From a virus, in the IMG/VR virus record IMGVR_UViG_3300005323_000021: a stretch of 41,798 bases of DNA. The stretch is one strand, 5' to 3'. Below, one piece after another: positions 1 to 41,798 of the stretch. Numbering within the stretch: the stretch's first letter is position 1; each line of letters starts with the position of its first letter. A program made the translations under genes and the position numbers. The notes under the pieces are model-generated. The model saw only the letters and a list, made by a program, of their open reading frames with translations, was not told where the DNA came from and searched no databases.

Positions 1-123
1 CTCAGGCAGTTTCTTCCCATTCACCGAAACCTTGATGCACGGATATTTCCGGTGGACCTCTTTGATGCCCTCGCAGAGTTCCGGGAATTTCTCTTTGGCG
101 GCGGGAGTCATCCTGACTTGGAG
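1..123. repeat. Terminal direct repeat, copy 1 (identical to 41676-41798)
   Basis: nt 1-123 (ctcaggcagtttcttccc...catcctgacttggag) recur exactly as the last 123 nt of the window. Unique unit is 41,675 bp. Confidence 0.95.
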
Positions 124-180
124 AGATCCTCGCGTCTCTTTCCGGCAGTCGGTTTTTCCTTCGAGAGTTCGCTGGCTCAT
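1..180 (-). CDS. Small hypothetical protein, 5' part of a gene spanning the genome junction (71 aa when circularised)
   Basis: The ATG at 180 forms ATGA with the stop of the upstream gene. The frame stays open to nt 1 and continues through the repeat, 41675 down to 41640 (MSQRTLEGKTDCRKETRGSLQVRMTPAAKEKFPELCEGIKEVHRKYPCIKVSVNGKKLPEESKSWGKEASS). Confidence 0.5.
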   Translation of the reverse strand, partial: MSQRTLEGKTDCRKETRGSLQVRMTPAAKEKFPELCEGIKEVHRKYPCIKVSVNGKKLPE

Positions 181-875
181 TTGTTCACGCTCCAGCAGAG
201 TTCCCGCCGCAATTCCCGATCGGGCCATCTTCCAGCGAGGCTGTCCTTCATGAAGACCTTGGCACCGGCCCGGTCAGCGGCCCTGCAGATTTTCAGGATG
301 GCTTCAAGTCCGGCGCAGCGATCGGGGCGAGTTTGTGCCCCGATAATCACTTGCTTGATACCGGTGAGATCGATATAATCAGGATCGTCGAGCAGGGGTT
401 CAAAGGAGACAAATAGATTCGGCATATCAGACGCCCTCAGGGACCATAGCCGGTGCATGTCCGACTTTCCGGTGACACTTGTACCGAACCAAAGATTTGA
501 TCTTCTCTGCATGATACCCCCCACGAGAGGATCAACAGAAAGTGGTTGGTACCTATCCGGATTTTTTGTCAGGAAAATATAGGTGTGTTGGAGCCCGATC
601 ACAGTCTCGGTCAGGATTGATTGGATCCAGGAAGTCGGCACCCATTCCCCGAACAGATCCGCCATGCTGCATACGAAAACCGTCGCGGGTTTTTTGTGTT
701 TGACAGCATCACCCATGCGTTCCTGGTGGAACATCGGTTCGAATCCTTGCGGCCATGCCTTCGAGCCCTTGAATCGCTCTGCGATCTTCCGGGCATAGCA
801 GTACGGGCAGCCGTGCTTGCAGCCGGTGACCGGGTTCCAGGTATAATCGCACCACTCGATCGCGGTCTTGTTCAT
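177..875 (-). CDS. DUF5131 / phage Gp37-Gp68 family protein with a C-x3-C-x2-C (radical-SAM-like) motif
   Basis: N-terminus TAIEWCDYTWNPVTGCKHGCPYCYARKIAERF matches the conserved start of this family. The ATG at 875 forms ATGA with the upstream stop (the track ORF extends to 890). Confidence 0.8.
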   Translation of the reverse strand: MNKTAIEWCDYTWNPVTGCKHGCPYCYARKIAERFKGSKAWPQGFEPMFHQERMGDAVKHKKPATVFVCSMADLFGEWVPTSWIQSILTETVIGLQHTYIFLTKNPDRYQPLSVDPLVGGIMQRRSNLWFGTSVTGKSDMHRLWSLRASDMPNLFVSFEPLLDDPDYIDLTGIKQVIIGAQTRPDRCAGLEAILKICRAADRAGAKVFMKDSLAGRWPDRELRRELCWSVNK

Positions 876-1144
876 GCCGCACCATCCCAAACGAGGCTGC
901 CCGTTTTGATGTCGATATATCCCAGATGATGAGAGTACCGGTATCCGGTTATCTCTCCGATCTCTGGTTTTGACAGGTGCATATGCCCCTTTTCGTCTTC
1001 CACTGAGACCATCACGTCTTTTCCATGGCGCTCGGTCACAACATCGACCAGCTTGCAGAACTCATCGACCGGGATGCCCCCGCTCCCCTTGCCGATTGAC
1101 AGGGTTACGATGATTCCGCCGCCCTTTTTCTTCGCTTCAGTCAT
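872..1144 (-). CDS. Hypothetical protein (90 aa)
   Basis: Co-directional ORF, start/stop coupled to its neighbours. Confidence 0.55.
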   Translation of the reverse strand: MTEAKKKGGGIIVTLSIGKGSGGIPVDEFCKLVDVVTERHGKDVMVSVEDEKGHMHLSKPEIGEITGYRYSHHLGYIDIKTGSLVWDGAA

Positions 1145-1304
1145 CCTTCTCCTCCTTCACAAGTTCCTCAATCTGATCACTCACCGTTTTGTTCAGGCGC
1201 TTGAATGCGTCCTGTCTTGTCAGCCGGTTTCCATCCCGGTGCCAGTGCAGGAGATTTTCCAGCGCCTCTTTGAGCTGGCCCTCGTAGTAGCCTTGGGCGC
1301 TCAT
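1137..1304 (-). CDS. Hypothetical helical miniprotein (55 aa)
   Basis: Manual translation gives MSAQGYYEGQLKEALENLLHWHRDGNRLTRQDAFKRLNKTVSDQIEELVKEEKDD. It overlaps the next start by 8 nt (ATGACTGA). Below the ORF-track size cutoff. Confidence 0.4.
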   Translation of the reverse strand: MSAQGYYEGQLKEALENLLHWHRDGNRLTRQDAFKRLNKTVSDQIEELVKEEKDD

Positions 1305-1357
1305 GCCGCCACTTCCTCAAGCGTGATCTGCCCATTCTCGCGTTCCAGTTTTCTCTT

Positions 1358-1558
1358 TCATGGCCGGCTCCGCTTGCCCTTATTCTCGTTCATGTGGATA
1401 AGGATCCCATCCCATGAATCGATCCGCTTTGGGGATATCAGTTTGATCTTCGCGTACCTGCCTTCGTAATCATCGAGCGATTCCTTACCGAACCCCATCA
1501 CTTCCGCCAGGGCCCGGCACTCTTTCAATGTGAGTTTCCTGATTGATTGATCTTTCAT
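1358..1558 (-). CDS. Hypothetical protein (66 aa)
   Basis: ORF in the co-directional array; no recognisable motif. Confidence 0.5.
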   Translation of the reverse strand: MKDQSIRKLTLKECRALAEVMGFGKESLDDYEGRYAKIKLISPKRIDSWDGILIHMNENKGKRSRP

Positions 1559-1572
1559 CGTTCCCTTTCACC

Positions 1573-2172
1573 TTACCTTACTGTTTGTTCCTGCTGTTCC
1601 GGCTTGGTTCTCTTTGGCTGCTCAATCGTCTTGCCAATCTCCGGGGGATCGTTGATCGCTTCGGGTTCTTTCGGCCAGAAGATCGCCACACACGATGAGA
1701 ACGTCGGGGAGTTCTTCACTTGGTTGCCTTCATCATCGTATCCGACAAAACGCACCCGTCCCTTGATGAACCGGATCTCCTGCGCTTTCATAGCGTATGA
1801 GTGCCACCATCGGGTATCAGTGGCGCACGGCACGAGACAGACCACGACGGCTCCCTTCTGCGATTCTTCCAGAGCCTTTGCCATGAACTTGTCGATGTTG
1901 CCCGCTGAATATGGGGGATTGAGAAAAACCCGCTTCCATGTGGGCGTCCATGATAGCGGATCAAATTCCCCCACGAATGCCCCATGATCACAAAGGCAGT
2001 TTTCGCGGGTGCACGCCCCGTCAAAGTCGAAATGAAATTCTGCATCCAGCAGGTCAAACAACCATTGCGGCGTTTCCCAGCTGTCCTTTTCAGTGACGAT
2101 TTTACTTTTGCGTTGATGACTCACGATCGGATCTCCTCCCACATCTCCCCAAGCAGCCCGGCCCGCCACCAT
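1573..2172 (-). CDS. DNA N6-adenine methyltransferase, phage Dam type
   Basis: WETPQWLFDLLDAEFHFDFDGAC ... VFLNPPYS ... GRVRF follows the layout of phage Dam-family (PF05869-like) methyltransferases with an NPPY catalytic motif. The real start is probably GTG 2124 (GTGA overlap with the upstream miniprotein). Confidence 0.85.
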   Translation of the reverse strand: MVAGRAAWGDVGGDPIVSHQRKSKIVTEKDSWETPQWLFDLLDAEFHFDFDGACTRENCLCDHGAFVGEFDPLSWTPTWKRVFLNPPYSAGNIDKFMAKALEESQKGAVVVCLVPCATDTRWWHSYAMKAQEIRFIKGRVRFVGYDDEGNQVKNSPTFSSCVAIFWPKEPEAINDPPEIGKTIEQPKRTKPEQQEQTVR

Positions 2173-2234
2173 ACTATCAGCGTTACGATGACACCCCCAC
2201 CGGCAATGATGAGCGCGTAATCAAGAGGGGTCAT
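2121..2234 (-). CDS. Single-pass membrane miniprotein (37 aa)
   Basis: Manual translation gives MTPLDYALIIAGGGVIVTLIVWWRAGLLGEMWEEIRS. It has ATGA and GTGA overlaps at its two ends. Confidence 0.4.
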   Translation of the reverse strand: MTPLDYALIIAGGGVIVTLIVWWRAGLLGEMWEEIRS

Positions 2235-2494
2235 GGCAAAACCCACGTCTTTTTAATCTGCATTCTCGTGCGATTGTCGAACGGATGCCACAATCTCAAA
2301 GTAATGGAATATGGCGGAGTTATTCCAAAATGTGCTGCGACTTCTCCGAATATTTTTCCTTCCGGATCAAGATCGTGATATTCTGGATTCCGAGAGGTTA
2401 TTCCAGATCCAGAAAAATCGATGGGTTTTGACATCGGTTTAAACCATGTTCCTTGCGATATTGTTCCTTCAAATTCTATATTCCATCCCATCAT
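2231..2494 (-). CDS. Hypothetical protein, paralog family A (copy 1)
   Basis: About 50% identical to the 36471..36731 product (GW-I-FEGTI-QGT ... FSGSGIT--NPEY-D-DPEGKIF-EVA-HF ... LR--HP). Confidence 0.7.
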   Translation of the reverse strand: MMGWNIEFEGTISQGTWFKPMSKPIDFSGSGITSRNPEYHDLDPEGKIFGEVAAHFGITPPYSITLRLWHPFDNRTRMQIKKTWVLP

Positions 2495-3156
2495 TTCTTC
2501 ACCATCCTCTTTTTGGCGATCGCGTCACCGCATCCGACCGGCGCCGGTTTCAGCGCCTTTGTCTTGCTATACTGACACTGCGAATGGATCGCTGATAACC
2601 CACACCATCCGCCGATCCGGTGATGAGTACACGGATGGGATACCTTCGATTTAAGGCGCTTTTCAGCCAGGCCCGCGTTGTAATCCCTCACTGACTTCTC
2701 AAATCGTTCGCGGGACTCGTCTTTAATTTTCTTTTCTTCCGGGTGCTTTTCATAGTAGCATGACCAGCACTCTTGATCCCTGTCCAGGATGTACCTGAGT
2801 TTGCCTTTTTTGAGACAGTCGGGGCATGGTTTCATTCCCGATTCATACTGCCTATTGCACGACAGACAGGTGATCTCCATATATCGGGGATCCCATGTTA
2901 GATAGAGATCTTCGGATGCGTAGAGGTGACGGCTCGTGTGATTGATGGTAAGCCTCGTGATCTTCTCATCGCCTTTGCTGCTGGTCCACGGTTGGTTATG
3001 ATGCCTTCCGCAATAGACGCAAACGGCTTCCGGGGTGTGGGCGTGCGCTTCAAGGAGTGCTTTCCATCGTTTGGATCGGCGCCATTTGTCCTGCATCTTC
3101 CGACGGGTTGCCACGCGTCGAGTTCCCGGGTTGGTGCAATGACCATCATCGCTCAT
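2491..3156 (-). CDS. Cys/His-rich protein, possible HNH-type nuclease / zinc-finger protein
   Basis: CVYCG ... LTINHTSRH ... CLSCNRQ, then CPDC and CWSC. The arrangement resembles an HNH beta-beta-alpha-metal fold, but the match is weak. Confidence 0.4.
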   Translation of the reverse strand: MSDDGHCTNPGTRRVATRRKMQDKWRRSKRWKALLEAHAHTPEAVCVYCGRHHNQPWTSSKGDEKITRLTINHTSRHLYASEDLYLTWDPRYMEITCLSCNRQYESGMKPCPDCLKKGKLRYILDRDQECWSCYYEKHPEEKKIKDESRERFEKSVRDYNAGLAEKRLKSKVSHPCTHHRIGGWCGLSAIHSQCQYSKTKALKPAPVGCGDAIAKKRMVKK

Positions 3157-3413
3157 GGTTTCATCGTCCTGTTTATCCCGCCTTGCTCTTTTGCGGTGCG
3201 CTTGAAATGTTTCCCAGTCGCCAGTTTTCCGGTACTTGGCCGGATTAGCTGGGGATAGTCCCAGTCGCCGGTCTTCTCATCATAGTGCTGATCGCAGTCT
3301 CCGAGAAATACGCATGGGTGCGGCCCATCGGTGCATTGGCCGGCGCGGAATGCCCCGATCCGGTTGTGGCACGTTTCATTATGACGAGGATTCACGCGCA
3401 TTTTGTTGCACAC
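3153..3413 (-). CDS. Hypothetical Cys/His-rich protein (86 aa)
   Basis: Co-directional ORF overlapping its neighbours by a few nt. Confidence 0.5.
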   Translation of the reverse strand: MCNKMRVNPRHNETCHNRIGAFRAGQCTDGPHPCVFLGDCDQHYDEKTGDWDYPQLIRPSTGKLATGKHFKRTAKEQGGINRTMKP

Positions 3414-3589
3414 TCCTTATTTTTCTTCAGCCGGCACCCGGTCCGTTTTGCGTATTCCTCCCCGCACGTTTTGTTGTGGAATAGCCCCGGAAGTTTTGTC
3501 GATGCTTTCCGCTTTTCGTAGATCGCCTTTTCCATCTCAAAATGCTTACCGCATCCAAGACAGATTACCCATACGCGATTTTCTTTCAT
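3392..3589 (-). CDS. Zinc-ribbon miniprotein (65 aa)
   Basis: WVICLGCGKHF ... HNKTCGEEYAKR. The pattern is shared with the 39624..39869 product (W--C--CGK-F ... C---C---YAK). Confidence 0.55.
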   Translation of the reverse strand: MKENRVWVICLGCGKHFEMEKAIYEKRKASTKLPGLFHNKTCGEEYAKRTGCRLKKNKECATKCA

Positions 3590-3717
3590 TCCTCACCCTC
3601 GCGCTTCGCTGGCTTGATCGGGCAGCTACGATCCGAGTACCTTTCCTGACACTTGCCGTCCCGGGTCATGCACTTATCGATGCCACGGCTATTTTTTCCG
3701 AATTTGGGGCAGATCAT
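3586..3717 (-). CDS. 43-aa Cys-rich miniprotein, paralog family B (copy 1)
   Basis: MICPKFGKNSRGIDKCMTRDGKCQERYSDRSCPIKPAKREGEE. The ATG at 3717 forms ATGA with the RNA ligase stop. The first 36 nt are 35/36 identical to the copy at 4601..4732. Confidence 0.6.
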   Translation of the reverse strand: MICPKFGKNSRGIDKCMTRDGKCQERYSDRSCPIKPAKREGEE

Positions 3718-4604
3718 TGAATGTCCCTCAACCGTTTCTGATAGTATTGATGTAGGTTCTTTGGACCTGTTGAATTGTGCTTTTTGCATTCATCTCCAAC
3801 ATATCGGGCAATAAGGGGCATGGCTATGCGGATCTCTTTAAACTTTTCATCACCAATATCAGTGCGAACCTTTTCAATAGCCCCATAAATCTCAGAGTCT
3901 GGCAAGTCTGGAAGGATGACGAATCCGGGTTGATCACACCTTGGTATTTTCTCCAGAGCCGGCAGATCGTTCTTTTCCTTGAAGTACGTGATAAACCGAG
4001 AACATCCGGCGCCATCGCCGCGATTAAATGGGGTCTCTCCCCACGCTTTCCCGACGGTCCCTTCTCGCGCACATTCCTTTGCTTTTTCAAGCATACGGTC
4101 TTTGAATGCATACAGCGCCTCAATGGTGTTCACGTTGCATGTTCCGTATAATTCTACAACCGGAATACCGAAATGGTGACATTGTTGGTACACGCCATTG
4201 TAATTCATGAACGATCCAGAACCACCATACATGCTTTGATCCCAGATATCGAACACGATAAACTCGTTTTTATCGTGGGTTTCTATTCGGGTCGGGCTTT
4301 TACCAGTTGTGAGCATTTCACCGAAAATAACGTATTCCTTGCCCCAATTTGAGGCGTCCTGTAATAGTTCGATGATACTGGTTGCCTGATCTGATGCATT
4401 GAATGATTTATAGAAATCCTCCGATGCCTTATCCCGGTTGCGGCTCCGTAACTGTACGCCATCTTCTGTGAGGTATGCGCCAATATTAGATCCGTCCCGT
4501 TTCTCAGTCCAAAAGATCTCCTGCCCGAGCAGGATCTCGGGGTTTGGTTTCAGATTATATATCCGTTCAAGATGTGGGTATTTAATTTTGGTAATGTCCA
4601 TCAT
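3714..4604 (-). CDS. ATP-dependent RNA ligase (Rnl2/PF09414-like nucleotidyltransferase)
   Basis: Covalent nucleotidyltransferase motifs occur in order: I TEKRDGSN (KxDG), III VIFGEM, IV EGTVGK, V YFKEKN. At 296 aa with no OB-fold extension it looks like an RNA ligase rather than a DNA ligase. Confidence 0.7.
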   Translation of the reverse strand: MMDITKIKYPHLERIYNLKPNPEILLGQEIFWTEKRDGSNIGAYLTEDGVQLRSRNRDKASEDFYKSFNASDQATSIIELLQDASNWGKEYVIFGEMLTTGKSPTRIETHDKNEFIVFDIWDQSMYGGSGSFMNYNGVYQQCHHFGIPVVELYGTCNVNTIEALYAFKDRMLEKAKECAREGTVGKAWGETPFNRGDGAGCSRFITYFKEKNDLPALEKIPRCDQPGFVILPDLPDSEIYGAIEKVRTDIGDEKFKEIRIAMPLIARYVGDECKKHNSTGPKNLHQYYQKRLRDIQ

Positions 4605-4732
4605 TCCTCACCTTCGCATTTTGCCGGTTTGATCCGGCATTCCCGGTCAGAATGGATCTCATTGCAGCGGCCCGACGGAGCGTTGCACCGGTCAACGCCA
4701 CGGCTGTTTTTTCCGAATTTGGGGCAGATCAT
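4601..4732 (-). CDS. 43-aa Cys-rich miniprotein, paralog family B (copy 2)
   Basis: Manual translation gives MICPKFGKNSRGVDRCNAPSGRCNEIHSDRECRIKPAKCEGEE. It has ATGA overlaps at both ends. Not in the ORF track. Confidence 0.6.
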   Translation of the reverse strand: MICPKFGKNSRGVDRCNAPSGRCNEIHSDRECRIKPAKCEGEE

Positions 4733-4890
4733 TGAGGCAACTCCCCGACAAAATTACATTTGCGACATATGATTTGTGCACCAAAATTCCCTTCGGCAGC
4801 AGTTCGACCGATATCTTCTACAGTATCCCCGCATTTCGGGCAGCGCGTGGTTATCGCCAAAACTTCAAAGTAATTTTCATCTTCGCTCAT
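4729..4890 (-). CDS. Zinc-ribbon miniprotein (53 aa)
   Basis: MSEDENYFEVLAITTRCPKCGDTVEDIGRTAAEGNFGAQIICRKCNFVGELPQ has two CxxC pairs. ATGA overlaps at both ends. Confidence 0.5.
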   Translation of the reverse strand: MSEDENYFEVLAITTRCPKCGDTVEDIGRTAAEGNFGAQIICRKCNFVGELPQ

Positions 4891-5117
4891 ACCTCCGCCT
4901 CCACTTTTCTCCAGACACCGGATCGCACCATTTTAATATCGTGCCGTTCCCTCATGAGCGCGCCGATCCGGTGAGTGTTGGGTTTGATGTGATAGTTAAT
5001 CGGCGGGATCTTCGCGGCAACCTCAGATGTGAGAATGATATCCCCGGGTTTGTATTCCTGGATGAGCGGCGCGAGGTTTTCCCTGAATATGTCGTTTGCG
5101 CGAGAACGGGCAGACAT
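4887..5117 (-). CDS. Hypothetical protein (76 aa)
   Basis: Co-directional ORF coupled to its neighbours. Confidence 0.5.
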   Translation of the reverse strand: MSARSRANDIFRENLAPLIQEYKPGDIILTSEVAAKIPPINYHIKPNTHRIGALMRERHDIKMVRSGVWRKVEAEV

Positions 5118-5269
5118 TAGCCATCACCCATTTTCCTACGATTTTTCAGAACACGATGATCGCACTTGTCGCAAATGTCTTCAGGGTACTGGGTAATATC
5201 CCCGCAGTAAGGACACTTGCGGGTCCATGGATCAACGTAGATCCAACGTTCTGTTTTTTCTCGCGGCAT
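5117..5269 (-). CDS. Zinc-ribbon miniprotein (50 aa)
   Basis: MPREKTERWIYVDPWTRKCPYCGDITQYPEDICDKCDHRVLKNRRKMGDG has CxxC ... CxxC. It shares one nt with each neighbour. Confidence 0.5.
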   Translation of the reverse strand: MPREKTERWIYVDPWTRKCPYCGDITQYPEDICDKCDHRVLKNRRKMGDG

Positions 5270-5508
5270 CACGCATCACCCATAGGCGCTTCCTGCTGCC
5301 GGTCCTCTTGCTTGCTGCATGTCGGGCATGTTACAGGATTGAGCAATAGGTCATCCATTAAAGCGCGATTCTCTTCGGTGTCCTCCATCTCAAATAACCC
5401 ACAATTTGAATGTTCACCGGTTTTCACGTAAAATACCAAATCCTTGTATTTATGGCGTGAGAAATAACCAAATGTGTGTTTTCCATGAATGACTTCTGGT
5501 ATTACCAT
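5269..5508 (-). CDS. Hypothetical protein (79 aa)
   Basis: Co-directional ORF containing CPTC. Confidence 0.5.
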   Translation of the reverse strand: MVIPEVIHGKHTFGYFSRHKYKDLVFYVKTGEHSNCGLFEMEDTEENRALMDDLLLNPVTCPTCSKQEDRQQEAPMGDA

Positions 5509-5514
5509 TGAAAA

Positions 5515-5835
5515 TCACCACGCATCGAGCGTATCCTCAAATTCTCCCATGTCCTTGACCCCCAGAGCGACAGCCTGATCACGGGCATCTGAAAGTTCCC
5601 GATTGAGCCGGGCCATGTCTGTTTTGATGGTCCTGATCCTGATTGCAAGAGCCTTGAGATTATCCGGCTGCTCCATTTTAAGGTGCATACGGAGCGCCCG
5701 GTTAATGACGTTTGTGAGGTTGCAGCCGGGACGATTGACGGCATTGAACAAGTCTCGGTCGATCTTGACGTGCCTATCCACCGGACCGTTCTGTTTCCTC
5801 GGCCGGCCTGGTTTGCGTGGTGGAACATCATTCAT
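5515..5835 (-). CDS. Putative ribbon-helix-helix DNA-binding protein with a coiled-coil tail
   Basis: A basic N-terminal arm (PRKPGRPRK) is followed by VKIDRDLFNAVNR...LTNVINRALRMHL, a beta-alpha-alpha pattern, and then a heptad-like tail. Confidence 0.5.
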   Translation of the reverse strand: MNDVPPRKPGRPRKQNGPVDRHVKIDRDLFNAVNRPGCNLTNVINRALRMHLKMEQPDNLKALAIRIRTIKTDMARLNRELSDARDQAVALGVKDMGEFEDTLDAW

Positions 5836-6238
5836 CGTTCACCATTCGATCCTTTTCTAAGCGCCGCTCATTCGCAAATGCCTCATAGTATTCCGTGGTG
5901 TCGTAATCCTCGTCATCAGGGTCAACACCCTCGTTATATGGAGACGGGACTTTACGGAGGGCCACATCTTGGAATATTTTGCCCCAACAAACATCCTCGA
6001 CTTCGAGGCACCATTCTCCGTCTTCACGGCAAAGATCTCGCTCCTCGGCAATGCGCTTCAGGAACGCTTCGTAAGCGACGGGTTCTGAATCGTACGTGTC
6101 GAATTGGCCATCAGAAGACAAAACAAACCATTTCTCTCTGATAATCTTTGGGATGTATGTTTCAGAGTGATAGTTATTGGGATGCCAAACCCCGCGTATC
6201 CACGCGCCGGGTTTTCCATTTTCTATCGATGGCTTCAT
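5828..6238 (-). CDS. Hypothetical protein (136 aa)
   Basis: Co-directional ORF; acidic, with no recognised motif. Confidence 0.55.
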   Translation of the reverse strand: MKPSIENGKPGAWIRGVWHPNNYHSETYIPKIIREKWFVLSSDGQFDTYDSEPVAYEAFLKRIAEERDLCREDGEWCLEVEDVCWGKIFQDVALRKVPSPYNEGVDPDDEDYDTTEYYEAFANERRLEKDRMVNDE

Positions 6239-6240
6239 GG

Positions 6241-6384
6241 TTAATTTTTCACCTTACCGCCATCCCTCACAACGTTCTCAGCGCGTTTGATCTTCTTCTG
6301 GCAGCCGGAGCAGGTAATGTACACATTAAGCGATCCGGTGTTGGTTATATGCCCGCAAACGGGACAAAGTATAGGTGTCTTCAT
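6241..6384 (-). CDS. Zinc-ribbon miniprotein (47 aa), first gene after the 6400-6735 intergenic region
   Basis: MKTPILCPVCGHITNTGSLNVYITCSGCQKKIKRAENVVRDGGKVKN has CxxC ... CxxC. Confidence 0.5.
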   Translation of the reverse strand: MKTPILCPVCGHITNTGSLNVYITCSGCQKKIKRAENVVRDGGKVKN

Positions 6385-6412
6385 ACTACTACTTTACCAC
6401 TACCACTTTTAT

Positions 6413-6420
6413 CTATTTAA
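6413..6420 (-). promoter_or_regulatory. A/T box (TTAAATAG on the minus strand), candidate TATA box or -10 element
   Basis: Lies 28 nt upstream of the ATG at 6384, with no Shine-Dalgarno sequence between. Confidence 0.3.
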
Positions 6421-6439
6421 GGATTCTTATTTTGTTTTC

Positions 6440-6642
6440 GTGGATTTTTAATCCATTGATATTCCAACTCTCCGACGTGAATAATATTCGTGGATTTCGA
6501 TCCACACTTTTTTAGATGTGTCCCTTCTTCTTCTTCTTCTTCTTGAAAAAATCTCATCAATCATTATTATTATGTGGATCGGTGATCCACGTTTATTATT
6601 TTCAGACGTGAGAGAAAATAGTTTTATGGATTTTTAATCCAC
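6440..6642. promoter_or_regulatory. Cluster of four GTGGAT-N(3-5)-ATCCAC palindromes in an A/T-rich intergenic region (candidate operator or origin iterons)
   Basis: The four sites are 6440-6456 GTGGATTTTTAATCCAT, 6490-6505 GTGGATTTCGATCCAC, 6574-6590 GTGGATCGGTGATCCAC and 6626-6642 ATGGATTTTTAATCCAC. Sites 2 and 4 are each preceded by GACGTGA. Confidence 0.6.
6524..6544. repeat. (CTT)7 microsatellite (polypyrimidine/polypurine tract)
   Basis: cttcttcttcttcttcttctt, read directly; non-coding, between palindromes 2 and 3. Confidence 0.95.
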
Positions 6643-6735
6643 TGAAATTAAAATAACCTATTTGCTGGTTTTAAAACATAATAATATAATAAATTAATTT
6701 TTGTAAAAAAGAGGGATTTTGAATAAAAAAGTAGG

Positions 6736-6960
6736 TTAAATGATGGTTTTACGGTACTTGCTCGCAGGCTCAAACCGGGGCACGGCATTGATAGCCTGCC
6801 GGATCTCATCGTGAGTGTGCCGGCCAGCGTTGCAATGGAATATGATCTGACCAGAGCCTTGCAATGTAGCACAACCCCGGGCTACGAGTTCGGCCCTGGC
6901 GCCTGGCAATTTTGCAGAGCAACAGACACACGTATGGACCGGAGCGTATTTGCCACTCAT
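6736..6960 (-). CDS. Cys-rich protein, paralog family C (copy 1)
   Basis: MSGKYAPVHTCVCCSAKLP...IIFHCNAGRHTHDEIRQAINAVPRF shares C--CSA-LP ... HC-AG-RH ... AVPRF with the 41234..41437 product. The ATG at 6960 forms ATGA with the upstream stop. Confidence 0.6.
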   Translation of the reverse strand: MSGKYAPVHTCVCCSAKLPGARAELVARGCATLQGSGQIIFHCNAGRHTHDEIRQAINAVPRFEPASKYRKTII

Positions 6961-7115
6961 CGCTTCCACCACCACGGGCACCCGAACACCGCAACGTATA
7001 CCCGCTCGATCCAGCCAATGTGATGCTGCGCTCCACCCTCACCGTAGATATGCGGGCCGCTGGTGCAGTACCATTTTGGAGCGTGGCGACGGGCGCAATT
7101 GCCGCAAGTTTTCAT
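6957..7115 (-). CDS. Cys-rich miniprotein (52 aa)
   Basis: MKTCGNCARRHAPKWYCTSGPHIYGEGG... The ATG at 7115 forms ATGA with the upstream stop. Confidence 0.45.
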   Translation of the reverse strand: MKTCGNCARRHAPKWYCTSGPHIYGEGGAQHHIGWIERVYVAVFGCPWWWKR

Positions 7116-7312
7116 TTCAACTTCTCCTGATCCTGATATGCAACCCAGCACCGGCAATTGATGGGTTCAATCGCATCAATCTCGTGAATCTTTCCGCATC
7201 TGTGGCAAACTCTGGTTTTAGTGGGCCAATCTCCAAACCCTATTGACTCGTGCCATTCTGACCATTTGTGACCAAAGAAACGACATATCAGTCTGTTTAT
7301 CCATGCCATCAT
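7112..7312 (-). CDS. Cys/His-rich miniprotein (66 aa)
   Basis: FGHKWSEWHE...CHRCGKIHE...CRC has a zinc-finger-like pattern. Confidence 0.5.
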   Translation of the reverse strand: MMAWINRLICRFFGHKWSEWHESIGFGDWPTKTRVCHRCGKIHEIDAIEPINCRCWVAYQDQEKLK

Positions 7313-7470
7313 CGCAGCACCCTCACAGCCTCATCGACACTCACGAGCGGCACACCCGGTATCTCTCCGCGTACCCTGGCAACATACCGCCTGCTCCCTT
7401 CAACGTTGCTTACTTGCCCGGCCCTGCACTGGTAGCGGCGATTCCCGGAACTATTCCGATAGTGGCTCAT
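7309..7470 (-). CDS. Possible basic miniprotein (53 aa)
   Basis: Manual translation gives MSHYRNSSGNRRYQCRAGQVSNVEGSRRYVARVRGEIPGVPLVSVDEAVRVLR, ending in ATGA with the next gene. Weak call. Confidence 0.3.
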   Translation of the reverse strand: MSHYRNSSGNRRYQCRAGQVSNVEGSRRYVARVRGEIPGVPLVSVDEAVRVLR

Positions 7471-7563
7471 TCCGGTCCGCGCTCCTTTGGCTCTGGCTGT
7501 GCGAGACGGAGAGATTTATCCCATTCGTCATCAGATGCAGACGGTTCCGAAAATTGATCGTGA

Positions 7564-8100
7564 TTAATCACAATCGTACCCCTTAGAATACATCCACCTA
7601 ACAAGCGCCGCAACGGAAATTGTTCCGAACTCGCATCCCTTGCGGCTATCTGCATTTTCTATGAACTTTTGAAGATCTTTTAGAAGGTCCTCTCTTTCCG
7701 CTTTCGTGGCCTGTGCTCCTATGTTGGCGTCGTGCTCTGCTGATTGCGACTGATAGATACACTCCTCGCATGGTGGCCGTGGCCGGTCCCCCGCCTTTTT
7801 CACGGCTTCCCGCTTCTTCCGGTCCTCAAGAGGACACGACCGCATATAGCAGCACAACGCCCCGGACAGCTTGCACTTGTTGCCGAGCACCTGCTGGACA
7901 ATCACGTGATCACAGAGGATGCAGGCTTTGTGATCGAATGGCGGAATAGGATCAGGATCGCTCTGCCGCATCTGCTCTTTCAGCGAGGGCTGCATAGGTG
8001 CATCTGTCACCGGAAGGCTGCCCGGCTGTGCGCAGAACTTGTTATAGTTCGGCTCACCCTTGCGGGGCTGTGTGAGTGGGCGCGGATTTTTGGCAGTCAT
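7564..8100 (-). CDS. Hypothetical Cys-rich protein (178 aa)
   Basis: Co-directional ORF, ATGA-coupled to the upstream gene. Confidence 0.6.
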   Translation of the reverse strand: MTAKNPRPLTQPRKGEPNYNKFCAQPGSLPVTDAPMQPSLKEQMRQSDPDPIPPFDHKACILCDHVIVQQVLGNKCKLSGALCCYMRSCPLEDRKKREAVKKAGDRPRPPCEECIYQSQSAEHDANIGAQATKAEREDLLKDLQKFIENADSRKGCEFGTISVAALVRWMYSKGYDCD

Positions 8101-8957
8101 GATACACCCCTTGCCGGTAGTGCTGTCTGGATCGATGCCAGTTTCCCCCGGACCAGTTGCACCGCATCCGGGGAATACCGGATCCTGGTCTCTTCATACA
8201 TCCGGTGCGGCGCTTCCGGCGTCACCGTGAACAGCTTAGCGAACCGATGACCATACTTTGTGAGGACCATATGAGTGTTCTGATACCCAATTATCCCTTC
8301 ATCAACAAGGATCTTCCGGGCATCCGGCTCACTGCACGCACAGAAATGCGACAATTTCCGCAATGAGATATATCGCTCGTAATCAGGATCGGCTGCCGGA
8401 CCGCTTGCAGGAGCGGGGAGCATCGGAGCGTCATCTGGGATATCAGCCGGACCAACGAGCGCCCGGTATGGCATCAGGTCCGGGAATTTATCGATCGCTG
8501 TTGCCATCACTACCTTTTGAGCAACGGGGAGATCAACTCCCCATTCGTCAGCCAGTACCCGGGCCTGCCTGCCATACTCTGTAAGGATGCCGGATAGGGC
8601 CGGATGGTTGTTCGCAGTAATTTGCAGATTCCCCCCTTCAAGTTTTGAGAGGATGCTTTTCCGCATTTCCAAGAATCCCGGAAGTTTAGCCGGATCTTTT
8701 GGGGTTTTCATAAACAGGAACAGATCGTCTAACCCTTCCCGCGTGATGCATTGCGTCTCCTGATTCCCCCCGGCCGTATGGAGTGAGAGCGAGAGGGTAG
8801 AAGGTGACAATGTATCCTTATGGCTTCGGATGAGACCCGATAAACCCTGCCGGGTATACCCCATCATTTCCGCGATATCGTTGACCGGCACGACCGGCCC
8901 GATCGGAGAATCTATGATACGGAGATCCGCGATCATTTCCTGAACCCCCGCTCGCAC
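8097..8957 (-). CDS. Putative DNA-binding protein with a Bro-N/Rha-like N-terminal domain (antirepressor-like)
   Basis: VPVNDIAEMMGYTRQGLSGLIRSHKD...GGNQETQCITREGLDDLFLF resembles phage Bro-N/Rha-type domains. The assignment is weak; the coding call is solid. Confidence 0.4.
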   Translation of the reverse strand: MRAGVQEMIADLRIIDSPIGPVVPVNDIAEMMGYTRQGLSGLIRSHKDTLSPSTLSLSLHTAGGNQETQCITREGLDDLFLFMKTPKDPAKLPGFLEMRKSILSKLEGGNLQITANNHPALSGILTEYGRQARVLADEWGVDLPVAQKVVMATAIDKFPDLMPYRALVGPADIPDDAPMLPAPASGPAADPDYERYISLRKLSHFCACSEPDARKILVDEGIIGYQNTHMVLTKYGHRFAKLFTVTPEAPHRMYEETRIRYSPDAVQLVRGKLASIQTALPARGVS

Positions 8958-9073
8958 ATCTCATGATCGATGTTCCAATCACAACTCCCACTATGGGGAT
9001 TATAGCAGGTGCAGCACGCCACACCGTCAGAACGCACGACGCGGGAGGGGCAATCTACGAATGTCTGGATCAT
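8933..9073 (-). CDS. Cys-rich miniprotein (46 aa)
   Basis: MIQTFVDCPSRVVRSDGVACCTCYNPHSGSCDWNIDHEMCERGFRK. The ATG at 9073 forms ATGA with the upstream stop. Confidence 0.4.
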   Translation of the reverse strand: MIQTFVDCPSRVVRSDGVACCTCYNPHSGSCDWNIDHEMCERGFRK

Positions 9074-9219
9074 GAGTCCACCTGCGATTGTTTGCACCTC
9101 AATATCCACCCACAAGGGCACAACGGATCATTGAGTTTTCCCGGGAGTCCTATGGCCCCGAAACATCCGGGTTTGTTCCCATACTCTGTATCACATTCGG
9201 AATAGTGATTGGTGTTCAT
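9070..9219 (-). CDS. Cys-rich miniprotein (49 aa)
   Basis: MNTNHYSECDTEYGNKPGCFGAIGLPGKLNDPLCPCGWILRCKQSQVDS. A GGAGGG lies 8 nt upstream of the ATG. First gene after an intergenic gap. Confidence 0.45.
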   Translation of the reverse strand: MNTNHYSECDTEYGNKPGCFGAIGLPGKLNDPLCPCGWILRCKQSQVDS

Positions 9220-9246
9220 ACCGGAACCCTCCAGCACGATGCACTA

Positions 9247-9254
9247 ATATTATA
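9247..9254 (-). promoter_or_regulatory. A/T box (TATAATAT on the minus strand), candidate promoter element
   Basis: Lies 27 nt upstream of the ATG at 9219. Confidence 0.3.
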
Positions 9255-9494
9255 CTTTAGTCTCTGCTTCGGGCAGGGAAATTCATCCCTGTCTTGAAAC
9301 ACATAATCACAAAAGACCCTTGATCCGGCACGGTCTGAATTTAAACCGGGGCATTTACAAGTTTTTGCCATGCAGTAATGTTATCTTATAGATACTTAAA
9401 ACTACCTTAAAATAGGTTATGATTTAGAGGTAATCAAACAGGATATTGTTGATCTCCGTTTCCGGTTCGCATACGGAGCACTGGTAGACGGTCA

Positions 9495-10097
9495 TCATGC
9501 ACGCTCCATAATTTCATCAGGGTCGTATACTCCGGACACACTGAACGCTTTTCGCAGGCAAACTGATTCCGCCACCTTGATTAGCATCACTGATGGTTTG
9601 GTCTGCCAGAGCCCTTTATATCCGCTTTTCGGGATAGGCTGGACGTACTCATCGAACCGGACCTCGGTCTTGAAGGAGTGCGTCATATCCTTACGCCAGA
9701 TCTCACACCACGCGGTAACGGGGACCTCTTTCCCCTCTTTATCCTTCACGTAGTTAACACCGGAGTTCATCCCGTCGAATTGTCCTGATCTGTGAGCTAT
9801 TGCCAGCATCCCGTCACGCCCTACCATGATCAGGGCGGCGTCGCGTTCGTTGCGCTTGATCGCCCAAATCTGTTTGACCAGGGGGTCCAGACCGTATGTT
9901 TTCGCCATGTACATCATCAGCTTGAACTCGGGCTCAGTACAGTCTTTGGCGATCACATTGCGGAGAAGGATCATTTCATCGTTGGAATACTTCGGTGCTA
10001 GTGCCACGGTATCTGTTGGCACGATTGCCGCCGGGATAATAGCCGGTGCGTCTTCAGGTTCCTGCTTTGGCGGGATCTCAATATAACTCTGGGTCAT
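9495..10097 (-). CDS. recT: RecT/Bet-family single-strand annealing recombinase
   Basis: YGLDPLVKQIWAIKR...IMVGRDGMLAIAHRSGQFDG...WCEIWRKD is the typical RecT/Bet core. Confidence 0.75.
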   Translation of the reverse strand: MTQSYIEIPPKQEPEDAPAIIPAAIVPTDTVALAPKYSNDEMILLRNVIAKDCTEPEFKLMMYMAKTYGLDPLVKQIWAIKRNERDAALIMVGRDGMLAIAHRSGQFDGMNSGVNYVKDKEGKEVPVTAWCEIWRKDMTHSFKTEVRFDEYVQPIPKSGYKGLWQTKPSVMLIKVAESVCLRKAFSVSGVYDPDEIMERA

Positions 10098-10318
10098 GAT
10101 TCACCGTCCACTGTGATGATCGTTACCGGCCCGTGATATGCCTCAAGATCCTCCATTCCAAACGGCACCTCCTTCTGGATCTGGTATCGTTCCCCCTTCT
10201 TCACCGAATACCGGGACACTCTTTCCCGACTCACCAATGCCGTGATAAGTTCCTCTGTCGAAACATCTGATAGGTATTCCTGCCGCGTTTCCGCGTCCAG
10301 TTCGCTCATATAACTCAC
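10094..10318 (-). CDS. Hypothetical protein (74 aa)
   Basis: ATGA-coupled co-directional ORF. Confidence 0.55.
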   Translation of the reverse strand: MSYMSELDAETRQEYLSDVSTEELITALVSRERVSRYSVKKGERYQIQKEVPFGMEDLEAYHGPVTIITVDGES

Positions 10319-10767
10319 TTTCGCACCACCTGATACTGATCCGGTGACTGTGTTACCGTCACCACACCGGGCGCGTTGTTCAGCACCACGGGCTTGATCA
10401 ACTTGTCAGCAACCCCCAACGGCACCTTTTCACCCGCGTGCGCGATCTTCTCGTTGAGATCCCGGACCTCGATCTGCTTGATCATCTCATATTCGGCGGG
10501 GAAAACTTCGCGGAACTTCTCTGGATTGATCGCCCTGACGATACGGCCCGCTTTCCGATCCAGCCTGCAATTCTCATCCTCTGCGATCTGTTCCTGTATT
10601 GCGTAGTTCAACGCCTCGGTGCGCTTCTGCATGAGATCCGCGATCTGGTCCTGCAATAGTGCGATCTGCCCGTCAATATCCCATACGCGGGTGAGCGGGT
10701 TGATAATCACGGTTGGCGGCAGCGGGCAGTCTATGAGGCTGCGCTGTTCCTCTTTGGTGCCCATCAC
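10315..10767 (-). CDS. Hypothetical coiled-coil protein (150 aa)
   Basis: Co-directional ORF just upstream of the 74-aa and RecT genes. N-terminal heptad-like segment (IALLQDQIADLMQKRTEALNYAIQEQI). Confidence 0.55.
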   Translation of the reverse strand: MMGTKEEQRSLIDCPLPPTVIINPLTRVWDIDGQIALLQDQIADLMQKRTEALNYAIQEQIAEDENCRLDRKAGRIVRAINPEKFREVFPAEYEMIKQIEVRDLNEKIAHAGEKVPLGVADKLIKPVVLNNAPGVVTVTQSPDQYQVVRK

Positions 10768-11072
10768 AATCCCCCCGTTACCTTTTCCCGTGCTGCAATC
10801 GCTTCCGTCAGTGCGTCCCGGAGTCCCTTCGCCTCGTCAATGGATAGATGATAGTTCGCGGATCCCATGTTGAACCGGGGATTCAGCATAAACGAGTGGT
10901 TCTCACTCCCGCGTCCGGCGAACGCACAGACCCCGATGCTGTTTCCACTTGTCCAAGTGATCTCACGATCATAGATCATCTTCATTGGTTGCTGTTCCGC
11001 CAGTGCTGCATTCTGTACCGCATCCGCATCGATGATCGGCGCTATCGGCTCCTCTGTGATGGTTGTGGTCAT
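10764..11072 (-). CDS. Hypothetical protein (102 aa)
   Basis: The ATG at 11072 (MTTTITEEP...) forms ATGA with the AbrB-like gene stop. The track ORF extends further 5' without support. Confidence 0.55.
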   Translation of the reverse strand: MTTTITEEPIAPIIDADAVQNAALAEQQPMKMIYDREITWTSGNSIGVCAFAGRGSENHSFMLNPRFNMGSANYHLSIDEAKGLRDALTEAIAAREKVTGGL

Positions 11073-11248
11073 GCTATCTTCTCCAGCACGATCTGCTTTT
11101 TCCCGATCACCGATACCTCTACAGTGTCCCCGCGTTTCCATCCAAGATGCTTGAGCGCATCTTTCGGCAGGGACACCTTGATCGCGGCATTGGGGTTGTT
11201 GCCAGACACGATCTTCATCCTGCTTCGTAGTGGCTGAAAGTTTGCCAT
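11069..11248 (-). CDS. AbrB/SpoVT-type swapped-hairpin transcriptional regulator (59 aa)
   Basis: MANFQPLRSRMKIVSGNNPNAAIKVSLPKDALKHLGWKRGDTVEVSVIGKKQIVLEKIA has the V-LPK---LG-K-GD-V signature. It is the first gene of the leftward early operon. Not in the ORF track. Confidence 0.7.
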   Translation of the reverse strand: MANFQPLRSRMKIVSGNNPNAAIKVSLPKDALKHLGWKRGDTVEVSVIGKKQIVLEKIA

Positions 11249-11337
11249 GCTATATAGTTGTCACTAGTAGTATTTAGGCATTGCTATTTAGTTCTGGATA
11301 GTAAAATATAAATATTGGCACGGGAATACAGTAAAAC
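11249..11337. promoter_or_regulatory. Divergent A/T-rich promoter region (the only strand switch in the genome)
   Basis: AAAATATAAATATT (11303-11316) lies about 22 nt upstream of the + strand ATG at 11338. The same block and a TAAATAC element lie upstream of the AbrB-like gene on the minus strand. Confidence 0.45.
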
Positions 11338-11575
11338 CATGCAAAACAAAGTGAGGATCTTGGTTGCAGCGGCTCTGATCGTTGCATTGCTCGCTGGTGT
11401 GATTATTGGGGCGGAGTGGCAGAAGGTGCAGCCGGTTGATCTGGCTATCGACTGGTACTCTGAAGCGAACGGATCAGCAAACTTTGACGTGTACACGCTT
11501 ACGGAAAATGGGATGGTGACGATTTACCCGGATCGGAACGTCACTTATTACGGGGTTCTGAAGAATCACCCTTAG
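11338..11575 (+). CDS. Small membrane-anchored or secreted protein (78 aa), the only plus-strand gene
   Basis: MQNKVRILVAAALIVALLAGVIIGAEW... has an N-terminal hydrophobic helix. An A/T box sits upstream. The track ORF starts at TTG 11315. Confidence 0.5.
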
Positions 11576-11735
11576 ATATCTCTTTTTTTGGTAATTCGGT
11601 ATTCAGTGCGATAATAACCAGTGCCCGTGCAACCTCTTCAATGGGGAGATCCCCACTTACTAAGTACTCGATGCTCCCTTTCTCATTTGATTTTTCAAAA
11701 ATTGTAAATGATCTGACCATTTCCCCCCCATCCAT
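11541..11735 (-). CDS. Hypothetical protein (64 aa), last gene of the tail operon
   Basis: The start overlaps the stop of the 785-aa gene. The 3' end converges on and overlaps the + strand gene by 35 nt. Confidence 0.4.
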   Translation of the reverse strand: MDGGEMVRSFTIFEKSNEKGSIEYLVSGDLPIEEVARALVIIALNTELPKKEISKGDSSEPRNK

Positions 11736-14092
11736 TAATACAGCGCGTGCGACGTTCCGCCGGCATCTTTCCAGTATAATGTCGTCCCATTCGTCGTGTA
11801 AATCGACCTGTTGTGGGCACTCGCCGACGATATATCTGATGATAACACAACAACTCCATCTATCCAGATATCGCTTTCAGCGGTGATGTCCCCTACTGAA
11901 ATTAGTTCCGTCCCAGCCTCAATGGACCCCACAGCAGTAATGTTTTTAAAATAAGCCCTCCCGTCGTATCCAAGTTGCCACCCCTCAGACCCCGATACAA
12001 AATTTTTCGATTCTATCAAACCGTTAACGGTAATTACCGCGCCCGACCCAATTATTGATGTCGCAATCGTGCCCCTTACAACTACGTTGTTAAACTCAGC
12101 GTCACCGTTGGCCTTAATCTGCCATCCCTCCTCCCCGGGATCATAGTTCCCGCTCTTGATGATGCTATCCCCGCCCGTTGTTCCGAGCGTGATCGTCTTG
12201 GCATTAAGCGTGCTGGTCTTGATGGCATCGGCATCTATGGTATTGGTGGTGATCTTCCCCCCGTTGATCGTGGTGACACCTGCGTTAATATCGGCAGCAG
12301 CCCCACCCGCCTCAATCTTACCGTCCGCGATCTCTTTGGCCTTCGCAGAAATCGCGTTCAAAAGTGCGGTTCTCTCGGCGTAATACTCTCCCCAATAATA
12401 GTCCCATTCTGTCCGCGTTATATCGGTTGTTGCCCCCATATCAGTGAACACTCCCGACAGACCCAAATAATACTCTAGGAACCCGTATTGAGCGTCGTAA
12501 TCCGTAGAGTCAACCGAGAATGCGGTGGCCTGCGCATCTATCGGGGTAACCTCGGCAACGATAATATCCCATTCCGCTTTAATCGCTGGCTTTTCATCGG
12601 GTGTGATCTTCCCATCGTTTGCCATGTCGGACAGGGTACCAAGAGCAGCGGTGGCATCAGCCTGCGCATCAGCAGCGGCACCAGCAGCAGCAGAAGCGTC
12701 AGATATCGCCTGCGCGATATCGGTATCCCGGACCAATACCCACGCGGCCCCGCTCCACCGATACAACTTATTCGCGTCGTCGCTGTCAACCCAGAGATCC
12801 CCGGTATTAACTGCTATTGGCGCCGTATCTTGGCAAAATGTTTGGGTCACTGCAAAATCACAGCCGGTAATCGTGATTGATCCCGCCGTGATGTTACCTC
12901 CGTCAATCGTGGTCTGCCCGGCCGTCCGCCACCCGTCCACCGTGAACGTACCCATGACCGTTACCTGCCCGGCTCCGATCTGTACAGCGATATTGTTGAC
13001 AATCGATGAGGTATCCGCCGATGATGATATCAAGTCTGCAAGGCTCTTGGTAGCGTTGGCGAGTTCCAGGGAGATGTCTTTAGGATCGGATAGGTTTGTC
13101 GTGACCTTCACGATCTTCACGTTGACATTCAAGCCCAATCCCGTGAGCGGATCAATAAGATCGGAGTTCACTACCCGGACGATCTGCCCGACCTCTAGGT
13201 TTTCGAGATCGAAGGTGTGATCCGGGTGTACGGCGAGATTAACTACATCCACGGTATAGGAATAGATCGGGTCTTTGTACTCCGCCAGAACCTTTTGCGC
13301 CCACGCAAGCAGGGTAGAGGGGTGCGTGATGCGCTTATCGGTGATCCGGCGGGGATGAACGCCATACGCCGTTTGGCTGGTTGCATCTTCGATGTACTCC
13401 TCCGCTTCCCCGGCATCAATGAGCGTAACCTGCGCTTCCGTCTCCCCGTAGCCGTACGCGTACAGTTTATTTGTGATCGAAGTGAAATCTCGTTTCCGGG
13501 TGACGCCTTTCATATTTTTTTGATAACGGATCTCTCGGGTCGGACTGCCCGCCGGCTCGTTGTACCAGTTGAAGTGCCGATCCTCATCAACCTCAATATA
13601 CCCTCCGATGTACGATACACACTCCGATACGGCTTTCATAAGGGTGACGTTTTCCACGGCAATGCAAAATGTTGTCGTGGGTTCAATGGTTCCCACGGTG
13701 ATCGATGGGGTGCGTTCCTGCAATGCAAGCAGCGCGGTAATGATTGCCGTGGGGGTGAGCGGAGTTGCGCCGGTATCATACGATACGTTCTCTTCATCGG
13801 TGAGTTGCCCCATTGCCCCGTTGTAATTGCACGCGATTGTTTTGCCCGAAGAGGACCATTGATCGGTCGCATCTTCGAGCACGAACAACCCCTCGAACCG
13901 GCTCTTGATAGTGTTCCAGACCTTGATCTCGTAGGCAGGCGTGATGAACGAGGTTTTGGTGTCATCAGATGGAATTGAAAATGATAGGGCCGGCGCCGCA
14001 TTCGCTTCTTTCGTCAGCGATATATCATACGCTTTTTCAAGATACGCGGCTTTTTCCCCGGCCTGCGTGAATGCCCAAATCTGGTATGCCAT
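11735..14092 (-). CDS. Tal-like tail tip/hub protein with a C-terminal fibre region
   Basis: 785 aa. The N-terminal third resembles siphovirus prophage-tail/Tal proteins. The C-terminal half has fibre-type motifs (GDLWVDSDDANKLYRWSGAAWV, KITPDEKPAIKAEWDII, G/T/I-rich repeats). Confidence 0.65.
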   Translation of the reverse strand: MAYQIWAFTQAGEKAAYLEKAYDISLTKEANAAPALSFSIPSDDTKTSFITPAYEIKVWNTIKSRFEGLFVLEDATDQWSSSGKTIACNYNGAMGQLTDEENVSYDTGATPLTPTAIITALLALQERTPSITVGTIEPTTTFCIAVENVTLMKAVSECVSYIGGYIEVDEDRHFNWYNEPAGSPTREIRYQKNMKGVTRKRDFTSITNKLYAYGYGETEAQVTLIDAGEAEEYIEDATSQTAYGVHPRRITDKRITHPSTLLAWAQKVLAEYKDPIYSYTVDVVNLAVHPDHTFDLENLEVGQIVRVVNSDLIDPLTGLGLNVNVKIVKVTTNLSDPKDISLELANATKSLADLISSSADTSSIVNNIAVQIGAGQVTVMGTFTVDGWRTAGQTTIDGGNITAGSITITGCDFAVTQTFCQDTAPIAVNTGDLWVDSDDANKLYRWSGAAWVLVRDTDIAQAISDASAAAGAAADAQADATAALGTLSDMANDGKITPDEKPAIKAEWDIIVAEVTPIDAQATAFSVDSTDYDAQYGFLEYYLGLSGVFTDMGATTDITRTEWDYYWGEYYAERTALLNAISAKAKEIADGKIEAGGAAADINAGVTTINGGKITTNTIDADAIKTSTLNAKTITLGTTGGDSIIKSGNYDPGEEGWQIKANGDAEFNNVVVRGTIATSIIGSGAVITVNGLIESKNFVSGSEGWQLGYDGRAYFKNITAVGSIEAGTELISVGDITAESDIWIDGVVVLSSDISSASAHNRSIYTTNGTTLYWKDAGGTSHALY

Positions 14093-14094
14093 AT

Positions 14095-14400
14095 TCAGCC
14101 CTGTTTTTTGCAGTCTGTCCCGTCAAATGAGATGGCCGCCGCCTGCGCCCACCTCATGATCTCCGTCTCCTGCGCTGCCAGATACTGTTTGATCTCGGTA
14201 AGTGACCCGCTCCCGATATCCCCGAGATCGAGTTGCCAGGGCATCCGTTTCTCCGAGTAATTATAACTCGTTCTGGGTTTCCCGCACATGGGGTCTTCGG
14301 TTGTCACTTTCACGACATTCCAGCGTACGCGAAGATCGCAGACGCCATTAGTGATGCTGTCAAGCATAATGGGTTCCGGTTTGGTGTTTGAATTTGGCAT
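14095..14400 (-). CDS. Hypothetical protein (101 aa) immediately downstream of the DGR RT
   Basis: Co-directional ORF. Not obviously helical or basic, so not Avd-like. Confidence 0.55.
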   Translation of the reverse strand: MPNSNTKPEPIMLDSITNGVCDLRVRWNVVKVTTEDPMCGKPRTSYNYSEKRMPWQLDLGDIGSGSLTEIKQYLAAQETEIMRWAQAAAISFDGTDCKKQG

Positions 14401-14401
14401 T

Positions 14402-15406
14402 TTAACCTCCTAATGGTACTGCCAGGGCCGGCACTACATACTTTTGAGCGAGCCGGTGGCTGTCGCACCATTTCAGCCAGCCGTGATAACTGCTCACCAC
14501 ATTTCTGTCGTGGCGGGTTGCTGTGCTGAACCTCCTGATCCGGGTAAGTTTCCGTTTCAGATTTTTTGCGGTCGTCTTTCTCAACAGGGTGTAGTGCCCG
14601 AAGCACCGATACCCGACAAAATCAATCCCCCGCACGAATGTTGGGAATACCTGCCAGTTCTCTTTGATTTTTAAGGACAAATTCTCCTGAAGGTATTGCT
14701 CGATCCTCCCGTGCAGCTCGTGCAGGAGGGTTTTGTCGTGGTGCAGGATCACCATATCGTCACAATATCGGTAATAAAAGTCAATGTGCTCGGACTCTTT
14801 GAGCCAGTGATCGAAGTCGTTCAGGTACAGGTTCCCAAAGAACTGTGATAGGTAGTTCCCAATCGGGACCCCATCGGCACTGTCAATCACGTTGTCCAGG
14901 AGTGCGAGCACATCGGGATCCTTGATCTTATGCCGGACCGTTGCCTTCAGGATGTCGTGATTGATCGACGGGTAAAATTTCTTGATGTCGAGTTTCAGGC
15001 AGTATTTTGTTGCCTGCCTGTCTTTCAAGTCACTGCGCAGTGTCCACAATGCCTTATGGATCCCCCGGTTTTTGAGACTTGAATAGGTCCTTGTTATCAA
15101 GGTGTTCATCCAGATCGGTTCAAGGACTTGCACGACCCCCCACTGGATTATCCTGTCGGGATAATAGGGCAAAACAAAGATTTCCCGTTCTTTCGTCCGG
15201 TCGAATTTCTTGAACGTCTTATATTTTGATGTGCGGTATGTTTTGCTTACGAGCAATTCCCTGACATTCCCGAGATATCGTTCCGGATCGGCATCGACCA
15301 TCCGGACTTCGTGGTAATGGGTTTTGCCTTTTCGCGCGTTGGCGTGAGCCCGGGCTATGTTTTTAGGATCGCAAATTTTATCAAAGAGATACCCATACCG
15401 TTTCAT
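14402..15406 (-). CDS. DGR-type reverse transcriptase
   Basis: RT motifs occur in order: LPYYPDRIIQWGVVQVL, LDIKKFYPSINHDIL, GVPIGNYLSQFFGNLYLNDFDH (the DGR-typical IGxxxSQ), YYRYCDDMVIL (YxDD) and GIDFVGY. At 334 aa it has no maturase or endonuclease domains. Confidence 0.9.
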   Translation of the reverse strand: MKRYGYLFDKICDPKNIARAHANARKGKTHYHEVRMVDADPERYLGNVRELLVSKTYRTSKYKTFKKFDRTKEREIFVLPYYPDRIIQWGVVQVLEPIWMNTLITRTYSSLKNRGIHKALWTLRSDLKDRQATKYCLKLDIKKFYPSINHDILKATVRHKIKDPDVLALLDNVIDSADGVPIGNYLSQFFGNLYLNDFDHWLKESEHIDFYYRYCDDMVILHHDKTLLHELHGRIEQYLQENLSLKIKENWQVFPTFVRGIDFVGYRCFGHYTLLRKTTAKNLKRKLTRIRRFSTATRHDRNVVSSYHGWLKWCDSHRLAQKYVVPALAVPLGG

Positions 15407-15543
15407 ATGGGCATCCTTCTTTGTAGGCCAACCGAGCGTTCGAAGTATCCGGGGGTGATAGATACCCTACCAGCACGGGGTTTTTCGTTGTTCTGTTTTG
15501 CCAAGAGGCAAGGTTTTGCGGGGTTACAAAATGATAATACAAA

Positions 15544-15660
15544 GTTCACTAGGTGAGTGCCAATATTACGATTGACATTCGACGTAGCATTATTCAGATT
15601 CCAATTGAAAGTGCCTGCATTCGCTGCATTATTCCAATTGCCGCCGAGTAGTGCCGCTCC
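15544..15660 (-). repeat. DGR template repeat (TR)
   Basis: This 117-bp non-coding segment aligns without gaps to 15714-15830 (offset 170). The sense strand is adenine-rich and translates as GGNWNNAANAGTFNWNLNNATSNVNRNIG (AAY codons). Confidence 0.85.
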
Positions 15661-15707
15661 TCCTCGCTTGAAACCCATTCTCATATTATTCACACCCCCA
15701 TAAAAAA

Positions 15708-17618
15708 TTAGCGGAAGACCAGGCGAGCGCCAATAGCACGAGGGACATGCGACGCAGCACCATACAGACCCCAATTGAAGGCACCGGCACCAACGCCACC
15801 ATACCAATAGCCGCCGAGCAGAGCCGAGCGATTGCCGGTTGTCTGGTAGTAGTAGTCACAGAGGTACTGGTTGTCTGCTCCACCAACGGTCAGCGGTAAG
15901 AATGCGTAGTCGATTGCCGATGAGAACGCGATTGACACTCCGTAATTATTGGTAGATGCGAGCGTGAATCCGGTGTCTACGTATGGATCTGTGAATACGT
16001 CGCTGGCGAAATCGTGATCTGCAACCCACGGGTTTCGGTCGGCTTTGATATTCAGCCCGTCAATCCATGACCAAATATTTCCGTAAAAGTTTTCGATCCC
16101 GAAGATGCTGAATGCTTTTGCTGCCTGCCCGGTTTTGTAATGCGTGACGAGCGGGCACTCTCCGGATACGTTACCGAGATCAACGCCATTGGTGCCCACA
16201 CCAGCAGTGAATCCCGTGTTGATGGCATTGTTGAACGTTGCTCCTGCGGTCGCGTCGGTGATATCCACCACGCCGCGATAGACTGCCTGCGAGTTGAGTG
16301 TCGCGTTCCGGATGATGAACAGCAACTGGACGGCACACGCACTATTGAAGTCCAAGAGGTTCCAGCCGGCGCCGCGATTCTGTGCGAGTTGCCGGAATGC
16401 TGCCAGTGTTGCACCGGCGTTATTCCAACCGCTTGCCGGCTTGACCCCGGCCACCGAGCAGAGCAGATCGCCCGTTGTCGCCGTGAAATCATAACCGTTT
16501 GCATCGTTGAGGACGTACCCCCCGGCGCCGGCGTTTGTTTTGGTGATCGTGGATGTCACTCCACACGCTGTTGGCATCAGGACCGTGGTTTTCAGCCCGT
16601 TGGATCCGGCAGTGTACGTGAGCGTGTCAGCCGCTGTTTTTGCTGGAGTCCATGTAGTCCCCTGATAACTGGTTTTTACACCGGCTGCAACGATTTTGTC
16701 AACGACACCCTCAACGGTGTCTGTATCGAGGATCGCAACGGTAAATACATAGTTGCCGTCAAGGGTAATAGTGAGGTTTCCGCTGCTGGTCGGTTCTGCC
16801 GTGATTTGAATAGTGTTCACGCACGCGGCGGCGGGGGCGGTGACATCATAGACCGAACCCTCAAAGGCAGACACATAGATAAAATCTTTCTCGACTGAAT
16901 CAACAATGAAGGCAGGGTGTACCTTGAATCCTGGCAGGAGAACCGCTGAGATTACGTACCGGTACTTGTTTGTGAGGGCATACACGCGGTAATAAAATTT
17001 TGGGATCTGGACCATGACCTGTCCGTTTGATCCCGTATACGAGAAGGTTGCGTCACCGTAATACGCGTTCACAGCTCCGGCGTCTGATAGATTGCACCGC
17101 CGAATTGCTCCGAAGATTGGGTGCCGGGCGAAATCCGTTGAATATAGTGGCGTAGCGTTTCCAAACTGGTCGACATGTACCAGAGTGGGGCTTGTCGAGT
17201 TGGTGGTCCATTCAACTCCGATAGGTAGACCACCAGCAAGCGCCCCGTTGAGTGCAATGAAATTTTCCCGGATATTGTTGTAAATCCCGGTGGTAAACAT
17301 AACGGCAATACTTGTGCCCTCAACGTGAGATTTTGCCGCGCCGATCGACCCATCCGCATTCAGACCACGAATGGCCCCCGTAAGGTTTCCCGCCCCGGTG
17401 GAGGCAGACCTGCCCGTAATTCTAATCTCCTCTGCATACGTCTGAGTTGCATTATCGTACCCAATCCCTAGTCCGCTGGTTATCAAGTTGCCGTCATCAT
17501 CAGAAAACGCAGCCAGATCCAGCACCGGTATTGATGTTGCCGAGGCGTTTATACCGGGCGCTGCAATCGTAGTAGATATGCTGTTCTTTTTGAGCTTTCC
17601 AAGTTGTGAATATGCCAT
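15708..17618 (-). CDS. Tail fibre / receptor-binding protein, DGR target, with a C-terminal FGE/C-type-lectin-like variable domain
   Basis: 636 aa in the tail module. The C-terminus carries FYGNIWSWIDG ... LLGGYWYG ... IGARLVFR, typical of CLec-fold DGR variable proteins. The VR occupies the 3' end. Confidence 0.8.
   Translation of the reverse strand: MAYSQLGKLKKNSISTTIAAPGINASATSIPVLDLAAFSDDDGNLITSGLGIGYDNATQTYAEEIRITGRSASTGAGNLTGAIRGLNADGSIGAAKSHVEGTSIAVMFTTGIYNNIRENFIALNGALAGGLPIGVEWTTNSTSPTLVHVDQFGNATPLYSTDFARHPIFGAIRRCNLSDAGAVNAYYGDATFSYTGSNGQVMVQIPKFYYRVYALTNKYRYVISAVLLPGFKVHPAFIVDSVEKDFIYVSAFEGSVYDVTAPAAACVNTIQITAEPTSSGNLTITLDGNYVFTVAILDTDTVEGVVDKIVAAGVKTSYQGTTWTPAKTAADTLTYTAGSNGLKTTVLMPTACGVTSTITKTNAGAGGYVLNDANGYDFTATTGDLLCSVAGVKPASGWNNAGATLAAFRQLAQNRGAGWNLLDFNSACAVQLLFIIRNATLNSQAVYRGVVDITDATAGATFNNAINTGFTAGVGTNGVDLGNVSGECPLVTHYKTGQAAKAFSIFGIENFYGNIWSWIDGLNIKADRNPWVADHDFASDVFTDPYVDTGFTLASTNNYGVSIAFSSAIDYAFLPLTVGGADNQYLCDYYYQTTGNRSALLGGYWYGGVGAGAFNWGLYGAASHVPRAIGARLVFR
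15714..15830 (-). repeat. DGR variable repeat (VR), covering the last ~39 codons of the target gene
   Basis: Hand alignment to the TR gives 36 mismatches, 28 of them at TR sense-strand adenines; 28 of 35 TR adenines differ. VR peptide: GGYWYGGVGAGAFNWGLYGAASHVPRAIGARLVFR. Confidence 0.85.
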
Positions 17619-17621
17619 TTT

Positions 17622-18092
17622 TTATACGCTCCGATCTTTTTTGATTACGGTGATGGTGACGGACCTTCCAGCCTCATCATCCTCGTACGTGAGCAGGTTG
17701 GTGCCCCCGAAAATCAGCGGGAAATCGCCGGTGAAGTCTGCGAGGGCATTAACCCCATCGTTCAGAACGGTATAGTTTTCACCGTTGATCACGATGGTTT
17801 TCCCGGCTGCAAGGGTACCGGTAAATGAGAATGTCACTTCGTGATAGATCCTAATCTGTCCCGTTGCGTCGGTATCGGCGTCGCCATGGCCGGACAACAT
17901 CATACCCTGCTTAATGTGCCCGTACCCGTCAGTATCAGTGTCGCCATTGCCAGACAGGAGCATTCCTTGTCTGACGTGCCCGTACGCCGATAGATCTACA
18001 TCCGCATACCCTGCGAGTTCCTTGACCGGGAAAATGCCGCCGGCCCGGTCCATCACGCTCATACGATCCAGGGGATCACGATCCATTCGCAT
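17622..18092 (-). CDS. Tail-associated hypothetical protein (156 aa) with an internal 20-aa tandem repeat
   Basis: YGHVRQGMLLSGNGDTDTD / YGHIKQGMMLSGHGDADTD, corresponding to 60-nt repeats at 17880-17939 and 17940-17999. Confidence 0.6.
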   Translation of the reverse strand: MRMDRDPLDRMSVMDRAGGIFPVKELAGYADVDLSAYGHVRQGMLLSGNGDTDTDGYGHIKQGMMLSGHGDADTDATGQIRIYHEVTFSFTGTLAAGKTIVINGENYTVLNDGVNALADFTGDFPLIFGGTNLLTYEDDEAGRSVTITVIKKDRSV

Positions 18093-18100
18093 AATTTACC

Positions 18101-18538
18101 TCACGGAGACGCCACTGTCTGACTCATCCTACACCGGAGTTCCCCGATTGGGAACTGAACCGGATCGCCATTGAGTACATTGCGCGATGCTTGGAACGGT
18201 GCGAGATATAGCATGTTCCCGCTCGTTGCAGCGTCAAAGACTGCCCAATGCGTGATTACGCCCCAATCAGATCCGGCTGTCCCAAAATCAACAATAGTGG
18301 CGTTGGCAATCGATCCGAGCGGGGATACAAAGGTTGCAGATGCCCAATCGGTATCCGCCATCTTTTCCCGTGCATAATTGGTATCCGTTACCGTGGACAG
18401 TTCCGCGCCGGCTCCTAACGGATATCCGTCGTACAATGCGACGTAAACATCCGCCGGGATGGTGAAACTCGCTTTTCCCATTGCATGATCAAGCAATTTC
18501 TTGATCAGATATTCGCTTGCTCCTTCGTAATCCGTCAT
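18101..18538 (-). CDS. Tail/baseplate-associated hypothetical protein (145 aa)
   Basis: Directly follows Dit with an ATGA overlap. No firm family assignment. Confidence 0.55.
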   Translation of the reverse strand: MTDYEGASEYLIKKLLDHAMGKASFTIPADVYVALYDGYPLGAGAELSTVTDTNYAREKMADTDWASATFVSPLGSIANATIVDFGTAGSDWGVITHWAVFDAATSGNMLYLAPFQASRNVLNGDPVQFPIGELRCRMSQTVASP

Positions 18539-19110
18539 AATACCTCATACTGAATTGTTACGTCGAACCCGTCAATGGCGGATGCGCCGTTGTTCACGAT
18601 GCTGATCTTTGCCGGGGTCGATACGGTGCCCGATGATTCAACCTCAAAACTGGCCGGGGATGTGGTGATCTCTTCAGCCACATAATCCGCTGCTTCGTAG
18701 CCATACGGATCATCGGCGACCAGTTCTAGCGTAAACTCCGAGCACCCCACCCATGCCCGATCAAATGGCACGCCGCCGGAGTACCGGACAGTATACGTGA
18801 TAGTCGGGGCATCGTCGAATATTAACGCCAGCGCCCGGGGTTTCCCGTTAACGTCCACGAGCGCCCGGGCGAACGCCTTGATCAGCACGTCAAGGGCCGC
18901 CGAATCCGCACAGTCCCGGAAATCGCAGGGGAGCGAGAACCGGCGCTGTCCGACATCAGAGCCAAACCAGTACACCCCATCTCTCCCAGGGATCTCCGCT
19001 GTGCGATCCCGGGTTTCCGGGAGCATGGGAATGCTCGGGCCGTATCGCAATGTGATGCCATACGCAGAAGCAGCGACGCCATCCAAAACAAAGCCACCAT
19101 TATCGACCAT
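18535..19110 (-). CDS. Distal tail protein (Dit, siphovirus tail family)
   Basis: FVLDGVAASAYGITL...RDRTAEIPGRDGVYWFG is a typical Dit N-terminus. Position is immediately after the tape measure gene. Confidence 0.7.
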   Translation of the reverse strand: MVDNGGFVLDGVAASAYGITLRYGPSIPMLPETRDRTAEIPGRDGVYWFGSDVGQRRFSLPCDFRDCADSAALDVLIKAFARALVDVNGKPRALALIFDDAPTITYTVRYSGGVPFDRAWVGCSEFTLELVADDPYGYEAADYVAEEITTSPASFEVESSGTVSTPAKISIVNNGASAIDGFDVTIQYEVL

Positions 19111-21557
19111 TACGCTTTCCTCCTCATTTCACTTGTGATATACGTGCCGAGTTCCCTTGCGAGTTTCGGGATATCCGCATCTTCCCGGATAACGAACGTG
19201 TTGCCTGTGATGGTTACGCCCGTTCCGCCATTGCCGGACAACGGGGTTACGGTTGCGCCGGTTGGCAACGTCAGGATCTCCGGGCCGGATTCCCCCACCA
19301 TGACATTCCCGGGGCTGGTGATCTCCCCCCCGGATGCAAGGCGCGGGATAGACTGGATATCAAATCCCGAAGTGATGCCCCCGAGCGATGAGACGGAATT
19401 GAACCCATCGATCAGTGAATTGATACCGTCAATCACCGTATTGATAGGCCACTTGATCGCATCGGCAATACCGGATACAATCCTGCCAATAGCCTCCGCT
19501 GCCCACTCAAAAGGCTTAATCATATTGGTGCCGATCTGGTCGAAGTTGCCCGATACAAGCGCAATGATGCCCGCCCCAAGCGATGCCAGCGGTGACGCAA
19601 TGATCATCAAAACATCCTGTGCCCACTGCGGAGCGATGGCCCCAAACAGCGCACCGAGTTTTCCCATGAAGTCAAGGAATCCGGTTTTGAGTAGTACCCA
19701 AACCCCTGCAAGCCCGAGAGCGATACCGGCTGCGATGCCAGCGAACAGTGAACCTGATAGGACCGCTCCTGCCTCAGTAAGAATTGGGGTAAGCCATTTC
19801 CACGCGAGACCGAACGACTTAACAAGATCCGGGAGTTGTGCGAGTCCGACAACCAGCGGCCCGCCGATTGCCAGAGCGCCCGATAAATCAGATATCGGCT
19901 CGGCAGCCGTCCCGGCTTGAAGGGTAAGTTTTTCCATTGCGGAGGCGAGGCGATCCGTTGCGGAGATCGCCTTCTCATTGGCATCTGCATAGGCTTTCGC
20001 GGCGCCTGTTGAATCAGTGAGAATCTTCTGTTGTGCTGCCGCGAAATCCGCGTCCGAGATACCGAGCGACGTTACAACTTCTGTCTTACTGGGTGCCGGC
20101 TTCGCGGCCTCTTCCCTTAATTTGCGCAGTTCTTCCGTCTGTTCTGCTATTTGGGCATTGGTATCCTCAAACCGATCTGCATAGGATTCCTGCACACGGG
20201 CAACGGCTTCGGAGGTATCCAGCGTTGTTGCCAGTTCTTTGTTGTAATCTTCGGCGGCTTTAGTCGCCGATTCTTGCAGGTCTTCGCGCCGTTCTGCATA
20301 CTGCTTTTCGACCGCTGCAACCTCTTTTGTAGTGTCTTGGATCTCTGCCAGCCGCTCGTTGTACTCTTCGGTACTTTCAGCGGCATCGTCTGCAAGATCG
20401 GCCCGGCGCTCTGCATACCGCTCTTCCAGATCGGCAACCTTCTTTGCATTACCGGACCAATCCAGCGGATTAAGCCGGGCCTCGTATTCGAGATCCGCTT
20501 TTTCCTTTGCATAATCGGCTTCGAGATCGGCGAGGGCTTTGGCTTCCCGCTTCTGCTCTTTGGCCCTGGATTTATCAAGCGCCGCAACGTCTTCTGTGGT
20601 GTCCTTTGCCTCATTAAGAGCGTCTTGATAATCCTTTTCAAGATCTATGAGATCTTTCTTTGCATCAGCCAGCCGCTCGTTGTATGCCAGTTCCAGCCGT
20701 GCAACTTCTTTGGATGTGTCGCCGGCATCTTCAAGCGCCCGGGCGTAATCACGTTCCAGCCGGGCTAACGACTTCTTGGAATCCGCTAACCGACTCTCCG
20801 CTGATATGACATTCTTTGCTGCATCCTCTGATTTCGTCAGCGCCGAATTGTAATCCGATATCGCCGTGCGGAGTTTCCGCACTGCCACTGATGCCGGGAT
20901 ACCTGCGTTGGTCATTGCCAGTAACAGTGCTTCGGTATCTTCAAGGGAAAAACCAAGACCGTTTAACGTGGTTCCAAGTGAGCCGAGGACAGATGCCAGC
21001 TCCGAATAATCGATCAGGCTGTTGTTGACAAGGTATGCGATGCTGTCCATGTGATCGCCAACCTCAGTCAATGGGATGTCATAGGCATACATCGCTGGGA
21101 TCATCGAATCGGCAACTTCTGCCGCCGATGCCCCCACCGCATCGCCGAGAGTATCGAACTCTTTTGCAAGGGTCTGGATAGTTGCGGTACCAGTGACACC
21201 GGCCCGGCCTAACAGGCTGAATGTCGATACCACATCATCGAGCCGGAATCCCGCATCAGAAGTACTCAGCGCAAGATCCCGCATCTCTTCCGTAGTCGAT
21301 CCAATGGTGAGGGCCGTTACGCCTAATTTGGCGTTCATCTCGGCGGCATACTTGGTAGTGGTGGCAATCGTCAGCGCCGCGCCTTCCATCGCCAGACCGA
21401 TCGCTAAAGAGTACTGCTTGATGACCTGTTGGCCGCGGGAAAATGCCTTTTCGACTTTTGACAGTTCGATATCGGCTTGTCCGAGACCTTTGATCAGCCC
21501 GTCAATATCCGCCGTTATCGGGAATGAAAGACCTTTTGCAAACGCTTCAAGTCCCAT
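19110..21557 (-). CDS. Tail tape measure protein
   Basis: Largest tail gene (815 aa), following the chaperone pair. It has a central acidic coiled-coil repeat region, G/A/I/L-rich membrane-like segments, and an AGGAGGG Shine-Dalgarno sequence upstream. Confidence 0.85.
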   Translation of the reverse strand: MGLEAFAKGLSFPITADIDGLIKGLGQADIELSKVEKAFSRGQQVIKQYSLAIGLAMEGAALTIATTTKYAAEMNAKLGVTALTIGSTTEEMRDLALSTSDAGFRLDDVVSTFSLLGRAGVTGTATIQTLAKEFDTLGDAVGASAAEVADSMIPAMYAYDIPLTEVGDHMDSIAYLVNNSLIDYSELASVLGSLGTTLNGLGFSLEDTEALLLAMTNAGIPASVAVRKLRTAISDYNSALTKSEDAAKNVISAESRLADSKKSLARLERDYARALEDAGDTSKEVARLELAYNERLADAKKDLIDLEKDYQDALNEAKDTTEDVAALDKSRAKEQKREAKALADLEADYAKEKADLEYEARLNPLDWSGNAKKVADLEERYAERRADLADDAAESTEEYNERLAEIQDTTKEVAAVEKQYAERREDLQESATKAAEDYNKELATTLDTSEAVARVQESYADRFEDTNAQIAEQTEELRKLREEAAKPAPSKTEVVTSLGISDADFAAAQQKILTDSTGAAKAYADANEKAISATDRLASAMEKLTLQAGTAAEPISDLSGALAIGGPLVVGLAQLPDLVKSFGLAWKWLTPILTEAGAVLSGSLFAGIAAGIALGLAGVWVLLKTGFLDFMGKLGALFGAIAPQWAQDVLMIIASPLASLGAGIIALVSGNFDQIGTNMIKPFEWAAEAIGRIVSGIADAIKWPINTVIDGINSLIDGFNSVSSLGGITSGFDIQSIPRLASGGEITSPGNVMVGESGPEILTLPTGATVTPLSGNGGTGVTITGNTFVIREDADIPKLARELGTYITSEMRRKA

Positions 21558-21914
21558 CTACTTTTTCCCTCCTTTCGTCGTTGATCGCCACGCTGCCGCC
21601 ATGACGTTATAGATCCGTTGCGCCGTACCGAGCCGGTCCTGTTGTGGTTGTGCTGCCTGAGATGAGCCGGAATTGAGCGTCGGGAAGAAGTCGGACGCTT
21701 TGTAAGGCGTTGGTCGTTTCTTTGCGTTACGGTTGACATTGGCTATTACCGCCGCAATCGTTCCCGCTCTGAAGTTTTCCATTTTATCCTGCTCCTCTTT
21801 CCACTTGATCCGCTCCCTGATATACGGGACAAACTCGGCGGGGGTTGAATCCCAGAACTCAGCCGGGGTTAATCCGCCAATGCCGTATGCGAGCCGCTGG
21901 TGCTCGGTGAGCAT
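21558..21914 (-). CDS. Tail assembly chaperone, downstream (T-like) frame
   Basis: Overlaps the preceding ORF by 46 nt in the -1 frame. No Shine-Dalgarno sequence before its ATG. Canonical position between the major tail protein and the tape measure. Confidence 0.55.
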   Translation of the reverse strand: MLTEHQRLAYGIGGLTPAEFWDSTPAEFVPYIRERIKWKEEQDKMENFRAGTIAAVIANVNRNAKKRPTPYKASDFFPTLNSGSSQAAQPQQDRLGTAQRIYNVMAAAWRSTTKGGKK

Positions 21915-22291
21915 TTCTTCGATGGTTTGGTATCCGCCTTCGCTGTGGGCAGTACTGCCTGTTCCGGGTTTCCCGTATCAATCCCCCGGGATAAGGATTC
22001 AAGCCAGACCCCGGCCTTCAGGATCTTGTCGCCCTCGCGGATGAACGCCACGAACCCTTTTTCCGTGATGAACTGCTCGCAGATATCACCGGCCTGATTC
22101 AGCGTGACGGATTGCGATCCATACGCATTGATGCAGGACCAGATCAGCGCCCGATATGCGGGGAATGGCTGACTTTTCAGGTCTTCCAGCGTTGCGATCT
22201 TGTTGTACTCTGCAAATGCGTTGTAGCTGACTCGGAGGTTGTAGACCTTGCCCCCAACCTCAAAAACGTGATGGTTCCTGCCTTCGCTCAT
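21869..22291 (-). CDS. Tail assembly chaperone (G-like)
   Basis: 140-aa ORF between the major tail protein and tape measure genes. Confidence 0.6.
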   Translation of the reverse strand: MSEGRNHHVFEVGGKVYNLRVSYNAFAEYNKIATLEDLKSQPFPAYRALIWSCINAYGSQSVTLNQAGDICEQFITEKGFVAFIREGDKILKAGVWLESLSRGIDTGNPEQAVLPTAKADTKPSKKCSPSTSGSHTALAD

Positions 22292-22302
22292 CGGTCACCT
22301 GC

Positions 22303-23043
22303 TCACGGGTGGTTGGTCGGTCCGAAGTACACGCGGAGCCAGTAGATCCGGGGCGTCTTGTTCAGTTCGGTGACGGTGATTGACACCATAGTTACGGCAC
22401 CGGTGCCGGTGTTCAGGGGGATTGCTGCTGATGCCGCCCCGGATACGACAATCGTATCATTGACGCGGATCGTTCCGGTGGTTGCGGTTGGTGTGATGGT
22501 GATCGAGGTATCGTCAGCGTACGCTTCAACGGCGTATTCATAGACTGCCGCTGCCGCTGCCGGTACTGGGGTAAGTGCGTTGCTATCGTTGTCCAGCAGG
22601 GTGAAGAACGTGGTTGTCAGGCCGGCGCCGAGCGTTGTAATCGGGGCCATCTTGTTGTTGACCGTGGTTGCCAGTTCGATGTGTGCGATAGCGCCCTCAT
22701 GTACGAGTTTCGCTGACTGGATCTGACCGGACCACGGGAATGAGTGCCCGCCACTGTGGAAGTCCGGGGGGAACACCATTGACCAGGTGTGCATTTCACG
22801 GTCGTATATTTCAGCCAGAAGGTTGTTCTGCTGAGTGGAGCCGTTGTATTTCAGGTTGAACGTTGCGTTGTCGTGGTCGATCAGCCCGATCAGCTTGGTT
22901 TTGACCCCATCAACGTTGTTTTGCGCTGTGGTGTCGATCTCTTCGCCGTTCGCTCCGAGCGTTGGCGGATCGTAGATTTCTCCGAGTGCGATACCGTCCA
23001 TCAGGATGTTAGTCCCGAGGGTTGACTGTACTTCATCTGTCAT
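22303..23043 (-). CDS. Major tail protein with a C-terminal Ig/cadherin-like domain
   Basis: Lies between the tail-completion and chaperone genes. The C-terminal ~90 aa (YEYAVEAYADDTSITITPTATTGTIRVNDTIVVSGAASAAIPLNTGTGAVTMVSITVTE...YWLRV) has a beta-sandwich pattern. Confidence 0.65.
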   Translation of the reverse strand: MTDEVQSTLGTNILMDGIALGEIYDPPTLGANGEEIDTTAQNNVDGVKTKLIGLIDHDNATFNLKYNGSTQQNNLLAEIYDREMHTWSMVFPPDFHSGGHSFPWSGQIQSAKLVHEGAIAHIELATTVNNKMAPITTLGAGLTTTFFTLLDNDSNALTPVPAAAAAVYEYAVEAYADDTSITITPTATTGTIRVNDTIVVSGAASAAIPLNTGTGAVTMVSITVTELNKTPRIYWLRVYFGPTNHP

Positions 23044-23055
23044 GGTTTTCTCTCC

Positions 23056-23460
23056 TCATTTGTATGAATAATGAATTGTGAAATCCCGGTGATACGTGTA
23101 TAACGAGACATCCGAGTTTTCATCCGTCGCGGTGCCGGCATCCTCTACGGTGATAACGTAGACATAGGACGCCCCGGCAGTCATGGCGGTGTTCTGTTTG
23201 CGGTGCAGGCAATCGGCGATCAGCTCTGACAGGTTGTCAGCCGCTAAATCCGTCGATGCAAACGCCGAGCACTGGATCCGGGTATGCGCCCGACGCCCGG
23301 TGTTTGTGTCATCGTCCCGGACGCCCGGGATTTTGGATACAATGATCCACGATGAGCCTGAGATGGTGGTAGGTACCGATCCTTTCCGGTACACCCTAGT
23401 ACCCACAACCGCCGCGATTGCAGCATTGGCTTTCAGGGCCGCTACAAATGCCAGTGTCAC
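23056..23460 (-). CDS. Tail completion / tail terminator-like protein (134 aa)
   Basis: GTG 23460 sits just after the upstream stop. The track ORF's 5' extension overlaps the gp10-like gene. Assigned by position upstream of the major tail protein. Confidence 0.5.
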   Translation of the reverse strand: MTLAFVAALKANAAIAAVVGTRVYRKGSVPTTISGSSWIIVSKIPGVRDDDTNTGRRAHTRIQCSAFASTDLAADNLSELIADCLHRKQNTAMTAGASYVYVITVEDAGTATDENSDVSLYTYHRDFTIHYSYK

Positions 23461-23461
23461 G

Positions 23462-23830
23462 TCACGCAAGATGCAGCGCCTCCAGATACATCCGCTGATA
23501 CTTTGCGAAGTTTTGATCGAGAGGCGGACGGAAGTAAGGTCGTGGTGCTTGGTGGTAGATCCGGCCGAGTTTGTCTTTGTCCATGAATCCGTATTCCAGC
23601 CTGCGAGCATACGGGAGATCCGTGCCAACCAGCACCGTGTTCTCTGATACCGGTTCGACATGGATCGATCTTCTCAGGGTGCCGGTTTTGTAGGGCGTAA
23701 TAGCCTTCACATCGTTGGCATACTCCTGCCCGACGATCTTTAGGGCAGTCGATTTGTTCCGTTCGCCCTGCTTTGCGAGGTCTTTGAATGCCCGCTTCAG
23801 GTTCGACATGCCCCGGATCGTTTCGGCCAT
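23462..23830 (-). CDS. HK97 gp10-family head-tail joining protein
   Basis: KTGTLRRSIHVEP...VLVGTDLPYARRLEYG matches the gp10-family signature. Confidence 0.7.
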   Translation of the reverse strand: MAETIRGMSNLKRAFKDLAKQGERNKSTALKIVGQEYANDVKAITPYKTGTLRRSIHVEPVSENTVLVGTDLPYARRLEYGFMDKDKLGRIYHQAPRPYFRPPLDQNFAKYQRMYLEALHLA

Positions 23831-24087
23831 TACAACCCTCCGAAGATTGCCGCGATCTTATTCCAGACCAGCGGCACAACCAGCGCGATCACAGCAGCCG
23901 CACCGAGAATATAGTTCTGGAAGTTTTCAAGCCTTGATACCCTGGCACAGAGGCCGCCCTGACCGTCATCACCTGAGATGGTAGTGGTCATCTTTGCTTG
24001 GGCTCCGATCACCCCGTCAAGTTTCTCATCGATCCTCATGAGCCATTCACGATCGGTTTGTGGATCATCTGCGCTCAGTTCATACAC
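23830..24087 (-). CDS. Small protein with a C-terminal transmembrane helix
   Basis: ...MRIDEKLDGVIGAQAKM...YILGAAAVIALVVPLVWNKIAAIFGGL. The start is GTG 24087 (8-nt overlap) or ATG 24039. Confidence 0.45.
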   Translation of the reverse strand: MYELSADDPQTDREWLMRIDEKLDGVIGAQAKMTTTISGDDGQGGLCARVSRLENFQNYILGAAAVIALVVPLVWNKIAAIFGGL

Positions 24088-24637
24088 CTGCCTTTGCGAT
24101 ATCGCATGTCCAATGATGCGGGCTCCCGGCCATGCTTGGAGCCGGTTCAACGTTGCCGAGCATGTACGTTCCCGCGTATCCCGATGCCGTGGTGATGATC
24201 TGATCACCATTCGCAGGAGTGGATGTTGCTGGGATCATTACCCGCTGAGCAGTGACAATGTAGAGCGTTTGCCCCGATTGCTGCACGGCATCTTTCTGGC
24301 TGTAGAACCGGCACGCGATCGTAGAATCGATATCGGTGTAAACCAACTGCTCATTGGCATCGAACGCCTCCGCGATAACACCGTTAACAACCGCCGCTCC
24401 GGGCACCGTGCCGTTGTCTGTGATTGGCTCATCGTTCAGGAACGTACCGGTGATAGAGTGGATCTGTAAACTGCCAGATGCTATACTACCAGTGCTCACG
24501 ATCACAGCGGTTGCGTGTGAAGTAGTGCCGGTCAGAGTTGCACCCGCATGAAACACGGCAGTACCGGCATCATAAGCGAGCGTGAAGTTCTGCCGTTTCC
24601 CTCGCAGGGTTGCGGTATGCGGGGCACTGAATACCAT
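24080..24637 (-). CDS. Head closure / head-tail adaptor protein
   Basis: Assigned by position between the gp6-like connector and the gp10-like protein. The C-terminal part (CRFYSQKD...AQRVMIPA...GDQIITT) is adaptor-like. Confidence 0.5.
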   Translation of the reverse strand: MVFSAPHTATLRGKRQNFTLAYDAGTAVFHAGATLTGTTSHATAVIVSTGSIASGSLQIHSITGTFLNDEPITDNGTVPGAAVVNGVIAEAFDANEQLVYTDIDSTIACRFYSQKDAVQQSGQTLYIVTAQRVMIPATSTPANGDQIITTASGYAGTYMLGNVEPAPSMAGSPHHWTCDIAKAGV

Positions 24638-24639
24638 TG

Positions 24640-25023
24640 TCAGTACCCCCGGAACATCCGATGATTTCTGACGATTGCAACCCCTGTTGGCGCATCAGTG
24701 GAGGCTGCCACATACTGATCGAGGATCGCGTATGCTTCCTGTCGGAGTGCTTTTACCGCTTCGGTGACGTTCAGCGATGAGGAGAAATCTCCGTTCGATG
24801 CTTGGAAATCCCCGACTTGCAACCCGAATTCAAGCAGGCCGGCTTTCGCCATAGTGAGTGATGCGGATTTCAGATCGTCACTTGCAACACCGGTGATCGT
24901 CTTCGATTTCAGGTATGTATTGATCTTTCGATCACCTTCATCAATGATCGCTTGGAGTTGCGTGTCCGTGCGGGTACTGCCAGTGAGGTTGATAAGATCC
25001 GTGGTTGTGCAGTACGATGTCAT
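24640..25023 (-). CDS. gp6-like head-tail connector protein
   Basis: MTSYCTTTDLINLTG...TQLQAIIDEGDRKINTYL is a typical N-terminus for this family. The gene is downstream of the MCP gene (one 42-aa ORF between). Confidence 0.6.
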   Translation of the reverse strand: MTSYCTTTDLINLTGSTRTDTQLQAIIDEGDRKINTYLKSKTITGVASDDLKSASLTMAKAGLLEFGLQVGDFQASNGDFSSSLNVTEAVKALRQEAYAILDQYVAASTDAPTGVAIVRNHRMFRGY

Positions 25024-25031
25024 GGGATCCT

Positions 25032-25160
25032 CTACTCCACCACTACCCAGCCCTTCTCTTTGCTGTAGATCACCTGAATAGTGACCGTGTTGGCGATTGC
25101 ATCAACGTACGCCTTGAACTCGGTAAAGTCCGTGAATGCCGTTACCTTGTGATTGGTCAT
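25032..25160 (-). CDS. Possible miniprotein (42 aa)
   Basis: Manual translation gives MTNHKVTAFTDFTEFKAYVDAIANTVTIQVIYSKEKGWVVVE. It fills the MCP-connector gap. Confidence 0.35.
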   Translation of the reverse strand: MTNHKVTAFTDFTEFKAYVDAIANTVTIQVIYSKEKGWVVVE

Positions 25161-25185
25161 TTTCTAAACCCTCCCGAAAAAGGGT

Positions 25186-26307
25186 TTAGGATGTTGGCTT
25201 GCTCGCGCCGATATAGCGGTAGTCAAGCCGGGCCGCTGCAATGTCCCATTCACAGCCGTACTCAATGGTCCGGTTGCCGAACGAGAACTGATCCATGCCT
25301 CCGCCGATGATCTCGGTGTCCGGGGTCTTCTTGAGCAGGCGCGGGGTCTGTGCACCAGTGTAGACGCCGAAGGCGACAGCGGGCCGTCCCATGTTCGGAT
25401 CAGCGCACAGATACCACTGCTTGTTGGCGTACGTGTTGCTGGTTGAGATCTGGGTGATCATCTGGTCAACCGCAACCTGGAGACCGGCAAACTGGTTCTT
25501 GCCAGTGATCTTGTACCCAACTTCGCTTGCAAGCTCGTAATATTCCACGGAGATTGCATTTGCGATCTCGTATGCCGTGGGGGCGAGTTCCGGAGGAACA
25601 ATGAGCGTCTTCGGGAGAATCATAACCGAGAGACCGGCTGCATCCTTCTGCGCTGCCATCTTCTTCCAGAGGCTTTTCACTGCATCGTACGAGAGTTCCG
25701 ATGTGATCAGGTTCTTGTACGTGGTGTTCGCGTCGAACATTGATGCGTGCGGGCCACTGGCATCAGCGATAATGCTGGTTGCGAGATACTCGGCACGCAT
25801 TGCGGCCCCCTGAGAGAATCCTTCGGGGATCGAGTTGAAAGCCCCGAGAGCGTCGTTGATGATTGCTTTCCGGGTGAGTTCGATGGTGTCGGAGTAGCTG
25901 TCGATCTGGATTGTATACTGCCCCTCACCAACAGAGGTCTTCGGGCGCCCTTCGTACTCGGAGGTCTTCTGGAGCATCCTGATGGGCCGCTCGAATGCGA
26001 TCAGGGGAACTTCCTTGAAATCATTGCATGTGACGCGCTTGGTCCACATCGGGTATGATACCGGGTACCGTGCATGTGCGTCCAGAAGCTGGGCGTTCAT
26101 ATCCGCGGTGAGCAGATAGGAGAAGTCGGACGTGCCGATCGCTTCTGCCATGCGGTCAAGTGACCGCGGGCCCTCCACGGACCGGATGAGTTCCCAGACT
26201 TTTGCCCGGCGCTGCATACCGGCAGGGGAGTTCAGATACTCTTTGGTCATTGCCTGACCCTTGCCGAAAACTTCGTTAAATTTTGTTTCAGAAATCATGA
26301 TAATCAC
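25186..26307 (-). CDS. Major capsid protein (HK97 fold, Mu gpT-like)
   Basis: 373 aa, immediately after the protease/scaffold and decoration genes. A GGTG Shine-Dalgarno-like sequence lies upstream. Confidence 0.75.
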   Translation of the reverse strand: MIIMISETKFNEVFGKGQAMTKEYLNSPAGMQRRAKVWELIRSVEGPRSLDRMAEAIGTSDFSYLLTADMNAQLLDAHARYPVSYPMWTKRVTCNDFKEVPLIAFERPIRMLQKTSEYEGRPKTSVGEGQYTIQIDSYSDTIELTRKAIINDALGAFNSIPEGFSQGAAMRAEYLATSIIADASGPHASMFDANTTYKNLITSELSYDAVKSLWKKMAAQKDAAGLSVMILPKTLIVPPELAPTAYEIANAISVEYYELASEVGYKITGKNQFAGLQVAVDQMITQISTSNTYANKQWYLCADPNMGRPAVAFGVYTGAQTPRLLKKTPDTEIIGGGMDQFSFGNRTIEYGCEWDIAAARLDYRYIGASKPTS

Positions 26308-27125
26308 GCCACCCTGAACCCGAGCACATACACAACGGCGTCCGGCTGGGTTGCACCGGTGGCACTGGTGACACGCAGGGTACCCCCGGCGGCGATCTCA
26401 TTGTATGCGTCATCGATGGATGCGGCCCGGACAACTGCCTGATCGGATCCGCTGGCTGCCATTGCATCGGTGATCGCGTTGGTACCATTCTTTACTTGGA
26501 GCGTGGTAGTCGAGACGCCGGCACCCTTCAGGACAAGCCATGCATCCATTACGTGCGTCTTGTGCGTCAGGGTTACATCGGTGTTCCCGGTTGCCCCGGC
26601 TGCGATGTTGATCCGATGAATGACGGGGATCCCGCCGATCACGTTCTTGTCGGCAACAAATTTAGTAATCAGCCCGGAAAGACCGGCTGATGCTGCTCCG
26701 ACCTGTACCTTTGCCTCGGTGACTGCCTGCGCTGCGAGCTGGGTTGCGCCTATTGATCCGGCTCCGACAACACCTCCTGCATACGCATCCTTGATCACTT
26801 CAATGGTTGCGGTTGCTCCGGTCGTTACGACCTCATTTGCCCAGCCGAAGAAGACCCCGGTTGAGTCGTTCGACAGGACAACGGGTGTTGCCTTGGATGC
26901 GAACAGCGGGGCGCCTTTGGCAATGCCGCCGGTGTTGATATCCGTAACGCTCTGAGTGCCGATCCAGGGCCCGAGCTTTACAACGGTCTCTCCGGTTGTG
27001 GCGTCCTCATCACCCTCTGCAATACCGCAAAGGTCATTGTAGATCACGACGCCGCCTGCAACAGGTGAGGCGGGGTACGTGCATACCAGCCGGAGGTTGT
27101 CCGGATCGTGTGTTTCGTTCAGCAT
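26304..27125 (-). CDS. Head decoration-like protein (DUF2190-like N-terminus plus a C-terminal beta-rich extension)
   Basis: The N-terminal ~110 aa (G/V/A-rich, ...GDEDATTGETVVKLGPWI...GAPLFAS...) resemble DUF2190 proteins, which are commonly found between scaffold and MCP genes. Confidence 0.5.
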   Translation of the reverse strand: MLNETHDPDNLRLVCTYPASPVAGGVVIYNDLCGIAEGDEDATTGETVVKLGPWIGTQSVTDINTGGIAKGAPLFASKATPVVLSNDSTGVFFGWANEVVTTGATATIEVIKDAYAGGVVGAGSIGATQLAAQAVTEAKVQVGAASAGLSGLITKFVADKNVIGGIPVIHRINIAAGATGNTDVTLTHKTHVMDAWLVLKGAGVSTTTLQVKNGTNAITDAMAASGSDQAVVRAASIDDAYNEIAAGGTLRVTSATGATQPDAVVYVLGFRVA

Positions 27126-27129
27126 GATT

Positions 27130-28275
27130 TTATGCCTCCTTTATACCGGCAAGCCGGTTGGCCTCTTCGCGGGTCTTTCCGTTGGCCTCGTATGAGTCAC
27201 GGAGGTCCTCGCGGGCCTTCTTGACTTCCGCTTCAGTGCCTGCCGCAAACGATCCGCCATTGTCGTGGATACCGGACCGTCCTGACTCTTTCAGGATCGC
27301 GTCGATCTCGGCTTTCTTGTCCTTGATCGCTTCAGTGACGGTGACGCCGAACTTCACGGTATCAATGCTGCCGTCCTCTGCAAGCGGAACCGCCTTTACC
27401 AGCGATTCGGTCAGGGTCTTCGATGCGGTCTCGGTGAGCTTCGCCTTTGCGACTTCGGCCGCTACGAATGTGCGGGCCGCGCCTTCAGCGATCTTGGCCC
27501 GGGCTTCCTTGAGCTGGGTTTCCAGGGTCGTGATGCGGGTAGCTGATTCTTTCATCTTGTTCTTCTGATCTTCGTTCAGTGCGTCGATCTTCAGGGCTTC
27601 GCGCTCCTGTTTTCTGATCTCCGCTACGACTTCGGGATCGCTTGCAAGGATCTCCGTAAGCCTGATTGAGAGCTGTTTGGATTCTGTCATTTTCTTCCTC
27701 TGGTTGTTCGACTGCGATTCCTTGAGCACTTCCGCGATACTGCGAGAATGCCCCCCGGCACCCGGGATAGTGACGAAATCCACGGAATTGAACGGGCTGG
27801 CCCGGAGTTCCGTGATAATCCGCCCCTTCTTGCCGTCCGGGGCAACGCCATCCTCCGCGATGCCGTCAACGTAGTGAGATACGCCGATCTTGCCGGAGAG
27901 CCATTTGAGATCTTCGCGGCGATGCGGGCGGATGTCGGCGGTAGAATAGATCCCCGGGCCGTCCCATCCATCCGTCTCATAGTGGCCGGCTTCTGCAAGC
28001 ACGGCGGCAAGGGTTTCAGTGGACCTGGCCGGGTTATCGGCTTCCTGCTTACGGGTCGGGTGGTCCATGTGCATGAGCATACCTTTTGGGTATACCCCGG
28101 CTTCACAGGCTTTCCGGAGTTTTGCCTCACCGTAATAGCCGCTCGACCCCCAACCGGGCTGAATGATGTGGAGCTCGATCGTTCCGGGTTTCGCTGCGGC
28201 GCCCTCTGATTCGCGGAACCGCATAACGTCGCCGGAGATGAGCGTCGGTTGATCAGGGATGGTTTGCACCCCCAA
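27130..28275 (-). CDS. Prohead protease / scaffold fusion (Mu gpI-like)
   Basis: An N-terminal globular domain (HIIQPGWGSSGYYG...MHMDHP) is followed by a ~180-aa K/E/A-rich coiled coil. The start is uncertain (TTG/GTG at 28275-28267, or ATG at MRFRESEG). Confidence 0.6.
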   Translation of the reverse strand: MGVQTIPDQPTLISGDVMRFRESEGAAAKPGTIELHIIQPGWGSSGYYGEAKLRKACEAGVYPKGMLMHMDHPTRKQEADNPARSTETLAAVLAEAGHYETDGWDGPGIYSTADIRPHRREDLKWLSGKIGVSHYVDGIAEDGVAPDGKKGRIITELRASPFNSVDFVTIPGAGGHSRSIAEVLKESQSNNQRKKMTESKQLSIRLTEILASDPEVVAEIRKQEREALKIDALNEDQKNKMKESATRITTLETQLKEARAKIAEGAARTFVAAEVAKAKLTETASKTLTESLVKAVPLAEDGSIDTVKFGVTVTEAIKDKKAEIDAILKESGRSGIHDNGGSFAAGTEAEVKKAREDLRDSYEANGKTREEANRLAGIKEA

Positions 28276-28330
28276 AAACAGTACAATATGGCTTTGTGGT
28301 TGCCATTATCGTAGGTTAAGGAGTGAAAAG

Positions 28331-28338
28331 TATATAAG
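28331..28338 (-). promoter_or_regulatory. A/T box (CTTATATA on the minus strand), candidate internal promoter for the scaffold-MCP genes
   Basis: Sits in the 101-bp gap between the MuF-like and scaffold genes, one of the few gaps in the structural module. Confidence 0.3.
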
Positions 28339-28376
28339 CGCCGTCTGAAGTATACCTTCGACGTGAAAAAGAGGAT

Positions 28377-29225
28377 TTACTGACGTTCTGATGCAGCTTG
28401 GTACACCATATAGCATCGGCATCCCGGATCAGTGGGCGGTTCGGTATCCCCGGATGAAAAGGTATGCCCCATCTCAACCCACCCCTCGGCCTCATTCGCG
28501 GCATGTTCCGGCCTGACCTTGTCATCATGTGAGGTCATCCAGTGCTCTTCCATCGTTACGCCGTCATCTTCTAGCGACTTGGCAAACGCATTGTTCCCCG
28601 CTTCATACGCCTGCCCGCTTTCAAACACCGCGATCCTTTGCGCCCGGTCCCGACTGATCGGACCGTCGAATAGTTTTTTGATCTCCTTCGCTGATTGACC
28701 GTACGACCATCCTTCATCAATCGCCGTGGTCATCAGGCGCTTGATACTTTCTCCGGTCGTTGCCTGGATCCCGCTGATGTACTGGGTGCTGCCCCCGGTC
28801 TTCTGAAACCATGCGACGGCTCGGGGATTGGCAAGATTCCACATATCGCTCGTGGGGGAAACACCGCCCGGCTGGAGTTGCTTTGCCAGCTGTTGCCCGC
28901 CTTTTAGCACGCCCTCCGATTCCACGTTAGTAATGACCTTCTGGAGATCATCGTACGTGAGTTGATCGATATCGTTCCACATCCGGGTGATGTCATGCGT
29001 GGTCAGAAACTCGTTGGGGGTGAGTGCTTCGCAGAGGGTCCGGTACTCCTCGGTAAAAAGGAAATCGTAGCCTTTGAATTTCTCCAGTGTGATATCCCGT
29101 TGCTTCCGGAAAAAGGCGGCGATTTTGGGCCGGTGCTTCGCGGCGATGCGGTCAATTTCCCGGCGCTTAAGCAGGCCGATGGCCGCCCGGTTCATCTTAT
29201 CGGCGGCTTCTTGTAATGGAGTCAT
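28377..29225 (-). CDS. Head morphogenesis protein (Mu F / SPP1 gp7 family)
   Basis: HDDKVRPEHAANEAEGWV...DPGCRCY is the characteristic C-terminal motif. The gene directly follows the portal gene. Confidence 0.75.
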   Translation of the reverse strand: MTPLQEAADKMNRAAIGLLKRREIDRIAAKHRPKIAAFFRKQRDITLEKFKGYDFLFTEEYRTLCEALTPNEFLTTHDITRMWNDIDQLTYDDLQKVITNVESEGVLKGGQQLAKQLQPGGVSPTSDMWNLANPRAVAWFQKTGGSTQYISGIQATTGESIKRLMTTAIDEGWSYGQSAKEIKKLFDGPISRDRAQRIAVFESGQAYEAGNNAFAKSLEDDGVTMEEHWMTSHDDKVRPEHAANEAEGWVEMGHTFSSGDTEPPTDPGCRCYMVYQAASERQ

Positions 29226-30793
29226 ATCGGCGCGGCTTTCTTTTCCTTCATCATCTCGGCAATGGTGGCGTTCATGTCGTTGGTTGCCTGCGTGAGGTTG
29301 TCCAGCGCTGAGGTATCCGCCGGGTTTGTGGCGATTGCATCCATGATCGCCTGCACCATCTCATCAACTGTCTTATCGTCCGGGACCTCAATGTCCATCG
29401 CTTCATATGCCGCCCTGATGAAGTCCTCTGGCCTGATAGTGCCTGCGAACTTACCGGCCTGCCCGAGCGTTGCGGCCTGCGTAAGGGTCTGCAAGTACGT
29501 AAGAGCGTCCTGCGCACGGATCGGAGGGAACGACACGGTGAAATCGCGGTTATTGAGGATGAACGTGAATACTTCCTCGAAGGTCTCGGTCCACATCGTT
29601 TGGCGCTCTTCGATGATCGGTAGGAAGTTGGATGTCATTTCCTGCGCGGATGCCCGGTTGCCCGTCTGGAGGTTACCGGTTATCATGTTTTCCGGTACAC
29701 CCGTGGAGGCGCAGACCTGGAGCAGGAAGTAACGGGAATCCCCGGGACCAACGATCTTGCCGCTGCCGGCATCGATCACCTTGAAATCGTTGCCTTCCGT
29801 CGCAATGATGCCGTCCCCTACCTGTTGCTGGTGATGCCCGTGCTGCTCGTGGTTGAACTGAGTGGATAGTGCCGATACTTGCGCCTCCCCGCCCTTTGTC
29901 GTGAACATCGTAGAGTACTTGCGGATGATCTGCACGATGGCGGCGAAATCCAAAAGGAACTGCTCATAGGCCCGGTTCCACGGCAGCGCCGATGTATAAG
30001 GGGAAAGCGCCCATTTCTGCTTTGCTGCCCTGCCTTCGCTCATCTGGTATACCACGATGGATGGATCGACGAGATACCCGGAGAATTCGCGGGGGAGGTT
30101 GATTTCTGGGGAGGGGTTGAAAATCGACGGGTACGCTACGGTTTTCTTCCCCCCGCCCGGAGGGGCCCACGACCTGACATAATACAGCGGTGTATCACCA
30201 TCATTGGGATCGAGGATCACATCAGTGATATCGTACGCGGTCCACACCCTGACCTGTACCGGGCTTTCATCTATCCACATCGCCATATAAATACTCCCGG
30301 CCTTCTGGATCTCCCGGTCGGACATGGCGAGTGCCTGCGCACCGAATAGGGCATTGCGGTTCCGAACATCGCCCATGATCTCATCAATCGCGGTTTTGTT
30401 GGCGTCGATCTCTGATTCGATGGAGAACGATAACCCGAACGTGTACCGGGTCTTGATGTCAACCGCCGCTTTAATCAGCGGGCAGTACTGGTATGCATAC
30501 GACATCAGATCGTAGTACAGGACCACATCAGAGTATTGGATGATCCGGTGCTGTGCCTGTCCGCTCATCAACTGCCAGCGGTGATCCAGTGCCAACCGAT
30601 CATTCCATGAGTGATCCGCGTAGCCTTCCGCCAGCGTGCCGCCTTCTTTCAGGGTTTCGACCTGCCGGGACAGTTTGCGGGTCTCGGAATAGAGTTCGGT
30701 ATACTTTTCCCCGAGGGTACGCATTTGCGTGCGGGCTTCCGTCAGGCTGCCGTTGGTGATACGGTCCGCGATCTGTTCATTCAGTGGGGGCAT
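29222..30793 (-). CDS. Portal protein
   Basis: 523 aa between TerL and the MuF-like protein; the size and context are typical. Confidence 0.8.
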   Translation of the reverse strand: MPPLNEQIADRITNGSLTEARTQMRTLGEKYTELYSETRKLSRQVETLKEGGTLAEGYADHSWNDRLALDHRWQLMSGQAQHRIIQYSDVVLYYDLMSYAYQYCPLIKAAVDIKTRYTFGLSFSIESEIDANKTAIDEIMGDVRNRNALFGAQALAMSDREIQKAGSIYMAMWIDESPVQVRVWTAYDITDVILDPNDGDTPLYYVRSWAPPGGGKKTVAYPSIFNPSPEINLPREFSGYLVDPSIVVYQMSEGRAAKQKWALSPYTSALPWNRAYEQFLLDFAAIVQIIRKYSTMFTTKGGEAQVSALSTQFNHEQHGHHQQQVGDGIIATEGNDFKVIDAGSGKIVGPGDSRYFLLQVCASTGVPENMITGNLQTGNRASAQEMTSNFLPIIEERQTMWTETFEEVFTFILNNRDFTVSFPPIRAQDALTYLQTLTQAATLGQAGKFAGTIRPEDFIRAAYEAMDIEVPDDKTVDEMVQAIMDAIATNPADTSALDNLTQATNDMNATIAEMMKEKKAAPI

Positions 30794-31074
30794 TATTTAA
30801 TCCCCTTCCGGATCACTTCTTTCATATTGTCCGGTAACATCATCATCAGCAACCGGTATGCCTTATCCGGGATTGCAATATGCTTGGTGTCCTGCGTGGA
30901 CTCCATCGGGGTTTTGCCTTCGACAAGCCTCCGGATCACGCCTTTCAGCGGTTCGTCTGGATCGGTCTTCATGCTTTCAAGCACGCCTTTAAGATCCTGG
31001 TCAATCTTCAGCGTGGTATCCTTGGTGTCCTGCTGCGGTTCGGTCTTTTCCATTTTTGCGGTTGGTTTTGCCAT
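30793..31074 (-). CDS. Hypothetical protein (93 aa) between TerL and portal
   Basis: Co-directional ORF with an AAAGGAG Shine-Dalgarno sequence upstream. Confidence 0.55.
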   Translation of the reverse strand: MAKPTAKMEKTEPQQDTKDTTLKIDQDLKGVLESMKTDPDEPLKGVIRRLVEGKTPMESTQDTKHIAIPDKAYRLLMMMLPDNMKEVIRKGIK

Positions 31075-31139
31075 TTCAAATCTCCTTTGTTTGGGCTTGA
31101 ATTTGTAACTTCCCGGGACTTTTCTTCCCGGATTGCCAT

Positions 31140-32588
31140 TTATACGGCGTAATCATCGGCGATGTGATACACCGTTTTGCGTTCCCCTACCCTACCTACT
31201 GACAGATACCATAAGGCCATGCTGGTGCAATCCACATCATCGTCGTGTACCGAATCATCGGGGAATGCAACCATGGTCTCAATGTAATCATTCATCCAGT
31301 GCGCCCCGGCGGGGAACTGGCATAAATGTGCCTGGAATATCGGGGTGATGGATTCCGCCCGGGCTCGTTTATCTGCAAGAGGGAGCGGGTTTATTGGCAA
31401 CACGGGGATCCGGTGCGGTGATTGCCGTAACGACTGGATCAGGCTTTGCCCGCTGGCTTTGTCCTCTACCAGCACGACGTTGGGCCTGTGCTGCAAGTAT
31501 TGCCCTTCAGCAGCTTGCACCAATGCGGGGTACTCGACGCGGCCTTTCCACCGGTCCATCTTGAAGTACCCTTGATTATTCATCCCCCACGTCTGGCATA
31601 CTGAGAAGTCCGGGTCTGTAGTGCCCCCGGTCTTTTTCTTGACTGGGACTTTGAAAGCAGTATCCCATACCTGGATTTTCAGGGGCCATAGGTATTCTGC
31701 GAACAGCGAGGGATCGTATAACCGGGTGAACCATTCGCGCCTAAATACGTCGCCTGCTGTTGGCCGGACTTTCCAGTTTCCATGCAGGAGCCGCATCATT
31801 TCGACGTATGGTAACGCCATGAGGTTTGCCCGGTACTGCGGATCTTTCGATGTGAGCGCCGGGTTATCGGTCAGTTTCGCGGGGATAAACGTAAGGGACC
31901 GTGGCGGGATATCGGGATATTCCTCTGCGAGTTCTTCCGGGCTATCAGCCCACCGTAAGACGTTGTTCACCCGGACGAACCACCGGACCAGCCCGGCCCG
32001 TTCTTGGATTGGGAACCCGGTCGCCTGATCGATCCACCACGCGATGAGTTTAGTTACCCATCCCCCCACCGGATCGTCATCAGGGACCGGGTTACACGTT
32101 GCCCTGACGTATGGCCTTACCCCGCACACGGACCGGTTACGGGATAAAAGATACCAGAACTGGAACTCAGTAAAATGAGTGAGTTCGTCGAACTCTATGA
32201 GCGGGATTTGAGCCCCCTGATAATCATAGACATGCCGCTCATATTCAAGGTGTGCCATTTTCACGCTGTTGCCGTACGGAGGGAACACCCATTTGAGATC
32301 GGACCGGTTCGACGATGCCCCAATCAGCGGGTATATCTTCGCGGCCTCTTCCCATAATCCCCCCTGGCTGGTGATCTGCGGAGTTGTGCGGCGGAAAATA
32401 GTAGCACCGAAGCCCGGGACTGTCGGGATATAATGCAGCGGCTCAAGCAGTTCCCCGTACGTCTTCCCGGACCCGGCAGCGCCCCCATAAATAGCGATAT
32501 CGGCGGGTGTGGATAGAAACGCTTCCTGAGGCCCTGCCTGCGGGCGAATGTCGATTTGTTGTGGTTGCGGTGCGGTTGCCGCCATCAT
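31140..32588 (-). CDS. terL: Terminase large subunit
   Basis: Walker A IYGGAAGSGKTYG near the N-terminus. 482 aa. Overlaps the TerS stop. Confidence 0.85.
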   Translation of the reverse strand: MMAATAPQPQQIDIRPQAGPQEAFLSTPADIAIYGGAAGSGKTYGELLEPLHYIPTVPGFGATIFRRTTPQITSQGGLWEEAAKIYPLIGASSNRSDLKWVFPPYGNSVKMAHLEYERHVYDYQGAQIPLIEFDELTHFTEFQFWYLLSRNRSVCGVRPYVRATCNPVPDDDPVGGWVTKLIAWWIDQATGFPIQERAGLVRWFVRVNNVLRWADSPEELAEEYPDIPPRSLTFIPAKLTDNPALTSKDPQYRANLMALPYVEMMRLLHGNWKVRPTAGDVFRREWFTRLYDPSLFAEYLWPLKIQVWDTAFKVPVKKKTGGTTDPDFSVCQTWGMNNQGYFKMDRWKGRVEYPALVQAAEGQYLQHRPNVVLVEDKASGQSLIQSLRQSPHRIPVLPINPLPLADKRARAESITPIFQAHLCQFPAGAHWMNDYIETMVAFPDDSVHDDDVDCTSMALWYLSVGRVGERKTVYHIADDYAV

Positions 32589-33067
32589 TTCCCGGCCTTC
32601 CTGCCATTATCGGGCACGTATACCACGACCGTGGACCCGGCACCGGGTGCATTCCCACCTTTCTGTGGATCCTTGAATGACCCCAGGACCCGGCCTTTCA
32701 GTTCGATCTGCTTTTCCCTCCGGGCCAGACCGAGCAGCGCGATCTTCGGGTCATAATCAGGATTCGGGATCTCAATTCCGTTCGCGTCCCGGATCGTCTT
32801 CTTGATAGCGTTGCTGATGATGTACCGGGCGATCTTCTCGGATTCGTGGACTTCACCAAGCAGATCATCAGCATCGGCAATTTCCTGTGCTTTGGCAGCC
32901 TGCTTGATTTTAGCGATCACATGACCGTTTTTGACATGCCGCGATAGGGCATCATCTGATACGCGGAACTGCCGCGCGATTCCGCGAATGCTGGCACCAT
33001 CAGCGACGAGCGCTTTGTCTATCTCGTGCCGCGCTTTGTGCTGGCAAATGGTGCACTTTGGGGCCAT
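32585..33067 (-). CDS. terS: Terminase small subunit (zinc-ribbon plus HTH N-terminus)
   Basis: CTICQHKARHEIDKALVADGASIRGIARQFRVSDDALSRH. Immediately upstream of and overlapping TerL. Confidence 0.65.
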   Translation of the reverse strand: MAPKCTICQHKARHEIDKALVADGASIRGIARQFRVSDDALSRHVKNGHVIAKIKQAAKAQEIADADDLLGEVHESEKIARYIISNAIKKTIRDANGIEIPNPDYDPKIALLGLARREKQIELKGRVLGSFKDPQKGGNAPGAGSTVVVYVPDNGRKAGK

Positions 33068-33136
33068 TCAAGAGCCCCCGCTGGAAAACAGAATAGCGGA
33101 AAATCGGGTCACTTATTGCATTATTGGAGATTGGGG

Positions 33137-33144
33137 TATAAAAA
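33137..33144 (-). promoter_or_regulatory. A/T box (TTTTTATA on the minus strand) upstream of the packaging/structural operon
   Basis: Sits in the 114-bp gap upstream of TerS, about 70 nt from the ATG. Confidence 0.35.
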
Positions 33145-33181
33145 GGATATGGTTGCCTAGATGGATCGTGCAATGGTGAGG

Positions 33182-33355
33182 TTATGCTTGTTTCATAGCC
33201 TCAATGGCGCTTGCAGAGATCCGGTAGTGCCTGCCGAATAGGACCGCCTTGATCTTCCCGTTGCCGATCCATTCCCGGATAGTACGGTCTTTGACCTTCA
33301 GCGCAGCGGCTACTTCTGCCACGGTGTAATACTGTTCCAGCGCCGGGGTGGTCAT
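33182..33355 (-). CDS. MerR/excisionase-family helix-turn-helix protein (57 aa)
   Basis: MTTPALEQYYTVAEVAAALKVKDRTIREWIGNGKIKAVLFGRHYRISASAIEAMKQA is a canonical excisionase-type HTH. ATGA-coupled. Not in the ORF track. Confidence 0.65.
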   Translation of the reverse strand: MTTPALEQYYTVAEVAAALKVKDRTIREWIGNGKIKAVLFGRHYRISASAIEAMKQA

Positions 33356-34032
33356 AAGTTCACCAGCGCCATGTCAATGGTGAATTTACCGCCGAACGTA
33401 CCTTCTACGGTGAGGGTTTTCTTATTGATTTTCAGTACTTTCTTTTGGTTGAAACATCCTGCATTGACCATATCCCCTACCTTCACGGATTCCCGGATCT
33501 TCTGGCGGTGCGCCTCATGCCGGGCTTCTGCATCGCCTTTGATGGCTACGGGCCGGGACAACCGTTCCGCCACACGGGCCAGATGTTGGCCTTCCTGATA
33601 TGCGGCACACGCTTTTGAGCTGAGGCTTTGCATCCGCTCGATATCCCTTTCATGCCGGCGCTGTGAGTGGTGACCGCATAGGACCGGCTGCCCGAATGGG
33701 ATCATATCCGCTATTCGGTGTTCTTTTTCAAACAGTGATTCTGCCAGCGCCGATTTCTTTTCAGCACGGCCCCGGATCCGTTCGGCTTTCCGGTCTGCTT
33801 TTGCCTGACGGTATGCCCGTAGTGCATCCCCTGTGAGCGGTTCAAAGACATTGTCCGGGGCTTCGCTGTCAAATACTTCGATTTTCCGGGTGCCAATCAG
33901 CGCGGCAACCTGATCCCGCTTTGATTCCGGTACGATGTACTGCTTTTCTTCGTGCTGCCATACCCCGCCCAGAGCACGGATTTCATGGCGGATCTTGTAG
34001 GTATCGCCGGAAAGGGTGATGACGGGGATCAT
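33352..34032 (-). CDS. DUF3560-domain protein
   Basis: FGQPVLCGHHSQRRHERDIERM matches the conserved DUF3560 motif (GQPIL-GHHSE-RHR). Confidence 0.6.
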   Translation of the reverse strand: MIPVITLSGDTYKIRHEIRALGGVWQHEEKQYIVPESKRDQVAALIGTRKIEVFDSEAPDNVFEPLTGDALRAYRQAKADRKAERIRGRAEKKSALAESLFEKEHRIADMIPFGQPVLCGHHSQRRHERDIERMQSLSSKACAAYQEGQHLARVAERLSRPVAIKGDAEARHEAHRQKIRESVKVGDMVNAGCFNQKKVLKINKKTLTVEGTFGGKFTIDMALVNL

Positions 34033-34193
34033 GCTGTGACCCCCTCGACCCTTATGTACTTAAGACATGCACGGTATGTTTTTGTGATGCTTTTTGACCG
34101 GGGAACTTTTGACATGATTTCATAGCGTTGCATCGGGGTCATATTCCGCCAGGTGATTTCTTCAACCGGGATTTGTGGCATTTCACTTTGCAT
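34029..34193 (-). CDS. Hypothetical miniprotein (54 aa)
   Basis: MQSEMPQIPVEEITWRNMTPMQRYEIMSKVPRSKSITKTYRACLKYIRVEGVTA. ATGA overlap with the DUF3560 gene. A promoter-like element lies directly upstream. Confidence 0.45.
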   Translation of the reverse strand: MQSEMPQIPVEEITWRNMTPMQRYEIMSKVPRSKSITKTYRACLKYIRVEGVTA

Positions 34194-34215
34194 ACTACAT
34201 CATATGCGCCATAAG

Positions 34216-34243
34216 TATATAAACGTATCTTAACGTATGTCAA
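34216..34243 (-). promoter_or_regulatory. Promoter-like element: TTTATATA box 22 nt upstream of the ATG at 34193
   Basis: Minus strand reads TTGACAtacgttaagatacgTTTATATActtatggcgcatatgatgtagtATG. This can be read as an archaeal TATA box with a leaderless start, or as TTGACA-N16-TATATA. Confidence 0.45.
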
Positions 34244-34264
34244 CACACATCAAAAAGAGGGGGA

Positions 34265-34921
34265 TTATTGTATCAGTTTGATCTCTTGGCCGGGGAACGT
34301 GTCCAACTTCGGAAGATAGCAACTTCCGCCATACTGCTCATTGATAATCTGGGTGAAATGCTCCTGCCAATACTCCCGATTAAATCCCGTCTTTGAGTGG
34401 CAGGAATGACATAAGGCAACAAATAGAGGAATGGAATTGTCGCAGCACGTTTTCTTATTGAAATTTACGTGGTGAACGTGCAACTTAACGCCATTCTGCG
34501 GTGCTCCGCATTCAACGCATTTATGGCTGAAGAAAGACCGAACCCTTTCTCTGAACTCGTTATTAAATTTCGGGCAGTATGGCTCGAAGGATATGCCGCC
34601 CTTCCAGAGGTTGCACTTCTCGCCACGGTTTGCCAGACTTAATTTTAATCGGGTTTCTGGTGACGGGTTGTGTTTTCCTTTGTTAGATTCACTTGATTTT
34701 CTCTTTGATTCCTCTCGGTGATGTGTCCCGTATCTGGGATTGTTCTCACCCCGGTTGAGTTCACTCAATTTTTCCCGCGTTTCCGAGGATACTTGTTTGC
34801 CTTTTTGAGCGGCCCTCATCCGTTCTCGGGTTTCGGGAGATGCTTTTTTTCCCAGACGTGCCGCCCGTAGTTTTTCTCGCTTTATTCTGTCTTTCTCTGG
34901 ATCGGCGCACACTCCACGCAT
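34265..34921 (-). CDS. Homing-type endonuclease: NUMOD3 repeats plus a C-terminal HNH domain
   Basis: NUMOD3-like repeats SPETRERMRAAQKGK, SSETREKLSELNRG and SPETRLKLSLANRGEK, then CVECG...LHVHHVNFNK...ALCHSCHSK. A/T-richer than the structural genes. Confidence 0.75.
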   Translation of the reverse strand: MRGVCADPEKDRIKREKLRAARLGKKASPETRERMRAAQKGKQVSSETREKLSELNRGENNPRYGTHHREESKRKSSESNKGKHNPSPETRLKLSLANRGEKCNLWKGGISFEPYCPKFNNEFRERVRSFFSHKCVECGAPQNGVKLHVHHVNFNKKTCCDNSIPLFVALCHSCHSKTGFNREYWQEHFTQIINEQYGGSCYLPKLDTFPGQEIKLIQ

Positions 34922-36310
34922 TTAATCGCCCTCCAAAAGAACCGGCATCTTGTTAAAGGTGGTCTTATAGCGTTCAAGACAAACTGCCACGTACCCGGGG
35001 TCCACTTCCACGCCCCGGCACTTCCTCCCTAAATTCTCGCATGCGATCATGGTGGTACCGGATCCGAGGAATGGCTCATAAATTGGTGATTCTTTATTTG
35101 AGAATGCGGTTATAAACCACGCTGCCAACTTTACAGGAAACACCGCGGGGTGATCTATACTTTCTGAATTGGGGGAGATCTCGATCACATTTCCCGGTCT
35201 GGCAATCCCTTTCTTTGTTTTTCCACCCACGGTTATATTCCCGCTTTTTCCTTGTGACGGGTTTGTCGGAGAATATTCTCGTATATTCTCCGACACTGTT
35301 CCAACATCCAGAGGGTTAAATATAATCTCCTTGTTTTTTGAGAACTGAAAACACGGTTCAAAGTCATTTCTAAACCGGTTATTCCATCCTCCCGGTATGC
35401 CTTTGTGATACCAGATCAGATCGTCAATATATCTGAATCCAATCTCCTCTTTTAGTGCGATTACAAGTTTTTTCACATAGAGGATTCTTTCACCATCATC
35501 ACAATTCTCTTTTATATTGAGAATGAAACTGCCTTTATCAGAGAGAATATTTTTTATATTTTCTGCAACGCCTGAGAACCATTTAACATACTTCTCTGGG
35601 GCAATGCTGGCATATTGTCCTTTTCTCTGTTCTGCATAAGGTGGGCTTGTAAAGCATAGATCCGCCTTCTCACCCTGCATCACCCGCTCAACAACCGCCG
35701 GATCCGTGCAATCCCCGCAGATCACCCGGTGATCGCCGCATTGCCACATCTGCCCCAGCTCGGTGCCCCACTCTTTCCGCAGTTCCTCCGATCTTGATAT
35801 CTGCGGTTCGGCGTCTAATGGCTCATCGTCCTTGTGGAGATCCCTGAGCATCCCGTCAAACTCAATATCATCAAACCCGGTGAACTCCAGCATATCATCG
35901 AGTTTCAATTCCTGCAAGTTGATCGTGAGTTGCCCGATATCCCAATCACCCTGTGCTTTGTTCAGGGCAATATTGGCAGCGTTCTCCTCTTTCTCAGACA
36001 GTTCCTTGAGATCCGCTTCTGCAAAGGCCCACGTATACGCCCCGAGCGCCACGGTGTACAGTTCAGTGTATCCCTGCGAATCCAGGACTTTAATTCTCTG
36101 GTGGCCACCCAGGATCTTCCGGGTGCGGGTATTGAAGATGATCGGGTCCAGTTGCCCGAACTTCTCCACGCTCTTATTGATCTTCTCAAACTCCGGATCG
36201 CCTTTCTTGAGATCCTTACGCGGATTCTTTGCATCCGGTATCAGGTGCGCCAACAGGATTTTACCGAGCCCTGCCGGGATTGGTTGCTCTTTAAGTGGAT
36301 TTTGTTTCAT
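34922..36310 (-). CDS. ParB-like nuclease domain fused to a beta-class DNA methyltransferase (N4-C or N6-A)
   Basis: ParB-like N-terminus (NPRKDL...FGQLDPIIFN...ILGGHQR). Motif IV FTSPPY precedes motif I EPFLGSGTT, the beta-class order. Confidence 0.8.
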   Translation of the reverse strand: MKQNPLKEQPIPAGLGKILLAHLIPDAKNPRKDLKKGDPEFEKINKSVEKFGQLDPIIFNTRTRKILGGHQRIKVLDSQGYTELYTVALGAYTWAFAEADLKELSEKEENAANIALNKAQGDWDIGQLTINLQELKLDDMLEFTGFDDIEFDGMLRDLHKDDEPLDAEPQISRSEELRKEWGTELGQMWQCGDHRVICGDCTDPAVVERVMQGEKADLCFTSPPYAEQRKGQYASIAPEKYVKWFSGVAENIKNILSDKGSFILNIKENCDDGERILYVKKLVIALKEEIGFRYIDDLIWYHKGIPGGWNNRFRNDFEPCFQFSKNKEIIFNPLDVGTVSENIREYSPTNPSQGKSGNITVGGKTKKGIARPGNVIEISPNSESIDHPAVFPVKLAAWFITAFSNKESPIYEPFLGSGTTMIACENLGRKCRGVEVDPGYVAVCLERYKTTFNKMPVLLEGD

Positions 36311-36486
36311 CGTTTACCTTCGCTTATTTCCCGCATTACCTTTATTTCGTGCTCCATTACTGCGATGCAATCCAGTTTTTCCAGTACCTGCATCTGCAAG
36401 TTCAGCACCGAGTCCTCTAATTTCCGGATCCGCTTCGCGCCTTTGGCATCGCTGAGGGTTACGCCGGGTTTCACGGCATCGCCCAC
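36307..36486 (-). CDS. Possible coiled-coil miniprotein (59 aa from GTG 36486; 28 aa from ATG 36393)
   Basis: ...RIRKLEDSVLNLQMQVLEKLDCIAVMEHEIKVMREISEGKR. ATGA overlap with the methyltransferase start. Confidence 0.35.
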   Translation of the reverse strand: MGDAVKPGVTLSDAKGAKRIRKLEDSVLNLQMQVLEKLDCIAVMEHEIKVMREISEGKR

Positions 36487-36731
36487 ATTTTTTTATGATG
36501 GTAAATCGGGTAATTCAATGGATGATAAATTCTCAGGTAGATCGTGAACGGAGTTGATATCTTAAAGTGCTTTGCGACTTCTTGAAAGATCTTTCCTTCC
36601 GGATCGGCATCTCCATATTCGGGATTATTGGTCGTTATCCCGGAGCCAGAGAATTGCATTAATTCGGATTCCCTGCTGAAGGGAGTTCCTTGGAATATTG
36701 TACCTTCAAAATCGATTATCCAGCCGGTCAT
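36471..36731 (-). CDS. Hypothetical protein, paralog family A (copy 2)
   Basis: About 50% identical to the 2231..2494 product. Like that copy, it lies one miniprotein upstream of a DNA methyltransferase. Confidence 0.7.
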   Translation of the reverse strand: MTGWIIDFEGTIFQGTPFSRESELMQFSGSGITTNNPEYGDADPEGKIFQEVAKHFKISTPFTIYLRIYHPLNYPIYHHKKMWAMP

Positions 36732-36865
36732 ACCCAGTTCCTCTCACTCAATACGCCTGTATCCTCAGCGTATCGCTCGCAGTCCGCCGGCTTCTGCTGT
36801 TGTCGCTGCTGGAATAGCCCCGGGCAGGTTGTTTCGTGCCGGCATGATTGGCAGTTTGCGGTCAT
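36728..36865 (-). CDS. Cys-containing miniprotein (45 aa)
   Basis: MTANCQSCRHETTCPGLFQQRQQQKPADCERYAEDTGVLSERNWV. ATGA overlaps at both ends. Confidence 0.4.
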   Translation of the reverse strand: MTANCQSCRHETTCPGLFQQRQQQKPADCERYAEDTGVLSERNWV

Positions 36866-37131
36866 CGTATCCCCCTCATGCGCATGGTTTTGTAGATCTG
36901 GCGATCGGTGATTTTTGGTTTCTGCGGGCGGCTGAGCCGGTCCAGCTGCGCTTTGAGGTCTTCAAACGAGAGGGTCGATTCTTCAACAGTGTACCGGAGA
37001 GTTCCCATACCTTGTGTGAGTGCGTCTATGGCGGCAGCGGTCGATCTCGTAGCCTTTTCAAACGATGGCGAAACTTCGATATCAGTCACATCCGCGATCA
37101 CTTCGCCACCTAATGATAGTGTTGCGGTCAT
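36862..37131 (-). CDS. Hypothetical protein (89 aa)
   Basis: Co-directional, ATGA-coupled ORF. Confidence 0.55.
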   Translation of the reverse strand: MTATLSLGGEVIADVTDIEVSPSFEKATRSTAAAIDALTQGMGTLRYTVEESTLSFEDLKAQLDRLSRPQKPKITDRQIYKTMRMRGIR

Positions 37132-37376
37132 GTGAATGCTTCCAGCTCTGAAAGTTTGATCGGATGTCCTTCAAGAATTGTGCTTCTCACGGACCTCATG
37201 AGATCCTCATCGTTCTTGAACGCACAATACCGGGCCGGGTACGGGCATTTTTCAAGGAGACCGTGAGGCCTTCTCTTTGTGTCCCAGACAGGACAGTAAC
37301 TACGCATTCCAGCAAGAGCGATCGGATCGTTTGGCTCCCTCTTTAGTTTTTCGCAGGGATCTATTTTTGCGGTCAT
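37128..37376 (-). CDS. Hypothetical Cys-rich protein (82 aa)
   Basis: First ORF after the 421-bp non-coding gap. Confidence 0.55.
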   Translation of the reverse strand: MTAKIDPCEKLKREPNDPIALAGMRSYCPVWDTKRRPHGLLEKCPYPARYCAFKNDEDLMRSVRSTILEGHPIKLSELEAFT

Positions 37377-37797
37377 AGACGCAACCGGCCGGTTTGACCC
37401 GGCGAGGATCCCGTATCAGGGGCCCACCTCATATGATTTTCGGTTGCAAATATACTGTCCCTGTCAGAGATTATTTATTGAAGGTGATATCTTTTACGCC
37501 ACAATCTTGTGAGAGATGAGAGGGGGCAAAGACAAAGGTGCTGCAAAATGCCATGCGTGGAACTTCAGGATGTCGTTTGGTCTTATAGCGATACTTTCTT
37601 TGACAGGGGGATGGCCCGCGTCCGGAACTGTGAACCGGAAAGGGTAGCATACGGGCCGGGAGTTGATTTGTTTCCTAGGGTTTTCGTGCAATCCTCACAC
37701 CCGACAGTGATGGATCCGCCGTAATGTGAGGTAGGGGGCCGGCTCCTTTTGACGGAGAGCGCCATGCTTGACTGTGTCACGCGGCCCCGGTTGTTCA
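37377..37797. other. 421-bp non-coding region with GC-rich nested stems (candidate structured RNA, pac site or origin)
   Basis: No convincing ORF in any frame. Nested stems: ggcccg(37613-18)/cgggcc(37652-57) enclosing tccgg/ccgga; cctcaca(37692-98)/tgtgagg(37724-30); ggggccg(37735-41)/cggcccc(37782-88). Confidence 0.4.
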
Positions 37798-38220
37798 TTA
37801 AGCGATACCTGCCACTTTCAGCCCGCCATATCCCATTATGAGGGCTGCCACGGTAGGCCACTGACACTTTACGACATTGGCAACCATTGCGGACGTGTTG
37901 AAGTACTGCGCTTCATCCTGCCAGAGCGTCGGGCAATCGGGCACCTGCCCGAGCGTGGGAGCCTTGAATCCCGCTGAGATACCGGCAAGGAAGATATGCC
38001 ACTCACGGTACGTCGAGCAAAAACCATCGGTTTCACCTGTGAACTTCCCGATCAGTTTCCCGAGGAACATACCTTCAGCACGCTCGCCGGGGCTGTCGTA
38101 CGGGTCGTACTCGTAGCCGGGCCGGCCGGTGACAGTAGTCGTTACTGGTACTGAGTACTGGCCGGGTTGTGTGATGGTCCCTTTATACGATGTTGTCGGG
38201 ATACTTTCATCGTCTGCCAT
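37798..38220 (-). CDS. Hypothetical protein (140 aa) with hydrophobic C-terminal segments
   Basis: Co-directional ORF. Contains ...WHIFLAGISAGF... and ...WPTVAALIMGYGGLKVAGIA. Confidence 0.55.
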   Translation of the reverse strand: MADDESIPTTSYKGTITQPGQYSVPVTTTVTGRPGYEYDPYDSPGERAEGMFLGKLIGKFTGETDGFCSTYREWHIFLAGISAGFKAPTLGQVPDCPTLWQDEAQYFNTSAMVANVVKCQWPTVAALIMGYGGLKVAGIA

Positions 38221-38225
38221 ACGGG

Positions 38226-38738
38226 TTATTCCCCCTCATCTGGCGGAGGTGCAATCGGACCCTTCTTGATCTCGAAGGAGAACTCCGCGATCTGTCCGCC
38301 GGCTTCCGGTGAGAAGTCCCGAGCTGCAAGGATCTGGTCTGCTGATGCGGTGCCGGGCAACGGGGCGCCACGCGGGGCAACCTTGACGGTTACGGTGTGC
38401 TTGCCGTACTTCGAGTACTGGGTATAACCCGGTGGCCGAGCGGTGCCGAACCACACGATCCCACGATTGGCCTGATCCACCGGGTAATCGGTGACTTGCT
38501 CGATGATGTGGGGATCCCTGAGGGTTGTCTCCTTCTCGTTGTCGAAGATCACATCGATGATCATGCTGTCCTTTGTCGGGGCGGTCGGACCGGTTGCGAT
38601 CTTCAGGCCGAATATGATACCGTTCGGCAGGCGCTGGAAGATATCGCGGTAGATTGCTTTGAGCGGCAGATAATCTCCGCCCGCTCCTGAGTACCCGGCC
38701 ATGAAGAGGCCAATTGGGGTTGCGATTGGGTTAACCAT
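38226..38738 (-). CDS. Hypothetical protein (170 aa)
   Basis: Co-directional ORF; no recognised motif. Confidence 0.55.
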   Translation of the reverse strand: MVNPIATPIGLFMAGYSGAGGDYLPLKAIYRDIFQRLPNGIIFGLKIATGPTAPTKDSMIIDVIFDNEKETTLRDPHIIEQVTDYPVDQANRGIVWFGTARPPGYTQYSKYGKHTVTVKVAPRGAPLPGTASADQILAARDFSPEAGGQIAEFSFEIKKGPIAPPPDEGE

Positions 38739-38750
38739 TATTATTACTCC

Positions 38751-39230
38751 TTATGTACATATGGGTTCTGATTTTTTAAGACCGTCATTACCCATTTTTA
38801 ATGCATTATAGGCCATTGCATATATGAGCCCGGCCGTTTCTTCGTCTGAATAAACCCCGAGATGTTGTCTACCCAATGGGGTTTTAATCTGAGTTTGCCA
38901 TTTCTCTTTTTGTTTGTTCCAATACACACCCGGGTATTTAGAAGTTTTTTTAATATGAAGATTTTGTAGGTTTTCTCGGTGAGTTACAATCCGTAGATTT
39001 TTTCTGCGATTGTCAAGACCGTTGCCATTTATATGATCGGTCATTTCTCCTTTTTTTGTGGAGATGATATCTTGGTGCATGTAAATTCCCCCACCGCGAT
39101 TGGGTAGACCTCTTGCAGCATAAAAAACGTTACCGGATTTTTGAGCATACCAACGATATTGGTTGATCCTTTCATAATCCCCATCATCTACAAGTGAGAC
39201 TTTTCCTTGAGTTAAAGGGATTTCCTTCAT
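38751..39230 (-). CDS. Homing-type endonuclease: HNH plus an AP2 DNA-binding domain
   Basis: GEMTDHINGNGLDNRRKNLRIVTHRENLQN (HNH_3-like), then SKYPGVYWNKQKEKWQTQIKTPLGRQHLGVYSDEETAGLIY (AP2-like). ATG 39230 has GGAAAAGGAAG upstream. Markedly A/T-rich. Confidence 0.75.
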   Translation of the reverse strand: MKEIPLTQGKVSLVDDGDYERINQYRWYAQKSGNVFYAARGLPNRGGGIYMHQDIISTKKGEMTDHINGNGLDNRRKNLRIVTHRENLQNLHIKKTSKYPGVYWNKQKEKWQTQIKTPLGRQHLGVYSDEETAGLIYAMAYNALKMGNDGLKKSEPICT

Positions 39231-39301
39231 GTATACAACTTCCTTTTCCCGGTGATGGTGCCGGGAGCACCTTGACAATGATAATACGGAGAGGGTATTT
39301 A

Positions 39302-39631
39302 TTAAGGTTTCTCTTTTATCTCCTCTTTTGAACACCTCTTCCGTTCCTCTTGCGGGATATCATAATCGAGATTGATACTATCCTCATTGTCATATCCGAT
39401 CCACTCTGCAACGAATCCCTTAGACTTCAGCAAAGTGATTACTTCTTCCCATGATTGGGGATACCGCATTTGGACGTATTTTTCAGATGCGGGATCCGGG
39501 TAAGGAATGTACGTAGAGAGCGCCTTTTTTACTGCATCTTTATCCGCATCGGTTTTTATTATCCCATTCCAGCACCTGTACGAATATTCCCCTTCTTCAA
39601 TGAAGAAATAAGTCAATGGTTTTTCAGTCAT
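39302..39631 (-). CDS. Hypothetical protein (109 aa)
   Basis: Co-directional ORF in the A/T-rich stretch next to the HNH-AP2 gene. Confidence 0.55.
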   Translation of the reverse strand: MTEKPLTYFFIEEGEYSYRCWNGIIKTDADKDAVKKALSTYIPYPDPASEKYVQMRYPQSWEEVITLLKSKGFVAEWIGYDNEDSINLDYDIPQEERKRCSKEEIKEKP

Positions 39632-39869
39632 TGTTTTTCACTCCATATCCTTTTACCATCCGTGCCTTTGCCGCCGTGTTGTGCTCCAGTGCCAGGTCCC
39701 GGTTCGCCGTGGTGTATTGCCCCTTTGCATACAGCGTCCGGCACGGGGTACTGCAACACTGATCCTGGTTCTTCCTGGAGAATCGTTTCCGCGCTTGTGC
39801 TCCAATCTCTGAGAATCGCTTACCGCAGACCGTGCACATGAGCCAGATTCGCGGCTTGTGAAAACTCAA
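39624..39869 (-). CDS. Zinc-ribbon protein (81 aa from TTG; shorter from the internal ATG)
   Basis: WLMCTVCGKRFSE...CCSTPCRTLYAKG. The pattern is shared with the 3392..3589 product. Confidence 0.5.
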   Translation of the reverse strand: MSFHKPRIWLMCTVCGKRFSEIGAQARKRFSRKNQDQCCSTPCRTLYAKGQYTTANRDLALEHNTAAKARMVKGYGVKNND

Positions 39870-40003
39870 TCGCTCGCCTCGATCTGAACAATACGGGATT
39901 TTGGAGGATTAATGTACATACCATCGCCACCCAGAGGGAAGATCGCTCCGCGTTTCAGCAAGTACAGCATTCTTCTTACGGTGGTTTTTGTGCGTTTTTT
40001 CAC
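39866..40003 (-). CDS. Possible basic miniprotein (45 aa)
   Basis: MKKRTKTTVRRMLYLLKRGAIFPLGGDGMYINPPKSRIVQIEASD, from a GTG start in a GTGA overlap. Confidence 0.35.
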   Translation of the reverse strand: MKKRTKTTVRRMLYLLKRGAIFPLGGDGMYINPPKSRIVQIEASD

Positions 40004-40191
40004 GTTCCCATCCTCCTGCGGATCTCCGCGAGCAGTTCGTCGTTCGTATAAGAGGCTAGCGAGGTACGCTGGTCAAGCGTGAAGGTGTATGCCCCCTCAA
40101 TGAAGAAATGAGGACAATAATTCGGACAGGTGAACGTGCTTCCTGCGTGAAGATATGGGCATGCCGATCCTGGGGGTTTCGAGCAGCCCAT
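40000..40191 (-). CDS. Cys-rich miniprotein (63 aa)
   Basis: MGCSKPPGSACPYLHAGSTFTCPNYCPHFF... The ATG at 40191 is 2 nt after the upstream stop. Confidence 0.5.
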   Translation of the reverse strand: MGCSKPPGSACPYLHAGSTFTCPNYCPHFFIEGAYTFTLDQRTSLASYTNDELLAEIRRRMGT

Positions 40192-40193
40192 GA

Positions 40194-40604
40194 TTACCTC
40201 GCTCCCTGGTTCGGTTTGTCCGGCATCCATTTCCCGCTCCATTCGCCTTTTCTCACGACTTCCCCGATCGCGTAGTCCAGCCTGCGGTACGCTTCTGTGA
40301 GACTGAACCAGATCTCTTTCTCGAATGGCGTCAGGCTCCCCCAGTCCGGTGGTGCGATGTCGGTTGCGTTGAGCTCGGCGGCCCGTGCGAGCTTGTCCCT
40401 GCGGAGCCGGAAGATGTCTTCCAACAGTTCCCTTGCGGTGAAGTAGTCGCAGTCCTCACCGAGTTGCAGGGGGTCGGGGCCGGCATCCTTGAGGAGCTGG
40501 TCGAGCAGGGCCCTGATGTCCTTCTGGTCCGGAGGTACGATTATACGGTAGTGGTCCTTTTCCTGCCGGCGCCATTCGGTGAGGTCGGAGAGGGTGAGGG
40601 TCAT
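40194..40604 (-). CDS. Hypothetical helical protein; weak resemblance to the GINS (Gins51/Sld5-type) A-domain
   Basis: PLQLGEDCDYFTARELLEDIFRLRRDKLARAA...LTPFEKEIWFSLTEAYRRL parallels the archaeal GINS pattern (L-L--DFY ... LR--KI---A ... LT-EE). Confidence 0.3.
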   Translation of the reverse strand: MTLTLSDLTEWRRQEKDHYRIIVPPDQKDIRALLDQLLKDAGPDPLQLGEDCDYFTARELLEDIFRLRRDKLARAAELNATDIAPPDWGSLTPFEKEIWFSLTEAYRRLDYAIGEVVRKGEWSGKWMPDKPNQGAR

Positions 40605-40735
40605 CTTGACCTCTGATAACCGCTGATGTTATCCATCGTCTTTTCAAAGTCCTTGGTGGCTTCAAACGCATGACAATACCCCCTTGAGAGCGCACAGGGC
40701 CTCCGTTTTCGATACCAACAGCGATTTTCTTTCAT
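40601..40735 (-). CDS. Cys-containing miniprotein (44 aa)
   Basis: MKENRCWYRKRRPCALSRGYCHAFEATKDFEKTMDNISGYQRSR. ATGA overlaps at both ends. Confidence 0.4.
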   Translation of the reverse strand: MKENRCWYRKRRPCALSRGYCHAFEATKDFEKTMDNISGYQRSR

Positions 40736-40899
40736 TGCATCATCCACTCCACACTTCGATTGATCTCGTTGATGGCATACAAGCAGCGCTGGTTTTCCAC
40801 GCAATCCGGAGGGGGAGCATGATTTCCCCTTCCATCCTTTACGATCACCTCACACGTTCTGCCTCTGCCCTTGCACCCCCCACATACATATTTCGTCAC
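40732..40899 (-). CDS. Zinc-ribbon miniprotein (55 aa)
   Basis: (M)TKYVCGGCKGRGRTCEVIV...PPPDCVENQRC. GTG start in a GTGA overlap. Confidence 0.45.
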   Translation of the reverse strand: MTKYVCGGCKGRGRTCEVIVKDGRGNHAPPPDCVENQRCLYAINEINRSVEWMMQ

Positions 40900-41237
40900 A
40901 GTCCCACCGCCTTGATGTTTTCCAGCCACCAGATGAACCCGGCAAATGCCTTGTCCATCGACTCATCGGATCCATCGAGATTTTCACAGAAGGGGCTGGC
41001 CCAGAATGCGTAATAAACATCCAGAGAGTACCGTCCTGTGAGAACACAGTTCTGAGGGGCATCGTCAAACGGAAGGCCGGGAAGATCGTCCTCGTTACAA
41101 TCAAATGATAGGCACCACGGGTCTGCCGAGAGAAGATTTCCATAATCCCCGTACTCTTCGTTTGAACTGTAGGAGTGGCAGGAATAGCACGATGGTTTGT
41201 GCGGGGACCATCCTTGAATACGCTCGATGTCGCTCAT
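40896..41237 (-). CDS. Hypothetical acidic Cys-rich protein (113 aa)
   Basis: Co-directional, ATGA-coupled ORF. Confidence 0.55.
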   Translation of the reverse strand: MSDIERIQGWSPHKPSCYSCHSYSSNEEYGDYGNLLSADPWCLSFDCNEDDLPGLPFDDAPQNCVLTGRYSLDVYYAFWASPFCENLDGSDESMDKAFAGFIWWLENIKAVGL

Positions 41238-41437
41238 CTCATCCTCCCTGCCTTGCTGAATCTCGGCACCGCTGCGATGCTCATCTGGATCTGCTCGGGG
41301 CTGTGCCTGTCTCCTGCGCAGTGATAATAGGTCTGGCCGCCGATCACGGTGGCTGCACCTTTGCGGATGGCTTCTTCCCGCGTGATGTGAGGGAGCGGGG
41401 CGGAGCAGACCACGCAGAGGATGGGTTCGGTTTTCAT
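41234..41437 (-). CDS. Cys-rich protein, paralog family C (copy 2)
   Basis: MKTEPILCVVCSAPLP...TYYHCAGDRHSPEQIQMSIAAVPRF. ATGA overlaps at both ends. Confidence 0.6.
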   Translation of the reverse strand: MKTEPILCVVCSAPLPHITREEAIRKGAATVIGGQTYYHCAGDRHSPEQIQMSIAAVPRFSKAGRMR

Positions 41438-41643
41438 GGCCGGCCCTCGATTGGCACCAGCTGAATCTTCACTGCATACCATCCCTGCCGGCGCAGGTCT
41501 GCCCAGGTCTTACCGACGAATTGCTTCACGAATTTTTCAATGGCGTCCTTCCGGTTGATTTCGCACATCGATGGGATGATGTAGTCTCGCATGTTCTGGC
41601 GCCAGCGTTTTCGAGCGATTGACCAGACAATTTGAGGTTTCAC
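41434..41643 (-). CDS. Hypothetical protein (69 aa)
   Basis: GTG 41643 forms GTGA with the stop of the junction-spanning gene. Confidence 0.5.
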   Translation of the reverse strand: MKPQIVWSIARKRWRQNMRDYIIPSMCEINRKDAIEKFVKQFVGKTWADLRRQGWYAVKIQLVPIEGRP

Positions 41644-41798
41644 GAGCTCGCCTCCTTGCCCCACGACTTCGATTCCTCAGGCAGTTTCTTCCCATTCACC
41701 GAAACCTTGATGCACGGATATTTCCGGTGGACCTCTTTGATGCCCTCGCAGAGTTCCGGGAATTTCTCTTTGGCGGCGGGAGTCATCCTGACTTGGAG
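41640..41798 (-). CDS. 3' part of the junction-spanning small gene (same gene as 1..180)
   Basis: The frame is open from the window end to TGA at 41640-41642. An internal ATG at 41786 would give 48 aa. The full 71-aa form needs the circular junction. Confidence 0.5.
   Translation of the reverse strand, partial: LQVRMTPAAKEKFPELCEGIKEVHRKYPCIKVSVNGKKLPEESKSWGKEASS
41676..41798. repeat. Terminal direct repeat, copy 2 (identical to 1-123)
   Basis: Exact 123-nt match to the window start, read by eye base for base. Confidence 0.95.

Follow-up and report, generated by a model that had tools for sequence, protein, structure and literature searches.

A complete siphovirus genome that carries a DGR and a GINS-like gene, very probably from a virus of Methanomicrobiales

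The window, that is, the whole stretch of DNA analysed here (41,798 nt, or 41.8 kb), is very probably the complete genome of a siphovirus of the class Caudoviricetes whose host is a methanogen belonging to the order Methanomicrobiales. A direct terminal repeat of 123 bp marks it as a complete genome, circularly permuted or terminally redundant. The minus strand encompasses approximately 78 ORFs that cover 93% of the genome, leaving an intergenic share of about 7%, and the GC content is 52%. The initial annotation had described the host domain as ambiguous, with a preference for an archaeon resembling a methanogen. This preference is now backed by six independent lines of evidence, which largely resolve the ambiguity: synteny with Methanoculleus virus Blf4, the nearest named capsid relative, which is in a Methanospirillum MAG, a contig with a Methanoregula-like flanking gene, proviruses including one that shares a contig with mcrA, a GINS A-domain protein, and a TATA promoter combined with oligo-T transcript ends.

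1..123, no strand: direct terminal repeat, identical to 41676-41798

The head module and the terminase genes consist of the following:

32585..33067, minus strand: small-terminase-like DNA-binding protein, 49% identical to a Blf4 protein (PHROGs scan)
31140..32588, minus strand: large terminase (TerL), PF03237/PF17289, 44% identity to Blf4 TerL over 449 aa
29222..30793, minus strand: portal protein, weak PF05133 match, with Blf4 among the top phage-database matches
28377..29225, minus strand: MuF-like minor head protein, PF04233
27130..28269, minus strand: scaffold / head-maturation-protease-like protein, phrog_15531 (E 1.9e-17); judging from the relatives, its true start is likely GTG 28269
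25186..26307, minus strand: HK97-type major capsid protein, PF25209 (E 4.9e-24)

All six, from TerS to the capsid, match proteins of Methanoculleus virus Blf4 (L4768, NC_074642; Weidenbach et al. 2021, PMC8540584), which is the single isolated virus available for Methanomicrobiales, and the gene order is kept. Both viruses have siphovirus-type genomes of 37-42 kb with nearly all genes on one strand, and neither encodes a recognised endolysin. The identities of the other syntenic proteins (portal 25%, MuF 35%, scaffold 34%, capsid 30%) are, like that of TerL, low, corresponding to the family level or beyond. The two genomes also differ in that Blf4 has 63% GC and encodes a primase/helicase that the window lacks, whereas the DGR, the GINS-like gene and RecT are present only in the window, and the tail modules do not match. 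Blf4 is the best phage-database match of the capsid protein (E 7e-35), compared with about 1e-14 for the best bacterial phages, those of Streptomyces, and 8e-13 for Stenotrophomonas S1. The N-terminal half of TerL is equally similar to Rhizobium phages (58.6%) and to Blf4 (58.5%).

The capsid clade that includes the window has 18 members, only two of which are attributable, namely, a contig from a Methanospirillum MAG (76-77% identity) and another of 489 kb, both from Methanomicrobiales. The MAG contig was the sole match in a capsid search of 185,579 species genomes, and resembles the window in the portal (58%), scaffold (62%), g29 (80%) and capsid (76%). This contig is 14 kb long and viral throughout, so that its host assignment depends on binning. 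A 77%-identical capsid homologue belongs to the same 90% cluster as a protein annotated Methanospirillum sp., and the capsid profile matches 9 of the 401 genomes of the MAG's order, 3 of them among the 25 that belong to the genus. The 489-kb contig carries a clade member at 51%, flanked by a gene whose product shares 77% identity with a protein from Methanoregula sp. and 63% with that of a Methanoregulaceae archaeon. By these sequence comparisons, methanogen-associated sequences are the only ones in which the capsid lineage of the window occurs. At its deep, poorly resolved level, the capsid tree joins the clade of the window to a bacterial protease-capsid fusion clade (support only 87/93) rather than to the Blf4 and provirus clades.

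More distant syntenic proviruses reside within methanogen chromosomes. In one 3.17-Mb contig (G233:C1), which carries mcrA at 552 kb, the provirus genes at 408-427 kb include homologues of g2, the GINS-like protein, g17, the portal, a g41-like protein, the scaffold, the capsid and g35, in the same order as in the window except for the g41-like gene. Four other loci (G186:C5, G142:C68, G297:C24 and G362:C21) have 8-12 genes in common with the window, among them those for the RT and for the protein targeted by the DGR.

Uncultivated relatives from IMG/VR and metagenomes, which come without annotation or description and were compared by fetched parts, are 76-87% identical to the window in the capsid, 58-70% in the portal and 70% in TerL, and their late promoter is laid out in the same way. 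Among the relatives are IMGVR_UViG_3300002220_000453 (42.9 kb; L030) and the Methanospirillum sp. OWC_0038 contig NZ_JAJRBM010000362 (L002/L095). Within the fetched stretches of L030 and L028, the closest in the head module, the tail/DGR module of the window was not seen; it is L035, L041 and L053 that match the tail module.

The tail module and the DGR occupy the following positions:

19110..21557, minus strand: tape measure protein, PF10145
15708..17618, minus strand: 636-aa tail protein, the DGR target, phrog_5302 (E 6.7e-77), variable repeat (VR) at 15718-15826
15548..15656, minus strand: DGR template repeat (TR), 72% identical to the VR, with 25 of the 30 mismatches at TR adenines
14402..15406, minus strand: DGR reverse transcriptase (RT), PF00078, 47-50% identical to the RTs of the G297 and G186 proviruses
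11735..14092, minus strand: Tal-like tail tip / fibre protein, PF06605 and PF09327

The best phage-database match of the targeted tail protein is Methanosarcina virus MetMV (E 3e-37), compared with 7e-18 for the best bacterial phage. It is the C-terminus of this MetMV-related protein that the DGR rewrites. The PF06605 match, named 'Prophage endopeptidase tail', is what we take to be a structural Tal domain, and the tail Pfam families of the window are common to bacteriophages too. ANMV-1, reportedly described by Paul et al. in 2015 (cited in PMC9723712 and PMC8934634) as a DGR-bearing archaeal virus of ANME-1, is, by description only, a similar case of an archaeal virus that diversifies a tail or adhesion protein by a DGR, although it is a different virus from another host lineage.

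The product of one early gene is a shortened homologue of Gins51, which belongs to the host replisome.

40194..40604, minus strand: 136-aa stand-alone GINS A-domain protein (Gins51-like, no B domain), identified by profile and predicted structure

The Pfam Sld5 match (E 0.011) falls under the cut-off. The AF2 model (pLDDT 85), compared with 48,161 PDB chains, has only GINS proteins as its top 12 matches (Z 10.9-6.6), among them Gins51 of Thermococcus kodakarensis (3anw_A, Z 10.3) and Methanocaldococcus jannaschii (7yil, Z 8.0), which have the same helical A-domain fold. The profile of the viral protein, in turn, detects the cellular Gins51 of Methanomicrobiales that adjoins priS. What the initial annotation put forward as a possible GINS-like protein is thus confirmed and strengthened. 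Cellular Gins51 of Euryarchaeota has a C-terminal B domain that the viral protein lacks. According to PMC3914693, which cites Makarova 2012, GINS is restricted to the replisomes of archaea and eukaryotes.

The expression signals point to an archaeal host as well.

34223-34216, minus strand: TTTATATA box, 22 nt before ATG 34193, which may be the archaeal TATA box for a first gene without a leader
28331..28338, minus strand: CTTATATA TATA box of the late (scaffold/capsid) operon, layout kept in at least 12 relatives
11306-11313, plus strand: ATATAAAT box, 25 nt before ATG 11339
11339..11575, plus strand: 78-aa ORF with an N-terminal transmembrane helix (membrane anchor), the sole plus-strand gene deemed credible
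6420-6413, minus strand: TTAAATAG box, 28 nt before ATG 6384, without a Shine-Dalgarno sequence
25177..25181, minus strand: T5 run, 5 nt past the capsid gene stop
6561..6735, no strand: intergenic region of 24% GC with GTGGAT..ATCCAC palindromes and two T6 runs past the upstream stop codon, a candidate origin or operator

All the A/T boxes previously reported are present at the positions given for them; the leaderless geometry proposed for them holds in two or three clean cases, the remaining ones not being clean. Both caveats attached to that proposal are borne out as well: the TTTATATA box overlaps a sigma-70-like site, TTGACA-18-TATACT at 34243-34214, which is a true 11/12 match, and GGAGGG follows the 9247 box. 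The CTTATATA box is preceded by the palindrome GGTATAC (28356-28350) and followed after 24 nt by a conserved AATGGCA. A match of at least 4 nt to GGAGGTGATC lies upstream of 49 of the 71 genes, indicating Shine-Dalgarno use. Eight of the 18 sense-strand runs of five or more T residues fall 1-38 nt past stop codons, within the small intergenic share. The run past the capsid gene lies within a conserved hairpin, in its loop, and the 3' arm of this hairpin contains the Shine-Dalgarno sequence of the next gene; similar T5-6 runs without hairpins are found at 34252-34256, 28366-28370, 15702-15707 and 6705-6710. No canonical terminator was found at any operon end in the window, where neither intrinsic terminators nor sigma-70 sites are enriched (25 vs 19.8±4.9 expected and 17 vs 16.4±4.2).

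The remaining genes were surveyed with Pfam (all 40 ORFs of at least 100 aa in the gene set, with a few overlapping alternative ORFs, such as 23830-24210, left out) and PHROGs (20 unassigned proteins). These scans detected RecT, an RNA ligase, HNH and NUMOD3 nucleases and two methyltransferases.

34922..36310, minus strand: N6/N4 DNA methyltransferase, PF01555 (E 5.6e-34)
33182-33355: HTH_17 protein
11069..11248, minus strand: AbrB/MazE-type DNA-binding protein, PF04014 (E 3.7e-7)
9495..10097, minus strand: RecT recombinase, PF03837 (E 2.7e-32)

In the same two sets, neither lysozyme, amidase, peptidase-type endolysin or holin nor integrase, polymerase, primase or helicase was found; both absences had been noted initially, and the former extends to profile searches for a divergent endolysin. 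Among the regulators predicted earlier, the AbrB-type one is confirmed, whereas no RHH-type regulator was confirmed among the scanned proteins. The more than a dozen zinc-ribbon miniproteins with CxxC motifs stand as Cys-rich miniproteins (16 of at most 113 aa, with 4-6 cysteines) and less so as zinc ribbons, given that only 6 fit the strict pattern of two CX2-4C knuckles.

Could the host be a bacterium that shares anoxic habitats with methanogens, for example, a syntrophic member of Bacillota or Chloroflexota, with the archaeal-looking relatives produced by mis-binning and module exchange? The ATPase half of TerL, 58-60% identical to Rhizobium phage terminases, the tail Pfam families built from bacteriophages, the sigma-70-like site and the weakly supported position of the capsid clade near the bacterial fusion clade are compatible with this view, as is the lack of any CRISPR spacer match in DNA searches of 25 genus and 101 family genomes, a weak test. 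(A single spacer candidate was rejected because it lies outside any array.) Mis-binning, however, cannot explain the relatives within long methanogen contigs, one of them with mcrA. Furthermore, bacteria have no counterpart of the GINS-like gene, and its match is the Gins51 of the hosts themselves; endolysin and holin, to our knowledge near-universal in tailed phages of bacteria, were not found among the scanned proteins; bacterial-type promoters and terminators are not enriched; the attributable capsid-clade members all belong to Methanomicrobiales; and the close homologues are not exclusively bacterial, as a bacterial host would lead one to expect, but non-bacterial. We consider a bacterial host extremely unlikely and set it aside: the host is almost certainly a methanogen of Methanomicrobiales.

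An archaeal host outside this order, either in Methanosarcinales/Methanotrichales or a non-methanogen, appears very unlikely, too. The similarity of the targeted tail protein to that of MetMV would fit such a host, no spacer pins the host down, and the GC content of the window is unlike that of the sampled Methanospirillum loci (45-49%), matching neither these nor Blf4. Yet, the attributable capsid-clade members and the syntenic proviruses all fall within the order of the Methanospirillum MAG, which is the order that the profile searches covered, and for the head module, the nearest relative in culture is a virus of Methanoculleus. Within Methanomicrobiales, the foremost candidate hosts are Methanospirillum and members of Methanoregulaceae.

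For a virus of Methanomicrobiales, the following life cycle can be proposed. The host archaeal RNA polymerase would transcribe the genome from single A/T-rich TATA boxes, with some first genes leaderless and internal genes using GGAGG or GGTGA, and transcription would stop at oligo-T runs without hairpins. Because the virus lacks a polymerase, primase and helicase of its own, it would replicate through the host MCM-GINS machinery, which the GINS-like protein may recruit or modulate, assisted by RecT recombination. The envelopes of Methanomicrobiales consist of protein S-layers or sheaths, not murein or pseudomurein, so a muralytic enzyme would not be needed. Given the lack of an integrase, a virulent or non-integrating life style, as in Blf4, is probable here, even though there are relatives in the form of proviruses. 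It would add to a thinly sampled group of viruses a member that has a hypermutation system for its tail fibre and a copy of a replication-fork protein of archaea.

The first 123 bases of the window are identical to its last 123, and because of this identity we regard the sequence as a complete viral genome. In a simple ORF tiling, about 78 minus-strand genes cover 93% of the window, in which no tRNA genes were found, and the Pfam assignments follow the standard siphovirus layout. An HK97-type capsid protein, a large terminase, a portal and a tail module are all present, which identifies the virus as a tailed virus (Caudoviricetes).

Gene content of the window by region (minus strand, Pfam assignments)
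Early region: methyltransferase, NUMOD3 nuclease, DUF3560, HTH_17
Head region: large terminase, portal, MuF, HK97-type capsid (PF25209)
Tail region: tail completion, tape measure, Dit, Gp80-like protein, reverse transcriptase, Tal-like protein (PF06605)
Late region: AbrB/MazE-type protein, RecT, RNA ligase, Dam methylase, DUF5131

The best match of the capsid protein in the phage collection is Methanoculleus virus Blf4/L4768 (30% identity over 90% of the protein, E 7e-35), whereas the bacterial phages reach at best about 1e-14 (Streptomyces phages), with Stenotrophomonas S1 at 8e-13. When all window proteins were compared with the Blf4 genome by tblastn, six head genes were matched, with their order kept.

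Head proteins of the window matched in Blf4
TerS-like: 49% identity
TerL: 44% identity
Portal: 25% identity
MuF: 35% identity
Scaffold/protease-like: 34% identity
Capsid: 30% identity

Blf4, which lyses Methanoculleus bourgensis, was reported in 2021 as the first virus of Methanomicrobiales, none having been described before it; it is the closest cultured relative of the window, with an archaeal host that is known experimentally (PMC8540584). Within the archaeal tailed viruses, the window adds a new member that is distantly related to Blf4. The top portal matches include Blf4, beside an unassigned saliva caudovirus and actinophages. TerL was considered as a domain-diagnostic marker and rejected: because its ATPase half is equally close to Rhizobium phages (58.6%) and Blf4 (58.5%), TerL alone is not diagnostic. 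The similarity of the large terminase (31140-32588, minus strand) to Blf4 and to Rhizobium phages RHph_TM3_3_3 and RHph_N28_2 (58-60%) is confined to residues ~10-293, the nuclease half being far more divergent, which suggests a putative TerL ATPase clade common to archaeal viruses and bacteriophages.

In a collection of 5.8 billion proteins, 35 homologues of the capsid were found, with identities of 43-87%, and nearly all are metagenome proteins without a name. The sole named homologue, 'Methanospirillum sp.' MDD1729820/WP_300040118, belongs to the 90% cluster of a 77%-identical protein. A capsid pattern scan of one genome per species (185,579 species) matched only one locus, on a contig of 13,969 bp from the Methanospirillum sp. 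MAG OWC_0038. This contig shares with the window the portal (58%), the scaffold (62%), the numbered window gene g29 (80%) and the capsid (76%); because it is wholly viral, its assignment to Methanospirillum rests on binning. The second attributable member of the clade, with 51% capsid identity, lies about 270 kb into a 489-kb metagenome contig (locus L009), where the upstream flank contains cellular-type genes. One of these flank genes matches a Methanoregula sp. protein at 77% and a Methanoregulaceae archaeon protein at 63%, whereas its bacterial and other archaeal homologues do not exceed 54%. The L009 locus itself (Ga0326728_10000042, 260213-281325) consists of scaffold and capsid with the conserved promoter and no terminase or portal ahead; the genes preceding the scaffold encode a kinase with zf-AN1, TPR, PEGA/beta-propeller, 2'-5' RNA ligase family, NUDIX and CAP proteins, and the locus is possibly a provirus that has decayed or been rearranged, or possibly a captured capsid module. 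Contigs of 125 kb, 949 kb and 564 kb also encode close homologues of the capsid and GINS-like proteins.

In a maximum-likelihood tree of the capsid, the 18-row clade of the window is supported at 100/99. The branching among this clade, the Blf4/provirus clades and two bacterial clades received 87/93, with short internal branches and long-branch warnings. Because the tree left the deep archaeal/bacterial branching unsettled, we relied on clade membership, synteny and pairwise scores.

A capsid profile found matches in 9 of the 401 genomes of the order to which OWC_0038 belongs, 3 of them (G001, G263 and G297) among the 25 genomes of its genus. The DNA around such matches was fetched and compared with all window proteins (in the list below, G and C denote genome and contig, and g a numbered window gene).

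Provirus loci in Methanomicrobiales genomes with homologues of window genes
G233:C1, 3.17 Mb, at 408-427 kb: g2, GINS-like, g17, portal, g41-like, scaffold, capsid, g35, in window order except for the g41-like gene
G186:C5, 144 kb: portal, MuF, scaffold, g29, capsid, g34, tape measure, DGR target, RT (50%), post-RT ORF (31%), RecT (50%)
G297:C24, 31 kb: head genes, DGR target, RT (48%)
G142:C68, 470 kb: TerS, TerL, portal, MuF, scaffold, capsid, g35, tape measure
G362:C21, 55 kb: g2, g17, methyltransferase, portal, scaffold, capsid, g35, g55, g59, DUF5131

All five provirus genomes tested contain mcrA, which in G233 resides on the same contig as the provirus, and therefore mis-binning cannot explain these proviruses. 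Relatives of the virus are integrated in Methanomicrobiales chromosomes at G233:C1, G142:C68 and G186:C5.

The tail module includes a diversity-generating retroelement (DGR). Its template and variable repeats (TR 15548-15656, VR 15718-15826) are 109 nt long and 72% identical, 25 of the 30 mismatches fall at template adenines, and the reverse transcriptase (RT) lies 141 nt downstream of TR. The targeted 636-aa tail protein (15708-17618, minus strand) belongs to phrog_5302 (E 6.7e-77), and its best phage-database match is Methanosarcina virus MetMV (30% over 81%, E 3e-37) vs 7e-18 at best for bacterial phages. The candidate for an Avd-type accessory protein, the 101-aa ORF behind the RT (14095-14400), has neither a Pfam nor a PHROG match; a 31% homologue of this ORF follows the RT in the G186:C5 provirus. 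Homologues of the RT and target are found in three further genomes of the order. RTs with 47-50% identity to that of the window adjoin DGR-target homologues in G297 (G297:C24:3212-6021) and G186 (G186:C5:103866-107050), and G263 (G263:C29:3907-4596) contains a template-like stretch that is 88% identical over 32 nt; because of these RT, target and template homologues, related DGRs can be placed in several genomes of the order. An archaeal-virus DGR is already known from ANMV-1 of ANME-1, according to Paul et al. 2015 in the form in which that work is cited in PMC9723712.

The initial annotation had proposed a possible GINS-like protein, and fold comparison together with profile homology to the cellular Gins51 substantiated this proposal. 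The 136-aa protein (40194-40604, minus strand) scores 16.4 bits (E 0.011) on PF05916 (Sld5), below the curated cut-off of 22.3; on the same model, the cellular Gins51 of two Methanomicrobiales genomes obtain 18.8 and 24.1 bits, near the cut-off. It has 12 homologues at 39-68% identity, one of which is labeled 'GINS family' by JGI. An AlphaFold (AF2) model built from the alignment of these homologues (mean pLDDT 85.4) was compared, without bias, with 48,161 PDB chains: ranks 1-12 are all GINS, with Z from 10.9 down to 6.6, and the first unrelated chain has Z 5.8.

GINS structures matched by the model of the GINS-like protein
Saccharolobus solfataricus GINS: Z 10.9, rmsd 2.8 Å over 105 residues
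Thermococcus kodakarensis Gins51: Z 10.3
Methanocaldococcus jannaschii GINS: Z 8.0

The top 30-odd matches listed by Foldseek likewise belong without exception to GINS or CMG/replisome entries, their E-values being weak (best 4.6e-3). A profile of the viral protein finds two close viral copies (G233:C1 and G327:C117) and one weaker match per genome in 48 of the 401 Methanomicrobiales genomes (E 1e-8 to 5e-4). The two weaker matches that were scanned are cellular Gins51 (Gins51_C plus Sld5) directly adjoining priS, the gene for the primase small subunit, and we infer that the other 46 are cellular Gins51 as well. Alignment of the viral protein with cellular Gins51 by hhalign gave a probability of 79% (E 1.6e-5). 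The C-terminal B domain is absent: the chain stops once the helical domain is complete, and the model shows residues 120-136 without regular secondary structure, the last five with pLDDT below 50. The fold and the homology to host Gins51 together identify the protein as a Gins51 A-domain that lacks the B domain. GINS is part of the archaeal and eukaryotic CMG helicase, which is distinct from the bacterial machinery (PMC3914693), and the GINS-like gene is a host marker independent of the structural genes.

The genes that the window lacks were largely as first described. Neither a lysozyme, amidase, lytic peptidase or other endolysin (such as a muramidase) nor a holin, and likewise no integrase, polymerase, primase or helicase, was detected by Pfam profiles in 40 ORFs of at least 100 aa from the gene set, from which a few overlapping alternative ORFs (e.g., 23830-24210) were left out, or by PHROGs profiles in 20 unassigned proteins; a lysin of a novel type could still be encoded in the window. 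The 150-aa protein behind the tail genes resembles viral hypotheticals only. Because the envelopes of Methanomicrobiales are proteinaceous, no muralytic enzyme would be needed for egress. Since no integrase was detected, the virus probably does not integrate. The 286-aa protein at 8097-8957 was rejected as a candidate replication protein, the Atlas pointing to Bro-N/KilA-N/antirepressor-type DNA binders.

With respect to small regulators, the AbrB-type protein of the initial annotation was recovered (11069-11248, PF04014, E 3.7e-7), whereas no RHH-type regulator could be confirmed among the small proteins scanned. The more than a dozen CxxC zinc-ribbon miniproteins stand in part: 16 proteins of at most 113 aa contain 4-6 cysteines, but two CX2-4C knuckles are present in only 6 of these.

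Because the virus has no replicase of its own, it would rely on the host MCM-GINS replisome, together with the viral RecT, and the palindrome-rich region at 6561-6735 (24% GC) is a candidate origin. We consider it possible, though on balance doubtful, that this Methanomicrobiales siphovirus/provirus lineage, without a helicase, primase or polymerase of its own, carries the truncated Gins51 (A domain only) as a protein that would enter or compete with the host MCM-GINS (CMG) and redirect the replicative helicase to the viral origin, coupled to DGR-driven diversification of the receptor-binding tail protein. Such a replisome takeover in archaeal tailed viruses was not found described in the searchable literature, and the GINS-like gene is the most promising lead.

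Archaeal-type transcription is marked by one TATA box ~25 nt ahead of the start site and by termination at oligo-T. The three A/T boxes initially reported lie where they had been placed (34216-34223, 6413-6420 and within 11303-11316), and the start codons 22-28 nt behind them are not preceded by a Shine-Dalgarno sequence: TTTATATA is located 22 nt before ATG 34193, TTAAATAG 28 nt before ATG 6384, and ATATAAAT (11306-11313, plus strand) 25 nt before ATG 11339. The alternative reading of the third box as TTTATATT at 11312-11305, a minus-strand promoter of a leaderless gene, was rejected, given that only a 5-codon ORF follows; the plus-strand ORF fits instead. This ORF (11339-11575, plus strand), the sole plus-strand gene that we judged credible, codes for a 78-aa protein with a transmembrane helix at its N terminus. 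It is divergent from the AbrB-type gene and lies directly past the tail genes, the usual place of phage lysis genes; no homologue was found in any fetched locus, and the membrane protein could be a superinfection-exclusion or egress protein.

The late promoter, upstream of the scaffold gene (27130-28269, minus strand), has a layout common to at least 12 relatives, with capsid identities from 46% to ~87% and scaffold identities up to 97%: the palindrome GGTATACC, ~8 nt, ACTTTnnn-TTATATA, 23-25 nt, and AATGGCA, with variable flanks. In the window, the late TATA box is at 28338-28331, and a conserved ORF of 16-17 codons begins at ATG 28306 and stops just past the GTG at 28269 from which the main gene is likely to start. 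This ORF (MATTKPYCTVFGGANHP, followed by a stop; window 28255-28395, minus strand) lies in frame +1 with respect to the main gene, ends ~18 nt past the likely GTG of that gene and starts at the putative transcript start. The region is conserved in the relative loci L003, L026, L028, L030, L031, L032, L095 and others, and the stretch between promoter and scaffold contains an ATGGC...GCCAT hairpin; the ORF may act as a leaderless upstream ORF to which scaffold/capsid translation is coupled, or the stretch may be a structured 5' leader. The palindrome GGTATAC(C), at 28350-28356 and in most relatives ~8 nt upstream of the late TATA element, recurs on the minus strand at 32624, 30053, 28096, 8860 and 7002 and is a candidate binding site of a viral regulator.

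On the sense strand, runs of at least five T are rare (18 vs 84 A-runs), and 8 of the 18 lie 1-38 nt past stop codons (g19, g22, MuF, capsid, DGR target, g59), with intergenic sequence making up ~7% of the genome; none coincides with a hairpin-plus-T terminator. A conserved hairpin right behind the capsid stop (25160-25186, minus strand; also in L004, L005 and L027, and TAATCCC...GGGATTA in relatives) has a T5-7 run in its loop and the GGAGG of the next small gene in its 3' arm, and may be an attenuator that sets the ratio of capsid to downstream expression.

The initial annotation had also noted signals compatible with a bacterial host, and these matches are present: TTGACA-18-TATACT at 34243-34214, a good sigma-70 match, and the 9247 box followed by GGAGGG. 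Sigma-70-like sites are nevertheless not enriched over shuffled sequence (25 vs 19.8±4.9; 17 vs 16.4±4.2). Terminator-like sites with a hairpin plus T exceed expectation by ~2.7 sd in 1-20000 (29 vs 19.5±3.5) and fall below it in 20001-40000 (16 vs 22.9±5.4); most are on the non-coding strand, and none is at an operon end. A Shine-Dalgarno-like match precedes 49 of 71 genes, a feature that does not discriminate archaea from bacteria. Judged by established knowledge of archaeal transcription and with putative start sites, the signal pattern is as expected of archaeal promoters and oligo-T termination. The host RNA polymerase would use the TATA boxes, and some first genes would be translated leaderless.

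DNA searches against the genus and family genomes yielded gene-level similarity only (DUF5131, RT and TR). No spacer-like 100% match was found in 25 genus and 101 family genomes, MAGs rarely assembling CRISPR arrays and few candidates being scored; a 24/25 match in G371 was dismissed as a spacer, as it does not lie in a repeat array. The GC content of the window (52%) compares with 45-49% in Methanospirillum loci, 54-59% in most other Methanomicrobiales loci (one has 48%) and 63% in Blf4. The DUF5131 (radical-SAM-like) gene (177-890, minus strand) shows 74-92% nucleotide similarity over 40-100 nt in most of the 21 matching genomes (101 searched), and its protein is 50% identical to that of a gene in the G362:C21 provirus.

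Capsid-lineage membership, synteny with methanogen proviruses, DGR anatomy, the GINS fold with homology to host Gins51 and late-promoter conservation are direct observations; the assignment to the order rests on gene-level markers, namely the capsid clade, the GINS-like gene and the conserved late promoter. The searched literature, outside which falls the methanogen-virus compendium of Medvedeva et al. 2023, held nothing on Methanospirillum viruses, DGRs in viruses of Methanomicrobiales or Methanoregulaceae, or virus-encoded GINS. DGR-based diversification of a tail protein occurs in this Methanomicrobiales virus lineage, and the GINS A-domain encoded by the virus gives a testable starting point for asking how the CMG helicase of the host is used by small archaeal viruses. 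Wetlands, landfills and digesters have Methanomicrobiales among their major methane producers, and a complete genome assignable to this order serves as a reference when hosts are predicted for viromes of the methane cycle.

Follow-up and report, generated by a model that had tools for sequence, protein, structure and literature searches.

A structurally complete diversity-generating retroelement, apparently without Avd, in the tail module of a siphovirus-like phage

We analysed a stretch of viral DNA of 41,798 nucleotides (IMG/VR record IMGVR_UViG_3300005323_000021), referred to below as the window. It very probably carries a diversity-generating retroelement (DGR) of the Avd-less 'target-TR-RT' architecture, located in the tail module of a siphovirus-like phage of about 42 kb. 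The element is structurally complete but ordinary, and belongs to a well-known class. An earlier note had proposed that the tip of a tail-fibre gene is rewritten by a DGR, and every testable part of this proposal held, namely the type of the reverse transcriptase (RT), the adenine bias, the location and the predicted fold. The missing Avd, an RT-17 RNA in the spacer, a helix bracketing the template repeat and five clustered mismatches at non-adenine positions go beyond that note.

Results

Template and variable repeats

The element has four main features, all on the same strand:

14402..15406, minus strand: DGR-type RT, 334 aa (Pfam RVT_1; PHROG 1423, 7.5e-113)
15544-15660, minus strand: template repeat (TR), non-coding, 35 A, with 11 AAT and 1 AAC codons in the frame of the target
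15714-15830, minus strand: variable repeat (VR), the final 39 codons of the target, with a mutagenised zone at about 15732-15826
15708..17618, minus strand: target gene, an ORF for a 636-aa tail-fibre-like variable protein (PHROG 5302 'tail protein', 6.7e-77)

VR and TR are separated by 53 nt (15661-15713). Their alignment is gapless, with an offset of 170 nt and, in a scripted comparison, 36 mismatches. Twenty-eight of the mismatches fall at TR adenines (15 A>G, 7 A>C and 6 A>T), and 28 of the 35 TR adenines differ versus 8 of the 82 other positions (Fisher exact p=1.3e-13). The script thus returned the coordinates and all the counts given in the earlier note. The adenine bias, which had been read there from a manual alignment, was also reproduced by an independent repeat finder, which reported the same pair (15548-15656 / 15718-15826, 72% identity), and by a blastn self-scan. 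The peptides quoted for TR (GGNWNNAANAGTFNWNLNNATSNVNRNIG) and VR (GGYWYGGVGAGAFNWGLYGAASHVPRAIG), the 334-aa RT with GVPIGNYLSQ and YRYCDDMVIL, the 636-aa target and the 137-nt gap between TR and RT are all present. The pair is real, and its 117-bp range can be refined: homology can be aligned from about 15548 to about 15656, the outermost few bases of the range cannot be aligned, and the last 18 nt form an IMH*/IMH-type boundary outside the mutagenised zone. Within this zone (TR 15562-15656), 22 of 29 adenines differ versus 5 of 66 other bases (p=3.7e-11), and 25 of these 29 adenines occupy codon positions 1 or 2. No second VR was detected in the window: every other site has more than 25 non-A mismatches out of 77.

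The boundary mentioned above can be placed as follows:

15714..15731, minus strand: candidate IMH, GGCGCTCGCCTGGTCTTC, the G+C-rich 3' boundary of VR
15544-15561, minus strand: IMH*, GGCACTCACCTAGTGAAC, the TR counterpart of VR 15714-15731

Comparison of VR GGCGCTCGCCTGG with TR GGCACTCACCTAG shows G in VR wherever IMH* has A. The same fixed A/G differences between IMH and IMH* recur in the relatives L084, L001, L090, L091, L093, L004 and others. By analogy with Bordetella phage BPP-1, VR 15714-15731 is a candidate for IMH function. No G+C-rich inverted repeat, hairpin or terminator-like site was found after the VR/IMH; a G+C-rich inverted repeat downstream of IMH is present in about 34% of DGRs and is not universal (PMC5758913).

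The reverse transcriptase

Judged by its motifs, profile scores and structure-database match, the RT is of the DGR type, in agreement with the earlier claim. It contains IGNYLSQ and YCDD, the former corresponding to the DGR RT signature [I/V/L]GxxxSQ (PMC7826257). Its best PDB match is the Bordetella phage bRT (8ub7_A, 3e-37, over the full length), with group-II-like RTs at 2e-18. In the alignment, the counterparts of bRT K29, F66, R74, I76, D138, I181, G182, Q187 and D215/D216 are all kept; R74 and I181 are the two bRT residues shown to promote adenine mutagenesis (PMC7826257). The closest annotated phage RTs, with 49-53% identity over the full length, come from crAss-like gut phages (e.g. 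cr55_1) and from Psychrobacillus phage Perkons. An adenine-biased TR/VR pair was found just upstream of the RT, in the same order, in 71 of 89 loci encoding relatives of this RT; none of these loci has a T-biased pair.

Two other assignments of the RT were tried and rejected. The top-scoring NCBIfam model is that of the group II RT/maturase (TIGR04416), but its 112 bits are below the cut-off of 300, the motif is IGxxxSQ and not QGxxxSP, and no intron RNA accompanies the gene. A retron, Abi or DRT enzyme was discarded because all family models remain below their cut-offs (bits/cut-off: retron St85 59/235, Drt3a 72/200, Drt2 60/390, AbiA 19/250, Drt4 18/450). At the gathering threshold, the Rfam search returned neither a group II intron nor a retron RNA, and RT-17 alone.

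One could still imagine that the RT belongs to one of these classes and that the repeat is a duplication of the 3' end of the target gene that has drifted to A+T. The group II score, the weaker Drt3a, Drt2 and retron matches, and the label 'retron-type reverse transcriptase' given to homologues by their sources all point that way. However, these scores are far below threshold (112 vs 300, 72 vs 200, 59 vs 235), and the protein is bRT-sized, lacks a maturase or endonuclease domain and finds its best full-length match in bRT. Furthermore, a bias specific to strand and base (p=1e-13), found again in 71 related loci and always pointing to the RT-proximal copy, cannot arise by drift. We regard this alternative as effectively refuted.

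The target protein

The target gene lies in the tail module between the Dit and Tal genes, which together with its PHROG 'tail protein' match bears out the placement of VR in a tail-fibre gene. Downstream, a separate 785-aa Tal-like protein carries a Phage_Tail_Tip domain. Residues 1-132 of the target are a phage-specific N-terminus, whereas residues 133-636 form a module that is common to other DGR phages, on different backbones, and ends with a CLec-type domain. Pfam detected no domain in the target, including no FGE/CLec and no Mtd_N, and no solved homologue was found by sequence. The AF2 model has a pLDDT of 85, exceeding 90 for residues 130-636. Searched against the PDB with Foldseek, this model retrieved first TaqVP (5vf4, 8e-9), then Mtd (1yu0-4, 7e-3) and TvpA (2Y3C, 0.17). 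Sequence identity to these three proteins is just 12-15%. The additional domains of the target, at the N-terminus and in a beta-rich middle part, keep the global TM-scores down to 0.3-0.5. The top BFVD matches of the model are 'tail collar fiber protein' and tail fibre proteins, with E-values down to 4e-38, and the tail fibre protein of cr55_1 is among the best structural matches. The tip of the target is thus predicted, from its modelled structure, to adopt a C-type-lectin fold. The FGE/C-type-lectin-like C-terminus proposed in the earlier note therefore finds its counterpart in the model but not in Pfam.

The eleven residues templated by AAT codons are hypervariable across 99 homologues, with entropies of 3.1-3.8 bits, as compared to a mean of 1.3 for VR codons without an A at the first or second position and 1.43 in the remainder of the protein.

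A working DGR might nevertheless act on another tail-associated or host-interacting protein, in which case no tropism switch would follow. The silence of Pfam and the lack of a solved sequence homologue leave room for this, as do the homologues themselves, since all 120 among the matches listed are unnamed or called 'hypothetical protein', and some are found in cellular MAG contigs. The Tal-like protein encoded downstream could also be the primary adhesin. The position between Dit- and Tal-type genes, the PHROG and BFVD matches and the Pfam Mtd_N domain present in some homologues speak against it, and a large metagenome survey found that viral DGR targets are mostly tail proteins. We therefore hold a non-receptor target to be very unlikely, and a receptor-binding tip is preferred below.

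RNA structures around the template repeat

Three RNA features were identified on either side of TR:

15421..15515, minus strand: spacer RNA, Rfam RF03020 (RT-17), between TR and RT (cmscan)
15662..15676, minus strand: 5' arm of a long-range helix bracketing TR, GGGUUUCAAGCGAGG, placed by positional homology to the covarying helix of the clade
15512..15523, minus strand: 3' arm of the same helix, CCCCGCAAAACC, abutting RT-17 hairpin 1

The RT-17 match reaches 45.5 bits (gathering score 40.4), covers model positions 1-95 of 95 and ends 14 nt before the RT start codon. The motif occupies the same position between TR and RT in 11 of 14 related loci, and both of its hairpins show compensatory changes. 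RT-17 was published without an assigned function, in a study where only RT-10 was tied to a DGR (Weinberg et al. 2017, PMC5737381). This sister motif is the TR-RT spacer of BPP-1 (PMC5737381).

Across the clade, 83.8% of the cells of the bracketing helix are paired, as compared to 56.6% in shuffles, and compensatory changes occur at 11 of 12 pairs. Complementarity of the arms is 10.4/12 within a locus versus 8.6/12 between loci. The window has an interrupted, weak version of the helix (dG -15.2 kcal/mol, p=0.13), whereas the closest relatives give p<=0.002. By analogy with BPP-1, RNA flanking TR may prime cDNA synthesis in cis.

Absence of Avd and the small ORF p101

A Pfam scan of the small ORFs of the window gave no PF05635 (Avd) match at E<=0.01, and the VR-TR and TR-RT gaps are too short for an accessory ORF. 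Avd is essential in the model system. Its absence is nevertheless no bar to membership among DGRs, since avd is missing from 26% of 372 curated DGRs (and present in about 74%), Architecture A1 being the bare TR-RT core (PMC5758913).

Two further features can be placed as follows:

14095..14400, minus strand: p101, a small acidic ORF of 101 aa that starts 1 nt past the RT stop
14405..15694, minus strand: TR-spacer-RT core segment of about 1.29 kb, missing from the related fibre locus L100

About 81 of 83 clade members have a small ORF after the RT; this ORF was not found in GenBank phages. p101 gave no Pfam, NCBIfam or PHROG match, and its AF2 model (pLDDT 68) no significant fold match. It travels together with target(133-636)-TR-RT over different backbones, and stays beside the fibre gene where the RT has been deleted (L090) or is absent (L100). 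A role as partner of the fibre gene is more likely for p101 than one in the DGR. We also considered that this RT clade runs an Avd-independent form of mutagenic retrohoming, in which an RNA scaffold made of the covarying TR-enclosing helix and RT-17 would do the positioning done by Avd in BPP-1, with p101 perhaps assisting as a new accessory factor. This proposal is speculative and in our opinion improbable.

Related loci and the state of the cassette

No DNA-level similarity to GenBank phages was found, and TR was not found elsewhere. Two relatives illustrate decay or absence of the cassette. L100 (GCA_043955465.1) aligns to the window from 17089 down to 15695 and then passes directly to the p101 homologue, with neither TR nor RT in the 6.7 kb covered. 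L090 has kept VR, TR and RT-17, but its RT ORF is deleted save for the last ~35 nt. Three further assemblies (ERZ27247097, SRR5248198 and JGI 3300001866) are 100% identical to the window over 3.5-13 kb, VR included, so that current activity is unproven. No diversification of VR at the population level was seen among the four assemblies, which are themselves identical throughout.

The five internal non-adenine mismatches cluster at TR 15626, 15623, 15622, 15613 and 15610, and none occurs in the 3' two-thirds of the mutagenised zone. Since intact relatives have 0-1 such mismatches, the last homing event either drew on a different TR allele, reached no further than the 3' two-thirds of VR, or took place long ago.

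The locus could be a true DGR by descent that is now inactive or decaying, with a VR frozen since a past homing event and an RT, TR and RNA that are intact only because the decay is recent. The excess of non-adenine mismatches, the identical VR of the four assemblies, the weakened bracketing helix and the relatives that have lost the RT or lack TR-RT would all fit. So would an odd VR segment, GGC GTT GGT GCC GGT GCC, which resembles that of the cassette-less L100 (GGC GCT GGT GCC GGT GCC) and suggests inheritance rather than fresh templating. Against this, the full-length RT ORF has kept every catalytic and template-contacting residue, TR retains its 11 AAT codons, RT-17 scores above the gathering threshold, and the mismatches spare the 3' two-thirds of the mutagenised zone. 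The four assemblies, being identical everywhere, may be one clonal population, and non-adenine differences have been documented in DGRs regarded as functional (PMC5758913). On balance, a decaying copy appears unlikely.

Discussion

Proposed mechanism

By analogy with BPP-1, the cassette would operate as follows. The 334-aa RT, encoded immediately downstream, would bind a transcript carrying the helix-enclosed TR followed by the RT-17 RNA. The RT would copy TR into cis-primed cDNA, misincorporating opposite adenines, nearly all of which are the first two bases of the eleven AAT codons. Through homing, this cDNA would take the place of VR, to which it is homologous, at the 3' end of the target gene of 636 aa, the direction of transfer being given by the G+C-rich IMH of VR versus the A-containing IMH* of TR. 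About 11-15 surface residues of the C-type-lectin-fold tip would be recoded, with altered receptor specificity and hence a change of tropism as the expected outcome. The same analogy suggests that the present copy may be active.

Comparison with known DGRs

Diversification of tail fibres by phage DGRs has been known since 2002, and metagenomes have yielded tens of thousands of catalogued DGRs. The element described here adds a member to this class rather than a concept. Among its closest counterparts is the BPP-1 DGR (mtd-avd-TR-brt), likewise phage-borne with target(VR), TR and RT in this order on one strand. In both, VR encodes the last ~40 residues of a receptor-binding tail protein of C-type-lectin fold (predicted here), adenine-specific mismatches are templated by AAY codons, and a G+C-rich IMH faces an IMH*. 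Both have an RT of about 330 aa with IGxxxSQ, R74 and I181, a structured TR-RT spacer RNA, and sequences up- and downstream of TR that pair into a duplex. As opposed to BPP-1, the window has no detectable avd, either between VR and TR or elsewhere, and no inverted repeat after IMH; its spacer RNA is RT-17 instead of RT-10. The target also differs from Mtd, being 636 aa long, nearer to TaqVP in its full-length model, and devoid of Pfam Mtd_N at its N-terminus. TaqVP (5VF4), Mtd (1YU0-1YU4) and TvpA (2Y3C), the best matches of the target model, are all DGR-diversified proteins of C-type-lectin fold; TaqVP and TvpA are cellular, whereas the target is a phage protein.

In its target-TR-RT organisation without a recognisable accessory gene, the element resembles the Avd-less DGRs of Architecture A1 and Lineage 3 (Wu et al. 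2018, PMC5758913). Avd-less cassettes form a substantial minority of DGRs; Avd-independent homing has been proposed for them, and differences other than A-to-N are documented (PMC5758913). The acidic CH1 accessory protein described in the same study has 160-169 aa, as compared to 101 aa for the acidic post-RT ORF. The DGRs of the crAss-like phages (cr55_1) and of Perkons have different backbones and hosts, and no counterpart of the post-RT small ORF was found in GenBank phages.

As defined for the RF03020 family (PMC5737381), RT-17 lies directly upstream of an RT gene here. In the window and 11 relatives, it is located exactly between TR and a DGR RT, next to a covarying helix that precedes it and has its other arm upstream of TR; the family was published without an assigned function. 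We can now attribute this orphan Rfam motif to one DGR clade, as its TR-RT spacer. The duplex bracketing TR, comparable to that by which cDNA synthesis is stopped in BPP-1, covaries strongly in a clade without detectable Avd, while the published survey of such duplexes covered only DGRs containing Avd. Finally, the locus occurs in three natural states, an intact cassette, a remnant with the RT deleted and a locus without the TR-RT segment. Together they delimit a core of about 1.3 kb that could guide the engineering of a minimal DGR.

Genomic setting of the retroelement

The window corresponds to the ~42-kb genome of a siphovirus-like phage, in which almost every gene is carried by the minus strand. 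Beside a Mu-F-like head protein and a major capsid protein, it encodes the following features:

14095-14400 (-), p101, a 101-aa ORF beginning 1 nt past the RT stop
14402-15406 (-), reverse transcriptase (RT), 334 aa
15421-15515 (-), RT-17 RNA motif (Rfam RF03020)
15544-15660 (-), template repeat (TR)
15714-15830 (-), variable repeat (VR)
15708-17618 (-), target, a 636-aa tail-fibre-like gene ending in the VR
18535-19110, Dit, Sipho_tail match
19110-21557, tape measure protein, PhageMin_Tail match
31140-32588, terminase large subunit

In the list of tail genes, Dit is followed by a Gp80-like protein and by a 156-aa protein weakly matching the C-terminal domain of Dit, and the target, the RT and p101 are followed by a Tal-like protein of 785 aa in which Prophage_tail and Phage_Tail_Tip domains were recognised. 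Since its neighbours are tail genes, the diversity-generating retroelement (DGR) is located within the tail module. No integrase was seen among the window ORFs scanned, no tRNA gene was found in the window, and megablast detected no DNA-level relative of the locus among GenBank phages. The terminase was compared with GTDB genomes for host assignment and gave 2 weak matches only, which were uninformative. The phage also encodes a pair of DNA adenine/N4-N6 methyltransferases, one Dam-like and one of the N6_N4_Mtase type, as well as an RNA ligase, a RecT recombinase and a protein with a NUMOD3 motif (1573-2172, 34922-36310, 3714-4604, 9495-10097 and 34265-34921, all on the minus strand).

Adenine-specific divergence of the TR/VR pair

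The earlier note had read this locus as a DGR rewriting the tip of a tail fibre, from a gapless TR/VR alignment with 36 mismatches. A script reproduced this alignment exactly (offset 170 nt), and an independent repeat finder recovered the identical pair. The mismatches comprise 28 at TR adenines (15 A>G, 7 A>C and 6 A>T), so that 28 of the 35 TR adenines are altered in the VR, compared with 8 of the 82 other TR bases (Fisher's exact test, p=1.3e-13). The adenine bias is therefore also obtained by software alignment. In the frame of the target, the TR, described as rich in AAY codons, contains eleven AAT codons and one AAC, and 25 of the 29 adenines of its mutagenised zone occupy codon positions 1 or 2. 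The last 18 nt (VR, GGCGCTCGCCTGGTCTTC; TR, GGCACTCACCTAGTGAAC) are set apart from this zone, and their fixed G (VR) versus A (TR) positions were found again in relatives; such end differences are termed IMH and IMH* in the DGR literature (PMC5758913). When adenines were ignored, no further TR-like site was found in the window, which therefore has a single target.

The reverse transcriptase is of the DGR type

The RT matches Pfam RVT_1 and PHROG 1423, and scored below the cut-offs of the NCBIfam models for group II RT/maturase (112 bits for a cut-off of 300), Drt3a (72/200), Drt2 (60/390), retron (59/235), AbiA (19/250) and Drt4 (18/450). An Rfam search of the window detected neither group II intron nor retron RNA. 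Among all PDB sequences, the best match was 8ub7_A (328 aa, 3e-37, residues 2-319 aligned with 3-315), followed by a group-II-like RT at 2e-18. We take 8ub7_A to be bRT, the RT of the model DGR of Bordetella phage BPP-1, because its numbering agrees with the bRT residues named in a cryo-EM preprint (K29, F66, I76, D138, I181, G182 and D215). The counterparts of all these residues are conserved in the window RT, as are those of R74 and I181, two bRT residues that promote mutagenesis at adenines (PMC7826257). The window RT also carries the signature IGxxxSQ where group II and retroviral RTs have QGxxxSP (PMC7826257). The assignment of this protein to DGR-type RTs, proposed from its motifs, thus holds. 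Its closest annotated relatives are the RTs of Psychrobacillus phage Perkons and of crAss-like gut phages (49-53% identity). One RT homologue is labelled as originating from a Thermococci archaeon.

The predicted fold of the target matches DGR variable proteins

The target matches PHROG 5302 'tail protein' (6.7e-77). Sequence searches returned no domain in Pfam or NCBIfam and no relative in the PDB, and its homologues (n=948) were of little help for annotation, all 120 listed being unnamed or 'hypothetical protein'; Pfam Mtd_N is present in a few of them. An AlphaFold2 model built on a 99-sequence alignment reached a pLDDT of 85, with residues 130-636 above 90. A Foldseek comparison of this model with the PDB ranked TaqVP, a DGR variable protein of Thermus aquaticus, on top (8e-9), then five Mtd variants (7e-3 to 3e-2), with TvpA at 0.17; TaqVP, Mtd and TvpA are all solved DGR variable proteins. 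In BFVD, the best matches were 'tail collar fiber' and 'tail fiber' proteins, down to 4e-38. These matches and the position in the tail module agree with the tail-fibre-like label given to this gene, and the FGE/C-type-lectin-like domain that had been proposed is upheld at the level of the predicted fold but corresponds to no Pfam or NCBIfam domain.

Among the 99 homologues, column entropy is 3.1-3.8 bits at the eleven AAT-templated residues, and averages 1.3 bits at VR codons without first- or second-position adenine and 1.43 bits in the rest of the protein. The positions at which the family as a whole has diversified therefore coincide exactly with the AAT codons of the TR. The closest annotated homologue of the target, from Methanosarcina virus MetMV (30% identity, MK170447.1, 43266-44762), has no adjacent RT. 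A Methanomassiliicoccales MAG also encodes a homologue of the target.

Taken together, our results support the overall reading of the earlier note. The locus is a structurally complete DGR, without Avd, acting on a tail-fibre-like protein with a C-type-lectin fold. That it is active today and alters tropism is an inference.

Cassette boundaries, Avd and p101

The VR and TR are separated by 53 nt (15661-15713) and the TR and RT by 137 nt. A Pfam scan detected no DGR accessory protein Avd (PF05635) at E<=0.01 in any small ORF of the window, a point that had been overlooked in the first reading. The avd gene is missing from 26% of 372 curated DGRs, Architecture A1 consists of no more than the TR-RT core, and avd is absent throughout one of the RT lineages (PMC5758913); an Avd-less cassette is an already known DGR state.

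The module target(133-636)-TR-RT-p101 was found again in phages with otherwise unrelated tail genes, and two related loci illustrate its natural variation. Locus L090 (IMGVR_UViG_3300035208_001625, 3523-4010) has kept the VR, the TR and RT-17, but its RT ORF is deleted save for the last ~35 nt, after which p101 follows. In locus L100 (GCA_043955465.1, JBINOF010002956.1, 2600-3130), a fibre gene sharing 74% nucleotide identity with the window down to position 15695 is directly joined to a p101 homologue, and no TR or RT is present within the 6.7 kb examined. This junction delimits a cassette core of ~1.29 kb (14405-15694).

A small ORF is located at the RT stop, or a few bases from it, in ~81 of the 83 clade members (loci L001-L094). 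By sequence, they form four families, none of them Avd by Pfam: three are acidic, and include p101 and phrog_18126, and one is basic (phrog_19665, pI ~9) and belongs to the low-GC two-VR clade. For p101 itself, a word-index search retrieved 2 homologous proteins; it could be placed in no Pfam, NCBIfam or PHROG family and had no match in GenBank phages, and its AlphaFold2 model (pLDDT 68) gave no significant fold match. The idea that p101 substitutes for Avd was largely rejected, as it remains beside the fibre gene both in the RT-deleted L090 and in L100, which lacks TR and RT. Given this retention next to the fibre gene where the RT is missing, p101 is more likely a fibre partner, for instance an assembly factor, than a DGR factor.

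Related loci and history of the TR

RT relatives were taken from IMG/VR, together with contigs encoding close homologues, and each locus was self-scanned by blastn for repeat pairs with at least 70% of mismatches at one base. An A-biased pair was present in 71 of the 89 loci. The A-rich copy was in every case the one adjacent to the RT, its partner lying upstream; T bias was never seen. In the loci of a low-GC branch lying farther away in the RT clade (L040-L080), a single short TR (~70-85 nt) serves two or three VRs located in tandem target genes, as in L041 (TR 5822-5891, VRs at 4856, 5233 and 5635).

Among the seven closest elements, the VR shows 0-1 non-adenine mismatches with its own TR, with two exceptions. 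In the window there are 5, all within TR 15610-15626, and in L090 there are 8 with its own TR but only 2 with that of the window. Lineages have therefore exchanged TR alleles, and the VR of the window is not, over its whole length, a fresh product of the TR it now accompanies. The five mismatches could reflect homing confined to the 3' two-thirds, a changed TR allele or ordinary substitutions, each of which is possible. The odd VR segment, GGC GTT GGT GCC GGT GCC, resembles GGC GCT GGT GCC GGT GCC in the VR of L100; a 'parental' TR allele that would account for the five mismatches gave 0 matches in IMG/VR with a relaxed pattern, and non-adenine differences are on record in curated DGRs (PMC5758913).

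The window shares stretches of 100% identity with contigs from ERZ27247097 (13.0 kb), SRR5248198 (10.8 kb) and JGI 3300001866 (3.5 kb). The VR lies within these stretches, and the identity is neutral on diversification within the population. An exact TR segment, sought in JGI metagenome contigs as a guide to other VRs beside this TR, had 0 matches.

Structured RNA around the TR

The TR-RT spacer, in which the first reading had overlooked any motif, is filled by a full-length match to RT-17 (45.5 bits for a gathering score of 40.4, Rfam). RT-17 was found at the equivalent position in 11 of the 14 related loci tested (L001, L003, L004, L005, L007, L016, L024, L035, L084, L090 and L093), and both of its hairpins show compensatory changes among related loci. 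It belongs to a series of published motifs near RT genes, RT-1 to RT-19, in which it was given no function; only RT-10, the spacer of BPP-1, was linked to a DGR, and a similar link was offered as speculation for other motifs (PMC5737381). In the present loci, RT-17 consistently forms the spacer RNA of one DGR clade.

The global minimum free energy fold of the TR-spacer region was no better than that of shuffled sequences (z=+0.98), and long-window duplex searches gave nothing significant. Arm-restricted searches alone made visible a long-range helix enclosing the TR. Its 3' arm is the 12 nt directly 5' of RT-17 hairpin 1, and its 5' arm is situated 15-65 nt upstream of the TR. Across 36 non-redundant loci, the mean of the best ungapped complementarity is 10.4/12 within a locus versus 8.6/12 between loci, and values of at least 11 occur in 18 of 36 within-locus versus 38 of 1234 between-locus comparisons. 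This between-locus control is the fairer one, because the 5' arm was placed by complementarity. In the arm alignment, 83.8% of cells are paired versus 56.6% in shuffles (0 of 500 equalled the observed value), and 11 of the 12 pairs show changes on both sides, with register-shifted controls at 34-45%. In the lineage to which the window belongs, the helix is interrupted; it reaches significance in L084, L001 and L090 (p<=0.002) but is weak in the window itself (GGGUUUCAAGCGAGG, 15662-15676, with CCCCGCAAAACC, 15512-15523, minus strand; -15.2 kcal/mol, p=0.13).

Two shorter complementarities were also observed. GGGGGUG (15693-15699, minus strand), just past the target stop, is complementary to CACCCCC (15451-15457, minus strand), which sits in an insertion of the second hairpin loop of RT-17. 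Locus L003 has a counterpart pair (GGGGGUGG, ~5672-5680, and CCACCCCC, ~5950-5958), and the G-run is missing in relatives without the loop insertion. This pair could be a tertiary contact, or the G-run could be what remains of a ribosome-binding site, as GGGGGG precedes p101 in L100. UACAAAG (15418-15424, minus strand), just upstream of the RT ribosome-binding site, is complementary to CUUUGUA (15536-15542, minus strand), which directly follows the TR on its 3' side, and both motifs are conserved in most close relatives. They could form a duplex of the template-primer type or be only conserved Shine-Dalgarno context; the two sides are invariant, show no covariation and overlap the Shine-Dalgarno sequence.

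The DGR itself is a further member of a well-known class, and only the RT-17 assignment, the covarying helix bracketing the TR and the three natural states of the cassette (present, RT-deleted and absent) have some new value. The helix, described here in a clade without Avd, resembles in its arrangement the 'cPRT Stop' of BPP-1, a duplex that pairs sequences on either side of the TR and halts cDNA synthesis in the ribonucleoprotein. Such TR-flanking duplexes have been surveyed in Avd-containing DGRs only.
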